A stretch of DNA of 62,929 nucleotides, counting the filler, from Reclinomonas americana ATCC 50394 (Eukaryota), in assembly GCA_048213135.1 (NCBI GenBank). It is 15 parts of 15 records of this genome, joined end to end, with 100 filler letters (N's around TTAATTAATTAA, not from the genome) between each part and the next. Parts side by side here need not be neighbours in the genome. Positions count along the whole stretch, not along the records: positions 37,250 to 40,905 come from AFZH01018147.1; positions 41,006 to 50,705 come from AFZH01018149.1; positions 50,806 to 52,350 come from AFZH01018150.1; positions 52,451 to 59,154 come from AFZH01018152.1; 11 more parts are not named here. The stretch is one strand, 5' to 3'. Position numbers and translations under genes: made by a program. Of this stretch, positions 1 to 62,929 are shown in pieces; positions within the stretch are counted from its first letter, which is position 1; every line of letters begins with the position of its first letter. The notes under the pieces were generated by a model. It was not told where the DNA came from. It saw nothing but the letters and a program-made list of their open reading frames with translations, and made no database searches.

Positions 1-204
1 GGAGGGGGAAGGGGGAGGGAGGGAGGGAGGGAGGGAGGGAGAGGGTGAGAGATAAGGAGAGAGCGAGAGAGGCGTGGGCGCTTGAGCGATTCCCATTGTG
101 AGTTGCTGTGGTCGGCTCTATCTCCTGCTCATCGTCGCCGACCACTTTGATTCTTGTTTGCTTCTCATTCCACACCAGGGTGCGATTGGTGTCCTCGTGA
201 TCAT

Positions 205-760
205 TGTCTCCACATGATCTCTCTTCTCTCTCCTCTCCTCGATTCGTTGCCTGCACTCTGTCTCCTTCCACCGCGATCCCTCTCATCACGAGGCATCTTG
301 ACTCACTCCATCCGAGAATGTGCTTCGTCTCCGTCGCAGTCACTCTCCCTCCCTCTCTCTCGATTGCTCCTGCACTACGATCGCTCTCCTTGGGTCACAG
401 TCGCTCACCCATCATCGCCAAGCATCTTGACGACTTGTTGCTTCTCATGTCATCACGAATGGCTCCTGGTGTCCTTGTCTCTGCACGATCTTCTCTCTCC
501 TCTCCTCGATTCGTCGCCAGCATGCTTCACCCTTCCACCGCGATCCCTCTCATCACCAGGCATCTTGACTCACTCCATTCCAGAGTGCGCTTCGTCTCCG
601 TCTCTCCCTCCCTCTCCCTCCCTCTCTCCTTAATGCACAACGATCAATCTCCTTTGGTCACAGTCGCTCACACATCATCGCCAAGCATCTTGACGACTTG
701 TTGCTTCTCATGTCATCACGAATGGCTCCTGGTGTCCTTGTCTCCGCATGATCCTCTCTC
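205..760. repeat. Tandem repeat, ~263-bp unit, ~2 copies
   Basis: The block catcatcgccaagcatcttgacgacttgttgcttctcatgtcatcacgaatggctcctggtgtccttgtctc occurs at ~410 and ~673. The upstream block ccaccgcgatccctctcatcac is repeated at a similar spacing. Confidence 0.85.
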
Positions 761-1576
761 TCTTTCTCTCACTCTTTGCAAGCATGCTTGATTGTCTCCT
801 GTCACCACAATTGCTCTCGTTCAATCACTCGCCCTGAAGCGCCTTGATTGCTCTCGTCAGCATTCACTGTGGACAGCCTCTTTGTCATCCAGTCTCGCCT
901 CTCGTTCCATAATCGCCTCTGCTGGGCCCTTCAGTGCACTGGCGTTCTCATTTTTTCACGTACCACTGTTCTTGTCCTCCTTCGCACGACTCTCACCCTT
1001 CCCCACATGATCTCTCTTGATCACAGTCTCACTTCTTCTCTTGCCATTGCACACTGTTCTTGCCCTCCGCTGCACTGTTGTCATCAACGTCTCCACACGA
1101 TCTCTCTTTATCACGCAGGCTCTCACGCCTTCTCCTCTGATATCTTCTTACATTTGCCGGCACCACGATCGCTCTTCCCTGCTCCACACGATTTGTGTTG
1201 ATATCGATTACCCAGTCTCAAGTATTCATATGTGCAAACTGTTCTTGCCTTCCTTTGCGCGACGATCTCTCCCCCACTTTACATGGTCTTTTCTCTTTGT
1301 CACCCAGACTCACTCCATCTCATGCCGTTGCAAACTGTTCTTGCCTTCTCCCTTCTCCACACGATCTTTCTCTTCATCACAGTCTCTTCATGCTATTGCC
1401 AGGACTGTTCCTGCTCATGTGTTGATCATTCAGTCTCACTTCTCCTCATTCCCAACTCCAATCCAAACCATCGACACCACGATTTCTCTCTCTCTCTCTC
1501 TCTCTCGCTCTCTTTATCTTCTGTATGTCTATCCTTGCATCTCAACTCTTCCCCTTTTCCTTCTCCCCCATCACAG

Positions 1577-2047
1577 CCACTCCTCTCCCGCGGCGTCGAA
1601 CCCCGCAACATCTCACGACGAATCGAGATCGATCGACACGTCGCCGACTACGAGCATGTAACCAAAAGGTGCGTGTGCATGCGCTTCACTCTCTTTCCCC
1701 CTTTTTTTCTGCGAGAGTGACTCACTGTCGCCGCCGCCAAAAAATAGGGACCGCATTGCACAATTCAAGGCCGACTGGGAGAACAAGAAGATGGCCTCCA
1801 AGCGGGTAAACATGCGCAACCCGCTGGCCAACCCCGGTGTGAAGGAGGAGCTGCGGGCGGTGCAGTATGCCACCATGGTTGAGCGCAAGGCCGCCCTGCA
1901 ACGGCTGCTGGAGGAGGAGCAGGCGGGGTGCGTGGTTTTGTTGAGCGATTGAGGGAAGGAGTTGGGTTTGATTGCTCACTGTGGCGTGTCAGGTACGAGA
2001 GGGAACTGGATGAAATGGGACTGGCGATCTTCCGTGAGAAGGATTGA
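1577..2047 (+). CDS. CFAP141: CFAP141/C1orf189-like ciliary protein (5' exon not located)
   Basis: GT-AG exons 1577-1668, 1748-1927 and 1993-2047 splice in frame to ...KEELRAVQYATMVERKAALQRLLEEEQAGYERELDEMGLAIFREKD*. This matches the C1orf189-family C-terminal pattern R-x-AAL-xx-L-xx-E-xx-Y-xx-EL-xx-G-x-A-F. The start codon was not identified. Confidence 0.7.
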
Positions 2048-2700
2048 GGAGGGAGTGGGGTGGTGGAGCGCGTGTGTGTTTGAGTGTGAGTGGTGGGAGA
2101 GGAGGATGAGGAAGAAGAAGTGTATATTTCAAAAAGCAAGTTACTTGTGGTCGTGAGGAACTGTGGTGTGATTGCAGGGAACTGGATGACATGGGGCTGG
2201 TGATCTTCTGGGAGAAAGATTGAGGAGTGGTGGGGCGTGTGTGAGAGTGAGTGCGAAGAGAGGAGAGAAGGATAAAGAAGTGTATATTTCAAAGCGAGTT
2301 GCTTGTGGTCGTGAGGAACTGTGGTGTGATTGCAGGTACGAGAGGGAACTGGATGAAATGGGACTGGCGATCTTCCGTGAGAAGGATTGAGGAGGGGGTG
2401 GGGTGGTGGAGCGCGTGTGTGTTTGAGTGTGAGTGGGAGGAGAGGAGGATGAAGAAGAAGAAGTGTATATTTCAAAAAGCAAGTTACTTGTGGTCGTGAG
2501 GAACTGTGGTGTGATTGTAGGGAACTGGATGACATGGGGTTGGTGATCTCCCGAGAGAAGGATTGAGGGCAGGCGTGTGTGAGTGAAAAGAGAGGAGAGG
2601 AGGAGGAAGAAGAGTATAAATTTCTTACTTGTGGTCGTGAGGATGGAATGGGATGGTCCAGGCGTGACTTGGAAGGAGCGGGGGTTGGTGATCCTGGAGA
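1985..2700 (+). repeat. Tandem repeat of the CFAP141-like terminal exon plus 3' flank (A-B-A-B, ~343-bp higher-order period)
   Basis: caggtacgagagggaactggatgaaatgggactggcgatcttccgtgagaaggattga occurs at 1990 and identically at 2333. Degenerate copies lie at ~2175, ~2518 and ~2640. Confidence 0.9.
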
Positions 2701-2859
2701 GATAAAGACTGGAATGCAGAACGAGAGCTGCCGGTGTTGGGTTTGAAAATTATAAGGATAAGCAGTGGGGATGGATGGGCAGTTGTGATATGAGAAAGCA
2801 CAGTTCGTCTCATTGAAAGAGATGTGTTGGTGTTGGGAGTTGTAACGAGTGCGGGTAAA

Positions 2860-3495
2860 GTCGGGTAAGAACAGTGGGACCGGTGGTGCACTGGGGATGA
2901 GAGAAACTCATCTCCACGCAGAAGTGCAGATTGACGGCAAGAGAGTCTGTGTAGGAAGCCATAAGGAGAACGGGGTGGAGCAATAAGCAGTGGGAATGCT
3001 GGTGATGAGAACAAGAAAGATGATGATGTTTGCTGACATGAAAAGGACTAGCAGTCGAGCGAAAAAACAAAANNNNNNNNNNNNNNNNNNNNNNNNNNNN
3101 NNNNNNNNNNNNNNNNTTAATTAATTAANNNNNNNNNNNNNNNNNNNNNNNNNNNNNNNNNNNNNNNNNNNNGGCGGTGTGCAGTCGTGATGTGAGACCA
3201 CGACTCGTCTCCACACAGCAGTGCAGAATGATGGCGAGAGAGATGTCGGTGTAAGAGGCAGAGTGGGGTAGCAGTGTGCAGTCGTGATGTGAGACCACGA
3301 CTCGTCTCCACACAGCAGTGCAGAAAGATGGCAAGAGAGTCTGTGTAGGAAGCCATAAGGAGAACCAGCGGAAAGGAGCAGAAAGCAGTGGGATTGCAGG
3401 TGGAGAACAAGAGAGATGATAACGTTGGAAGACATAAGAATGATCAGCAGTCGACAAGTAATGCATGCAGTCGCGATGGGAGAAAGCACAGCTCT
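2860..3495. repeat. Degenerate direct repeats flanking a gap
   Basis: gtctgtgtaggaagccataaggagaac occurs at ~2945 and ~3339. gtgtgcagtcgtgatgtgagaccacgactcgtctccacacagcagtgcagaa occurs at ~3177 and ~3274. Confidence 0.7.
3073..3172. other. Artificial scaffold linker (N44 + TTAATTAATTAA + N44); 14 in the window
   Basis: The identical 100-nt linker with stops in all six frames starts at 3073, 6374, 8339, 13599, 18275, 23126, 31449, 32633, 37150, 40906, 50706, 52351, 59155 and 61078. Confidence 0.98.
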
Positions 3496-3944
3496 TCTTT
3501 ATACAGCGTGTGAAAGCAAGAGAGGCACTCACTTGCTAGACTCTGCTCGCGACTTCCAACACCAATTATCAGTCTGCATTGTGTGTGGAGCTTGTCAGGA
3601 GCCGCGATCTCTCTCATCGCTTATAGCTCGTGATTTTTGGAACTAGGATGTCATAAGGGAGACCTGCTAGCATCGGGGAAGAAACACGCGAGTCTGAAAA
3701 GAAATGCAGGTGTTGTCGTGATGGGAGAAATCGCGGCTCGTCTTCAAAGCAGCGCAACATGTTTACAAGAGACGTGTTGGTGGCAGCAATTCAGGAAAAC
3801 CCGTAGAGTCGGGAGAGAAGCATGCAACTCGAGGAGGAATTCATGTATTAGTGTGTGGTGGGAATTGTCGCGGATTCTGTCAATTTTCCGACACGTGCAC
3901 GCGCCCGCTTCTCTCCCCATATCTCTCGCCGGCGCGCACGCGCA

Positions 3945-4946
3945 ATGGAGGGCTACACGCACCTCCACCATGCATTATCCATCGAGCGTGCCTCTATCCA
4001 TGTGCACGTTGTGTGCGGAAGAGATCGCACTTCGCCAGTCCTGCTGTGTGCTTCGAACAGGCGTCGTCTGGTCGTCCCGAAACGCGACTTGGTGCGTCTC
4101 CTCTCCTCTCCTCTCGTCTGTCCCTTCTCTCTTACACACGCATGTGCACAGCGATACCGCCTCCAGCCGGCCTCCTTTGGTGATCTGCCTCGACTCGTAC
4201 GCGCCCTTGTCGTCAACCTTGAACACAAGCTGATACGACCGGCAGACGAGTTGGTCGAGTGGGCGCTCTGCGCCCATGCTGATCCGCCCTGCATCTTTCG
4301 TGTAGGAGCGCTGCAACGAGCTCTCCTCCCGCATCTGCAGCACCAGTTGGAACATTTGGTGGAGGAGCTCGCAGAGGACTCGAGAGTAGTGTTGCCTGAC
4401 GAGTTTTGTGATGCTTGTGAGCAGCAGCTGCCGTCGACGTATTCAGTGGTCAGCAAGGACGCGCTTGTTTCGGAGGCAGAGGTGGCCATACGTGAACACT
4501 TGATTCGGGAACTGGTGGTCGCTGGCGACGACGGCGAAGATGACAACGGATCGGCGAGATTCAGCATGGAGGGTGACGACGATCACCAGCGCGATTGTGG
4601 TCGATGTGCAACGTGGGCCGAGTGTGCCCGTGAATTCTCCTTGGATGAACTGTGCTCGCGAGAACTGCTTATTGCAAGGTCAACAAAGGGGGGATGGAGG
4701 GCGTTTGTCAACGCCGCCGAGTCGAGACGTTTGTGTTGCCTGCTGCAGTGCGCTTTTCTCACTGCTGCTCTCACTCTCTCACTGTTTTTCCCAAACGCAG
4801 AGCACAGACGATTTCGTGTGCGCCTAGTCACGGCGGCATGCCAAGCGTCTCCAGCGTACTATGCCGCTCGAAACGCTTGGTTTCAGGGACCCTTCTTCAC
4901 TGGATTCGGGAGAGACCACTTCGAAAGAGTCGTGGATGTGGAGTGA
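3945..4946 (+). CDS. Hypothetical protein (3 exons)
   Basis: ATG at 3945 lies in ORF 3855..4946. Two in-frame GT-AG introns (4092-4151 and 4729-4800) remove pyrimidine-rich segments. The remainder looks protein-like, but no family was recognised. Confidence 0.6.
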   Translation: MEGYTHLHHALSIERASIHVHVVCGRDRTSPVLLCASNRRRLVVPKRDLVRLLSSPLVCPFSLTHACAQRYRLQPASFGDLPRLVRALVVNLEHKLIRPADELVEWALCAHADPPCIFRVGALQRALLPHLQHQLEHLVEELAEDSRVVLPDEFCDACEQQLPSTYSVVSKDALVSEAEVAIREHLIRELVVAGDDGEDDNGSARFSMEGDDDHQRDCGRCATWAECAREFSLDELCSRELLIARSTKGGWRAFVNAAESRRLCCLLQCAFLTAALTLSLFFPNAEHRRFRVRLVTAACQASPAYYAARNAWFQGPFFTGFGRDHFERVVDVE

Positions 4947-4968
4947 ATGGTTGTTGGTTGGCGGCAGA

Positions 4969-7097
4969 TCACTCCCAGTTGCTGCCAGTGAGGTCAACAC
5001 ACGCGGTGAGCGAGAAGACGAATTCGAATGAATGGCGGAAAGTAGGCGACTTAACAAACGTAGACCACATCCCCCTGTTCCGTTCCTAGTGGCGCACAGC
5101 ATGTGATTGCAACCGCCTGCGCGCGGCAGCCCACAGTGTGTGAGTTGCAGGGAACGATCAGCCGACAGCGTGATTGCCCTCTTGACCCACCGTTCTTTTC
5201 GATACGGGTCCCACAGCGGGGACAGGGTTTCGTCAAAACTGCAATACTTTCCGCCGTCAAGCGCTCCTCCTCCTCTCGGCGACGCCGTGCCTCCTCTTCG
5301 GCTCGCTGCTGCTCAGCATGCGCACGCCGTTCCTCTTCCACGTGTCGATCATATGACGCACAATCGAATCCGAAATGCCACGCAGACTGCAGAGATGGCT
5401 GAGACGTCGCGAGTAAACCCATCCCACAAAGAGAACTCCCCCACACTGTGGCTCACGTTGTGGTGCAAACACCAGTGCTGAGAACATTGGGCGCAGGCAA
5501 AATGAACATCGCCCTCGTCGACCTGCACAACATTATGGATTTTGCTGTCGGCGCGGAGAAGCAACAAACATATGCATACAGAGACAGGAAGCCACCCTTG
5601 ACCATTTGCACGGCAGAGCACTGCGGGTTGAGGCATCGGTGACAGTGCGGATCCTGAGAGACGTGCGCGGTGATTGCCAGATGCTGGAAACGCTCGTAGA
5701 CCTCACGAGTGGCCAATCGCTGAACATGTGCAAGTCAATGCGACGTGAGCTGTCACACTTGAATGCAAAGGGCGACGAAAAAGTATCGGCATATCTTCTG
5801 GCTCGAGTTGCCGTCGACAAGTGACGTTGGAACAACGTACCACCGAAGTGCCCGTGTCGGGGTCCATCACAGCAGTAGCGATCAATTGCGCAGCGCACTG
5901 ACAAAAAAAACACAGAATGTCAGTGTATATAACTCACGCATCGTAATGCTCAGTGGCGATTCACCTCAGCACAAAGCTCATCGGGGTGAGGACAAGTGAG
6001 CGTGAGTGGCACAAGGCGATCGACGCTGAACCTCTCGCCGCAGACTGAGCAGTCGGCCTCGGGGATGCGGACGACATCTTCCAGTGCCTCCACCGGCTCT
6101 GCGCCCATGTCCGCCAACTGGCGACGGAGCGCTGCCAGTCGTGCCTGCCGAGCCGGAATACTCGGGTCCGCTTTGTGCATGCACACGCAGTGAGACACCG
6201 CATAGGCGAATGTGTTTCGGCAGGCAGCCACACACGGCACCTCGCGAATTCGTGCGCAAAAAGTACTCGAGCGACACGAGCTCCGAGCGCAGGTCGTCGG
6301 CCAGCGTGGAGGGATCCACTGAGAATACCACATCAGTGTAGTCAATTCTGCCTTCGCAATGAAACAGGCGCCTNNNNNNNNNNNNNNNNNNNNNNNNNNN
6401 NNNNNNNNNNNNNNNNNTTAATTAATTAANNNNNNNNNNNNNNNNNNNNNNNNNNNNNNNNNNNNNNNNNNNNGCAACAACACGACGGGGACGGCACGCA
6501 ACTCACGGTCAAACTCCAACGACGGTTCAACCTGTGGGTGAGGACTGCCCAGCTCGTCTACCACTGCATTCAGACACGCAATGTCCACCTCGCCCGTCGG
6601 AGGCACCGTCCACACCACTGCAATCAGTAGTGAGAGAACGCTATAGGAGTCACAAGGCACGTACATGTTGCACACCAGCAGCCTCCTGTCAATCACATTA
6701 GAAACCACACATCTCATGCACACATATGCACACCGATGTGCACGCACCGGGAACAGGTGATGCCAGTCGACACTACGAGCACGACCGCGCACCAACAAAA
6801 GCAGCTGTCGCCGGTGCATCAACCACGCGATTTGCGTCTTTCCCACCGCGTCTGGCTCCCGAAACCGCTGCTCCACGAACGGCAGAAGCCGCTCCGCAGC
6901 CACACCCTCCGCGCCTTCCACACTGACCAGCCCGACGCCCTCAATGAACTGCCTCTCACCACTGAGTCACGAATGCATGTGGCCTTCTGCATGAACACAC
7001 GCGCGCGAACCTCATAGAACACCAAATTGCAGCCGCCGCGGCCTGCGCGCACGTCCTCCGCCGCCTGTCGATCTTCCTCACTCACGAACGATGCCAT
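4969..7097 (-). CDS. RBR (RING1-IBR-RING2) E3 ubiquitin ligase, spans a gap
   Basis: Spliced product begins MASFVSEED. RING1: CSVC...CPHPDELCAECAAQ...CSNVTC. IBR: CLNPQC...CAQCSQHWCLHH..WH..FDC. RING2: [22 protein letters not shown]...GCGLRFNWE*, with the catalytic GCxH motif. Confidence 0.85.
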
Positions 7098-7166
7098 GTA
7101 GCGAAAAGAACACGACAAGTCGTGCCGGGAACTGACAGCTTCCAAGTTATTGTCTTTGAGTGCGCC

Positions 7167-10119
7167 ATGCAACGCGATGGAGGCACATGGGGCTCGCCCT
7201 CGCGCACACGCGACAGCACCGGGTCCTCACCCCCTGCAGCAGCAGCAGCAGCAGCGGTCGCGGATGGAGTGAGCCCGCGGAGAGCCTCGTACGCCTTGTC
7301 AGAGCTTGCACGCGAGGACATCTTTCGCCAACCAGACAGGGAGCTCTTGGCCAGCGTGATTGCGGAGAACGACCGCTTGCTGGCCTGCGTGGCGGCGCTG
7401 GAGGAGGAGCTGAAGAATGAGCGCGCGGCGAAGCTCGCAGCAGAGGAAGCAGCTGGGGAGCTGGAGGCCAAGCTGGAGGCCGCCAAGAGCGCGCGTCAGC
7501 AGAATGCAGAGCGAGCGCGCGCCGCGCAGCAGGCACTCGCGCAGGGGCGACAGCAGGTGGAGCATGAGCTGGAGGTGGAGCAGCACAAGGTCGCCGAGTT
7601 GAATCACATGACGGGCGTGTTGCGCAGTCAGCTTGCACACGCAGAGGATCGACTGGAGGCCAACAGTGGCGAGTATCAACGCATGATTGATGGCATCTCT
7701 GCGCGGCTGGAGGAGGCGCAACGTGCGTTGCGTGTGGAGCGCGAGGAGCACTCGCACACGCGGGCTCTGCTCGAGCAGATGCGCGTGGAGAGAGAGGAGC
7801 TGGAGGAGGCGGCGAGGAGACGCCCAAAGACACGCAACTGTGTGCTGTGTAATGTGCTGTTTGATGAGAGCATGCTGGTGAAGGCCGCATTGACGTGTGA
7901 ACATGAGGACAGCGTGTGTATGGCGGTAAGTGTGTGTGTGTGTGAGAGAAGAGAGAGAAGAGAGAGTGTGTGTGTGCATTGTTCCGCAATCAATCATTCA
8001 TGTGCTATTGTCTGACGTATTCCTCACGCAGTGCATCCGACGACACATCAGAAGAAGCTTGGATCAAGACGCACATGCACCCGTCCCTTGCCCAACTTGC
8101 GGCTTGTCTTTGGATACTCAGGAGGATGTAAGAGTTGAGAAATGCTGATCTGCTGACGAGCGTGACGGTTGCTGACAATAGTCTCACTCTCCCTCCTCCT
8201 CTTCGTCCTCATTCTGCTCCTCTGCTTTCTCCGTCCTCATTTTTCTTATCCTCTTCTCTTCCCGTCCTCCTCTCCTTCTTCGTTGCATCGTCGCATCATC
8301 TTTTTCTCCTCTTCCCTCCTCCTCTTCCTCTTCGTCCTNNNNNNNNNNNNNNNNNNNNNNNNNNNNNNNNNNNNNNNNNNNNTTAATTAATTAANNNNNN
8401 NNNNNNNNNNNNNNNNNNNNNNNNNNNNNNNNNNNNNNCTCTCCTTCTTCATGACATCTCTTCTTCTCTCTCTCCTTTCTTTCTTCTTCTGCTTCCCCTT
8501 CTCCTTTCCCTTCTCCTTCCCCTTCTCCTTCCCCTTCTCTCGACTGCAGAGATTGGCGGATCCAGAGGACTTTGATCGACTCCTGCAGCGTTTGCGAAGT
8601 CGCCAATGCCGAATCTGCGAGCGTGAGCGACGAGAGGAGCAGCTTGTTCATACCACGATCTCATGCACGCATCCTGACGACGTCTGTGATGAGGTCTGTA
8701 CTGCATTGCTCTTGTTGTGTGCTGCTTTCAGATTCTCACGCCACCGTGGACAGTGCATGCGAACGTACATCGAGAGTCGAATCTCCATGAACGCTAACGG
8801 AGGACCGACGCACATACCGTGTCCCACTTGTTCTTCGGTGCTGGAGACAGATGATGTCAGGGCACGTGACCATCAATGCACACTCACCTGCACCAGCAGT
8901 CTTCTCATCGTTTTTTGTCCTCCCGCAGCGACTGGCCGGCGACGAAGCATATCTACGATGCTTGCCTCGTCGCCAGCGAGTCTGCGAGATTTGTGGCGAG
9001 ATGAAGGACGAGAGTGAGCTGGCACACATCACTGAAGCTTGCGCTCATGACGATTCCGTTTGCTTCGCTGTGAGTCATTTGCAAGGGGGGGTTGCAAATG
9101 GCAAAACAATTGGTTGACTTGTGCTCTTTCTGCAGTGCATCAAGCAGCAGATCGAGCACGACGTAGAGCACAAAAGCCATTGCAGCTGTGCGCTCTGCGG
9201 CGCAATTCTCGAGACTTCTGATATACAAGCTACTACGGCTTTTGTTCTTTGTGTGCGTACGTGTGTGGTCACTGAACTCTGAATTTCTTCGACTGTAGAG
9301 GCTCGCGAGGCCCGAGGATTTCGCACGCTATTTGGAGCTGAAGACACGCGTGGCGTTGAGTGCTGACCCGCATTACCGCGGTTGCTTGCGTCCGGGTTGC
9401 AAGTCTGGACAGCTGGTGAGTTGATCTCGAAGCTTTGGATAATCTTAGATATTGCTAAAGTCGTGCAACCAGCACGAGGATGGCGATCAAGTGGAGATGG
9501 TTTGCCGTTCCTGCGGCTATTCCATGTGCCATCGGCACGGGGGTGCCTGGCATAGAGGCTTGACTTGCGACGAGTTTGATCTTCACCTTCGCACTCAGCA
9601 AGAACAGGCGGACCAGCAGTTGAGACGTGAGCAGATTGCTGCGAGTGAGGCACTCATCCAATCGACGACGAAACCGTGTCCCAGGTGCCAGGCCCCGATT
9701 GAGAAAGCAGGTGTGTTTTCGCGAATTCGTGCCGTCCTCATTTTTCATCAAGATCCAGCGAGCTCGTACTCACTACCACATATGAATGTTTGCTGGCAGA
9801 CGGCTGTGACCATCTAAAATGTCTGAACCCTGCCTGCCGGAGAGACGACGGGACAGCGTTTGAATTGTTGCGTCCGTGATGCGCAGCGCAGCGTGTGGTG
9901 GCGATTCTTTGTAACTTTGTTTGTCTACTGGGCAGTTGCTGGATTTGCCTCGTTGACAGAGACCTCATCATGAAGTTCAGCAACGCATACCACGCCGAAA
10001 CGTGCCCCTATCGTAATCCCGGCCAGCCGATGGACCCCGCCGAACTGCAGCGGATTGCGGACGGAGAAGCCCTCCCTCCCGATCCTGGCCCAGCCGGACC
10101 TCCGCCTCCTCCGGAATGA
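7167..10119 (+). CDS. RBR E3 ubiquitin ligase with N-terminal coiled coil and three tandem RING1-like modules, spans a gap
   Basis: Coiled coil at ~7340-7820. Three C-x2-C...C-x-H-x3-VC-x2-C...C-x2-C modules follow. IBR: CLRPGC...CRSCGYSMCHRH..WH..LTC. RING2: TKPCPRCQAPIEKADGCDHLKC...FCWIC. TGA ends at 10119. Confidence 0.88.
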
Positions 10120-10462
10120 GCTCGATCGAGAGAACGCATGCAGTGATCCAGCTCCAATAACAACAATGGGAATTCCTTCTTCGTAACCATACCACGCATG
10201 CAGTCTTGATGACGTCACAATGTCCACTTTCATCACACACTAACAACCAAGGTCAGAGCGCCCATCCACGCCCACTTGCCTACACCAATCACACACCACT
10301 CTTTGTCTCTCTTCACACACGCGCGTGTGCTCTCTCCTCCGCGTGTCACACTCGACTTGTCTCTCTATATTTCCCGCCACACACCCTCCTCTCACACGCC
10401 AACTCTCATTTGCCTTTTGTGCACACAGAACACACACACACACACTCTCTCATACACAACAA

Positions 10463-12528
10463 ATGAGTGGACCAGGACGTGGCTTTAGAGGTAACGCACG
10501 CGCGCGTGTGTGTGTGTGTGTGTGTCGATGGTCGACATCTCTCACTCACACTCTGACACGCACAGGGCGTGGCAGTGCAGGAGGCAGCTGGTCACGAGGT
10601 GGCGCCGGTCGCAGTGACTGGGGACGCGGAGGGAGCGGACTTGGCGGAGTTGCTAGTGGTGGTCTGGCGCCTAAACCGTTTCAGTTGCCGCCTATGCGTC
10701 ACTCGTACTCGTCGTCGGTGGATAATAGCGGCAGCAACAGCAGCTCCTCGTCCTCTGCAGCGGGCAATGCCTCCTCTGGGGCATTGTCGGCGCAGGCTGT
10801 GGCGGGGGGAGCGCCGGCGGTGCAGGGTGGCGCGCAAAAGGCGGATGAGAGCAATGGTGACGTCTTGTTTTGGTCCATGGGTAGAGAGGGAAGGAGGGAG
10901 GGTGGGAGAGGGTGGGGGAGGGTGGGGGAGGGTGGGAGAGAGAGGGTGGGGGAGAGGGAGAGGGAGGGAGGGAGAGGGAGGGAGACAGAGAAAGAGAGAG
11001 ACAGGTTGTCTATCTCTCGTCTGTCTTCTTTCTCCCTCACGAGAGTCACGGTGACGTCTTGTTTGGCTCCCGGTGGAGGGAGGGTAGAGAGAGAGACAGA
11101 GACAGGCTGTCCCCGCAGATGTCTATCGCTGCTCTCGGCTCTTCTTGTCTTCCAACTCGGTCTCTGTCTCTCGTCCGTGACGAGAGCAATGGCGTCTTGT
11201 TTGCTCCGTGGTGGAGGGAGGTTGGGAGAGAGAGGGATCCAGACACAGGTTGTCTCCGCAGATTTCTATCGCTCTCTCCCATTCTTGTCTTCTAAATCAG
11301 TCTCTGTTTCTCGTCGTCTGATAAGAGCAATAAGAGCAATGCTGACATCTTTCTTGAAGGGAGGGTGGGAGAAAGAGAGAGAGATAGCTTGTCTCTGCAC
11401 ATGTCTATTGCTCTCTGTCTCTCGTCTGCCTTCTCTCTCCCTGAGAGTTACGGTGACATCTTGTTTGGTCCGTGGTGGAGGGAGGAGAGAGGGAGACAGA
11501 GACAGGTTGTCTCCGCACATGTCTATCGCTCTCTCTTTTCTTGTCTTCCGTCTCACTTTATCTCTCGTCTGCCTTCTCTCTTCCTGAGAGTTACGGTGAC
11601 ATCTTGTTTGCTCCGTGGTGGAGGGGAGAGAGGGAAACAGAGACAGGTCTCCGCACATGTCTATCTCTCTCGTCTGTCACATTGCTCTCCTTGCTCATCT
11701 GCTCCCTTCTCCTTGTTTTGCCCCTCCCTCCGCAGCCCCTCGCCGCGCCAACCCCTGGCGAGCAAACGAGAAGAAAAAGCCAGTGAAAACGGGTCCAAGT
11801 TGGGCCGACGAGGACGCTGGGGAGTTGGACGACCTGCTGTCGCGTGTACCGACGTTGCCCTCGGCACCGCCGCCACCGCCGCCGCCGCCTGCGCCAGCAT
11901 CGGAGCACAATGGTGGCTCAGCGTCGAGCGGACACAGGTGTGTGTGACGACTGTGAATGCTTGCAGTAAGAGATGGAAATAGGAGAGGGAGTGAGGAGGA
12001 AGCGAGAGAGACACACAGGTCGGTGAGAGTGAGTAAGCAGAGCGGCGCGAGCTGTCTGAATGCAGTAGAACATCAAGCTTGTGTCTCCTCCTTGCGCCCT
12101 TTGCCTTCCCTTCTTCCCGAGTGAGTGAGCAGAAGCGGTATGAGTTGTCTAATGGCAGCAGGTCATGAAGTTTGTGTCATCTCTCCCTCCGCCCACTTCC
12201 TCTTATTCCACTCTTCCCCTTTCTCTCCTCTCTTCCCCCACCCACTCCCTCTTCCCCCTTCTTCCTCCCCCACCACAGAGACGAGGACGACTCGCGCACC
12301 GCCGAGTCCGCACCGCAGGTGCTGAGAAGACCAGCCTCTGCGCAGTCTGCGCCTCCACCTCGACCGCAACCGCGCGTGCCACCAGAAGAGCGCGAGTCAG
12401 TGTGGGTGCGTTGTTTGTAAAAGTGGACGAGTGTTTGTTTGTATGTACGTGCGTGTGTGGCTGTGCGGTGTGTGGAGTGTGTGTTTATTCGATGGTGCCT
12501 CTGTGTGTGCACTCTGTGCCATGTGTCG

Positions 12529-12563
<35 letters not shown>

Positions 12564-14386
12564 CATTGCTCTGGTTGCTGTTGTCGTTGTTGATATCGAG
12601 TGTGCGTCCCTCTCTCCCTTTCCCCTTTCCCCTTTCCCCTTCTCCTCTCCCCCGTTCCCTCCTCCCCCTTCACTCCTCCCCCCTTTTCCTTCTTTTCCTC
12701 CCTCTCCCTCGTATCCCTTCGAATGGTGCATGTGTGCGTATGTGTGTTTGTTGCTATTGTTGTTTGCCAAATGGACGAGTTTGCGTCCCCCGCTACCTTC
12801 CCCTTCCCCTCTTTTCCCCCTTCCCCTTTCCCCCTCTCCCCTCTCCCTCCTCCTCCTCCCTTTCCCACATTGCCCCCTTCACAGAAGAGACCACCACCAC
12901 CACCACCTGCTGCTGCTGCTGCTACTGCCGCACCCATCGCTCAACCCCCACGCGAAGAGAGACCAGCAACAGCACCCGCACCGGCCCGCCCCAGACCTCA
13001 ACCCACCCCCGCCCCTGCTGTCCCTTCTACCGCCCCTGCTGTCCCTTCTACCGCCCCTTCGACCGCCCCTTCTACCGCCCCTGCTCCCGCACTGACCGCC
13101 GCCGAGCAAGACCAGCAAGAACTTATGCGCAAGCTGGCCGAGGAGCATCGCCAGCGCCGACTGCAGGAGCAGAAGCGGGAGGAGGAGGAACGCGAGCGCC
13201 GCAAGGCCGAGCGACTGGCCAAACTCGACTCGGATGCTCCGCCACGAAAGGAGGACGCGGATCAGGCGTCGGCAGGCGCTCCACGACCCGGCGACGTGCG
13301 TGTGCTTCGTAATCAAGACCGCGGAGGTGCGCCGCCGCCACAACCAGCGGCACCGGCAACCACCACGCCGACGACACCACCGCACGCGCACGATCGGCGG
13401 CCGCCACGTGGTCGCGGAGCCGGCTCACCGCCGTCGCCTCACAAGCATGCACCCCCCGCAGCACCAGCGCCACCGGCTTCCGCGCCACTGTACCAGCGCG
13501 GCGCAGCCCCATCGCCACAGGAGATGCAGGAGCGCGAGCGCAAGTTTGAAGAGAGCTGGCAGCGTGGAGCTGCACCGCCGGCCGCGCGTGGCAGAGGTNN
13601 NNNNNNNNNNNNNNNNNNNNNNNNNNNNNNNNNNNNNNNNNNTTAATTAATTAANNNNNNNNNNNNNNNNNNNNNNNNNNNNNNNNNNNNNNNNNNNNGC
13701 GACGACCTCGTGACGATGCATTTGGCGGTGCCGGTGGCGCTGCTGCTACTGGCACTGCTGCTGACATGTACTCTTCGCGCAAACCGGCGCCCAACTATGG
13801 TGGTGGTGGCATGGGTCCGATGTCTGCGGCTCCGGTGGGACCACCGATGCAGCACGTGCCGCCGCCGGGCGCCTTTAGTGTGGCACCCGGCGCTGGTGTT
13901 GTCGGTTCGTATGGTGGTGGCGCCGAGGCGTTTGCCAGTGGTGGTGGTAATGGCGGCGGCGGCAGCATGCATCGCGGTATGCAGTCATCGCGCGGTGGAC
14001 GTGGCGGTAGCGCCAATGGTGGCCGTGGTGGACACATGGGCGGTCGCGGCCAGTCCTATTATGGTGCACCGGCCCCTCACCACCACCACCCGCATCATCA
14101 GCAACCACAACACCAACAACAACAACAGCAGCAGCAGCCGCATCAGCAGTACCAGCATCAGCATCAGCATCAGCAGTACCAACATCATCCGCCTCCACCG
14201 CATTACTCGCACCACGCGTCATCTGCTCCTCCGCAACCCTCTGCTGCCGTGCCGCTGCCACCTCCACCTCCACCACCACCAGTACCACCGGCTGAGCCAC
14301 TGCCGCACGTGCCGCAAGACGCTGGCGCACCGGCGCCTGCATCCGCACCACTGTCGACAACTCCACCACCAACGTCGTCGTCGTGA
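10463..14386 (+). CDS. PRRC2/BAT2/MOS1-like low-complexity protein (RGG, Pro-rich, coiled coil, Q/H-rich), spans a gap
   Basis: Exons encode APKPFQLPPMR (resembles the BAT2 N-terminal PxxLPSL motif), SWADEDAGELD and LAEEHRQRRLQEQKREEEERERRKAERLAKLD, in the order seen in PRRC2/MOS1 proteins. The C-terminal exon has RGG boxes and poly-Q/H/P. Confidence 0.55.
10847..11700 (+). repeat. Intronic tandem repeat (~110-190 bp, ~6 units), each starting with a copy of the exon/5' splice junction
   Basis: A gagag(caat/ttac/tcac)ggtgac(g/a)tcttgttt-like motif recurs at ~10847, 11041, 11182, 11333, 11443 and 11586. Confidence 0.8.
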
Positions 14387-14574
14387 AGCTGTCAGGAAAC
14401 AAGCATTTTTCTTCTTTTGTTGTTACTCGCTTCCTCTCCCCCGTTGTCATCACACGCTCCTATTGACACAAGATCCAAGAACAATGTAAACACACGACAG
14501 ACTTGAAAGTGTGTGGTTGCATTGGGTGTCGCTGTCCTCTAGCATCGCACCGAACAACAACCAGCGCAGCGGAG

Positions 14575-15501
14575 ATGCGGTCACCTCGTCTCTTCATCTC
14601 GTTCTTTGTGGCGCTCTCGTTTGTAACGCTCGCCCTTCAAGGCTGGCTGCTGTCGGTGTACTCGTGGATTGTTCTGTGTTCCATTGCCTGCAACAGTTTG
14701 ACTGCAGTGTCGACATCGACTCATCACCGATGCACAGAAACATGAGGAGACCATTCAGGGTTTTGACTGCACCACTCTGCTCGGTCTACTCCGCATCGAA
14801 ACCTGCTGCGCAGACACGAATGCCGGTGCATGCTACTCGACAGACATGCCATCGCAGTACACTGGCTGGCAGGTGTGCTTCCACCAACTGCGCACCTTGT
14901 TTTGTCGTTGTTGTGTTGTCTTCTGACTCTATCTGCATGCAGCTGTTGACGTTCGACATCTTTGCTGAGGTGCTGCTACTGTTCTCGGTGATTGCATCGT
15001 TGGTGTTTTGCTGCAAGGGACGAGTGCAGAAGATGTGGCGGTGGATGACCACGTTCAGTTGTTGGGGTGCCTCGGTGTTGTACACGGTCGGACTCGCCCG
15101 CTTCACCAACACCTATCGTAGTACGAGCTATTACCATTGGACGTGGGGTTTCTATGGTGCGTCGTCGATCGGTGTCTGCACTTGTCCGCACGCCACATTT
15201 CCTGACTCTGGCATGTAGTGAGCTGGCTCATGACGGTCGTCTGTTGCGTATGCCACCTTGCTCTCTCTCGCGATATTTCTATGACTGACTGTAGGACGCA
15301 GCGTGGGCACTGGCCGTCATGGCCACCCTCATGCCGATGGGCAGCGACGTCAAGGCGCCGACGCGAGATGTCGAGCAGGGCAGTGCGGTGACGGCCACGA
15401 ATGATGTCGGCAACGAGGTGGAGTTGAGCACGCGCATGCGCAATCCGCTGGTCGGCGACGCTGAGAACAGCAGCATGCATCGCGCTGGCGCCCACATCTG
15501 A
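14575..15501 (+). CDS. Four-TM claudin/PMP22-like membrane protein
   Basis: Spliced order: TM1 MRSPRLFISFFVALSFVTLALQGWLLSVYSW; loop ...LGLLRIETCC...GAC (W..GL..C..C pattern); TM2; TM3; YHWTWGFYVSW; TM4; cytoplasmic tail to TGA at 15501. Confidence 0.6.
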
Positions 15502-15582
15502 CCACACACACAATGGACAATGAAAACTAATTATCTGTTCGTTTACGAGGGTGATGACAAGGGGATGATTTTTTTTTGCTGT

Positions 15583-18500
15583 TCACATTGAGTTGAAAGG
15601 CGAGCGGGTGGCGTCGGCGCGCACCGCGGCCGGCGTCCGACTTAGTTCCGTGAATGGATCGACGTCAGGGTCAAACACCGCGTGCTCCTCGTCGCCGCCG
15701 CGCGGAATCAGCCGATCGGAGCGCGGTGAGCCATTGGCAAGCGTGCCGTACCCTGATCGACCAAGAAATGAGTCCATCCACTCACGCACAAAGAAGCGCT
15801 CCTTCCTTGCACCTCCATTCCCTTCCCACAATGCAGTACTCCTCTTCCCTTCTCCTCCATTCACTCCAATCCCTTCCGCACAAATGCCGTCTTCCCTTCT
15901 CCTGTCCACTCTTTGTCTCTCTCTTCTCTGCACACAGCAGCGCTCCTCTTCCTTTCTCCCTCAACCTCTTCGCACAACGCAGAACTCATCTTCCCTTCCA
16001 TCTTCACCCCCTTCTCACAAATCCTCTTCCATTCCCCCCTTCATCTCATACCGCACCGCGCTCAATAGTAGTGCTCGTCCTCCCTTCCCACAACCCTTTC
16101 ACCTCCATTCAAAAAAGAAGAAGAACAAGGACGAGGACGAGAAGGAGAGAGAGAGAGAGAGAACGACGCACTCTTCATCATGATCACTTAGCATCTCGTT
16201 GAGAGGGAAGAAGATGCGGAGCTCATCGCAGTCACACAAACGCACACTCCCATCCCTCCTCCCTCTAATCCCTTCCCCCAACAACCCCCTCGCACAACGT
16301 AGCGCTCATCTTCTTTTCCATCTCCAACCTCTTCGCACAAAGTGATGCTCGTCTGCCCTCCTGTCGCACAAAAAAAGACTCATCTTCCTTTCCCCCTTCA
16401 ACTCCTATCGCTCTGCTCTCTTTTGCACAAAGCAGCGGTCGTCTTCCCTTTCTCCTTCAACTCCTTCACACAAAACAGCGCTCATCTTCCCTTCCAGCTC
16501 CAACCCTTTCGCACAAAGTGATGCTCATCTTCCCTCCCTTCGCACAAATTAGCGCTTCTCTTCTTTCCCACCTCAACTCCTCTTGCTCCAAATGCACTCC
16601 TCCTCTAACCCCTCCGCACAATGTAGTGCTTGCCATTGCTTCAATTCCAGCCACTCTGCTCTCCCCTCACACAACTGGTGCTCCTCTTCCCTTCCCCTTC
16701 AATCACTCCAATCCTTTCCATCACCAACTCTCTTCCCCCGTCCCAATCCATTCGCCCTCTTCTCCCCCTCCCCCTCCCAATCCCTTCCCCTTCCCCCTTC
16801 CTCCCCCCTCCGCACGCACCCATTGTACCACCATCATTTAGTGACGTCGGCAGCTGCTCCGGCTCCTCCTTGGCAAGCTTGGCGGCCGCCGACGGAGATC
16901 GACTGGGGATATTGACCAGCGCAATGCCACCGCACACCAGCACCGCACCACCGCACTCCATCAAAATGTAGTACCACGGCACGCCGGACCAGTCGTGCAA
17001 AAAGGCCGCTCCCTCAAACACGCCAAACACCGGCAGCAAGTAGCCGACCAGCGTCTGCTTCACCGAGCCTGCCGGGGCGCACGTGTGTCAGCGGCAGAGA
17101 GAAGATTGTGTTCCCGTAGTACTACGTACCGACGGTGCGAATGAGGTAGAAGAAGAGAATGTAGGCCACGACCGTGGAGCAAATGCCGAGATACAGCACC
17201 GAGAGCCAGCCCTTGTAGGTGGCTGTCTTGAAAAAGCCGAAATCCTCGTGGAATGGCGACACAGGCCAGCGGATGTCAACAATCAGCGCGCCAATAATGT
17301 TGATGCCGGCACCGGCCATAATCTGCCCGGCGGCCACAAATAGTGGCGGGTAGCCGAGGAGACGGCGACGAGCGTACACTGAGTGCAGAGTGTGTGAGAC
17401 AAGTAAGAGTTGAATGGAGGGAGAGGCATGGAAAGAGACCTGAGGCAACGGCATACGAAGCCGAGGCTCCCGTGACCATAATGTAACCATAGATGCTGCT
17501 CAGGTTCAGTCCACCGTCCGCAATCACCTGCTGCACGCACACCAGCAACACGCCGCCAAAACCGACCAGCAAACCGAGCACTTTTTGCCACGTCATGCGC
17601 TCGCCACGCTGCAAACCGCGAAATGACTCACACGCGCGCACAACACATCCTCATGACACACGACGATACCAGTGCAAAGTGCGCAAAGATCAAGGCAAAA
17701 AGTGGAATGGTAGAATCGAGAATCGATGCCACGCCGCTATTGACCGCGCGTTCTGCGTAGCCGACCAGGGTGAAGGGCACCGTGTTGTTGAAGAATCCCA
17801 TGAACAGGACCTGTGGGTGACTTGCACCGTCAGCGACTGCTGCAGTGCGCACACAAGCACATGTCCGGCTGTCTCTGAGTACTACTCTCTATTTCGTTGC
17901 ATCAGAGTGTGTCAGGGTATTCTTCCCTGTTTATCTCTCTCTCTCCCATCTCTCTCCCATGCGTGCATCTACTATGTGAGTGTATACACGCCTCTCCTCC
18001 CTGTCCTGCTCCCGCTCTCTCTTTGCTGCATCAGACGGTCTCTGGATGTTGCTCCGTCCCCATCTCCTCTCACACACACTCTCCCTCGTCCTCTCCTCTT
18101 CTGTCTGTCTGTCTCTCTCCCTCTCCCTCTCTCCTCTGCTTGCATAAGACTGATGCAACCAAAGAGAGGGCGCCTTGTTGCACACCTCTCTTCTCACCCT
18201 CCTCGCTCACTCTGCTTTGTCTGGGTATTGTTCCTTCGTCGCACTCTTCCCTCTTCCTCTTTCTCTCTCTCTCTNNNNNNNNNNNNNNNNNNNNNNNNNN
18301 NNNNNNNNNNNNNNNNNNTTAATTAATTAANNNNNNNNNNNNNNNNNNNNNNNNNNNNNNNNNNNNNNNNNNNNGAGAAACAGATCTGTTTCGTAAGTCA
18401 TGTGCTTACCTTGATGAATGTGAATGCAGACTGCAGTCACACACACACACAGCACAGCACACACTGCATCAGTGACAAGAACAACAGGAGGAGCGTGCCC

Positions 18501-18831
18501 TCACACACGCGCGTGCGTGCGGAACAACAAAACATGATGGCCATCTCTCTCTCTCTTCTCTCTCTTCTCTCTACGCAACTCCCCAGATGAGGCCGAGCAG
18601 CAGGAAAGCGCCAAACGACTTCCACGTAAAGTTCTGCGGCTTGGCGTGGCCGGCCTGGGAGCCTGTTTTCAACGAGGAGGAGATCTGGGAGGAGCTGAGA
18701 GGCTTCAGCTCGTCGCTGGCGGGCACACTGGAGCCGCGAGCAAAGTTGTCGGTGAAGACGACGTTGCCGGAGGCGTTGCTTCCGAGGCCGTTGGCACCTC
18801 GCACAGCGCCGAGGCCTTTTCCCGCGCTCAT
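15583..18831 (-). CDS. EamA/DMT superfamily transporter, spans a gap
   Basis: Motifs: LLLGLIWG|SAFTFIK (21-nt micro-exon 18410-18430), VPFTLVGYAERAVNSGVASILDSTIPLF, GERMTWQKVLGLLVGFGGV, LYLGICSTVVAYILFFYLI and YLLPVFGV. A 1067-nt intron (15753-16819) precedes the last exon. Confidence 0.92.
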
Positions 18832-19559
18832 TGCGAAGTGTGCGACGACGTCTGTCTTTTGGACAGGGATTTGGACGGTGAAGTGGCGGTGTGTGGTAGT
18901 GCTGCGGATGAGGGTACGGGAGTGTGGTTTGTGTGCTGGGTTGGGTAAAGGATTCTTGACAACTTTTTTCCCCGTGTCCAGCCAGTGGTAACGAGTCACA
19001 AGGGAAGAGAATGCAAGGGCTGTAGGGTCGAGAACATGGTCCGCCAGTATGAGGGCCAAGATGCAGGGGGCAGAGGGTTCATGGATCGGGCTTGCGATAC
19101 ATTTAGGCCTTGCAACATTTTCCTCTTGCGTCGACGTCCTGCGCATGCATGCACAGCGTACCAGAGGCCCATGGCCAGTTATAAATCCAAAGCTACAGGG
19201 TCTAGATTGAAGCAAACACTGATCGGGCTTGCGGAATGCATTGAGGCTTAGAGTACCTTGCCTCTAGATCTCGACGCTCGCTCGCCGTTCTAGCTATAGA
19301 TCTGGGATATCGATATCGATTGTGGTCCGGATTTTAGGCCGATTGCAACCTTTGCCTCTCGCTCAAAATCAAGAATAGGAGAGTATAGAGTTCAAGGGTA
19401 GGAGCGCGCAGTGCACGTATGAGCAAACGACCAATTCGAGCCAGAGTCCACCGCTGTCCGCCAATTATCGATCATTTTCTTGAAGTAAAGAGGTGCGCGT
19501 GGAGACAACTCGTCTGCGTTTTTCGGTTGCTTGTTTTGCTCCACGCCCTGTGTGCGTGG

Positions 19560-19602
<43 letters not shown>

Positions 19603-19692
19603 TCCTTCTTATCTGGTTGCAACTGATCATGACAGTTCGCGCTCACACTCTTCGGTTTTGTTGTCTGTCTTCCTTGTTGCATGCAGTCGACA

Positions 19693-22490
19693 ATGTCGTT
19701 TGCCCGTGTCACCAACGTGGTGGCAGTCGCCCTCGTCGTGGCACTGCTGATCGCCACCGCTCATGCTGGTGAGTGTGCAACGCAGAGCTCCCTCTTGCCT
19801 CTCCGGTCTTCTCGCACTGTGTGCACACACACTCACACACACACACACACACACACGCGCACACACACAAACACGCACGCACGCACACACACTTCAAAAC
19901 ACGCATCATCTATTTGTGCGACGACCGTTGCACTTTTTTCGCGCGCATCAGAATTGAGTACTCATCTAATTTACCTCCCTTCTTGCAGCTTCTCCCAGCA
20001 CCGTCTACCTGCGTGCGGGTAACACCAAGACCACTCAGGAGGCCATCACTTTCACCGGCATCTCCCCGGCTGTGACTGCCTCTTCGGTGTTCACCATCCG
20101 CAGCGCCGCCGACTGCAGCGGTTCCAACTCAGCCACCACCACTCTCGGTGCCGTCACTCTGACGGCCGGTGCCTCGCAGGCCCTGACTATCATCTCCACT
20201 GCCGAAACCGCTGCAGCGACTCGCTACGTGTGCCACGATCCCGATGGCGCCGGTGCTGTCGCCAACCAGTCGATTGCCAAGATCCAGATCTGTTGCGTGC
20301 TGCTGCTTCCTTTCCCTTCCACACCACTCCCCACCGTTCTGACGTGACACCCACCACCACAGTCTCCACGTCCTCGGCCTCGCCGTCGTCGTTGCCGGCG
20401 GGCTCTGCCTCGCTCACGCTGACGGTCCTTGGCTCCAACTTGGCGGCTCCGTCGTCGGCCTTCTTCTACCTCACTGCCACCGATCCGGGAGCAGCCACCA
20501 ACGTGTGCAGCAACACTGCGGCCACCGGTACCACCGTGACCTTTGCTCGCGCCTCGGCCACCACCGTTGTGTTCACGGTGGCCACGGCGACCGGCTTCGC
20601 GGGGTCCAGTGCGCAGGCTGTGGCCTCACCGACCGGCACCGAGTTCTGCACTGTTCCGGCTGCCGCAACCTACTACCTCTGCGGCTCGTTACGTTTCCGT
20701 TTGTGTGTGCCACAAGACTGCATCATTTGGCTCTTCTCAACACTGCTTCTTTGCCTGCGCAGGTTCCAGAACTCCGGCGCCGGCAGCAACAACCTCATCA
20801 GTGCTGTGGGCATTGTTGCTCCGTCGGCCATGCAGATCGCCTTCGCCAACCCGACCGTGCTCAACTACAACGCCGCCAACACCATCACCATCTCTGACGC
20901 GGCCAAGTCGCTGAACAGCTGCACTCGCTTCAAGATCATTCGCCCCGACCAGACATGCGCCGACGATGTCAGTTTCGTACGCGCACACAGCCTCATGTCG
21001 TAGCCCGGCTGTGTGCGCCGCTGTGGAACTCATTCATCTTTCTTCATCTCTGCGCAGCCATGTCGACGGCCACGACCAACACGAACAACGCCACTGGCGC
21101 CCTGGGCACCGTCAACACCTACACGGCCGGCAGCTTTGACGCTTCGAGCTGCTTCGACTCGTCGACTGGCTGCAACTTCTTCAGGATCTCGTTCACCCCG
21201 CAGCAGCCGGGCGCCTTCCGTCTGTGCGCCAGCCGCAACAACTCGGCATTTGCACTCATTCCGGGCGAGCAGTTTGTCTCTGGCATGCAGCAGGCGCAGG
21301 GTTCCCCCGCAGCCATTGCCACAGTTGAGGCACACACGTTTGCAGAAAATGTGTTGTGTGCTTCTCACCAGTGTTGCTTCGACTATTGAATACAGTTCGG
21401 CACTCCGGGTACGGTGCGCACCGCCGTCGCCTCCGCCACCTTCCCGGTCACCTTCCCGGCGATTCCGCGCATCCTCGTTGGCCTCACGGCATACAATGGC
21501 AGCACGGCGGTGGACACTGGCGTGTCGTGCGGCACCCCCTCGGTGACTGCGACTGGCTTCAGCACCACCTGCACCGCCCTCCGCGCTGCTACTGTCACCA
21601 GTCTCCAGCTCGGTGAGAGCAATTCCCCACGTGCACGCCTGTGTCGTCTCTCGTTGGCCTCACTCCTGCTGCGATACCAGCGTACTTTGCGTTCTACGCG
21701 CACTCCTCCAAGGCATACTCGTTCGATGGTCAGCGCACGCTCAGCAACGGTGCCTCCTGGAACAGTGTCGCCACAGCCAAGTCGTCATCGACTGTTGCGT
21801 GCACTCGGCACCACGGATGCGTGAGCGGTGTGGCGCGATGAGTGCCAACACGTGTGTTTCATGTGCAGAACACCAGCGTGTCGAACATTTACGCGTTCGG
21901 CACTGCGCCTTCGGTCGCTGTTGCGTTGATGGGTGCTGCCACTCGTCGCTTCGGAACCACCAATCTGGACTTCCGCAACGACATTTTCTACGGCTCGATC
22001 GCTTCCGTGTCGTCGCTCGCCTTCACCCTGCGCGGTGTGGTGTCTGGCAACGCGCGTGTGGACTCGTTCGGCACACGCTACATTGCTGGCCCGGCGGTCG
22101 TGAACTCGAGGAACACGAGCGGCTTTGTTGTGCTGACTGGCGGTGAGTATCGTGCTCCCTCTTGTATTTTGTCACTCACGTACTCACGTTCCGCTGCGTG
22201 TTGTTGTTGTTGTTGTTGCAGAGGGCGAGGCCACGAGTACTTCCCCGGTGAACATTACTTTTGCCAACAGCCGCCGCCTGTTGCGGACCAACTTCCGCGC
22301 TCAGCAGTTCATCCGCGGCCTGGACAACACCGGTGGCGCTGGCGGCAGTGCCAATGTTTCCTTGAGCGCCATTACCGGCTACGACACCAACGGCAGCGCC
22401 ACCGACTGGGAGGGTGTGACGATCACCATTGCCAACATTGGCAACAAGGTGCAAGTGTCGTACATTGCACTCGGCACCCCGGCTCCGTAA
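19693..22490 (+). CDS. Secreted Thr/Ala/Ser-rich beta protein with three C-terminal H-type-lectin-like domains
   Basis: Signal peptide MSFARVTNVVAVALVVALLIATAHA. Splices with GT-AG introns. C-terminal repeats such as VTFPAIPRILVGLTAY...VTATGFS...LQLAYFA and AFGTAPSVAVALMG...TRYIA fit the H-type lectin F-xx-P-x-V-x-G-L...T-xx-GF...(W/Y)-x-A pattern; the third repeat is more divergent. Confidence 0.65.
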
Positions 22491-23857
22491 GAGAGAAGAA
22501 AAGATCCACAGCAAGTGGCACGCTCCGCTCTGTCTGCGCCTGCCTATTCGCATCCTTTCTTCTGTTTTCCTCTCCTCCTCCTCTTCTTCCATTGCATACG
22601 CACTCGACCAGTTGTTGCTGAAGACAATCAACGTCATTGAAGTGCGAAGTGCTTGCTGGCATGCATCTGCTTCCCAGAAGGCATCGTGCGAAGGCGAAAA
22701 AACGTTCACAACTATTCGAGCATGCTCTTCCAACACCGGAAGCCCAGTGTACAGTGAATGCATGGACTGCGGGTCAATAACATAAGTGTCGAAGCGACTC
22801 GCCGCTGCAGAGGGTCCAGGACCCGACCTGATGGATATTGTTGCATTACCGCAGTGGGGCAGATATCGAAGTTGTCCTGTATCGTCACCACGCGCGCAAC
22901 CTTTTAATACCTACCTCAAGTGCAGGGTCTGTGCTCAACGTACTCATCACTGTACCCGTGGTTACGAGACTTGCACGTGAGAAACATTTTGTCGGACAAT
23001 TATGTCCCACCACCGACTCCCGACGTCGCCAAGCAGTTTAGACAGGAGCGATCATGGCGACGATGCTTGGGTTCGTCTCTTCTCCTTTCCTCTCCCCTCT
23101 CCCCTCTCCCCTCTCCATTCACTCANNNNNNNNNNNNNNNNNNNNNNNNNNNNNNNNNNNNNNNNNNNNTTAATTAATTAANNNNNNNNNNNNNNNNNNN
23201 NNNNNNNNNNNNNNNNNNNNNNNNNTCGGCCGACCGTCCGGTCCGGCGGTTTCGGTCGTCGTTCTCTCTCGTCGTCCTACCTCTCGTCACGGACGACTTC
23301 GTCCCTCCTTCTACTCGCCTCCTCGTTCTCTCTCCTCCTCTCCTTCCCTTCTCCCCTCCTCCTCCCTCCTCTCTCTCTCTCCCGGTGCACTGTAGATGAA
23401 GGAGCAACTTTCCTTGTTTTCTGGTGTTACTCTCATGGTCACTTTGCATGACTCTTCACTGTCTCATCATCCGCCTTCGTCATTCTTCTTGTCGTTCTCT
23501 CTCTCTCTCTCCTCTCTCCTCTCTCTTCTCTCTCCCGGTGCACTGTAGGTGTGCTCTCCTGGCCTCTCTGCTTTGCTCTTCGTTCTTCCCCTTCGTCCGT
23601 CCCACCACATGCCTTCCCTTTCTCTTTACGATGCGCTCAATCCTGTGTTTTCTGTGGTGCTCTCGCCATCATCGTGTTACTTTGACGCACTACTTCGTTC
23701 TCCCTCTTCATCCGCATTCATCTCCTCAACCCCTCAACTTGTTGTTTTCTGGCGTGTTGCTCTCTCCTGGCCTCTCTGCTTCGCGCTCTCTCCTCCTCCG
23801 TCGCCGTCTGTGTGTTGGCTGCTCTTTTCTCTCCCCCTTCGTTGATTTCTCCTGTAG

Positions 23858-26393
23858 ATGAAGGAAGAACTTTCCTTTCCTTGCAATTGTCAGTCAATCC
23901 AATCACCGTGCCGACCACCGATGGCGACGCCATCGCCGCCTCCACCGAGGCCGCCTCCCGAGTCGGCGCGTGAGTCGGCGTTTGTGCGACGCGGCACCGC
24001 GCAGGCACTATGGGAGGAGACGCGACGATTGCGCAAGGCCTCGGCGGAGACGGAGACACCCTTCACGCGACGCACACGCACTGCACTGATTAGCAGAGTG
24101 TCGCACATTCGTGAGAGGCTAGACTTTGAGAAGAGCAACAGAGATCAGGCGCAGATTCGGCGGAAACGCCTCACTGTCTCCGCACGCTCTGTGATGGACA
24201 TGATGGTGGTCGTCGGTACCGATGAAGATGGCAACACGGCGTTGCGTGCACTGAGAGGGGGGAGCTAGAGGGAGGGGGGATTGGTTTTGATAGTGATGAT
24301 GACGATGATGCTGATGATGGAAGAATGTCCGACGTTGATGGTTGTTTCTCACACCCGTGATGGTCTCACTCGCGCAGGTTCAACAAGCCCCCTGAAAACG
24401 AGTACTTTGAGACCAAGGGTGAGGCCACATGCGGCGCGGGTTGGTGCTGTTGGGTTTGTTACTCACATCACATCATACATTTTTTCGTACAGACATGGCA
24501 TTCAGATCGCTGAGCTTCAAGAAGATGCCACCGCGTTTTGTGGAGCTCGTCGAATCCGGTTCGTCTCGCCCTCTCATTTGCCTCCATACCCATGTTCTGA
24601 CGCCCGTCACTGCAGAGCTGTTTGACGAGTTTGTGCTGCAGCTCATTCGCTACTTTTTCGCACTCTTCACGCTGGAAAAGTACATTGCCGAGGACACGGA
24701 AGCGTTGCGTGCATGGAGTGCGTGCTTTGAGTGGATGACAGTCCTCTCACCGATCGCTTCCCCTACATAGGCGACGCTGGCTGCCACCGCAGAGAGTGCT
24801 GGACATGGCGCCGGAATCGTGCGAGACCACGATGAATGACGCCTTTGCGATTGCCTCACGCAAGTACTCGGCGATTTTGCTCAACTTTTCCACCCCCGCT
24901 GCTCGCTACTCTGACGAGTTGCTTTTCGAGGTGCGTTGGGTGGCCAGGGAGAGAGGCACGATATGTAGATTGTGTGGGCACTGTTTTTATTATTCATTAG
25001 TGAGTGAGTCGTGGCCCGCCGCTTTCTCATCGCTATCTCTCTGTTGCTTGTATGTGGGGTGTGGGTGTGTTGGGTGTGTACAGAACTTCCATCGCCTCGA
25101 CCCCGATCCCCGAGAGAACCTCTGCACATTCCGCGCCTTTCACCGTTTCACTGAGCAGAAAAATGTGGGTTCTTTGTGTTCAGTTCGCCCTCCTCTTTTT
25201 TTTCTGATCATCAGTTTCTCGGCTTGCACAGCATCTGTACGATATTGTCAAGTTCATCCTCAAACGCACCTTCCGCGAAGAGAAGCTGTGGCCGGCCTTG
25301 GAGGTCGAGCTCGGCGGATTCTTCCGCACCCGCATGTTCAATCTCGACCAGCGTCGTCATCAGTCCCAGCAAGTCACCTTTGAGGATTTGCCGTACTCGT
25401 TCCGCTTTGCACTGCGCCAGTCCGGTGTGGCTGTGCCGACACTCAAGCTCACGCGCTCCAAACTGCGCGACATTATCACGGCCGCGTCGCCGTTTGTCGT
25501 GCAGATGAACGCCTGCAATCGCAAGCTCGATGTGCGTACACTGTGCTCGTCACTCTCTCTCTCTCTCTCCCGTTCTTGTGTTGCTCACGCACGCTGCGCG
25601 TAACAGCCTCAAGCGCGACCGCCGTCTGCTTCGCTGACTCGCCACGACGCGCTGCATGTGGAGGCACGGCAGGTGGGCTCCGCCCTGGAGAACGCCACGT
25701 ATCTCGCGCGTCCGCTGTCGGCCTCGAATGTCATCCCGCGTGTGCTCTCGTGTGGTACGCATCGCGTTTCTCTCTCCTCCCTCTTGCGTGTATCTCATTT
25801 GTGTGGTGACCGAGCAGAAATGGACACGGACGTGCTGCGCCGCGTGGAGGAGATGCGCACGGCGTTGCGGCCGTTCCCGCGGGTCGTCAGCAACGCAGCG
25901 CAGCACCGGCAAGATCTCGCCGCTCGCCAGTCGTCCTCCTCATCGCCCGCGCCACCGCCGCCTCCACCATCGTCAGGTCTCGACGATGGCACCGACCTGG
26001 AGCGGCCACGGCGCGGCTTTTGCCTGCAAATGTTTTACGGTTGCGTCGCGCGCGCGACCATCCTCTCGTTCCTTGCCAACGTGAGGCACTCATCTTGCTT
26101 GCTTGCTTGCTCGTGCAGCCTACCGTGCCGGTCTCAAACGCAAGGCCACCAGTCGCCCCGCCTCCAAGGACAGCCACCACCGTCCTCACCACCGCACAGC
26201 ATCCTCCACCGCCACCGGCACCGACGCACCTCAGCCTCCGAGCGCAGGCCAAGGAGCACCGACGAGCCCACCGGCCACGCCCGCCTCCAAAGCTCGCAAA
26301 GCCGGCAGCCTCCGCTGGCAATCCAGCGCCGCCTCTGCCTCCCCACCAAGCGGCAGCAAGTCCATCAACGTGCAATCGGGATCACCCGCGTGA
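23858..26393 (+). CDS. PPP1R36-like protein (protein phosphatase 1 regulatory subunit 36 family)
   Basis: Spliced core FDEFVLQLIRYF...ASRKYSAILL...SDELLFE|HLYDIV..F.....LEVELGGFFRTRMFN...ASPFV resembles the PPP1R36-family D..FFE.LY...E.E.GR.FR...FN motif. A possible upstream exon (ATG 23002, donor ~23071) lies across the gap. Confidence 0.55.
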
Positions 26394-26452
26394 ATGTACC
26401 ATTACAATGCAATCGACGAACCACCTAATCAACACTCTGTATTGTGATCCAC

Positions 26453-27365
26453 ATGCGCACGCTTACTCACCTTCTCCTCGCGCTCACTGTGTCGCTGGTG
26501 GTGGCCAGCAGCCTCACTGTGTCGGCGTTCAAGCTGCCAGTGAGCATCGACGAGGCCAAGGTGCACGAGATGATGCACAAGGTGCACGACAGCGTTACCA
26601 GTGGCGTGCACAAGCTGATGGAGTCGCTGCATCAGCATGAGCCCAAGGCCGCGGAGACTCTCAAGGGCGACATTGAGTGCGATGGGTGCCAGATGATGAT
26701 TGGCTTCCTCGAGGCGTTGCGTGCACTGAGGAATCACACACACGCACACACACGTGTGTCATGACTCTCTCTCTCTCTCTCTTATAGGTGGGTGACGGAG
26801 AACACCACTGAGGCAGAGATCTTCGAGTTTGTGGATAAGCTGTGCCCGTACATTCCCAAGGAGTATCAGGTGTGTGTGTGTGAGAGAGAGAGTGTGTGTG
26901 TGTGTGCATTGATTGATCATTCTCATTTCGCTCGTTTATAGGCGGTGTGCCCGTACATGATCCAACAGGTTGACTGTCTCACTCACATGCTCACTGTCAC
27001 CCCGCTCATCTCTCTGACTCCTCTGTGTGTTGCGTGCGCAGATGGGCCCCATTGTGCTGTGGTCGATTACTCAGCGCGCCAACCCCAAGGTCTCGCTCAC
27101 TCTTTCTCTCTCTCTCTGTGTGTGTATGTGTGTGTGTCTCTCTCTGTGTGTGTGTGTGTCTCTCTCTCTCTCGCCCTCTCTTTCCTCTCTTTCGTTGGTG
27201 CCTTGTTGTGCTCACTCACCAGTGCGTGCGTGCGTGCAGGTGGTGTGCGAGGTGATGCGCCTGTGCCCGGCTCCGGTGGTCGGCGGCGCCCTGACCATCT
27301 CTGTGCCGGTGCCGGAGGATCGCAAGCTGGTGGAGAACAACAATACGCGTCTGCGTGGCAACTAA
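26453..27365 (+). CDS. Secreted saposin-like protein (SAPLIP), single SapB domain
   Basis: Signal peptide, then CDGC...WVTENTTEAEIFEFVDKLCPYIP..AVCPYMIQQMGP...NPKVVCEVMRLC. Six-Cys saposin spacing with an N-x-T sequon; 5 exons. Confidence 0.9.
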
Positions 27366-27493
27366 CGCCTCCTCCCTCACTCCCTTCTTCCCTGCTCTCT
27401 CCATCTTTGCTTCTGAATTGAATCCCTTACCCCCCCGAGTTACACTCGCTGACGAGCCCATTGTCGTTTTCATTTCATAACATGTCGCTCTGC

Positions 27494-30400
27494 TCATCGC
27501 GGCACGGCTTTCCTTCTCATGGCGCGGATCTTGGTGACCACGCCGGCGGCCACGGTCTGCGAGCCCTGGCGCAAGGTGACGCGACCAAGCGCACGGAAGT
27601 CGGCGTACAGCTCCAAGCAGATGCGGCGATCGCACTGCAGCTCAATCAGCGCCGCCGTGTTCTTTGGTATGCAGCGCGGCCGTTTCTGGCTCTTGGCCTG
27701 TCCCTGCTTGTCCAGAATGGAGACGAGCTTGCGCACCACGGCACTGACGCTAATAGCCTGTGCAAAAAAGGAAAGGGGGATGGATGTTGAGAGGGTGGTC
27801 GTCGTACCAAAGCACCCAGGGCAAGTGCCGCACCTGTGTGTGCACCATGACTTGCGATCCTTGCAGCAGTGGCACCGGCAAGTCAAAGGTGAGAATTCGG
27901 CAGTAGAACTTGCGGCACAACTTGACCGGCTGCAGCACGTCGCACAAAATCTGGCCCACGCGCAATCGCTCCACATCAATGCCTGTCAGCGACACCTCCA
28001 CATTGTCGCCGGCAATGGCCACTCTCGACTGCTGATTTTGTCGTTCAATGTTCTTCACCACGCAGAATTCGCTCGGCGGCATCACCATTAGCTGGGGGAA
28101 AGGGGAACGGGGCGGGAGGGTAAGCCACGCAGAGACGGCAAGAGATAAACAGCTGCCGAGACGCACCCGGTGTCCCACACGCAAGGTGCCGGCCTCGATC
28201 TTTCCGGCCACCAACACCTGTCCAAAGGTCTTGAACACATCCGACACCACCACGCGCGTCGGCATGCGCACTGGGCGCTCGGGAGGGCGGAAGACGTCTG
28301 CCCATATTAACGCGAGGGGTGTGAGACCTTGTACGCCTCCTTTCACACTCAAGCACAAGCGCACACTGTCTCGCTCTCGTCCTCTGTGTCTTGCTCCTCT
28401 CACTCTCACATCATTGACTCGCTCAGTCTTGACTCCTTGATCTCATTCACTGCCTCTTCCATCAAGTGCACACACACATGCCTCACTCTCTCAATCAGAT
28501 TTCTTCAGTTTCTCTCTCTCTCTATCTCTCTCTCTCTTACACACAGACACACTCTCACTCTATTTCTCTACCATATCTTGCCTTCCTCTCTCTGTTTTTC
28601 TCTCGGTCAAATATTCTTGCCTCACTCACTCTTGACTCTGTTCACGATCTGTCTGTCTATCACACACACACTTAATCTCCATCACTTTCCCCTTCGCACA
28701 CTCCCTTCTGACTTTCCCCCCTTTGCCTCCCTCTCTCTCTCTCTCTTCCCCCTTCATTCCTTCCCTTCCCGCGCACCAATCTGCTCCAACATCGTCGGCC
28801 CATCGTACCACGCATCCAGTGCGGGAATGGCACCACGCATGACCAGATTCTCGCCAGTGAGACCGCTGACCGGCACAAAGTGGACCATCCGCGCGTCAAA
28901 GCCAATACCACTCAAGTACTGCGTGAGCGCGTCGCGAATTTCCGCAAAACGACCGGGATTCCAGTCGATGGCGTCCATCTTGTTCACCGCCACAATCAAC
29001 TCGGAGACGCCGAGCGATCGGATGAGGATCGCGTGCTCCCGGGTTTGTCCGTTTGTGAAGCCCGCCTCGAACTCTCCAGGTGTGGAGTCCACCACCAACA
29101 CGGCCACATCGGCCTGAACACAGTAAAGGGTAAGGACAAGGGGAACAGGGAGGATCTCTCCGTCGCAGATGACTCTCACCTGTGCAGCGCCGGTGATCAT
29201 GTTGGGAATGAAATCGCGATGGCCAGGGGCGTCCAGGAGCGTCACTGCGCGGTGCGCGGTCTCGAAATGCCTCACAGCCACGTCGACCGTCACACCACGC
29301 TCTCGCTCGGCGTCGTTCTCGTCGAGCACCCATGCGTACGCAAACGACTCCTTGCCCATCTGTCCACGAATAAATGTGGTGAGAACCAAGTCGGCAAACA
29401 GATTGAAGTTAATGACCCCGACGCACCTCCTTGCTCTCCTTTCGGAACTTGTGCATTGTCTTCTGGTCCACATGGCCGAGATCGGCGAGCAAATGGCCCA
29501 TCATCGTGGACTTGCCGGCATCCACATGCCCGACCACCACCATGTTCAGCCGTTGCTTGCCCGACGCCAGCGAGTCGATCAGCTGCTGCACATCGTCGCT
29601 GGTGGCTGGCGATGGAGGGGCTGTGCAATGGCACAGGTGAGACAATCCACGAGGAGAGAAAGGCAAACAATCACAACGCACCTGGCAACTCTTCGCCCAC
29701 GGCTCCACGCACTCCCGACCCGCTGGCAAAACCACCATCGTCGTCATCACGAGCCGCCGCGCTGCGGGTTGATACTCATTCGTCATCACCACAGCATATA
29801 TGATGGCCAATTATCACAAACCAACCTTCCCGTTGTCCCAGAGCCACTGGCACCACCGAGGCCCATGCCCTCCAGCGCCTCCTCCAAACCAGCTGTGCGC
29901 GAGAGACAAGAGCAAGTCAGACGATTGCACCAATCGACAAACAACATGGGTGATGGCGAAGCAACTCCTGGCAGGTGCAACAGGCGTGGCGGGCGCCGCT
30001 GCTGTCGGCGCCTTTTTGCCACTCTTGCCGCCAGCATCTGCGGCTACACACGGCGAGGTCATCGACCCGACGATGTGGACGAAAATATGCACTCACTCAC
30101 TCACCGCGTCCTTGAGTTGACGGCGGCACCGGAGAGGCACCCTGGAAGCGACTGCGATCTGTGACACAACGTGCATCAAAATGAGCGCCAGGCGCATCAG
30201 CTACCAGCTGTCCTTCCCCTCTCTCTCCCTCTCTCTCGCTCTCTCCGAAATCACACCAGCGTCAATGGTGCGCAGAGTGTGCGCCGACCACATGCTGAGA
30301 GCGTGCGCGGTGATTGGGAGCGACGGCGAACAGTGGGCGGCGTAGACGGTGGAGAGCGGAAGATTGTCTTCGCACAGAGCAGGACGCAGCGCCCGCACAC

Positions 30401-31448
30401 GAGCGGCCGCCACCATGGAGGCAGGCGGGCGCGATCGGGCGGCAGTCGGCGACCGCGCACTGTTCTCGTCGCACAGCGGACGCGCCAACAACTCCGTCTC
30501 GTGGCAGAGGGCACGCAGATCACGGTCACGCGCCGGCAGCTGCCACACATCGTCGGCGTCGTCGGAGGGCGGCGGTGGCTGGCCAATAACGCGAGCGGCT
30601 GTCGCCTCGATCATGAGGCGGACGGCGTCCGACAGGGTGTTGCCGTCGGGCAGACGACGGGCCGACGACGGCACCGCACGCACACGGTGCTTGTGCAGCG
30701 GAGCTCCTACGCGTCGCTTCTTCGTACCGGTTGCCGTCGGTGTGGGCAGCTGCGCGCGCGCCAAGGCAGACAATTCGGCAGGTTCGGCCACACGAATGGT
30801 GCGACGGCGTGACGCAAACTGGGAAACCGGTGGCACATACGCCACCGACTCGTCTATGTCGTCCAGCAGTGGTGCGGGTGCAGAGGGTGACACGACAGCT
30901 GCTGCCGGCTCGGCAACCGGAGGTTTCGGTGCGATCCCAGCCAGCGGGCCGGCGGTGCCGCGACCACCGGCCACCAAACCACGACCGCGCCCACGCCCAC
31001 GTCCTTCCCCAGCAGAGGAGGAGGAAGAAGAAGAAGAAGGCGGATCGGCGGGTGTCGGGCGAGGAGGCGGCACAAACGAATCGTGATCCGCATCAGTGTC
31101 TTCGTCGCTGCTGTCGCCGGCCGCAACTGCGGCACCGCCGGCCGGCACTCGAGGCGCCAACTCAGGTATCAAGCCGCCACCACCAATACCGCCAGCGCCT
31201 CGTCCACCCGCCAGCAGACCGCGTCCTCGACCACGGCCAATGGCCACGACCGGGACGGCGGCAGATTGCGATGTGGGCGGCGCCGAAGGAGGCACTGTGG
31301 TCGCCGGTGCACGCTTGCCACCACTCGCGCCACCAAGTCCCGCTGACTCGCCACTGGCCGCCAGCAGACTGTCAAGCAAGGCGGTGCCGTCGTCGTCCTC
31401 GTCGTCATCATCCTCGCCACCGACAGTCGACCGCACGCTCCCAGCCAC
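27494..31448 (-). CDS. HBS1: HBS1-like translational GTPase (5' end lost in gap)
   Basis: Motifs: [27 protein letters not shown]...[57 protein letters not shown] and C-terminal [19 protein letters not shown] long N-terminal extension splices in frame. Confidence 0.88.
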
Positions 31449-32732
31449 NNNNNNNNNNNNNNNNNNNNNNNNNNNNNNNNNNNNNNNNNNNNTTAATTAA
31501 TTAANNNNNNNNNNNNNNNNNNNNNNNNNNNNNNNNNNNNNNNNNNNNAAGAATATGTTTCCACATTCTATTCCCTCCCCATCTCCTTTTCCCAGTTCTC
31601 GCCCTCCCATCTCCTTCCCCCAATTCTCGCCCTTCAATCTCCCTTCCCCAATTCTCACCCGTGCCTTTCTTGTTTTCCTCATTCCACTCCAAGAATACAC
31701 TCTCGCACCTCTCCATCCCCACTCCTCCATCCCCTCTCCTCCATCTCCTTTCACCCTCTCTCTGCGATTCATGTGAATTCGGAATTGACCAATCAAATGT
31801 CTCTCCTCGTATCTCCCCACCAGTATCTCAATTCTTGATTCCCCACCGTAGTACCCTTCCTTTCCTTCTTCTTACAAGCGTTCATTGCATCAATTGACCT
31901 GCCTCACCTCTCCTCCGCCCTCCACAATTTTCCCAATCTTCCATCGGAATTGCATCAGTCAATCAATTGCAGCTCCTCACCGGCATCTGAATTCCGCATT
32001 CCCTCTGGCAGAATCCTTCTTCCCCTCTCCGCCCATGTGATCCCATCCTTTGTTTCCAAATCTGACCTCATTCCCACCCTGTTATTCCATCGATGGCCAT
32101 CATTTCAGCTGAATCCGCACCGTTGCTTGCTGCATGCGTCTGTGAGTGAGTGCTTCGCATGATGTGCATCTTCTCCACTCTCTCCATCGACTCCATCGTG
32201 CAATTCATCTCACTCACACCTTCCACCCATCCCTCTGCCGGATTTCTCAGCTGCATTTCATTCGGTGCCATGCCGGATTGCTTCGATTTCCACCCGTTCG
32301 TGCTTCCCATTCTTCCCCTTTCTCCAATTCCATCTCTTGCAGAGTTCTTTTCCTCCCCCCAATTCCCGCCTCCTATTCCTGCATCAACAGCAACCGGCTG
32401 TCTCACCCGCCACGCACCCACACCCACCAGGAGGGCGGCTGGCATGCAATCGGTTTTTGCCTCATTCCATCTGTCCGACAGTTCAACCGATTTCTCCTTT
32501 CCCACTCGTGAGAATGACGGTGGTGGTGGATGATGATTGTGCCTGTGTGTTTGTGTGTGAGCAAGAATGAATGGAGGAGAGGAGGGGAGGAGAGAGAGAG
32601 CGTGTTTTCTTGTTGGTGAGCTCGAGCGAGATNNNNNNNNNNNNNNNNNNNNNNNNNNNNNNNNNNNNNNNNNNNNTTAATTAATTAANNNNNNNNNNNN
32701 NNNNNNNNNNNNNNNNNNNNNNNNNNNNNNNN

Positions 32733-34440
32733 CCCGCGCGCGCTTCCGCCCTCTCGTTCGTGTGAGGGAGCGTGTGTATGCGTCGTGGATGAGTCTCTTT
32801 GCGTCTGTTGATCAAATTCCCACACACTCGTTCTCCTCCTGCGTTCTCTTCTTCCTCCTCTCTCTCTTTCTGCCCTTCCATTCTCATCCTTGGCTCTGGT
32901 CAGAGTGACAGATGGACGTGCACCTGTGCGTTCATGCAATCGCCTCTCTCTCTCTCCTCTCCACTCTCGTTGAATCATCGCTCTGTTATCTCTGCCTCCT
33001 CATTCTCTCTTCCCCCTCCGCCCCCTCTTTCTCTTTCTGCTTCCTTCGCGTCTTCCCTTTCCCTTCCGTGTTCTCCCTCGTTGAATCATTGCTCTGTTGT
33101 TGTCTCTGTCTCTTCATTCTATTCTGCTTTCTGCTTTCTCTCCTTCTCATCTTCTCTTTCCCTTCCATTTCTCCCTCGTTGAATCATTGCTCTGTTGTTG
33201 TCTCTGTCTCTTTATTCTATTCTGCTTTCTGCTTTCTCCTCCTTCGCCTCTTCCCTTCCCTTCTGTCTTCACCCTCGTTGAATCATTGCTCTGTTGTTGT
33301 CTCTGTCTCTTCATTCTATTCTGCTTTCTGCTTTCTCCTCCTTCGCCTCTTCCCTTCCCTTCTGTCTTCACCCTCGTTGAATCATCGCTCTGTTGTCTCT
33401 GCCTCTTCCTTCTCTTTCGCTCTCTCTTCCGTCGCGTCTTCCCTTTCTCCTCCTTTTCACCCTCGTTGAATCATCGCTCTGTTGTTGTCTCTGCCTCTTC
33501 CTTCTCTTCTACTTTCTGCTTTCTTCTCTTCTTTCGCGTCTTCCTTTCCCTTCCGTCTTCACTCTCGTTGAATCATCGCTCTGTTGTTGTCTCTGCCTCT
33601 TCCTTCACTTCTACTTTCTGCTTTCTTCTCTTCTTTCGCGTCTTCCCTTTCCCTTCCGTCCTCTCCCTCGTCGATCCATCGCTCTGTTGTCTCTGCCTCT
33701 TCCTTCTTTTTCCCTTTCCCTGCCTTCGCATCTTCCCTCTCCCCTTCGAATTCCGTCGTCACCCTCCTCTTGCCTGTACTTTGCCTCTCCCTTCTCTTCT
33801 GCTCCTTCGCGTCTTCCCTCTCCCCTTCCGTCTTCATCCTCCTCTTGCCTGTACTCTGCCTGTCTCTGTACCCCTCTCCCCCCTCTCCCCCGTTGCCCGC
33901 CATGCCACCGTTGCTTTCTTCTGTCTCCTCCACCCACCTCTCCCTCTCGCTTCAGATTCACCGATTCACTCTCTACGCCCTCCTTCTTCGCCCAATTCTG
34001 CGCCCACACTCACTTTATCGCGCTCTCCGCCTGCAGGCGATGATTCTGTGTGAGAGCGGTGCCATTCGACCGTCGCTTGTCAGCTGGCGTGATATCGATG
34101 GGAGCTTGCGTGAGCCAGTCGGCGGCCACCGCCGGATTCGCAATATGGCGCATCTTGTTCTTCCTGTTGGTGGCTCTGCGTTGATTGACCGTCACGCACT
34201 CCTCCACAGCAGCAGCTGATGATGCTGGTGGCGTTCGACGATACACACGTGCGGGGTGAGTTGACGGGAGCGGTGAGAGGAGTGGAGAGAGAGAGAAGAG
34301 GATCGTTTGCGATTTGAGGTTGGGTGGAGCGACCAGCATGGTCATGCACTGACACGCATGATGCCACTTCTGCGACAGATGCGTGACGCATTTCGACTCG
34401 CCTGGTCCACATGCTCTACTGCAGCAGGTGCTGCTGGGCG
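32733..34440 (-). CDS. Possible exons of a hypothetical gene
   Basis: Open frame 34010..34567 ends at a gtgagt donor (~34012). This joins in phase to a cag acceptor at ~32803, giving ...ESAIK|RKETHPRR.... No homology was recognised and it could be UTR. Confidence 0.25.
32960..33700. repeat. Pyrimidine-rich tandem repeat, ~99-bp unit, ~8 copies
   Basis: cgttgaatcat(c/t)gctctgtt recurs at 32968, 33079, 33177, 33276, 33375, 33464 and 33566, with a degenerate copy at ~33669. Confidence 0.9.
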
Positions 34441-34829
34441 GCATCCTGTCACTTGCCGCGGTGTCCCTTGACTGCTCGAATGCCCACACACATTTTCTGT
34501 CGATCGGTGTGTGCTTGTGGTGGTGCAACACGAGTGCCGGCTGGCTTTTTTTTCTTCGCTCATACATGCGCTCTCATGTCGCAGGGGAATGAGGCCTGCC
34601 ATCGCACCATCTGTCCATTGTGTTGTGCGAGACGGAGCGCCGTGGCGACGAGATGTGTGCATGTGCCTCGCAATGGCGCGCTCCAGCATCACATTCAGAT
34701 CTCTCCCTGTCCGCCTCTACGCCGACTGTGTTCTTGTGTCTCACATGCTGAGCAGCTGGTGAGCGATTCACGTTTCTTTTCTCTCTCGTTCTTCCTCACT
34801 TCCATTATCCACTCGCGTTGGTCTTATTC

Positions 34830-35620
34830 ACTTCGCCTCCTTCACGCCTCCTCCCACTCTGCTTCTCCTCACCTCGTTTCGCTCTACAAGGACTTCCCTT
34901 TTCGGTCCCTTTCTCCTTCCTCGATCTCTTTTCACCGGCATCCTTCACGACTCCTCTCACTCTCTTTCTCCTTCACCTCGTCTCGTCTCATTTCGCTCTT
35001 TCTTGTGTCTTCTATTGCCTTCCTTTCTTGGCCTCTTTCCTCTGCATTGTCCCCTTCCCGTGAGCCGCCCTTGTTGCTTTTCGTTGATCTTTTTTCACTT
35101 GCATCCTTTATAACTCTGTCCACTCTCACTCCTTTTCCTCACCTCTCTGTGCTTCAAGGACTTCCCTTTTCGGTCCCTTTTCTCCTTCCTTGACCTCTTT
35201 TCACTTGCATCCTTCACGTCTCTTCTCATTCTCCTTCTCCTTCACCTCGTCTCGCCTCGTTTCGCTCTTTCTTGTGTCTTCTATTGCCTTCCTTTCTTGG
35301 CCTCTCTCCTCTCCATTGTCCCCTTCCCGTGAGCCGCCCTTGTTGCTTTTCCTTGATCTTTTTTCACTTGCATCCTTCACGACTCTGTCCACTCTCACTC
35401 TCCTTCACCTCGTTTCGCTCTTCAACGACTTCCCTTTTCGGTCTCTTTCTCCTTTCGTTATCTCTTTTCACTTGCATTCTTCACGCCTCCTTCTACTCTC
35501 TCCTTCACCTGTCTGTGCTTCAAGAACTTGCCTTTTCGGTCCCTTTTCTCCTTCCTTGATCTTTTTCACTTGCGTCCTTCACGCCTCCTCCCACCCTGCT
35601 TCTCCTCACCTCGTTTCGTT
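34830..35620. repeat. Pyrimidine-rich tandem repeat, ~265-bp unit
   Basis: A caaggacttcccttttcggtc-like block recurs at ~34887, 35155, 35423 and 35521. ccccttcccgtgagccgcccttgttgct occurs twice. Confidence 0.8.
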
Positions 35621-36036
35621 CTCTCCTGTGTCAGCTGATCGCTCTTCAATGGCCTCCCTTTCAATGCCTCCCATCGTCCGCTTCTCAAGACCCGCCCTTT
35701 TTCTCCTTCCTTCATGTCATGCACTTGCATCATGCCTCCGTGCACACACTCTCTCTTTCCTCTCGTCTCGCATTGTTCTGCTTCGTGTCGATTGCAATTG
35801 AGGGATGCTTGCTCGTCACTGTGCCGCGTTCCACGCTTGCTATCCTCTTCCTCCCCACTCCGATTTGTGCCTACCCTCTCTTCTCTTCCTTTTGCACTCA
35901 CGTAATTGCAGCGCGCTACTCCTCTCTCATTCTCCGCATTCCATCCCGTTCGCCGATGTCTGTCCCCTTGCTTCACAACCCACTCTCTCATCTGATTGTT
36001 TTTCTCACAGTCCTTTGTTCCTGTTGCGCAGTGTTG

Positions 36037-36329
36037 GACGGTTGGGGCCGGGGGAACACACTGGATGGGTATACTCTGTCGTCGTTACTCTCGATGGCCA
36101 GCACATCGTGAGTGGCAGTCGGGACGAGACGATCCGTGTGTGGTCCACTCCGCGTGGGCTGGCGGGGCAAGAGGTTGCGGCCGCACGCTCAGCCGTGCTG
36201 GCTGTCAACGAGCTGCTTGCCGAAGATGACTGTGACTGGATTCTCGTCGATGTTGTGCTGCGGTGTTTTGTGTTGGAGGATGCAGAGGTGATTGAACGCC
36301 GTGCGCCTGGATGGTGCTGGACGGAGTGA
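36037..36329 (+). pseudogene. 5'-truncated WD40 gene fragment (last blade + type-B tail)
   Basis: EHTGWVYSVVVTLDGQHIVSGSRDETIRVWSTPRG...VLRCFVLEDAEVIERRAPGWCWTE*. The upstream sequence is unrelated and CT-rich, with no MATK exon. Confidence 0.7.
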
Positions 36330-37249
36330 GCTCAATGAATGTACGATGACTGATGGCTGTCACTGCGCGACTCTCTCATGTTGACCGCCACACCGCCTCA
36401 CACGTGCTTCTCCACTGCCTTGCCAAGTGCAGGCAGCCGGAAAGCAGATACAACACAGTGCTGTGCAGTGGGATTGCAAGAAGAGAATCCCGAGTGCGAG
36501 GTGTGCGAGAGGTGGTTGAGGTGAGGCCATGGAATGAACAGGCACACGCGTGTTGCTTGGCATTGAGCGAGTCCTCGCTCTCCCACCCAAACACACGCCT
36601 TGTGCTTGTGCCTTCATGTCGCTTCGTCATTCGAACGCGGCGTTGAAACAGCGGCAAGTGGCATCATCGCCCGCCTCCCCTTCTCACGCGGGCACCGCGT
36701 GTCCATGGAGAGCGCGTCAGGCATCGATTCAGATGGCCACTCTTCTCGTTACACACGCCACGGGGAGAGAGAGTGCACTTGCCCTGCGCACTCGTTTCCC
36801 GCGCGTGCGTGTGTACCCTGACAACTGGTTTGTCGCACCCACTCACGAACTGCGCTGCTTCTTCCCTCTCTTTCTGAATCGTGTGTTGTTGGCCTCCACC
36901 CGACTCACGTGCGTGGCTCAGAGGGAGTTGATGCTCGTGGCGTGTCGAGTTAAACAGGCTCGGCATGCATGCACGCACCCTCAATTCCGCAACATCTCGC
37001 TCACATTGCTGGTTGAGAATGGAGCACCACGACGGGGACGCAGAGAGACACAGGGCACAGAGACACAAACAGCACCGCGAGGCGCACGCACACACGCGCG
37101 AGAGAGAGTTGATGTTGATGTTCCGTCGGATGAATCAGAGTTGGTGCTTNNNNNNNNNNNNNNNNNNNNNNNNNNNNNNNNNNNNNNNNNNNNTTAATTA
37201 ATTAANNNNNNNNNNNNNNNNNNNNNNNNNNNNNNNNNNNNNNNNNNNN

Positions 37250-37609
37250 GCTGTTACTCCCAGCGGTCAGCATATTGTGAGTGGGAGCGAGGACAGCACC
37301 GTGCGGATGTGGTCTCTGGCAAGTGGCGGCGAGGAAGTACGAAAGTTGGAGCGACACACTGGATGGGTGTCGTCTGTGGCCGTCTCTCCCAATGGTCAGC
37401 ACATTGTGAGTGCGGGTGGCTACGACGAGACTGTGCGAGTGCGGTCCACGCCGCGTGGCCTTGCTGGCTTCGAACTCGACGCCGCGCGCTCGGCCATGCT
37501 GACTGTGCAGAAGATGCAGGAGGAGGAGGTAGATTCACGATGTCTTCCCGAGCTGGTTCTGCGCTGCTTTATCGTCGAGGATGCCGAGGTCGTCCTTTTC
37601 CGGTGCTGA
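37250..37609 (+). CDS. WD40 array gene, type-A tail (5' part in gap)
   Basis: The last two blades plus STPRGL...CLPELVLRCFIVEDAEVVLFRC*. Confidence 0.8.
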   Translation, partial: AVTPSGQHIVSGSEDSTVRMWSLASGGEEVRKLERHTGWVSSVAVSPNGQHIVSAGGYDETVRVRSTPRGLAGFELDAARSAMLTVQKMQEEEVDSRCLPELVLRCFIVEDAEVVLFRC

Positions 37610-39628
37610 GGTGGTGAGTCGAAGGGAGGGAGAGCGGTGGCTGTTGGAGATTGTGAGTTGTTTTCGTGTCTTGCGAGGGAGAGTGGGTGATCATGCAAGG
37701 TGCAGATTGAAGAAGAGAGGATGACAGACGAGAGGAGAGAAGTCGACGTGGATGATGCAGAATTGTTCTCCGTGCTTGTTGCCCTATCATGTGAGTGAGA
37801 GAGAGGTAGTGAAGCACGTCTCCCTCTGTGTGCGTGCCTCTTTCTCACCTCCGTTTGTGTGTGCGAGCGAGATGAATCAATTGGTAGTCTGTGATTTCAT
37901 TTCCCCTCGTTGTGATGTCTGTTGTGCGTGCATCTTTCGTCGCTGATATACGTGCCTCATGAGAGCGAGTCACCGTTGTCTGCTTCCCTCGCGTCTTGTT
38001 TTGCGCACCTCCTTGGCTCCGCTATACTCTGCTTCCCATTGTGCCTGTGCGCCGCGGACATTCTCTTTCCGGTTCTGAAAAATGCCTGTCATTCCGCTCT
38101 CCCCTTTTTTCTCCCTTGCAGAGTCTCTCTCTTTCTCCGCCGTCTCCCTCCTTTGTGCGCTCATCTGATTCCCCAGAAATCCGCCCCTCCTTGCCGCACA
38201 CGCTCGAGGCCGAGCATGCTGGTCTGCTCACCGTGTTCCGACTGCCATCCTGCCATCGTGTTGGGCAGTCCATCATGGTGAGCATCCCGACACCGAAGGG
38301 TGTGAGGTGACATGACTCATACTGACTCCGCTCTCCCCCTATTGAAGGATGGTTGTGTGTGCAGAAGCTTCCCTTGGCTTGCCTCTTGCCCAAACGCGTG
38401 TTGGTATCAGGTGCTGATCGGTGTGTTCGTCACGTGAGACAGAGCAAATTTCTCTCTCCTTCCTCCATTCTTTCGCTCACAGTGTACCGACATGCAGACA
38501 CCTTGGAAGCACGTGTTCTTCGTCGTTGTTCCGTAATGATTGCAGGCGTGCTGTGCATCGCCCATCGCCGGCTGTCACCTCACTCAATCGGCTCCACACC
38601 CGTTCACGAAGCAGGTGGGTGGCCATGGCCTTGCTCGTCTTGATCTCTCTTTCCTCCTTCCCTCCCACTCACCTCGTTCGTGCAGGCCGTGCATGCTATG
38701 GAGAGTGTGGCTGGGTGGATGTACACATGCGTGTCGTGATGTGCGCTGGTGGCCTGGTCGGTGGATCGTTTTCGATCCCGGCTCTCGAGTCGGAGCAGAT
38801 CGATGATGTGCGCACGTTGGTTGCTGCTCACACTGCCAAGTGACAATGGTGGTGGCCACGGAAGACTGCACACACGTGCGACGCCAGCAACACATGGTGA
38901 GTGCGTGTTCTGTTTCTGCACTGAGGAGCAAGTTGATGAGATTCGGAGATCGACTGACTCAGTTCGGTGTGTGCCATGAACACAGGCGTCCTGGCAAGGG
39001 ATTGGCATGCGAAGACACGTGGTTCCATGCCTCACAGTACACCCATGAGACGATTCACCGGCCGACTGTGAGTGTGATTGAAGGGACGAGGCATCGATTG
39101 TGACTTGTGTGATAGGAGACGTGTCTCACGACACAGCTGCCTCTTCCACCGCTGAGCTGCTGGTCGCTTCTCTTTTATTCCTTGTGACTCTCCTTCTTCA
39201 GTGTCTCACGTCAACCTCGCTGTGGGCCGATCCAAGGAGTCGATGACTCGTTTGTGCGGGTGTGTCGTGCTGTGGCGTCATGATCAGCACAACAGGGCCA
39301 CAGCTGCGTATCCAAGCAGCACGACATGCCAGTCCCTGGACAGCAGCGCGATGCAATGGAGCGCCAACCTCGTGTCACCACCACCACCTTGCATGTCCAT
39401 TCTGCCGATTTCTCATCGACAAGTCCCATGTCGGTCTTCAAAAGCCTACACGCATCAAAGAAGCCACATTGCTCTCATACTGCTGTATGGTGTGTGGGGT
39501 ACTGGTTGCAGCCTGGCGAGGGATGCGGGACGTCTCGGAGCAAGGCGGAGAAGAAATGCGGGAAACAGTGACAATCCCGAGCGAGCAAATCACACACTCT
39601 CTCTCTCTCACACACACGCTCACGGAGA

Positions 39629-40795
39629 ATGGCAACAAAGGTGTGAATGTGTGCGCGCTTTGCGTGGTTGGTGTCTGTGCATGCATTCGTGTGCTCGTGC
39701 GTGTGTGCGGTTGTTGTTGTTCTTTGTGTTTGTGCATGTGCGTCTCACCGCGAATGATTGACACAGATCATTCAGAGTCTCGCTTCTTCGGTGCGGTCCG
39801 TCGCTGTCACTCCCGACGGCAAGCACATTGTCGGTGGGTGCTTGGACAGCTCCGTTCGAGTGTGGTCTTTGGCGAGTGGAGAAGAAGTGCGACGGCTGGG
39901 GGGACACGCTGGCGAGGTGTTGTCTGTCGCCGCCACTCCCGATGGCCTGCACATTGTGAGTGGGGATGGAGACTGTAACGTGCGTGTGTGGTCGCTGGAG
40001 AGTGGCGAGGAGGTGCTGCGGCTGGAGGGACACACTGGATGGGTGATGTCTGTCGCCGTCACTCCCGATGGTCAGCACGTTGTGAGTGGGGATGGAGACA
40101 ACACAGTGCGAGTGTGGTCTCTGGCAAGTGGGGAAGAGCTGCGACGGCTGGAGGGACACACCGACATGGTGCGGTCTGTCGCCGTCACTTCTGATGGTCA
40201 CCACATTGTCAGTGGCGGTGAAGACAACACAGTGCGGGTATGGTTGCTGGCGAGCGGCGAAGAAGTGCGGCGGTTGGAGGGACACACTGACTGGGTGCAG
40301 TCTGTCGCTGTTTCTCCAGACGGTCAGCACATCGTGAGTGGCTGTATGGACAAAATGGTGAGAGTGTGGTCACTGACGAGTGGAGAAGAAGTGCGACGAC
40401 TAGAAGGACACACTGGATTGGTGTATTGCGTCACCGTCACTCCGGATTGTCAGCATATCGTGAGCGGGAGTGGAGACAACACAGTGCGGGTATGGTCTCT
40501 GGCGAGTGGCGAGGAAGAGCGACGATTGGAGGGTCATGACGGATGGGTATCGTGTGTGGCCGTCTCTTCCGATGGTCTCCACATTGTGAGTGCAGGTGGC
40601 TACGACGAGACCGTGCGAGTGTGGTCCACGCCGCGTGGCCTCGCTCGTCTCGAACTCGACGCCGCGCGCTCGGCCATGCAAGCTGTGCAGGAGATGCAGG
40701 AGGACGAGGAGGAAGTAGATTCTCGATGCCTTCCCGAGCTGGTTCTGCGCTGTTTCATCGTCGAGGATGCCGAGGTCGTCCTTTTCAGGTGCTGA
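39629..40795 (+). CDS. 7-blade WD40 protein, type-A tail
   Basis: Exon 1 is 39629-39640 (MATK). A GT-AG intron precedes exon 2 (39767-40795), which has seven 42-aa repeats. Confidence 0.9.
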
Positions 40796-42103
40796 GTCGG
40801 TGAGTCGAAGGGAGGGAAGGTGGCTGCTGGTGACTGGGAGTTGTTTTTCGTGTCTTTTGAGGGAGAGTGGGTGGTTGTGCGGGGTGCAGGTGGAGGAAGA
40901 GAAAANNNNNNNNNNNNNNNNNNNNNNNNNNNNNNNNNNNNNNNNNNNNTTAATTAATTAANNNNNNNNNNNNNNNNNNNNNNNNNNNNNNNNNNNNNNN
41001 NNNNNTCTCCTCCTTCCCTCCCACTCGCCTCATTCATGCAGGCTGCGCATGCTATGGAGAGCGTGGCTGGGTGGGTGTACACATGTGTGTCGTGATGTGC
41101 GACGGATGGCCTGGTCGGTGGATCGTTTTCAATCCCGGCTGGAAGTCGGAGCGGATCGATGATGTGCGCACCTTGGCTGCTGCTGTCTCTGTCGAGTGAT
41201 GATGCTGGTGGCCATGGAAGACTGCAGACGCGTGCTCGGCAATCTACTCATGGGTGGACACATGCGTGTCGTGTTTCCCGATGGCGCCGGCCTGGTCGGT
41301 GGATCGATTTCAATCCCGGCTGGCAAGTTGGAGCGGATCGATGATGTGCGCTTCTTGGTTGCTGCTGTCGCCGCCAAGTAATGATGGTGATGGCCATGGG
41401 AGACTGCAGACGCGCGCGTGGCCCGGTGCGTACGTGTTCTGCATCTGCGTTGAGGAGTAAGTTGGTGAGACTTGGAGATTGACTGACTCAATTCTGTGTG
41501 ACAGGCGTGCTGGCAAGGGATTGGCCACTGGCGTGCGAAGACACGTGGTTCTGTGCCTCACAGCACATGCATGAGACAATGCACCGACCGACTGTGAGTG
41601 TGATTGAAGGCGCGAGGCATTGATTGTGAGTTGGGAGAGAGGAGACGAGTCTCACGATACAGCTGCCTCGTCCATCGCTGTGCACGTGCTACTGTACTGG
41701 TCGCTCCTCTCCTGTTCCTTGTAAGACTCTTTCTTCATTGTCCCACCTCAACTTCGCTGTGGGTCGATCTAACGAGGTGTGAGGTTTCGATGTCTCAGTG
41801 CTCAATTGATTCTCGGGTGTGCCGTGGCATCAGCACACCAGGGCCACAGCTGCGCATCCAAGCAGCCGGACATGCCAGTCCTTGTTGAGAGAGAATGCAG
41901 GGCAGTAGAAAGAGAGTGTCGCTGGACATGCACGGTGCAGTGGAGCGCCACCTCGAGCCACCACCCTGCTTGTCCATTCTGCCGATTTCTCATCGACGAG
42001 TCCCATGTCGGTCATCGAAAGCCCACACGCATCATCGGAGTCACGTCGCCCACACTACCGCATGCTGTGTGGGGTACTGGCTGCAGCCTGGCGAGCGATG
42101 GAC

Positions 42104-42170
42104 GACGTCTCAGAGCAAGGCGGGAGAAGAAAGGCGGGAAACAGTGACAATCCCGAGCGAGCAAATCACA
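42104..42170 (+). promoter_or_regulatory. Conserved putative promoter block upstream of array genes (GCGGGAAA, E2F-like)
   Basis: gacgtctc.gagcaaggcg...gcgggaaac..tg.caatcc.gagcgagcaa precedes a (CA)n tract in 7 units (~39530, 42104, 45275, 48543, 53836, 57226, 60878). Function is inferred from position only. Confidence 0.45.
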
Positions 42171-42193
42171 CACACACATACACCACACGGAGA

Positions 42194-43360
42194 ATGGCAA
42201 CCAAGGTGTGAATGTATGCGCACTTTGCGTGGTTGGTGTCTGTGCGTGCATTCGCAGCGTGTGCTTGTGCTCGTGCATGTGCGGTTGTTGTTCTTTGTGT
42301 TTGTGCATGTGCGTCTCACCGCGAATGATCGACGCAGATCATTCAAAGTCTCGCGACTGTGGTGCGATCAGTCGCCGTCACTCCCGACGGCAAACACATT
42401 GTGGGTGGGTGCGAGGACAACACGATTCGAGTGTGGTCTCTGGCGAGTGGCAAGGAGGTGCGACGGCTGGAGGGACACGATGGCGGGGTGTTCCCTGTCG
42501 CCGTCACTCTTGATAGTCAGCTTATTGTCAGTGGGGGCGGAGACTGTACCGTGCGTGTGTGGTTGCTGGCGAGTGGCAAGGAGGTTCGACGATTTGAGGG
42601 GCACACCGACTCGGTGTTCTCTGTCGCCGTCACCCCCGATGGTCAGCACATCGTGAGTGGCGGTGAAGACAGCACCATCCGGGTGTGGTCGCTGGCGAAT
42701 GGGGAGGAGGTGCGACGGCTGCAGGGGCACACTGCAAGGGTGATGTCTGTGGCAGTCACCCCTGATGGTCAGCATGTGGTGAGTGGGAGCGAGGACAGCA
42801 CCGTGCGGGTGTGGTTGCTGGCGAGTGGCGAAGAAGTGCGGCGGTTGGAGGGACACACTTATTGGGTGAAGTCAGTCGCTGTTACTCCAGATGGACAGCA
42901 CATCGTGAGTGGGAATGGAGACCGCACCCTGCGAGTGTGGTCGTTGGAGAGTGGAGACCAAGTGCGACGTTTCGAGGGACACACTTCATGGGTGTGTTGT
43001 GTTACCGTCACTCCCGATGGTCAGCACATCGTGAGTGGGAGTGGAGACAGCACCATTCGGGTGTGGTCTCTGGAGAGTGGAGAGGAAGTGCGACGGTTGG
43101 AGGGACACACTGAATGGGTATCGTCTGTGGCCGTCTCTCCCGATGGTCTGCACATTGTCAGTGCGGGTGGCGACGACGAGACCGTGCGAGTGTGGTCCAC
43201 GCCGCGTGGCCTTGCTCGTCTCGAACTCGACGCCGCGCGCTCCACCATGCAGGCCGTGCAGGAGATGCAGGAGGAGGAAGTAGATTCACGGTGCCTTCCC
43301 GAGCTGGTTCTGCGCTGTTTCATCGTCGAGGATGCCGAGGTCGTTCTTTTCCGGTGCTGA
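42194..43360 (+). CDS. 7-blade WD40 protein, type-A tail
   Basis: Exon 1 is 42194-42205 (MATK); exon 2 is 42338-43360. Confidence 0.9.
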
Positions 43361-45381
43361 GTTGGTGAGTCGAAGGGAGGGAGAGTGGTGGCTGCTGGTG
43401 ATTGTGAGTTATTTCCGTGTCGTGCGAGGGAGAGTGGGTGATCGTGCGGGATGCAGGTGGGGGAAGAGAGGAAGGCAGAGATTGTTGTTTACGAGGAACT
43501 CTCCCGTGCTTGTTGCCCTGGCGTGAATGAGAGTGAGAGGTCGTGAAGCACGTCTCTCTCTGTATGCGTGTCTCATTCTCACCTCCATTTGTGTGTGCAA
43601 GTGCGATGAATAACTTGGGAGGCTGTTCTGTCTTTCTGTCTCTTTGTGTTGTCTGTTGTGCGTGCATCTTTCGTCGCCCATGTACGTGCCTCAGGAGAGC
43701 GAGTCGCCGTTGTCTGTTTCCCTCGCATCTTGTTTTGCGCACCTCCTTGGCACCGCTGTCCTCTGCTTCCCATTGTGCACGTGCGCCGGACATTCTGCTT
43801 CCGACTGCAAAGAATGCCTGTCTTTCAGCTCTCTTTTTCCTGCCTTCTGCAGAGTCTATCTCTTTCTCCGCCATCTCCCTGCCTTTGTGCGCTCATCTGC
43901 CTCCCCAGTCATCCGCCTCTTCTTCCCGCACAAGCTCGAGACTGAGCATGCTGGTCTGCTCATGATGCATCGATTGCCAGCGATTGCCAGTCCATCATGG
44001 TGAGCTTCCCGATGCCGAAGTGTGTGTGGTGGCATAACTGCATACAAACTCTGCTCTTTCTCTCCCTTGTAGGATGGTTGTGTGAGCGTCCCTTGGCTTG
44101 CCTCTTGACCAACCGCGTGTTGGCATCAGGTGCTGATCGGTGTGTTCGTCGTTGAGACAAAGCAGATTTCTCTCTCCTTCCTCTATTCCTTTTGCTCACA
44201 GCACACCGATATGCGACACCTTGGAAACACGTGCTCGTTGTTGTTCCATGACAATGACAGACGTGCTGTGCATCGCTCGTTACCGGCTGTCACCTCACTC
44301 ACTCGAATCCCACCATGCATGCACGTAGCAGGTGCGTGGCCTTGTTTGTCTTGATCTCTCTTTCTTCTTTCTCCCCCACTCACCTCATCCATGCAGACCG
44401 TGCATGTCATGGAATGCATGGCGAGGGGGATGTACACATGTGTGTCGTGATGTGCGATGGATGGCCTGGTCGGTTGATCGTTAACGTTTTCAGTCCCGGC
44501 TGGCAAGTCGGAGCGGATCGATGGTGTGCGGACCTTGGCTATTGCTGTCACTGCCGAGTGACAATGATGGTGGCCATGGGGAGACTGCTGATACGTGCAA
44601 GGCCAGCAACACATGGTGCGTGAGTGTTTTGCTCCTTCGTTGAGGAGCAAGTCGGCGAGACTTGGAGATTGACTGACTCAATTCTGTGTGACAGGCGTGC
44701 TGGCAAGTGACTGGCATGCGAAGACACGTGGTTCTGTGCCTCACAGTACATGCATGAGACGATGCACCGACCGACTGTGAGTGTGATTGAAGGCACGAGG
44801 CATTGACTGTGATCTGGGTGAAGGGGAGGCGAGTCCCATGACGCAGCTGCCTCGTCCACCGCTGAGCTGCTGTGCTGGTCGCTGCTCTCCTGTCTCTTAT
44901 GGCTCCTTTTCTTCATTGTCTCACCTCAACTTCGCTGTGGGCCGATCCGAGGAGGTGTGCGGTTTCGATGACTCGGTTCTCATTGGATTCTTGTGACAAC
45001 ATGAACAACAGGGCCACAGCTGCACATCCAAGCAGCCCGACAATCCAGTCCTCGTTGGCAGAGAATGCAGGCCAGTCAAAGGGAGTGTCGCTGGTCAGCA
45101 GCGCGATGCAGTGGAGCGCGACCTGGTGTCACCACCGCCTGCATGTCCATTCTGCCGACCTCGCATCGACGAGTCTCATGTCGGTCTTCGAAAGCCCACA
45201 CTCATCTTCAGATCCACGTCGCTCACACTGCCGGTTGCTGTTGATTGCTGGCTGCAGCGTGGCGAGGGATGGACGACGTCTCAGAGCAAGGCGGGAGAAA
45301 CAGGCGGGAAACAGTGACAATCCCGAGCGAGCAAATCACACACACACACACACACACACACAATCACACAACGCACGGAGA

Positions 45382-46542
45382 ATGGCAACCAAGGTGGGAA
45401 TGTGTGCGCACTTTGCGTGGTTGGTGTCTGTGCGTGCATTCGTGTGTTCCTGCGTGTGTGCGGTTGTTGTTCTGTGTCTTCGAATGTTGCTGTGTGTGTC
45501 TCACCGCGGGTGGTCGGCACAGATCATTAGTCTCGCGACTGCGGTGTGGTCCATTACCGTCACTCCCGACGGCAAGCACATTGTTGGTGGATGTGACGAC
45601 AGCACCGTTCGTGTGTGGTCTTTGGCGAGTGGAGAAGAAGTGCGACGGCTGGGGGGACACGCTGGCGAGGTGTTGTCTGTCGCCGTCACTCTCGATGGCC
45701 TGCACATTGTGAGTGGGAGCGGAGACCGTACCGTGCGTGTGTGGTCGATGGCGAGTGGGGAAGAGGTGCGACGGTTAGAGGGACACTCCCGGGAGGTGCG
45801 GTCAGTTGCCGTCACACCAGATGGCCAGCACGTTGTCAGCGGCAGCTACGATAACACAGTGAGAGTGTGGTCTCTGGCGAGTGGCAAGGAGGTGCGACGG
45901 ATGGAAGGACACGCTGGCTGGGTGCTCTCTGTAGCCGTCACCCCCGATAGTCAGCATATAGTGAGTGGGAGCGGGGACTGCACTGTGCTGGTGTGGTTGC
46001 TGGCGAGCGGAAAGGAGGTGCGACGGTTGGCGGGACACACTGGATGGGTGATGTCAGTCGCTGTTACTCCAGATGGTCAGCACATCGTAAGCGGGAGCGG
46101 GGACAACACAGTGCGGGTGTGGTCGCTGATGAGTGGAGACCAAGTGCGACAGTTGGAGGGACACACTGGTGCGGTGTGGTCTGTCGCTGTCACTCCCGAC
46201 GGCCAACAAGTCGTGAGCGGGAGCGGGGATGGCTCCATTCGGTTGTGGTCTCTGGCGAGTGGCGCGGAGGTGCGGCGGTTGGAGGGACACACTGGATGGG
46301 TGTCGTCTGTGGCCGTCTCTCCCGATGGTCTCCACATTGTGAGTTCGGGTGGCATTGACAATATCGTGCGAGTGTGGTCCACACCACGTGGCCTTGCTGG
46401 CTTCGAACTCGACGCCGCACGCTCGGCCCTGCGAGTGGTGCAGGAGATGCAGGAGGAAGAAGAAGATTCTCGATGCCTTCCCGAGCTGGTTCTGCGCTGC
46501 TTCATCGTCGAGGATGCCGAGGTCGTCCTTTTCCGGTGTTGA
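45382..46542 (+). CDS. 7-blade WD40 protein, type-A tail
   Basis: Exon 1 is 45382-45393 (MATK); exon 2 is 45523-46542. Confidence 0.9.
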   Translation: MATKVGMCAHFAWLVSVRAFVCSCVCAVVVLCLRMLLCVSHRGWSAQIISLATAVWSITVTPDGKHIVGGCDDSTVRVWSLASGEEVRRLGGHAGEVLSVAVTLDGLHIVSGSGDRTVRVWSMASGEEVRRLEGHSREVRSVAVTPDGQHVVSGSYDNTVRVWSLASGKEVRRMEGHAGWVLSVAVTPDSQHIVSGSGDCTVLVWLLASGKEVRRLAGHTGWVMSVAVTPDGQHIVSGSGDNTVRVWSLMSGDQVRQLEGHTGAVWSVAVTPDGQQVVSGSGDGSIRLWSLASGAEVRRLEGHTGWVSSVAVSPDGLHIVSSGGIDNIVRVWSTPRGLAGFELDAARSALRVVQEMQEEEEDSRCLPELVLRCFIVEDAEVVLFRC

Positions 46543-48761
46543 GTCGGTGAGTCGAAGGAAGAGAAGGTGGCTGCTGGTGATTGTGAGTTGCTTTTCGTGC
46601 GCGTGTCTTGCGAGGGAGAATGGGTGGTTGTGCATGGTGCAGGTGGGGGAAGAGATAATGACAGAGGAGGAGAGTGAGGTCGTTGATGCAGAATTGTTCT
46701 CCCGTGCTTGTTCCCCTTTCATGTACACGTGAATGTGACTGTGCGGGCGTGAAGCATGTCTCCCTCTGTGTGCGTGTCTCTTTCTCACCTCAATTGGTGC
46801 GTGCCAGTGCGATGAATCACCTGGGAGTCTCTTGCGTTTTTCGTCTCTTTTGTGATAATTGTTGTGCGTGCTTCTTTAGTCGTGCATGTGTGTGCCTCAG
46901 GAGAGCGAGTCAACGATGATTGTTTCATTGTGTCTTGCTTTGCACACTTCCTTGGCGCCAATACTCTGTGTCCCATTGTGCATGTGCGCCGTGGACATTC
47001 TCCTTCCGACTCTGAAGAATGCATGTCTTGCACCTCTAGATCTCTCTCTCTCTCTCTCTTTCCCTTACAGAGTCTCTCTCTTTCCCCACCGTCTTTCTCC
47101 TTTGTGCGCTCATCTGCTTCCTCAGTCATCCACCCCATCCTTCCCGCACAAGCTCGATACGAGTATCTGCCCAAGATGCGCCGACTACCATCCTACCATC
47201 GTGTTGGGCCGTCCATCATGGTGAGCATCTCGACGCCAAAGTGTGTGGGGTGGCATGACTACATGCTGATTCTTCTCTTCCTCTCCTTTGCAGGATGGAT
47301 GTATGTACAGAAGCATCCCTCGCCTTGTCTCTTGCCCAAACGCGTGTGTTGGTTTCAGGTGCTGATCGGTGTGTTCGTCGTTGAGACGGAGCAGATATCT
47401 CTCTCCTTCCTCCATTCTTCGCTCACATGCAGGCACCTTAGGGGCAGGTCCCCCTCGTTGTTCCGTAATGATTGCAGGCGTGCTGTGCATCGCCCGCTGC
47501 CGGCTGTCACCTCACTCAGTCGGCCCCCCACCCGCATCCCACCATACACGAAGCAGGTGTGTGGACTTGTTCGACGTGATCTTTCTTTCCTCTTTCCCTC
47601 CCACTCAATTCGTTCGTGCAGGCCGTGCACGCTATGAGGTGCGTGGCTGGGTGGGTGTACACATGCGTGCCGTGATGTGCAATGGTGCCCTGGTCGGTGG
47701 ATCGTATTCAATCCCGGCTGGCAAGTCGGGGCGGATCGATGATGTGCGCTCCTTGGTTGTCGCTCTCACTGCCGAGTGACCATGGTGGTGGCCACGGGAG
47801 ACTGCAGACATGTGCGAGGCCAGCGACTCATGGTGCGTTCATGCATTTTCTGTATCTGCGTTGAAGAGCAAGTTGGCGAGAGTTGGAGATTGACTGACTC
47901 AGTTCGGTGTGTGCCATGAACACAGGCGTGCTGGCCATGGCAAGTGACTGACACGCATGCAACTTGACGATACGTGGTTCCGTGCCTCACAGTACATGCG
48001 TGAGACGATTCACCGGCCGACTGTGAGTGTGATTGAAGGCACGAAGCATTGATTGTGACTTGGGTGAGAGGGAGACGAGTCTCACAACACAGCTACCTCT
48101 TCCATCGCTGTGCTGCTGTGCTGATCGCTCCTCTTCTGTTCCTTGTGGCTTTCGTTCTTCCTTGTACCATCATCAACCTCGCTGTGGGCCGATCCAAGGA
48201 GGTGTGACGTTCCGATGACTCGGTGCTCAGTGGATTCTCGCGATCGGGTGTGCTGTGACATCAGCACACCAGGGCCACAGCTGCGTATCCAAGCAGACCG
48301 ACATTCCAGTCCTCGTTGAGAGAAAATACAGGTCAGTCGAAAGAGAGTGTCGCTGGACATGCACGGTGCAATGGAGCGACAACCTCGTGTCACCACTACC
48401 CTGCTTGTCCATTTCTGCCGACTCCTCATCGACCTGTCCCATGTCGGTCTTCGAATGCCCACATGCATCAACGAAGCCACATCGCTCTCACACTACCACG
48501 TGCTGTGTGGGATGCTGGCTGCAGCCTGGCGAGGGATGGACGACGTCTCAGAGCAAGGCGAGAGAAGAAAGGCGGGAAACAGTGTCAATCCCGAGCGAGC
48601 AAATCACACACACTGCTTGCACGACGGAGAACAGACTCTTCGTGACCACCACAGACGAGTACCGACCTACCAGTTGGCTTGCTCTCCGAAGAGAAGAAGC
48701 CAACCGAAGCGAACCAACAAGAGAGAGGACACAAGAGTCATCTTGTCCTTCCACTTCTCCA

Positions 48762-49892
48762 ATGGCAACCAAGGTGCGCTCGCACACACGCGTGTGAGGG
48801 ATGTGTGTGTGGCTGCTCTATATGTACCTGTCTCATCGTGTGACATAGGTCCTGCAGGGTCACACGCAGGCGGTGAAATGTGTCGCCGTCACCCCTGATA
48901 GTCAATTTATTGTGAGCGGCGACTATGCCGGGTCGGTGCGGGTGTGGTCGCTGGCGACTGGAGACGAAGTGCAACGGTTAGAGGGACACACTGACAAGGT
49001 GATGTCTGTCGCCGTCACTCCCGACGGCCAGCACATCGTAAGCGGCAGTTTTGACAGGACTATTCGCGTGTGGTCCTTGACAGGCAGAGTGGAAGTGAGA
49101 CGGTATGATGAAGCATTCGGAGGAGTGCTATCTGTCGCCGTCACTCCCGATGGTCGACACATCGTGAGTGGGAGTTACGATGGCATGGTATGCGTGTGGT
49201 CACTGGCGAGTGGCGAAGAAGTGCGCCAGTTGGCAAGATGTGCTGGTGCCGTGTGGTCCCTTGCTGTCACTTCCAACGGTCAGTATGTTGTGAGTGGGTG
49301 TTGGGATAACACAGTTCGAGTGTGGTCCTTCGCAAGTGGAGACGAGGTGCGCCGGTTGGAGGGCCACACTGGAATAGTGTGGTCTGTCGCCATCACGTTC
49401 GACGGTCAACACATTGTGAGCGGAGGTCGTGATATGACAGTGCGGGTGTGGTCACTCACGAGTGGAGAAGACCTGCGGCGTTTGGAGGGACACACTGACG
49501 TCGTGCTGTGTGTCGCCCTCACTCCTGATGGGCAGCACGTTGTGAGTGGGGGTATTGACAAGACAGTGCGCGTGTGGTCGCTGGTGAGTGGACAGCAGTT
49601 GCGACGGTTTGAGGGGCACACCGGTGCCGATTGGTCTGTCGTCGTTACTCCCGATGGCCAGCACATCGTGAGGGGGGGTGACGATGAGACGATCCGTGTG
49701 TGGTCTACGCCTCGCGGGCTGGCGCTGCATGAGCTTGCGGACGCACGATCAGCTGTGCTGGCCATCAGCGAGCTGCTTGCTGAAGAGGATGACTGCGACT
49801 GGATCTTGGTCGACGTTGTGCTGCGGTGTTTTGTGTTGGAGGATGCAGAGGTGATTGAAAGCCGTGCGCCTGGATGGTGCTGGTCGGAGTGA
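48762..49892 (+). CDS. 7-blade WD40 protein, type-B tail
   Basis: Exon 1 is 48762-48773 (MATK); exon 2 is 48849-49892 (VLQGHTQ...). The tail ends DCDWILVDVVLRCFVLEDAEVIESRAPGWCWSE*. Confidence 0.88.
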
Positions 49893-50806
49893 GCTGAATG
49901 AATACACGAAGACCGATTGCTGTCACTGTGTGCAACTCTGTCGTGTTAACCGCCACACTGCCTCACACGCGTACTTGCCAAGTGGAGGCAGCCGGAAAGC
50001 AGACACAGATCTGTAAAGTGGGATTGCAACAAGAGTATTCAGAGTACGAGGTTGAGATGAGACAATGAGATGAACAGACACGCGTATTGCTCGGCATTGA
50101 GCGAGTCCTCCCTCATCGACCCCACACACACGCCTTGTGCTTGTGCCCCCATGTCGCTTTGTCATTCAAACGCGGCGTGGATGCCAGCCTGTTGCTCTTG
50201 AAGCAGCGGCCAGTGGTGTCATTTCCGCCTCCCATTCTCACATTGGCACAGCATGAATATAGAGAGCTAACCAAGCGTCGATCCAGATGGCCACCCTTCT
50301 CGTTACACACGCCACGGGGAGGGAGTGCACTTGTCATGTGCACATATTTTTTGCACATGACAACTGGTGTGGCACACGCCACTCACGATCTGCGCTGCCT
50401 CGTTGCTCTCTTTCTGAATCGTGTATTCTCGCCCCTCCAACCGACTCTCGCGCGTGGCTCGGAGGGAGTTGATGCTCATGGCGTGTCGAGTTGAACAGGC
50501 TCGGCATGCATGCATTTGCCGCAACATCTCACTCACATTGCAGGTTGAGAAGGGAGCACCACGACGAGGACGCGGGGAGACAGGAGGCAGTGAGACACAG
50601 ACAGCACCACGAGGCGCACACGCGCAGTCGAGAGAGAAAGAGGTTGTTGATGTTCCGTCCGTCGGATGAATCAGAGTGCTTCACACACACACGCACACAC
50701 ACACANNNNNNNNNNNNNNNNNNNNNNNNNNNNNNNNNNNNNNNNNNNNTTAATTAATTAANNNNNNNNNNNNNNNNNNNNNNNNNNNNNNNNNNNNNNN
50801 NNNNNG

Positions 50807-50810
<4 letters not shown>

Positions 50811-50898
<88 letters not shown>
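50811..50898. repeat. (CA)n microsatellite upstream of a WD40 start codon
   Basis: Pure dinucleotide run. Similar (CT)n/(TG)n runs lie at 58944-59061, 59367-59487 and 60943-60992. Confidence 0.95.
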
Positions 50899-50900
<2 letters not shown>

Positions 50901-50924
50901 CACCACCACCACCACACACGGAGA

Positions 50925-52104
50925 ATGGCAACGAAGGTGTGAATGTGTGCGCACCTTTGCGTGGTCGGTGTCTGTGCGTGCATTCGTGTGCTTGTGCATC
51001 GTGTGCGGTTGTTGTTTGTGTGCTTGTGTGTGCGTGTCTTCGAGTGTTGCTGCTGTACATGCGTCTCATCGCGAGTGGTCGGCACAGATCATTCAGAGTC
51101 GCGCTTCTTCGGTGCGATCAGTCACCTGTACTCCCGACGGCAAGCACATTGTCGGTGGATGTATGGATAAGACAGTGCGAATGTGGTCACTGGCGAGTGG
51201 CGAAGAAGTGCGACGGCTGGTGGGACACACTGGTGGTGTGTTGTCTGTCGCCGTCACCCCTGATGGCCAACATATCGTGAGTGGAGGTGGAGACAACACC
51301 CTACGTGTGTGGTCGCTGGCGAACGGGGAGGAGGTGCTGCGGCTGGAGGGACACACTGGATGGGTGTATTGTGTCGCCGTCACCCCTGATGGCCAGCACA
51401 TTGTCAGCTGCAGCTACGATAACACAGTGAGTGTGTGGTCGCTGGCAAGTGGAGAGGAGGTGCGACGGCTGGAGGGACACACCGATGTGGTGTTTTCTGT
51501 CGCCGTTACTCCCGATGGCCAGCAGATAGTGAGTGGAGGTGGAGACAACACCCTACGTGTGTGGTTGCTGGAGAGTGGGATGGAGGTGCGACGGCTGGAA
51601 GGACACACTGACTGGGTGTGGTCTGTCACCGTCACCCCCGATGGTCAACACGTTGTTAGTGGAAGTGCGGATCGCACCGTGCGGATGTGGTCTCTGGCAA
51701 GTGGCAAGGAGGTGCGACGGTTGGAGGGACACACTGGTGCGGTGTGGCCTGTCGCCGTCTCTCCGGATGGTCAGCACATCGTGAGTGGGAGCGGGGACAG
51801 CTCCATTCGGGTGTGGTCTCTGGAGAGTGGAGAGGAGGTGCGACGGTTGGATGGTCACACTGGATGGGTGTCATCTGTGGCCGTCTCTCCCGATGGTCTC
51901 CACATTGTGAGTGGGGGTGGAGACAGCACCGTGCGAGTGTGGTCAACGCCGCGTGGCCTTGCTCGTTTCGAACTCGACGCTGCGCGCTTGGCCATGCGAG
52001 CTGTGCAGGAGATGCAGGAAGAAGAAGATTCAAGATGTCTTCCAGAGCTGGTTCTGCGCTGCTTCATCGTCGAGGATGCCGAGGTCGTCTCTTTCCGGTG
52101 CTGA
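50925..52104 (+). CDS. 7-blade WD40 protein, type-A tail
   Basis: Exon 1 is 50925-50936 (MATK); exon 2 is 51088-52104. Confidence 0.9.
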
Positions 52105-52192
52105 GTTGGTGAGTCGAAGGGAGGGAAGGTGGCTGCTGGTGATCGTGAGTTTTTTTTCGTGTCTTGCGAGGGAGAATGGGTGGTTGTGCATG

Positions 52193-52350
52193 CACTGGAT
52201 GGGTGTCGTCTGTGGCCGTCTCTCCCGATGGTCTCCACATTGTGAGTGCGGGTGGCATTGACGGGACGATACGAGTGTGGTCCACGTCGCGCGGCCTTGC
52301 TCGCTTCGAACTCGACGCCGCGCGCTTGGCCATGCAGGCTGTGCAGGAGA
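52193..52350 (+). pseudogene. Extra last-blade + tail WD40 fragment directly behind a complete gene (cut by gap)
   Basis: 88 nt after the stop at 52104, the spacer switches to TGWVSSVAVSPDGLHIVSAGGIDGTIRVWSTSRGLARFELDAARLAMQAVQE. This differs in sequence from the preceding gene's last blade. Confidence 0.65.
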
Positions 52351-53921
52351 NNNNNNNNNNNNNNNNNNNNNNNNNNNNNNNNNNNNNNNNNNNNTTAATT
52401 AATTAANNNNNNNNNNNNNNNNNNNNNNNNNNNNNNNNNNNNNNNNNNNNCTTCTCTCCCTTGCAGGATGGTTGTGTGAGCGTCCCTTGGCTTGCTTCTT
52501 GACAAACGCGTGTTGGTATCAGGTGCTGATCGGTGTGTTTGTCAGTGAGACAGAGCAGATTTCTCTCCCCGTCCTCCATTCCTTTGCTCACAGCACACCG
52601 GCATGCAGAGACCATGGAAAGCATGTCGTGGTGATGACAGGCATGATGTGCATTGCCCGTTGCCTGTTGCCTCACTCACTCGGCTCCCCACTCGCATCCC
52701 ACCATGCACTCAGCAGTTCTGTGGCCCTGTACTTCGTGATCTCTCTTTCCTCCTTCCCTCCCACTCACCTCAATTATGCAGGTCGTGCACGTCATGGAGA
52801 GCGTGGCGTGATGGGTGTACACATGTGTGTCGTGATGTGCGACATGGTGGCCTGGTCGGTGGATCGTTTTCAATCCGGCTGGCGAGTCGGAGCGGATCAA
52901 TGATGTGCGCACGTTGGTTGCTGCTGTCACTGTCAAGTGATGATGTTGGTGGCCATGGAAGACTGCAGACGCGTGCTCGGCAATCTACCCATCGTGCGTG
53001 CACATGCGTGTCGTGTTTCCCGATGGGTGGCCTGGTCGGTGGATCGTTCTCGATCCCGGTTGGCAAGTCAGAGCGGATCGATGATGTGCGCTTCTTGGTT
53101 GCTGCCAGGTAATGATACTGGTGGCCATGGGAGACTGCAGACGCGCGCGTGGCGTGGTGCGTACGTGTTCTGCATCTGCGTTGAGGAGTAAGTTGGCGGG
53201 ACTTGAAGATTGACTGACTCAGTTTTGTGCTGGCAAGTGACTCGTCACTGGCATGCGAAGACACGTGGTTCCGTGCCACACAGTGCATGCATGAGACAAT
53301 GCACCGACCGACTGTGAGTGTGATTGAAGGCACGAGGCATTGATTGTGACTTGGGTGAGAGGAGGCGAGCCTCACAACGTTAACACAGCTGCCACTTCAT
53401 CGCTGAGCGGCTGTGCTGGTCGCTCCTCTCCTGTCCCCTGTGACTCTCCTTCTTCGTCGTACCATCATCGTGCCCTCGTCAGCTTCGCTGTGGGCCGATC
53501 CAAGGAGGCTTGAGGTTTCGAAGACCCGCTGCCCATTGGATTCTCGAGTGTGCTGTGCTGTGGCTTCAGCACAGCTGGACCACAGCTGCATATATATATA
53601 TATATATATATGCAAGCAGCCCGACATTCCAATCCTCGTTGGCAGAGAATGCTGGCCGGTCTCGATGTAATGGAGCGCCAACCTCGTGTCACCACCACCA
53701 CCTTGCATGTCCATTCTGCCCATAACGCGAGTCCCATGTCGGTCTTCGAAAGCTCACGCGCATCATCGGAACCGCATCGCTCACACACACCGCATGATGC
53801 GTGGGGTGCTGGTTGCAGCCTGGCGAGGGATGGACGACGTCTCAGAGCAAGGCGGGAGAAGAAAGGCGGGAAACGATGACAATCCTGAGCGAGCAAATCA
53901 CAAACACACACACCACGGAGA

Positions 53922-55096
53922 ATGACAACCAAGGTGTGAATGTGTGCGCACTTTTGCGTGGTTGGTGTATGCGCGTGCATCCGTGTGCTTTAGCATCGTG
54001 TGCGGTTGTTGTTCTTGTGTTGTTATGTTGTCTTTGATTGCTACTGCGTGCGTCTCACTGCGAGTGATCGGCACAGATTATTCAGAGTCCCGCTGCAGTG
54101 CGGTCCGTCACTGTCACTCCCGACGGCAAGCACATTGTCGGTGGGTGCTTGAACAGTACCGTTCGAGTGTGGTCTTTGGCAAGTGGCAAGGAGGTGCGAC
54201 GGCTGGAGGGACACGCTGGCGCGGTGTTCTCTGTCGCCGTCACCCCCAATGGCCAGCAGATAGTGAGTGGGTGTGGAGACTGTACCGTGCGTGTGTGGTC
54301 GCTGGAGAGTGGCGAGGAGGTGCGACGGTTGACGGGTCACTCCCGGGAGGTGTGGTCAGTCGCCGTCACGCCTGATTGTCAGCACGTTGTCAGCGGTGGC
54401 TACGATCAGACAGTGCGAGTGTGGTCACTGGCGAGTGGCGAGGAGGTGCGACGGATTGAAGGACACGCCAACATGGTGTGGTCAGTCGCCGTCACCCCAG
54501 ATGGTCAACACATTTTCAGTGGCGGTGAAGACAACACAGTGCGGTTGTGGTTGCTGGCGAGTGGGGAAGAGGTGCGACGGTTGGCGGGACACACTGGATG
54601 GGTATACGCTGTCGCCGTCACCCCTGATGGACAGCGCATCGTGAGTGGGAGCGGGGACTGCACCGTGCGAGTGTGGTCAGTTACGAGCGGGGAGGAGGTG
54701 AGACGGTTGGAGGGACACACTGCATTTGTACAATCGATCGCCGTCTCTCCCAGCGGTCAGCATATTGTGAGTGGGAGCGAGGACAGCACCATTCGGGTGT
54801 GGTCTTTGGCGAGTGGCGAGGAAGTGCGACGGTTGGAGGGACACACTGGATGGGTGTCATCTGTGGCCGTCTCTCCCGATGGTCAGCACATTGTAAGTGC
54901 GGGTGGCCAAGATAAGACCGTGAGAGTGTGGTCGACGCCGCGTGGCCTTGCTCGCCTCGAACTCGACGCCGCACGCTTGGCCATGTGGGCTGTGCAGGAG
55001 ATGCTGGAGGAGGAAGTAGATTCACGATGCCTTCCCGAGCTGGTTCTGCGCTGTTTCATCGTCGAGGATGCCGAGGTCGTCTGTTTCCGATGCTGA
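53922..55096 (+). CDS. 7-blade WD40 protein, type-A tail
   Basis: Exon 1 is 53922-53933 (MTTK); exon 2 is 54077-55096. Confidence 0.9.
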
Positions 55097-57296
55097 GAAG
55101 GTGAGTTGAGAGAGGGAAGGTGGCTGCTGGTTATTGTGAGTTGTTGTTCGTGACCTGCGAGGGAGAGTGGGTGATCATGCGGGATGCAGGTGGGGGAAGA
55201 GAGATGACAGACGAGAGGAGAGAAGTCGACGTGGATGATGCAGAATTGTTCTCTGTGCTTGTTGCCCTTTCATGTGAATGGGAGTGTGCGGTCGTGAAGC
55301 ATGTCTCCCTCTGCATGCTTGCCTCTTTCTCACCTCCATTTGTGTATGCGAGCGAGATGAATCAATTGGAGTCTGTGATTTCTTTTCCCCTCGTTGTGAT
55401 GTCTGTTGTGCGTGCATCTTTTGTCGCTGATATACGTGCCTCAGGAGAGCGAATCATCGATGATTGTTTCTTCGCGTCTTGCTTTGCGCACCTCCTTGGT
55501 GCCACTTTTCTTCCTCTCATTGTGCCTGTGCGCCGCGGACAGTCTCTTTCCGGCTCTGCAGGATGCATGTCATTCCGCTCTCGAGCCCTCCTTCTCTGTC
55601 CCTTGTAAAGTCTCTCTCTCTCTCTCTCTTTCTCCGCCGTCTCCCTCCTTTGTGCGCTTATCTGCTTCCCCAGCCATCCACCCCTCCTTGCCGCACAAGC
55701 TCGAGGCCGAACATGCTGGTCTGCTCACCGTGTTCCGACTGCCATCGATTGCCAGTCCATCATGGTGAGCATGTCGATGCCGAAGTGGCATGACTGCATG
55801 CTGACTCTGCTCTCTCTCTCTTTCTTTCTTTCTCTCTCTCTCTCTCGTAGGATGGATGTGTGTGCAGAACCGTCCGTCGCCTTGCCTCTTGACAAAACCG
55901 CGTGTTGATATCAGATGCTGATCGGTGTGTTTGTCGTTGAGACAGAGCAGATCTCTCTCTCCTTCCTCCATTCTTCGCTCACAGTGTACCGACATGCAGA
56001 CACCTTGGACACACGTTCTTGTCATCGGCCGTGACGATGGCAGACGTGCTGTGCATCGCCGGTTGTCGGCTATCGCCTCACTAATTCGAATCCCACCCTG
56101 CACGAAGCAGGTGTGTGGACTTGTTCGTCTTGATCACTCTCTCCTCCTTCCCTCCCACTCACCTCAATTATGCAAGCCGTGCACGTCATGGAGAGCGTGG
56201 CTGGGTGGATGTACACATGTGTGTCATGATGGCCTGGTCGGTGGATCGTTTCAATCCCGGCTGGCAAGTCGGAGCGAATCGATGATGTGCGCTCCTTGGT
56301 TGCTGCTGTCCCTGCCGAGTGATGATGCTGGTGGCCATGGAAGACTGCAGACGCGTGCTCGGCAATCTACCCATGGGTGGACACATGCGTGTCGTGTTTC
56401 CCGATGGGTGGCCTGGTCGGTGGATCGTTCTCGATCCCGGTTGGCAAGTCAGAGCGGATCGATGATGTGCGCTTCTTGGTTGCTGCTGTCGCCGCCAAGT
56501 AATGATGGTGATGGCCATGGGAGACTGCAGATGCGCGCGTGGCCTGGTGCGTACGTGTTCTGCATCTGCGTTGAGGAGTAAGTTGGTGAGACTTGGAGGT
56601 TGACTAACTCGATTCTGTGTGACAGGCGTGCTGGCAAGTGACTGGCATGCGAAGACACGTGGTTCCGTACCACACAGTGCCTGCGTGAGACGATTCACCG
56701 GCCGACTGTGAGTGTGATTGAAGGCATGAGGCATTGATTGTGACTTGAGTAAGAGGAGGCGAGTCTCATGACACAGCTGCCACTTCCATCGCTGAGCTGC
56801 TGTTCTGGTCGCTCCTCTCCTATTCCGCGTGGCTCTCGTTCTTCCTTGTACCATTATGGTGCCCTCATCAACCTCGCTGTGGGCCGATCCAAGGAGGTGA
56901 GGTGTCGCTGACTCGCTGCTCATTGGATTCTCGGGAATGCTATGGCATCAGCACAACAGGGCCACGGCTGCGTATCCATGCAGCCCGACATTCCAGTCCT
57001 CACCGTTGATGAAGAATGCTGGTAAGTCGAAAGAGAGTGTCGCTGGACAGCAGCACGGTGCAGCGGAGCACCACCTCGAGCCACCACCCTTGTCCATTCT
57101 GCCTGTTTCCCATCGACAAGTCCCATGTCGGTCTTCAAAAGCCCACACGCATTAACGAAGCCACATTGCTCTCATACTGCTGTATGTTGTGTGGGGTGCT
57201 GGCTGCAGCCTGGCGAGGGATGCGGGACGTCTCGGAGCAAGGCGGGAAACGGTGACAATCCCGAGCGAGCAAATCACACACACACACACTAGGAGA

Positions 57297-58480
57297 ATGG
57301 CAACAAAGGTGTGAATGTGTGCGCACTTTTTGCGTGGTTGGTGTCTGTGCGTGCATTCGTGTGCTTGTGTATCGTGTTGCGGTTGTTGTTTGTGTGCCTG
57401 TGTGTCCGTGGCTTCCAATGTTGCAATGTGTGCCCGTCTCACCGCGAGTGATCGACACAGATCATTCAGAGTCTCGATGTGGTGAGGTCTATCGCCGTCA
57501 CTCCCGACGGCAAGCACATTGTGGGTGGATGTGAGGACAGCACCGTCCGAGTGTGGTCGCTGGCGAGTGGCAAGGAGGTGCGACGGCTGGAGGGGCATGG
57601 AGGTTCTGTGTACTCCGTCGCCGTCACTCCCGATGGCCAACTTATCGTGAGTGGAAGTGGAGACTGTACCGTACGTGTGTGGTCGCTGGCGAGTGGAGAA
57701 GAAGTGCGACGGCTGGAGGGGCACGCCGATGCGGTGATGTCAGTCGCCGTCACCCCCGATGGCCAGCACATCGTGAGTGGGGGCGGGGGCAGCCCCGTGC
57801 GAGTATGGTCGCTGGCGAGTGGAGAGGAGGTGCGACGGCTAGAGGCACACAGTGGATGGATATACTCTGTCGCTGTCACTCCGGATAATCTGCACGTAGT
57901 GAGCGGGAATGGAGAATTTATAGTTAGATTGTGGTCGCTGGCGAATGGCGAGGAGGTGCGACGGCTCGAGGGACACACGGATATGCTTTACTCTGTCTCC
58001 GCCACCCCCGATGGTCAACACGTTGTCAGTGGCAGCTATGATGACACAGTGAGAGTGTGGTCGCTGGCGAGCGGGGAGGAGGTTCGACGGCTGGAAGGAC
58101 ACACTGCATGGGTGTCGTCTGTGGCCGTCACTTCGGATGGTCAGTACGTCGTGAGTGGGAGTGGAGACAGCACCGTGCGGATGTGGTCTCTGGAGAGTGG
58201 AGAGGAAGTGCGACGATTGGAGGAACATGAAGGATGGATATCGTCCGTGGCCGTCTCTCCTGATGGCCAGCACATTGTGAGTGCCGGTGGCCAAGATAAG
58301 ACCGTGCGAGTGTGGTCCACACCGCGTGGCCTTGCTCACCTCGAACTCGACGCCGCGCGCTCGGCCATGCAGACTGTGCAAGAGATGCAGGAGGAAGAAG
58401 TAGATTCTCGATGCCTTCCCGAGCTGGTTCTGCGCTGTTTCATCGTCGAGGATGCCGAGGTCGTCATTTTTCGGTGCTGA
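57297..58480 (+). CDS. 7-blade WD40 protein, type-A tail
   Basis: Exon 1 is 57297-57308 (MATK); exon 2 is 57461-58480. Confidence 0.9.
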
Positions 58481-58940
58481 GTTGGTGAGTCGGAGGGAGA
58501 GAAGGTGGCTGCTGGTGATTGTGAGTTGGTTTTTCGTGTCTTGCGAGGGAGAGTGGTTGATTGTGCGAGACGCGATGAAAGACAGAGAAAGGGAGAGAAG
58601 TCGATGTGGATGATGATGAATTGTTCTCCCGTGATTGTTGCCTTGTCATGTGAATGTGATTGTTGCTCTGTAAGCGTGTCTCTTTCTCACCTCGGTTTGT
58701 GTGTGCAAGCACGACGGGTCGCTTGGAAGGTTTTTGTGTCTTTCTCGTCTCTGTTGTGATGTCTGTTGAGCGTGTATCTTTAGCCGTGCATGTATGTGCC
58801 TCAGGAGAGCGAGTCGCCGATGATTGTTTCCTCGCGTCTTGCTTTGCGCACCTCCTTGGCGCCACTGCCCTTCTTCACATTGTGCATGTGCGCCGCGCCG
58901 CAAACATTTTCCTTCCGTCTCTGAAGATTGCCTGTCATTC

Positions 58941-58986
<46 letters not shown>

Positions 58987-58987
58987 G

Positions 58988-59062
<75 letters not shown>

Positions 59063-59365
59063 GTGTCGTCGTCGTCTTCGTCTCGTCTCGTCTCCGTCTC
59101 GTCTCGTCTCTCTCCTCGTCTCTCGTCTCTCGTCGCACGTCGTACGTCGTACTCNNNNNNNNNNNNNNNNNNNNNNNNNNNNNNNNNNNNNNNNNNNNTT
59201 AATTAATTAANNNNNNNNNNNNNNNNNNNNNNNNNNNNNNNNNNNNNNNNNNNNTCCCGTTCCCGTACCCGTCCGTTACCGTTACGTCGTACGTCGTAGT
59301 CGTCGTCGCCGCCGACCGACTACTTACCTTCCTTCCTTCCGTTCGTACGTACGTACGTCGTCGTC

Positions 59366-59491
<126 letters not shown>

Positions 59492-60941
59492 TACAGAGTC
59501 TCTCTCTTTCCCCACCGTCTCCCGCCCTTGTGAACTCATCTGCTTCCTCTGTCATGTGCCCCCTTCCTGCACTCGTTGAGGCCGAATATGCTGGTCTGTT
59601 CAAGATGCACCGACTGCCATCCTGCTATCGCGCTGAGCACTCCATCATGGTGAGCATTTCGACACCGAAGTGTGTGCGGTGGCATGACTACATGCTGACT
59701 CTCTCTCTCTCTCTCCCTCTCCTTTGCAGGATGGATGTGTGTGCAGAAGCATCCCTCGCCTTGCCTCTTGACCAACCGCGTCTTGGTATCAGCTGCTATG
59801 GTGTGTTTCTCAGTGAGACCGAGCAGATGTCTCTCTTCTTCCTCCATTTCTTTGCTCACATCGCACACACATGCAGGCACCTTGGAAGCACGTGCTCCTC
59901 ATTGTTGTTCCGTGACAATAACTTGCCGGCTGTCATCTCGCCCAGCGGCTCCCCGCTCGCATCCCACCATGCACGAAGCAGGTGTGTGGCATTGTTCGTC
60001 GTGATCTCTCTTTCCTCCGTCCCTCCCACTCACCTCGTTCATGCAGGTCGTGCATGCCATGGAGTGCGTGGTGAGGTCGTGATGTGATATGGTGGCCTGG
60101 ACGGTGGATCGTTGTCAATCCCGGCTGGCAAGTCGGAGCGGATCGATGGTGTGCGCATGTTGGTTGCTGCTCACACTGCCGAGTGACGATGGCGGCGGCC
60201 ATGGGAGACTTTAGACGCATGCTCGGCCAGCAACACAAGGTGCGTGCGTGCTCTGCTCCTTCGTTGAGGAGCAAGTTGGCGAGACTTGGAGGTTGACAGA
60301 CTCCATTCTGAACAGGCATGCTGGCAAGTGATTGGCCACTGGACAACACGTGGTTCCCTGCCTCACAGTACGTGCATGAGACAATTCACCGACCGACTGT
60401 GAGTGTGATTGAAGGGACGAAGCATTGATTGTGATTTGGGTGAGGGAGGCGAGCCTCACGACGCAGCTACCTCTTCCATCGCTGTGCTGCTATGCTGGTC
60501 GCTTTCCTCCTGTCTCCTTGTGGCTCTCTTTCTTCATTGTGCCATCATCAATCTCGCTGTGGGCTGGTTCAAGGAGGCGTGAGGTGTCGATAACTCGGTG
60601 CTCAATGGATTCTCGGGTGCGCGCGCTGTGCTGGGGCATCAGCCAGAGCTGCACATCCAAGCAGCCCGAAATGCCAGTCCTCATTGTTGATAGAGAAAGC
60701 TGGTCAGTCGAAGCTGGGCGTGCACGGTGCAGTGGAGCGCCACCTCGTGTCACCGCATGTCCGTTCTGCCAATTTCGCATAGACGAGTCTCATCCAACAT
60801 GCATCATCCGAGCCACGTTACTCACACACTGCCGGATGCTGTGTGGCATGCTGGCTGCATCCTGGCGAGCGATGGACGACGTCTCAGAGCAAGGCGGGAG
60901 AAGAAAGGCGGGAAACGGTGACAATCCCGAGCGAGCAATCA

Positions 60942-60995
<54 letters not shown>

Positions 60996-61304
60996 CGAGA
61001 ACGACAACGAGGTGTAGTAGTGCGCGCGTCTTACGTTTGGTCGGTTGGTTGGTGTCGTGTCGTACGTACTGTTCGTTNNNNNNNNNNNNNNNNNNNNNNN
61101 NNNNNNNNNNNNNNNNNNNNNTTAATTAATTAANNNNNNNNNNNNNNNNNNNNNNNNNNNNNNNNNNNNNNNNNNNNTCGGCGAATCGATGCATCGATGG
61201 TCCGTCGGATGAATCAGACTCCCCTTACCTACCTATACCCCCCTCTCTCTCCTTCCCTCCGCCCCCCTCCCCCCCTCCCCCTTCCCCTCTCTCCCCCCCT
61301 CCCC

Positions 61305-62445
61305 ATGACATCCAAGGCTCGTGATGCATGCTGCTCATTCGCGATTGTAGCCGCCTCTCACCATTGCCGCTCGCGTGCAGGTCTTGACTGGGCACACCGA
61401 CTATGTGGCCTCCGTCGCCGTCACTCCCGATGGCCAGCACGTCGTGAGTGGCAGCTGGGATAAGACGGTGCGAGTGTGGTCGCTGGCGAGCGGCCTTCAA
61501 GTGCGGCTGTTTGAGGGACACACCTCGTGGGTACAGTCTGTCGCCGTCACCCCCGATGGCCAGCACGTTGTGAGTGGCAGCTACGACAAGTCAGTGCGTA
61601 TGTGGTCACTCGAGAGTGGAAAACAAGTGCGGCAGTTGAATGGACATGCCGAGGCGGTTTGGTCGGTCGCCGTCGCTCCCGACGGCCAGTGCGTGGTGAG
61701 CGGGAGCTGGGATAAGACGGTGCGTGTGTGGCCTCTCGGGAGACGAAGGAGGCAGGTGCAACGATTGGACGGACACACCGGTTGGGTTCTCTCCGTCGCC
61801 GTCACTCACGACAGTCAGTTCGTTGTCAGTGGAAGTGAGGACTGGACCGTGCGAGTGTGGTCACTGGCTAGTGGCGCAGAAGTACAACGGCTGCGAGGAC
61901 ATGTTGATATGATCTATTCTGTCGCCGTCACTCCCGATGGTCAGCACGTTGTGAGTGGGAGTTTGGATCACACGATGCGAGTGTGGTCTCTGTCGAGTGG
62001 CGACGAGGTACGGCGGTGGTCGGCGGTGCACGGTAGAGACGTGACGTGTGTCGTCGTCTCTCCCAGTGGGGAGTTTATCGTGAGTGGCGGCGCAGACGAC
62101 ACTGCGGCAGTGTGGTCGCTGGCGAGCGGAGAAGAGGTACCGGTGCACCGGTTCGAGGGGCACGACGACTGGGTGCGTTCCGTCGCCATCACTCGCGATG
62201 GTCTTCATGTGGTGAGCGGAAGTCGCGACTCGACACTGCGAGTGTGGCGCACGCCGCGCAGGCTAGCCGGGCAGGAGGTTGCGGATGCGCGGTCGGCGGT
62301 GCAGGTTGTGAACGAGCTGCTTGCCGAGGAAGAAGATAATGATGATGACGACTGCGGCTGTGACTGGATCCTCGTCGATGTCGTGCTGCGCTGTTTTGTG
62401 TTGGAGGATGCGGAGGTGATTGAACGTCGAACGCTGCGGTGGTAG
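61305..62445 (+). CDS. 7-blade WD40 protein, divergent type-B tail
   Basis: Exon 1 is 61305-61316 (MTSK). A predicted GC-AG intron (61317-61380) sits at the position homologous to the other copies. Exon 2 is 61381-62445. Confidence 0.85.
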
Positions 62446-62599
62446 TCGTGTGATCACGTGCAACGGGGCACCGCACGCAATCTTGTTAGTGTGCCAGAAG
62501 AGAAGCGAAAGCTGCAGTACTGTAGTACGTACACTGTTTGGTGTACCAACAAACGACGAGGTGTGCCGCCTGTCGAAGAAGATTGCGGCACGCAGCGCC

Positions 62600-62804
62600 T
62601 CATCGACACTCGCAACTCAGAGTGACTTTCGGATCGCCGACATTGTAGGTGGTGCCATCCAGAGCGAACTGCTTGCGAATGGCGGCCGAGTCCTTCTTGC
62701 AATCGTAGTTGCATGAGGGGCACATTTTGAACAGGCGAAGCATGACCGACCCACTCTTGCCGGCGACTGACGCCATGCAGTAGCCGCGCTTGGGGAGGGC
62801 GGCT
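62600..62804 (-). CDS. Probable 3' exon of a Cys-containing hypothetical protein extending beyond the window
   Basis: A cag acceptor near 62803 follows intron-like TG/GA repeats. The frame then reads ALPKRGYCMASVAGK...CPSCNYDCKK...LSCECR*. Confidence 0.35.
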
Positions 62805-62929
62805 GGACGTGATGTGCAGAGATGAGACAGAGAATGAGGACGATCATGCGCGTTTCCCTCCACCCTCTGTCTCTCTCTCGTACACACAGACACACACACT
62901 CACCCACTCACTCTCTCCCTTCTTTTCTC

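What the first reader, a model, noticed from the sequence alone, without database searches (positions are those of the whole stretch)
39767..58330. Variation concentrated at a few blade positions, with blade motifs shuffled between genes and positions
Seen: the scaffold GH-xxx-V-x-SVAVTPDGQHIVSG-xx-D-x-TVRVWSLASGEEVRRLE is nearly constant, while the x positions vary widely (TGW/AGE/TDM/SRE/TYW; L/M/R/Q/Y/W/F/K; SG/GE/CM/SY/DG; N/C/K/R/S). GHAGEVLS is shared by genes 39629 and 45382, and GHSREV by 45382 and 53922. GCMDK is in blade 5 of gene 39629 but blade 1 of gene 50925. Known: these positions map to the top binding face of WD40 propellers. Inference: concerted evolution plus diversifying selection.
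Basis: partly seen in the sequence, partly recalled or inferred. Interest (0 to 1): 0.75.

Follow-up and report, generated by a model that had tools for sequence, protein, structure and literature searches.

The report
Tandem WD40 propeller genes, variable top face
A eukaryotic genome piece carries a row of at least eight sister genes for small seven-bladed WD40 propellers whose frame is held constant while a few residues on one face differ from copy to copy, a pattern already known from other repetitive WD40 proteins.

Summary
Eight complete genes hold 56 blades built on one 42-residue scaffold. Amino-acid entropy peaks at blade positions 7, 25, 5, 23, then 4, 3 and 22. All lie in the d-a loop, the start of strand a or the b-c turn, which form one face and include the published top-face hotspots.

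- **No blade-level concerted evolution.** Blades group by position, not by gene. Gene-wise clades are rejected in 6 of 6 genes, and same-gene and different-gene blade pairs are equally alike.
- **Shared motifs.** Two of the three cited motifs are same-position orthologues. GCMDK matches only at the amino-acid level. Motif sharing across positions is not above chance.
- **In-register mosaicism.** What does exist is mosaicism between neighbouring paralogues (PHI P<=0.001), with synonymous divergence highest in blades 3-5.
- **Selection.** Scaffold omega is 0.18. The seven variable positions together give 1.19 (not significantly above 1). Positions 5/7/23/25 give 1.52 (p=0.0035) and position 7 gives 2.4. 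M2a beats M1a (p=0.0017 with per-blade trees).

This is a new variant of a known kind: stand-alone propellers with an orphan tail that diversify by gene birth-and-death.

The parts
36057..36329 (+). Fragment of a subtype-B family member: last blade plus C-terminal tail, ending ...GWCWTE and a stop
   Evidence: tblastn with gene 2 matches residues 257-336 at 59% identity. Translation shown.
37250..37609 (+). Partial subtype-A copy cut by a contig start: end of blade 6, blade 7, tail and stop. The otherwise invariant Trp of the last blade reads Arg (VRVRSTPRG).
   Evidence: tblastn matches residues 224-340 at 84% identity. Translation shown.
39629..40795 (+). Gene 1 (subtype A): exon 1 39629-39640 (MATK), intron 39641-39766, exon 2 39767-40795 (7 blades plus tail, TGA stop)
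42194..43360 (+). Gene 2 (subtype A): exon 1 42194-42205, exon 2 42338-43360. Its exon-2 product was used for the structure model.
45382..46542 (+). Gene 3 (subtype A): exon 1 45382-45393, exon 2 45523-46542
48762..49892 (+). Gene 4 (subtype B, divergent tail ...DWILVDVVLRCFVLEDAEVIE...): exon 1 48762-48773, exon 2 48849-49892
50925..52104 (+). Gene 5 (subtype A): exon 1 50925-50936, exon 2 51088-52104. It lies on its own short contig, 50806-52350.
53922..55096 (+). Gene 6 (subtype A): exon 1 53922-53933 (MTTK), exon 2 54077-55096
57297..58480 (+). Gene 7 (subtype A): exon 1 57297-57308, exon 2 57461-58480
61305..62445 (+). Gene 8 (subtype B): putative exon 1 61305-61316 (MTSK) followed by GC rather than GT, exon 2 61381-62445 (TAG stop). 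The 5' end is less certain than in the other genes.
43361..45381 (.). Example of the ~2.0 kb spacer that belongs to the repeat unit. The whole spacer recurs between the other genes at 74-82% identity (84-86% over two short ~100-nt pieces cut by contig ends).
   Evidence: blastn of this spacer against the window

Best explanation
The region is a tandem array of at least 8 complete and 2 partial paralogous genes. The repeat unit is about 3.2 kb. Each gene has a 4-codon first exon (MATK), one short intron and a second exon.

The product is about 346 aa: a stand-alone seven-bladed WD40 beta-propeller followed by a family-specific tail of about 55 aa, predicted to form two helices.

Shown:
- The blades of one gene are 62-65% identical because a consensus-like scaffold, including the bottom-face loops, is under strong purifying selection (omega about 0.18).
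- Seven positions per blade, all on the top face, evolve at or above the neutral rate.
- The seven-blade layout predates the gene duplications, and blades remain positional orthologues.
- The genes diverged by birth-and-death and exchange segments in register with their neighbours. The unit's flanks and gene ends stay more alike than blades 3-5.

Inferred:
- The paralogues form a repertoire of binding modules. Their top faces, above all the R1 residue (position 7) of blades 3-5, recognise different ligands.
- The constant scaffold and tail connect each propeller to a shared partner or assembly.
For: Architecture:
- Pfam finds 7 WD40 stretches per protein, E 1e-72 to 1e-76.
- The AF2 model has pLDDT 88.8 and 27 strands in 7 blades.
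- Foldseek TM scores are 0.81/0.95 to PkwA 5yzv and 0.80 to WDR5.
- The ATG, the donor and the YCAG acceptor are conserved: GT donor in 7 of 8 genes, GC in gene 8.

Positional orthology:
- The nearest neighbour on scaffold codons is a same-position blade in another gene for 36 of 56 blades, a blade of the same gene for 0, and another blade for 20.
- Codon identity among same-residue cells is 0.312 at the baseline, 0.569/0.570 for different positions and 0.697 for the same position.
- Position clades for blades 2-6 are not rejected (AU p 0.46-0.71). Gene clades are rejected for 6 of 6 genes.

Mosaicism:
- PHI gives P<=0.001 on 180 informative sites and P=0.037 on third positions. The closest gene pair changes from blade to blade.
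- The gene tree is star-like, with UFboot 43-56.
- The 4-fold p-distance is 0.22-0.26 in blades 1, 2, 6 and 7, 0.17 in the tail and 0.38-0.45 in blades 3-5. Intron and near flanks are at 0.14-0.18.

Selection:
- Searches give the model tests.
- 11 of the 13 sites with posterior above 0.5 for the omega>1 class are top-face variable positions.
- In a null simulation, 0 of 8 replicates reached the observed LRT.
- pN is 0.251 in top loops, 0.095 in bottom loops and 0.110 in strands.
- All 56 blades have distinct seven-residue signatures.
Against: - As a class the seven variable positions have omega 1.19, not distinguishable from 1 (p=0.15).
- Simple counting gives only 1.43 at position 7 and 1.23 for positions 5/7/23/25.
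- The codon-model code is my own. It was applied to only 6 sequences that recombine, and it was checked by only 8 simulated replicates.
- No ligand, partner, expression or splicing evidence exists: no RNA run held the stretch.
- The tail is modelled at low confidence (pLDDT 36-63) and has no known family.
- The window is a chain of draft contigs. Chimeric assembly of 80%-identical units could imitate mosaicism.
- Some long identical tracts join blades at different positions (42 nt in g1b3/g8b5; 37 nt in g5b2/g5b4 across the b-c loop). A low level of out-of-register exchange is therefore not excluded.
Confidence: 0.6

Rival explanations
1. Blades are kept alike by ongoing concerted evolution (gene conversion or unequal crossing-over among blades within and between genes). 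This also moves blade motifs to new positions, while diversifying selection keeps the top-face codons different.
For: - The variable positions are the same as in HNWD repeats (my equivalence, from passages of PMC1805685).
- Blades at different positions still share codons well above the codon-usage baseline (0.57 against 0.31).
- Under a naive independent-sites null, identical out-of-register tracts are longer than expected: maximum 42 nt against a 95th percentile of 35, and 6 pairs of >=30 nt against 0.55 expected.
- g5b2 and g5b4 share a 37-nt tract that includes the b-c loop.
Against: - Same-gene and different-gene blade pairs are equally similar: 0.692 against 0.693 nt identity, MWU p=0.81, and 0.570 against 0.569 codon identity.
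- Gene-wise clades are rejected in 6 of 6 genes, and position clades are never rejected.
- Mean nt identity between blade positions is 67%, with a maximum of 84%.
- Blade number is 7 in 8 of 8 genes.
- Motif sharing across positions is at the chance level.
- With a null that allows for each pair's overall similarity, the tract excess vanishes (P 0.29-0.48).
Confidence: 0.08
2. Ordinary tandem duplicates with relaxed constraint. The variable positions are simply unconstrained surface-loop residues drifting at the neutral rate on a very stable consensus-like propeller. There is no adaptive diversification and no repertoire function.
For: - The omega of the seven-position class is 1.19, not different from 1.
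- NG86 pN at these positions (0.388) equals scaffold pS (0.387) for same-position pairs.
- Hu et al. 2017 describe variable hotspot sites as a general feature of highly repetitive WD40 proteins (section 11 of PMC5587647).
- Recombination is known to inflate site-model tests.
Against: - M2a still beats M1a when each blade has its own tree (LRT 12.7, p=0.0017).
- For the four positions named in advance from the Podospora work, omega is 1.52 (p=0.0035). For R1 alone it is 2.42 (p=0.0006).
- At position 7, blades 3-6 carry 5, 6, 5 and 5 different residues among 6 paralogues.
- Bottom-face loops, equally exposed, have pN 0.095.
- The canonical binding hotspots are the most variable sites, which pure relaxation does not predict.
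Confidence: 0.27
3. Assembly artefact. The mosaic relationships, and the uneven divergence along the unit, come from chimeric or collapsed assembly of near-repeats in a fragmented draft, not from biology.
For: - The window is a chain of contigs joined by 44 N + TTAATTAATTAA + 44 N linkers: 14 joints in all, 5 of them within 40.9-61.2 kb.
- Gene 5 sits alone on a 1.5-kb contig.
- Units are 74-82% identical.
Against: - Three complete genes (2, 3 and 4) and their spacers lie on one uninterrupted 9.7-kb contig, and genes 6 and 7 on another.
- The units are about 20% diverged, and the longest identical run between same-position blades is 43 nt, which gives assemblers few places to switch copies.
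- All 8 reading frames and splice signals are intact.
- The variable-position pattern does not depend on the mosaic question.
Confidence: 0.05

Closest known systems
HNWD / NWD NACHT-WD40 genes of Podospora anserina (het-d, het-e, het-r family; Paoletti et al. 2007, PMC1805685, passages read)
   Same: - Blades are unusually alike.
- Variability and omega above 1 are concentrated at the two residues flanking the conserved Val at the start of strand a and the two flanking the conserved Asp of the b-c turn. Their codons 7/9 and 25/27 correspond to positions 5/7 and 23/25 here; this equivalence is my inference.
- These residues lie on the interaction face.
- It is a multigene family.
   Different: - There is no NACHT or HET domain here; the first exon is 4 codons.
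- Blade number is fixed at 7.
- Blades are 67% rather than up to 100% identical at the DNA level.
- Blades keep positional orthology instead of being exchanged among positions and loci.
- Diversification is by gene duplication plus in-register recombination.
- A C-terminal helical tail is present.
Highly-Repetitive / Moderately-Repetitive WD40 proteins (Hu et al. 2017, PMC5587647) and the Nostoc 'highly repetitive propeller' 2YMU with its designed derivatives (Tako8, WRAP-T)
   Same: - 2ymu is the best sequence match among solved structures (E 1.2e-160), followed by Tako8, WRAP-T and PkwA.
- The scaffold is consensus-like with a complete Asp-His-Ser/Thr-Trp tetrad.
- Conservation is high except at the predicted hotspot sites, as that paper reports for HR repeats.
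   Different: - Internal identity is 0.62-0.65, below their 0.7 cut-off, so this falls in the moderately repetitive class by my measure.
- This is a single 7-blade domain rather than many repeats.
- It is a eukaryotic, intron-bearing, tandemly arrayed gene family with an orphan tail.
Stand-alone seven-bladed WD40 adaptors such as WDR5
   Same: Size and fold agree (Foldseek TM 0.79-0.80, 32% identity). The top-face hotspot positions are the ones these proteins use to bind peptides (Wu et al. 2012, passages).
   Different: WDR5-type proteins are single-copy and conserved, with blades that differ strongly from each other. Here many paralogues carry near-uniform blades and differing top faces.

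Membership tests
WD40 repeat beta-propeller (Pfam PF00400) | Repeated WD40 units detected by the family profile above its cut-off | tested here: met
   7 stretches in each of the 3 proteins tested, 237-248 bits against a cut-off of 27
WD40 repeat beta-propeller (Pfam PF00400) | Asp-His-Ser/Thr-Trp tetrad residues at the expected blade positions | tested here: met
   His2 in 48/56, Ser20 in 49/56, Asp24 in 52/56 and Trp30 in 56/56 blades. Tetrad definition from PMC3419727.
WD40 repeat beta-propeller (Pfam PF00400) | Closed propeller of four-stranded blades | tested here: met
   AF2 model with pLDDT 88.8 and 27 strands. TM 0.95 (target-normalised) to 5yzv and 7big. This is a prediction, not an experiment.
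Highly-Repetitive WD40 (Hu et al. 2017) | Internal repeat sequence identity of at least 0.7 | tested here: not met
   Mean within-gene blade identity is 0.62-0.65 (subtype A) and 0.53-0.54 (subtype B). Blades 2-6 alone give 0.68-0.72 in subtype A (0.53-0.56 in subtype B). My measure is a plain pairwise mean and may differ from theirs. The value meets their 0.4 cut-off for 'moderately repetitive'.
Highly-Repetitive WD40 (Hu et al. 2017) | Conserved repeats with diversity concentrated at predicted hotspot sites | tested here: met
   Entropy peaks at positions 7, 25, 5 and 23. R1, R1-2 and D-1 correspond to positions 7, 5 and 23.
HNWD/NWD-type NLR WD repeats (Paoletti et al. 2007) | N-terminal NACHT (with or without HET) domain on the same protein | tested here: not met
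   Pfam finds only WD40-type families. The inferred first exon has 4 codons. The spacer is conserved non-coding-like DNA. This rests on a gene model without RNA support.
HNWD/NWD-type NLR WD repeats (Paoletti et al. 2007) | Repeats nearly identical at the DNA level and exchanged among positions and loci (concerted evolution) | tested here: not met
   Mean nt identity between positions is 0.673, maximum 0.841. Blades group by position, and gene-wise clades are rejected for 6 of 6 genes.
HNWD/NWD-type NLR WD repeats (Paoletti et al. 2007) | Variable repeat number between genes or alleles | tested here: not met
   7 blades in 8 of 8 complete genes. Alleles could not be examined.
HNWD/NWD-type NLR WD repeats (Paoletti et al. 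2007) | Positive selection at the four codons flanking the conserved Val and Asp | tested here: met
   Omega is 1.52 for positions 5/7/23/25, LRT 8.5, p=0.0035. The counting estimate is 1.23. Own code, 6 sequences.

The most novel reading that the evidence does not exclude
The array is a germline repertoire of recognition propellers in a protist, a WD40 counterpart of diversified receptor families. Specificity would sit on the top face of blades 3-5. Those blades are kept apart by selection: their synonymous sites are about twice as diverged as the introns, near flanks and the other blades. Meanwhile the rest of each unit is repeatedly homogenised in register, and a constant orphan tail plugs every variant into one shared effector. 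This would be convergent with fungal NLR WD40 sensors, but without a NACHT domain and without blade shuffling.
Probability: 0.2. Interest if true: 0.65.

Novelty: new variant of a known kind. Interest (0 to 1): 0.45.

Why it matters
Near-uniform WD40 blades with variable top-face residues are known from fungal NLR sensors and from bacterial repetitive propellers. In those cases they are tied to blade shuffling or to very recent blade amplification.

This locus shows the same site pattern in a different setting. The genes are small and stand-alone, they sit in a tandem array, and their blades are positional orthologues with substantial synonymous divergence. The uniform scaffold can therefore be held by purifying selection alone, while the binding face changes.

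If the paralogues bind different ligands, the family would be a compact natural library of propeller binders on one very regular scaffold. That would interest both the study of protist recognition systems and protein design. The tail has almost no relatives among 1.84 billion representative proteins, so the family is essentially undescribed.

Tried and rejected
- **Kinetoplastid-type intronless genes.** I considered this at first. I dropped it because 4 of 6 subtype-A frames are closed just upstream of blade 1, while a conserved ATG-GCA-ACC-AAG|GT ... CAG| structure fits a phase-0 intron.
- **N-terminal hydrophobic segment in gene 3** (read-through of the intron). Rejected for the same reason.
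- **Whole-genome search.** No genome is held for this window.
- **Earlier findings of this scan.** None for this genome.
- **Full-length homologue search.** Only generic WD40 proteins, at most 59% identity and covering the propeller only.
- **Tail-region word search.** 46 candidates, none scoring.
- **Tail against Pfam.** 0 families for 2 of 2 tails.
- **Tail against the ESM Atlas.** Best score 0.76, below the useful range.
- **Naming the two real tail relatives.** I did not repeat it.
- **Organism.** The HBS1-like neighbour gives only 55-59% identity to animals and chytrid fungi. The lineage stays unresolved.
- **Expression and splicing.** No RNA holder was listed, and 0 reads were laid from 4 of 4 runs of the same species label. 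This is no test.
- **Out-of-register conversion tracts.** Significant under an independent-sites null but not under a null matched to each pair's similarity. Left as inconclusive.
- **Literature search** for tandem stand-alone WD40 arrays under selection (terms 'WD40', 'tandemly duplicated', 'positive selection', 'propeller', 'paralogs'). The 12 papers listed, of the 34 that matched, were read as titles and abstract openings only, and none described such a family.
Face mapping therefore rests on the DSSP string and strand topology, not on measured solvent exposure.

Full report
**What is there**

The window is a chain of draft contigs joined by 44 N + TTAATTAATTAA + 44 N linkers. From about 36 kb to its end, the + strand carries a tandem family of WD40 genes. 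There are eight complete ORFs, plus a last-blade-and-tail fragment at 36057-36329 and a copy cut by a contig start at 37250-37609.

Genes 2, 3 and 4 with their spacers lie on one uninterrupted 9.7-kb contig, and genes 6 and 7 on another. The tandem arrangement is therefore real at least there.

The ~2.0 kb spacer recurs between genes at 74-82% identity, giving a repeat unit of about 3.2 kb. Six genes (1, 2, 3, 5, 6, 7; subtype A) are 77-80% identical in protein. Genes 4 and 8 (subtype B) are about 59-60% identical to them and have a different tail.

**Gene model**

In 4 of 6 subtype-A genes the WD40 frame is closed by a stop a few codons before blade 1, and the first in-frame Met is only in blade 3 or later. 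Upstream, all subtype-A genes share ATG-GCA-ACC-AAG followed by GTG(T/G)GAAT. After 126-152 nt comes (C/T)(A/G)CAG, then ATC/ATT-ATT in the WD40 frame.

Gene 4 has the same layout with a 75-nt intron. Gene 8 has MTSK followed by GC instead of GT.

I therefore read each gene as a 4-codon first exon, one phase-0 intron and one large exon. The product is about 346 aa and starts MATK-IIQSL. This is inference from sequence. No RNA run held the stretch, and four runs laid on it gave 0 reads, which is no test.

The neighbouring HBS1-like gene (28754-29500, minus strand) matches animals and chytrid fungi at only 55-59% identity. The organism is a eukaryote that I could not place.

**The observation**

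Each gene has seven blades, and 48 of the 56 blades are exactly 42 aa.

| Blade position | Entropy over 56 blades (bits) | Location in the blade |
|---|---|---|
| 7 | 3.26 | second residue of strand a |
| 25 | 3.13 | b-c turn |
| 5 | 3.01 | d-a loop |
| 23 | 3.00 | b-c turn |
| 4 | 2.43 | d-a loop |
| 3 | 2.09 | d-a loop |
| 22 | 1.87 | last residue of strand b |

Most scaffold positions are below 1.3 bits, and Trp30 is invariant. Positions 36, 42 and 33 (2.2-1.95 bits) are also fairly variable.

Scaffold identity between subtype-A blades is 0.73, against 0.23 at the seven variable positions. All 56 seven-residue signatures are different.

**Which face**

The AlphaFold model of gene 2 has pLDDT 88.8 and pTM 0.83, with the propeller at about 96. 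It places strands at blade positions 6-11 (a), 17-22 (b), 26-31 (c) and 37-42 (d).

Positions 3-5 are thus in the d-a loop, 7 is the second residue of strand a, 22 ends strand b, and 23 and 25 are in the b-c turn. In an up-down four-stranded sheet, the d-a and b-c connections lie at one end and the a-b and c-d connections at the other. All seven positions are therefore on one face.

Wu et al. 2012 (PMC3419727, passages) define the top-face hotspots as R1 in the pattern (V/L/I)-R1-R2-(V/L/I), R1-2, and D-1 before the tetrad Asp. Here these are positions 7, 5 and 23.

Between same-position blades, pN is 0.251 in the top loops, 0.095 in the bottom loops and 0.110 in the strands. The model matches PkwA (5yzv), designed WRAP-T propellers, 2ymu and WDR5. 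By sequence the closest solved protein is the Nostoc 'highly repetitive propeller' 2ymu.

**Are the blades kept alike by concerted evolution? No**

Synonymous sites are far from homogenised. Scaffold pS is 0.39 between same-position blades of different genes and 0.52 between blades at different positions. It is the same whether the two blades are in one gene (0.525) or in two (0.520).

| Comparison among cells with the same residue | Codon identity |
|---|---|
| Different columns (codon-usage baseline) | 0.312 |
| Same column, different position, different gene | 0.569 |
| Same column, different position, same gene | 0.570 |
| Same column, same position | 0.697 |

The blades do share DNA ancestry. 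That ancestry predates the gene duplications, and nothing has homogenised a gene's own blades since.

On a tree of the 42 subtype-A blades (scaffold codons only), blade position needs 13 changes against 29.2 in shuffles (minimum 24 of 300). Gene of origin needs 33 against 27.8. Holding each of positions 2-6 as a clade is not rejected (AU p 0.46-0.71). Holding the seven blades of any one gene together is rejected for 6 of 6 genes (p<=5.5e-4, lnL loss 96-142).

No blade has its nearest neighbour in its own gene (0 of 56), and 36 of 56 have it at the same position of another gene. Most of the other 20 involve the divergent subtype-B genes or the consensus-like blade g1b3.

**Are motifs shuffled? 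Not demonstrably**

- GHAGEVLS (g1b2/g3b2) and GHSREV (g3b3/g6b3) are same-position orthologues with long identical DNA.
- GCMDK (g1b5/g5b1) differs at 3 of 5 synonymous third positions.
- Sharing of variable residues between different positions is at chance level.
- Long identical out-of-register tracts exist: 42 nt in g1b3/g8b5, 38 nt in g2b1/g3b3, and 37 nt in g5b2/g5b4, the last including the b-c loop.
- These tracts exceed a naive null (0 of 400 simulations). They do not exceed a null matched to each pair's overall similarity (P 0.29-0.48).
- The most similar different-position pair (84%) is not an outlier.

Occasional out-of-register conversion is not excluded, but it is not a main force.

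**What does move: in-register exchange between paralogues**

The subtype-A gene tree is star-like, with support of 43-56. The closest gene pair changes from blade to blade: g1-g3 in blade 2, g3-g6 in blade 3, g1-g6 in blade 4, g2-g3 in blade 5, g2-g7 in blade 6. The PHI test gives P<=0.001 on 180 informative sites and P=0.037 on third positions.

Divergence is very uneven along the unit.

| Segment | p-distance | Measure |
|---|---|---|
| Blades 1, 2, 6, 7 | 0.22-0.26 | 4-fold sites |
| Tail | 0.17 | 4-fold sites |
| Blades 3, 4, 5 | 0.38-0.45 | 4-fold sites |
| Intron | 0.15 | all sites |
| 200 nt upstream | 0.14 | all sites |
| 110 nt downstream | 0.18 | all sites |

The whole spacer differs by about 18-26% between units. 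Silent sites of the three central blades are thus roughly twice as diverged as the rest of the unit.

I read this as partial homogenisation of flanks and gene ends, with the central blades escaping it. A higher local mutation rate, blurred orthology of the central blades, or assembly chimeras are alternatives I could not exclude.

**Selection**

I wrote a GY94/F3x4 likelihood program and applied it to the 335 gap-free codons of the six subtype-A genes.

| Test | Result |
|---|---|
| M1a vs M2a, one tree | lnL -4016.59 vs -4003.70; LRT 25.8, p=2.5e-6; omega2 5.5 on 3.3% of codons |
| M1a vs M2a, one tree per blade | lnL -3853.17 vs -3846.82; LRT 12.7, p=0.0017; omega2 3.7 on 4.3% of codons |
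| Null simulation, branch lengths fixed | null LRTs 0-0.97 in 8 replicates; observed 11.1 |
| Fixed sites: scaffold | omega 0.18 |
| Fixed sites: all seven variable positions | omega 1.19; p=0.15 against 1 |
| Fixed sites: positions 5/7/23/25, named in advance | omega 1.52; LRT 8.5, p=0.0035 |
| Fixed sites: position 7 alone | omega 2.42; p=0.0006 |

The per-blade trees were used because the genes recombine. Under that model, 11 of the 13 sites with posterior above 0.5 for the omega>1 class are top-face variable positions. They include position 7 of blades 3, 4 and 5, and the other two are in the tail.

By position, omega is 0.80 (3), 1.07 (4), 1.21 (5), 2.45 (7), 0.55 (22), 1.14 (23) and 1.51 (25). 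Plain counting is milder: 1.43 at position 7 and 1.23 for the four positions.

The scaffold is under strong purifying selection. The top-face positions are at least neutral, and a few, above all R1 in the central blades, probably change faster than neutral. The evidence is moderate. It rests on six recombining sequences, my own code and few simulations.

**Relatives**

A profile of the eight tails was searched against 1.84 billion representative proteins and found three hits.
- A 116-aa fragment, 66% identical to the last blade plus tail of gene 2.
- A 394-aa protein that aligns end to end with gene 8 at 28% identity. It has the same tail motif (VLRCF-x-x-EDAEV) but ordinary, dissimilar blades.
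- A spurious repeat protein.

The propeller-plus-tail architecture is therefore older than the uniform-blade subfamily seen here, and it is almost absent from public protein sets. The tail has no Pfam family and no Atlas lead, and a word search found nothing.

**Comparison with what is known**

Hu et al. 2017 (PMC5587647; abstract, section 11 and passages) already report that highly repetitive WD40 repeats are conserved except at predicted hotspot sites. By their 0.7 cut-off these genes (0.62-0.65) are only 'moderately repetitive'.

Paoletti et al. 2007 (PMC1805685, passages) found positive selection at codons 7, 9, 25 and 27 of Podospora NWD repeats. These flank the conserved codons 8 and 26. 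I equate them with positions 5, 7, 23 and 25 here, which flank Val6 and Asp24.

The Podospora repeats are up to 100% identical, vary in number, and are exchanged within and between loci on NACHT proteins. None of those features is met here (see the membership table).

The locus works like those systems at the level of which residues vary. [quoted passage not shown]

**Verdict**

The observed site pattern is real and lies on the binding face. 'Concerted evolution' and 'shuffling of blade motifs' are not supported at the blade level. In-register mosaicism between paralogues and a moderate signal of diversifying selection at the hotspot residues are supported.

I take the family to be a set of stand-alone binding propellers with differing top faces and a shared orphan tail. 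Its ligands and role are unknown.

Noticed in passing
window 3073-61177 (14 joints, e.g. 40906-41005, 50706-50805, 52351-52450, 59155-59254, 61078-61177): Every gap is 44 N + TTAATTAATTAA + 44 N, an artificial six-frame-stop linker. The window is a chain of draft contigs, and order and adjacency across the joints are not guaranteed.
   Followed up: partly
window 39767-58480, blades 3-5 of genes 1, 2, 3, 5, 6, 7: Silent (4-fold) divergence between paralogues is 0.38-0.45 in blades 3-5. It is 0.17-0.26 in the other blades and the tail, and 0.14-0.18 in the intron and near flanks. No explanation was settled: escape from homogenisation, local hypermutation, blurred orthology or assembly.
   Followed up: partly
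window 36057-62445: The two subtypes are interspersed in the order B(fragment), A(partial), A, A, A, B, A, A, A, B. This suggests a higher-order repeat of one B and three or four A units. Contig joints make the count uncertain.
   Followed up: no
window 37250-37609: The partial subtype-A copy reads Arg where the otherwise invariant Trp of the last blade should be (VRVRSTPRG), and ERH for EGH. It may be a decaying copy.
   Followed up: no
window 61305-61381: Gene 8's putative first exon (MTSK) is followed by GC, not GT. Either it has a GC-AG intron or its 5' end differs from the other genes.
   Followed up: no
window 41008-42188, 52452-53913, 55100-57289: In several spacers a segment of about 190 nt (spacer coordinates about 1068-1256 of unit 2) is present twice in tandem.
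   Followed up: no
window about 45330-45370, 50806-50900, 58990-59100, 59330-59400, 60960-61000: (CA)n/(TG)n and (CT)n microsatellites sit just upstream of the first exons and in the spacers. Their lengths differ between units.
   Followed up: no
window 28754-29500 (-): An exon of an HBS1-like translational GTPase (Pfam GTP_EFTU, E 9e-32). The best relatives are 55-59% identical, from animals and chytrid or mucoromycete fungi. GC and AT skew switch sign near 36 kb, where the WD40 array begins.
   Followed up: partly
window 32900-35800: Long CT-rich, low-complexity tandem repeats that translate into Ser/Leu/Phe/Cys-rich pseudo-ORFs lie just upstream of the array.
   Followed up: no
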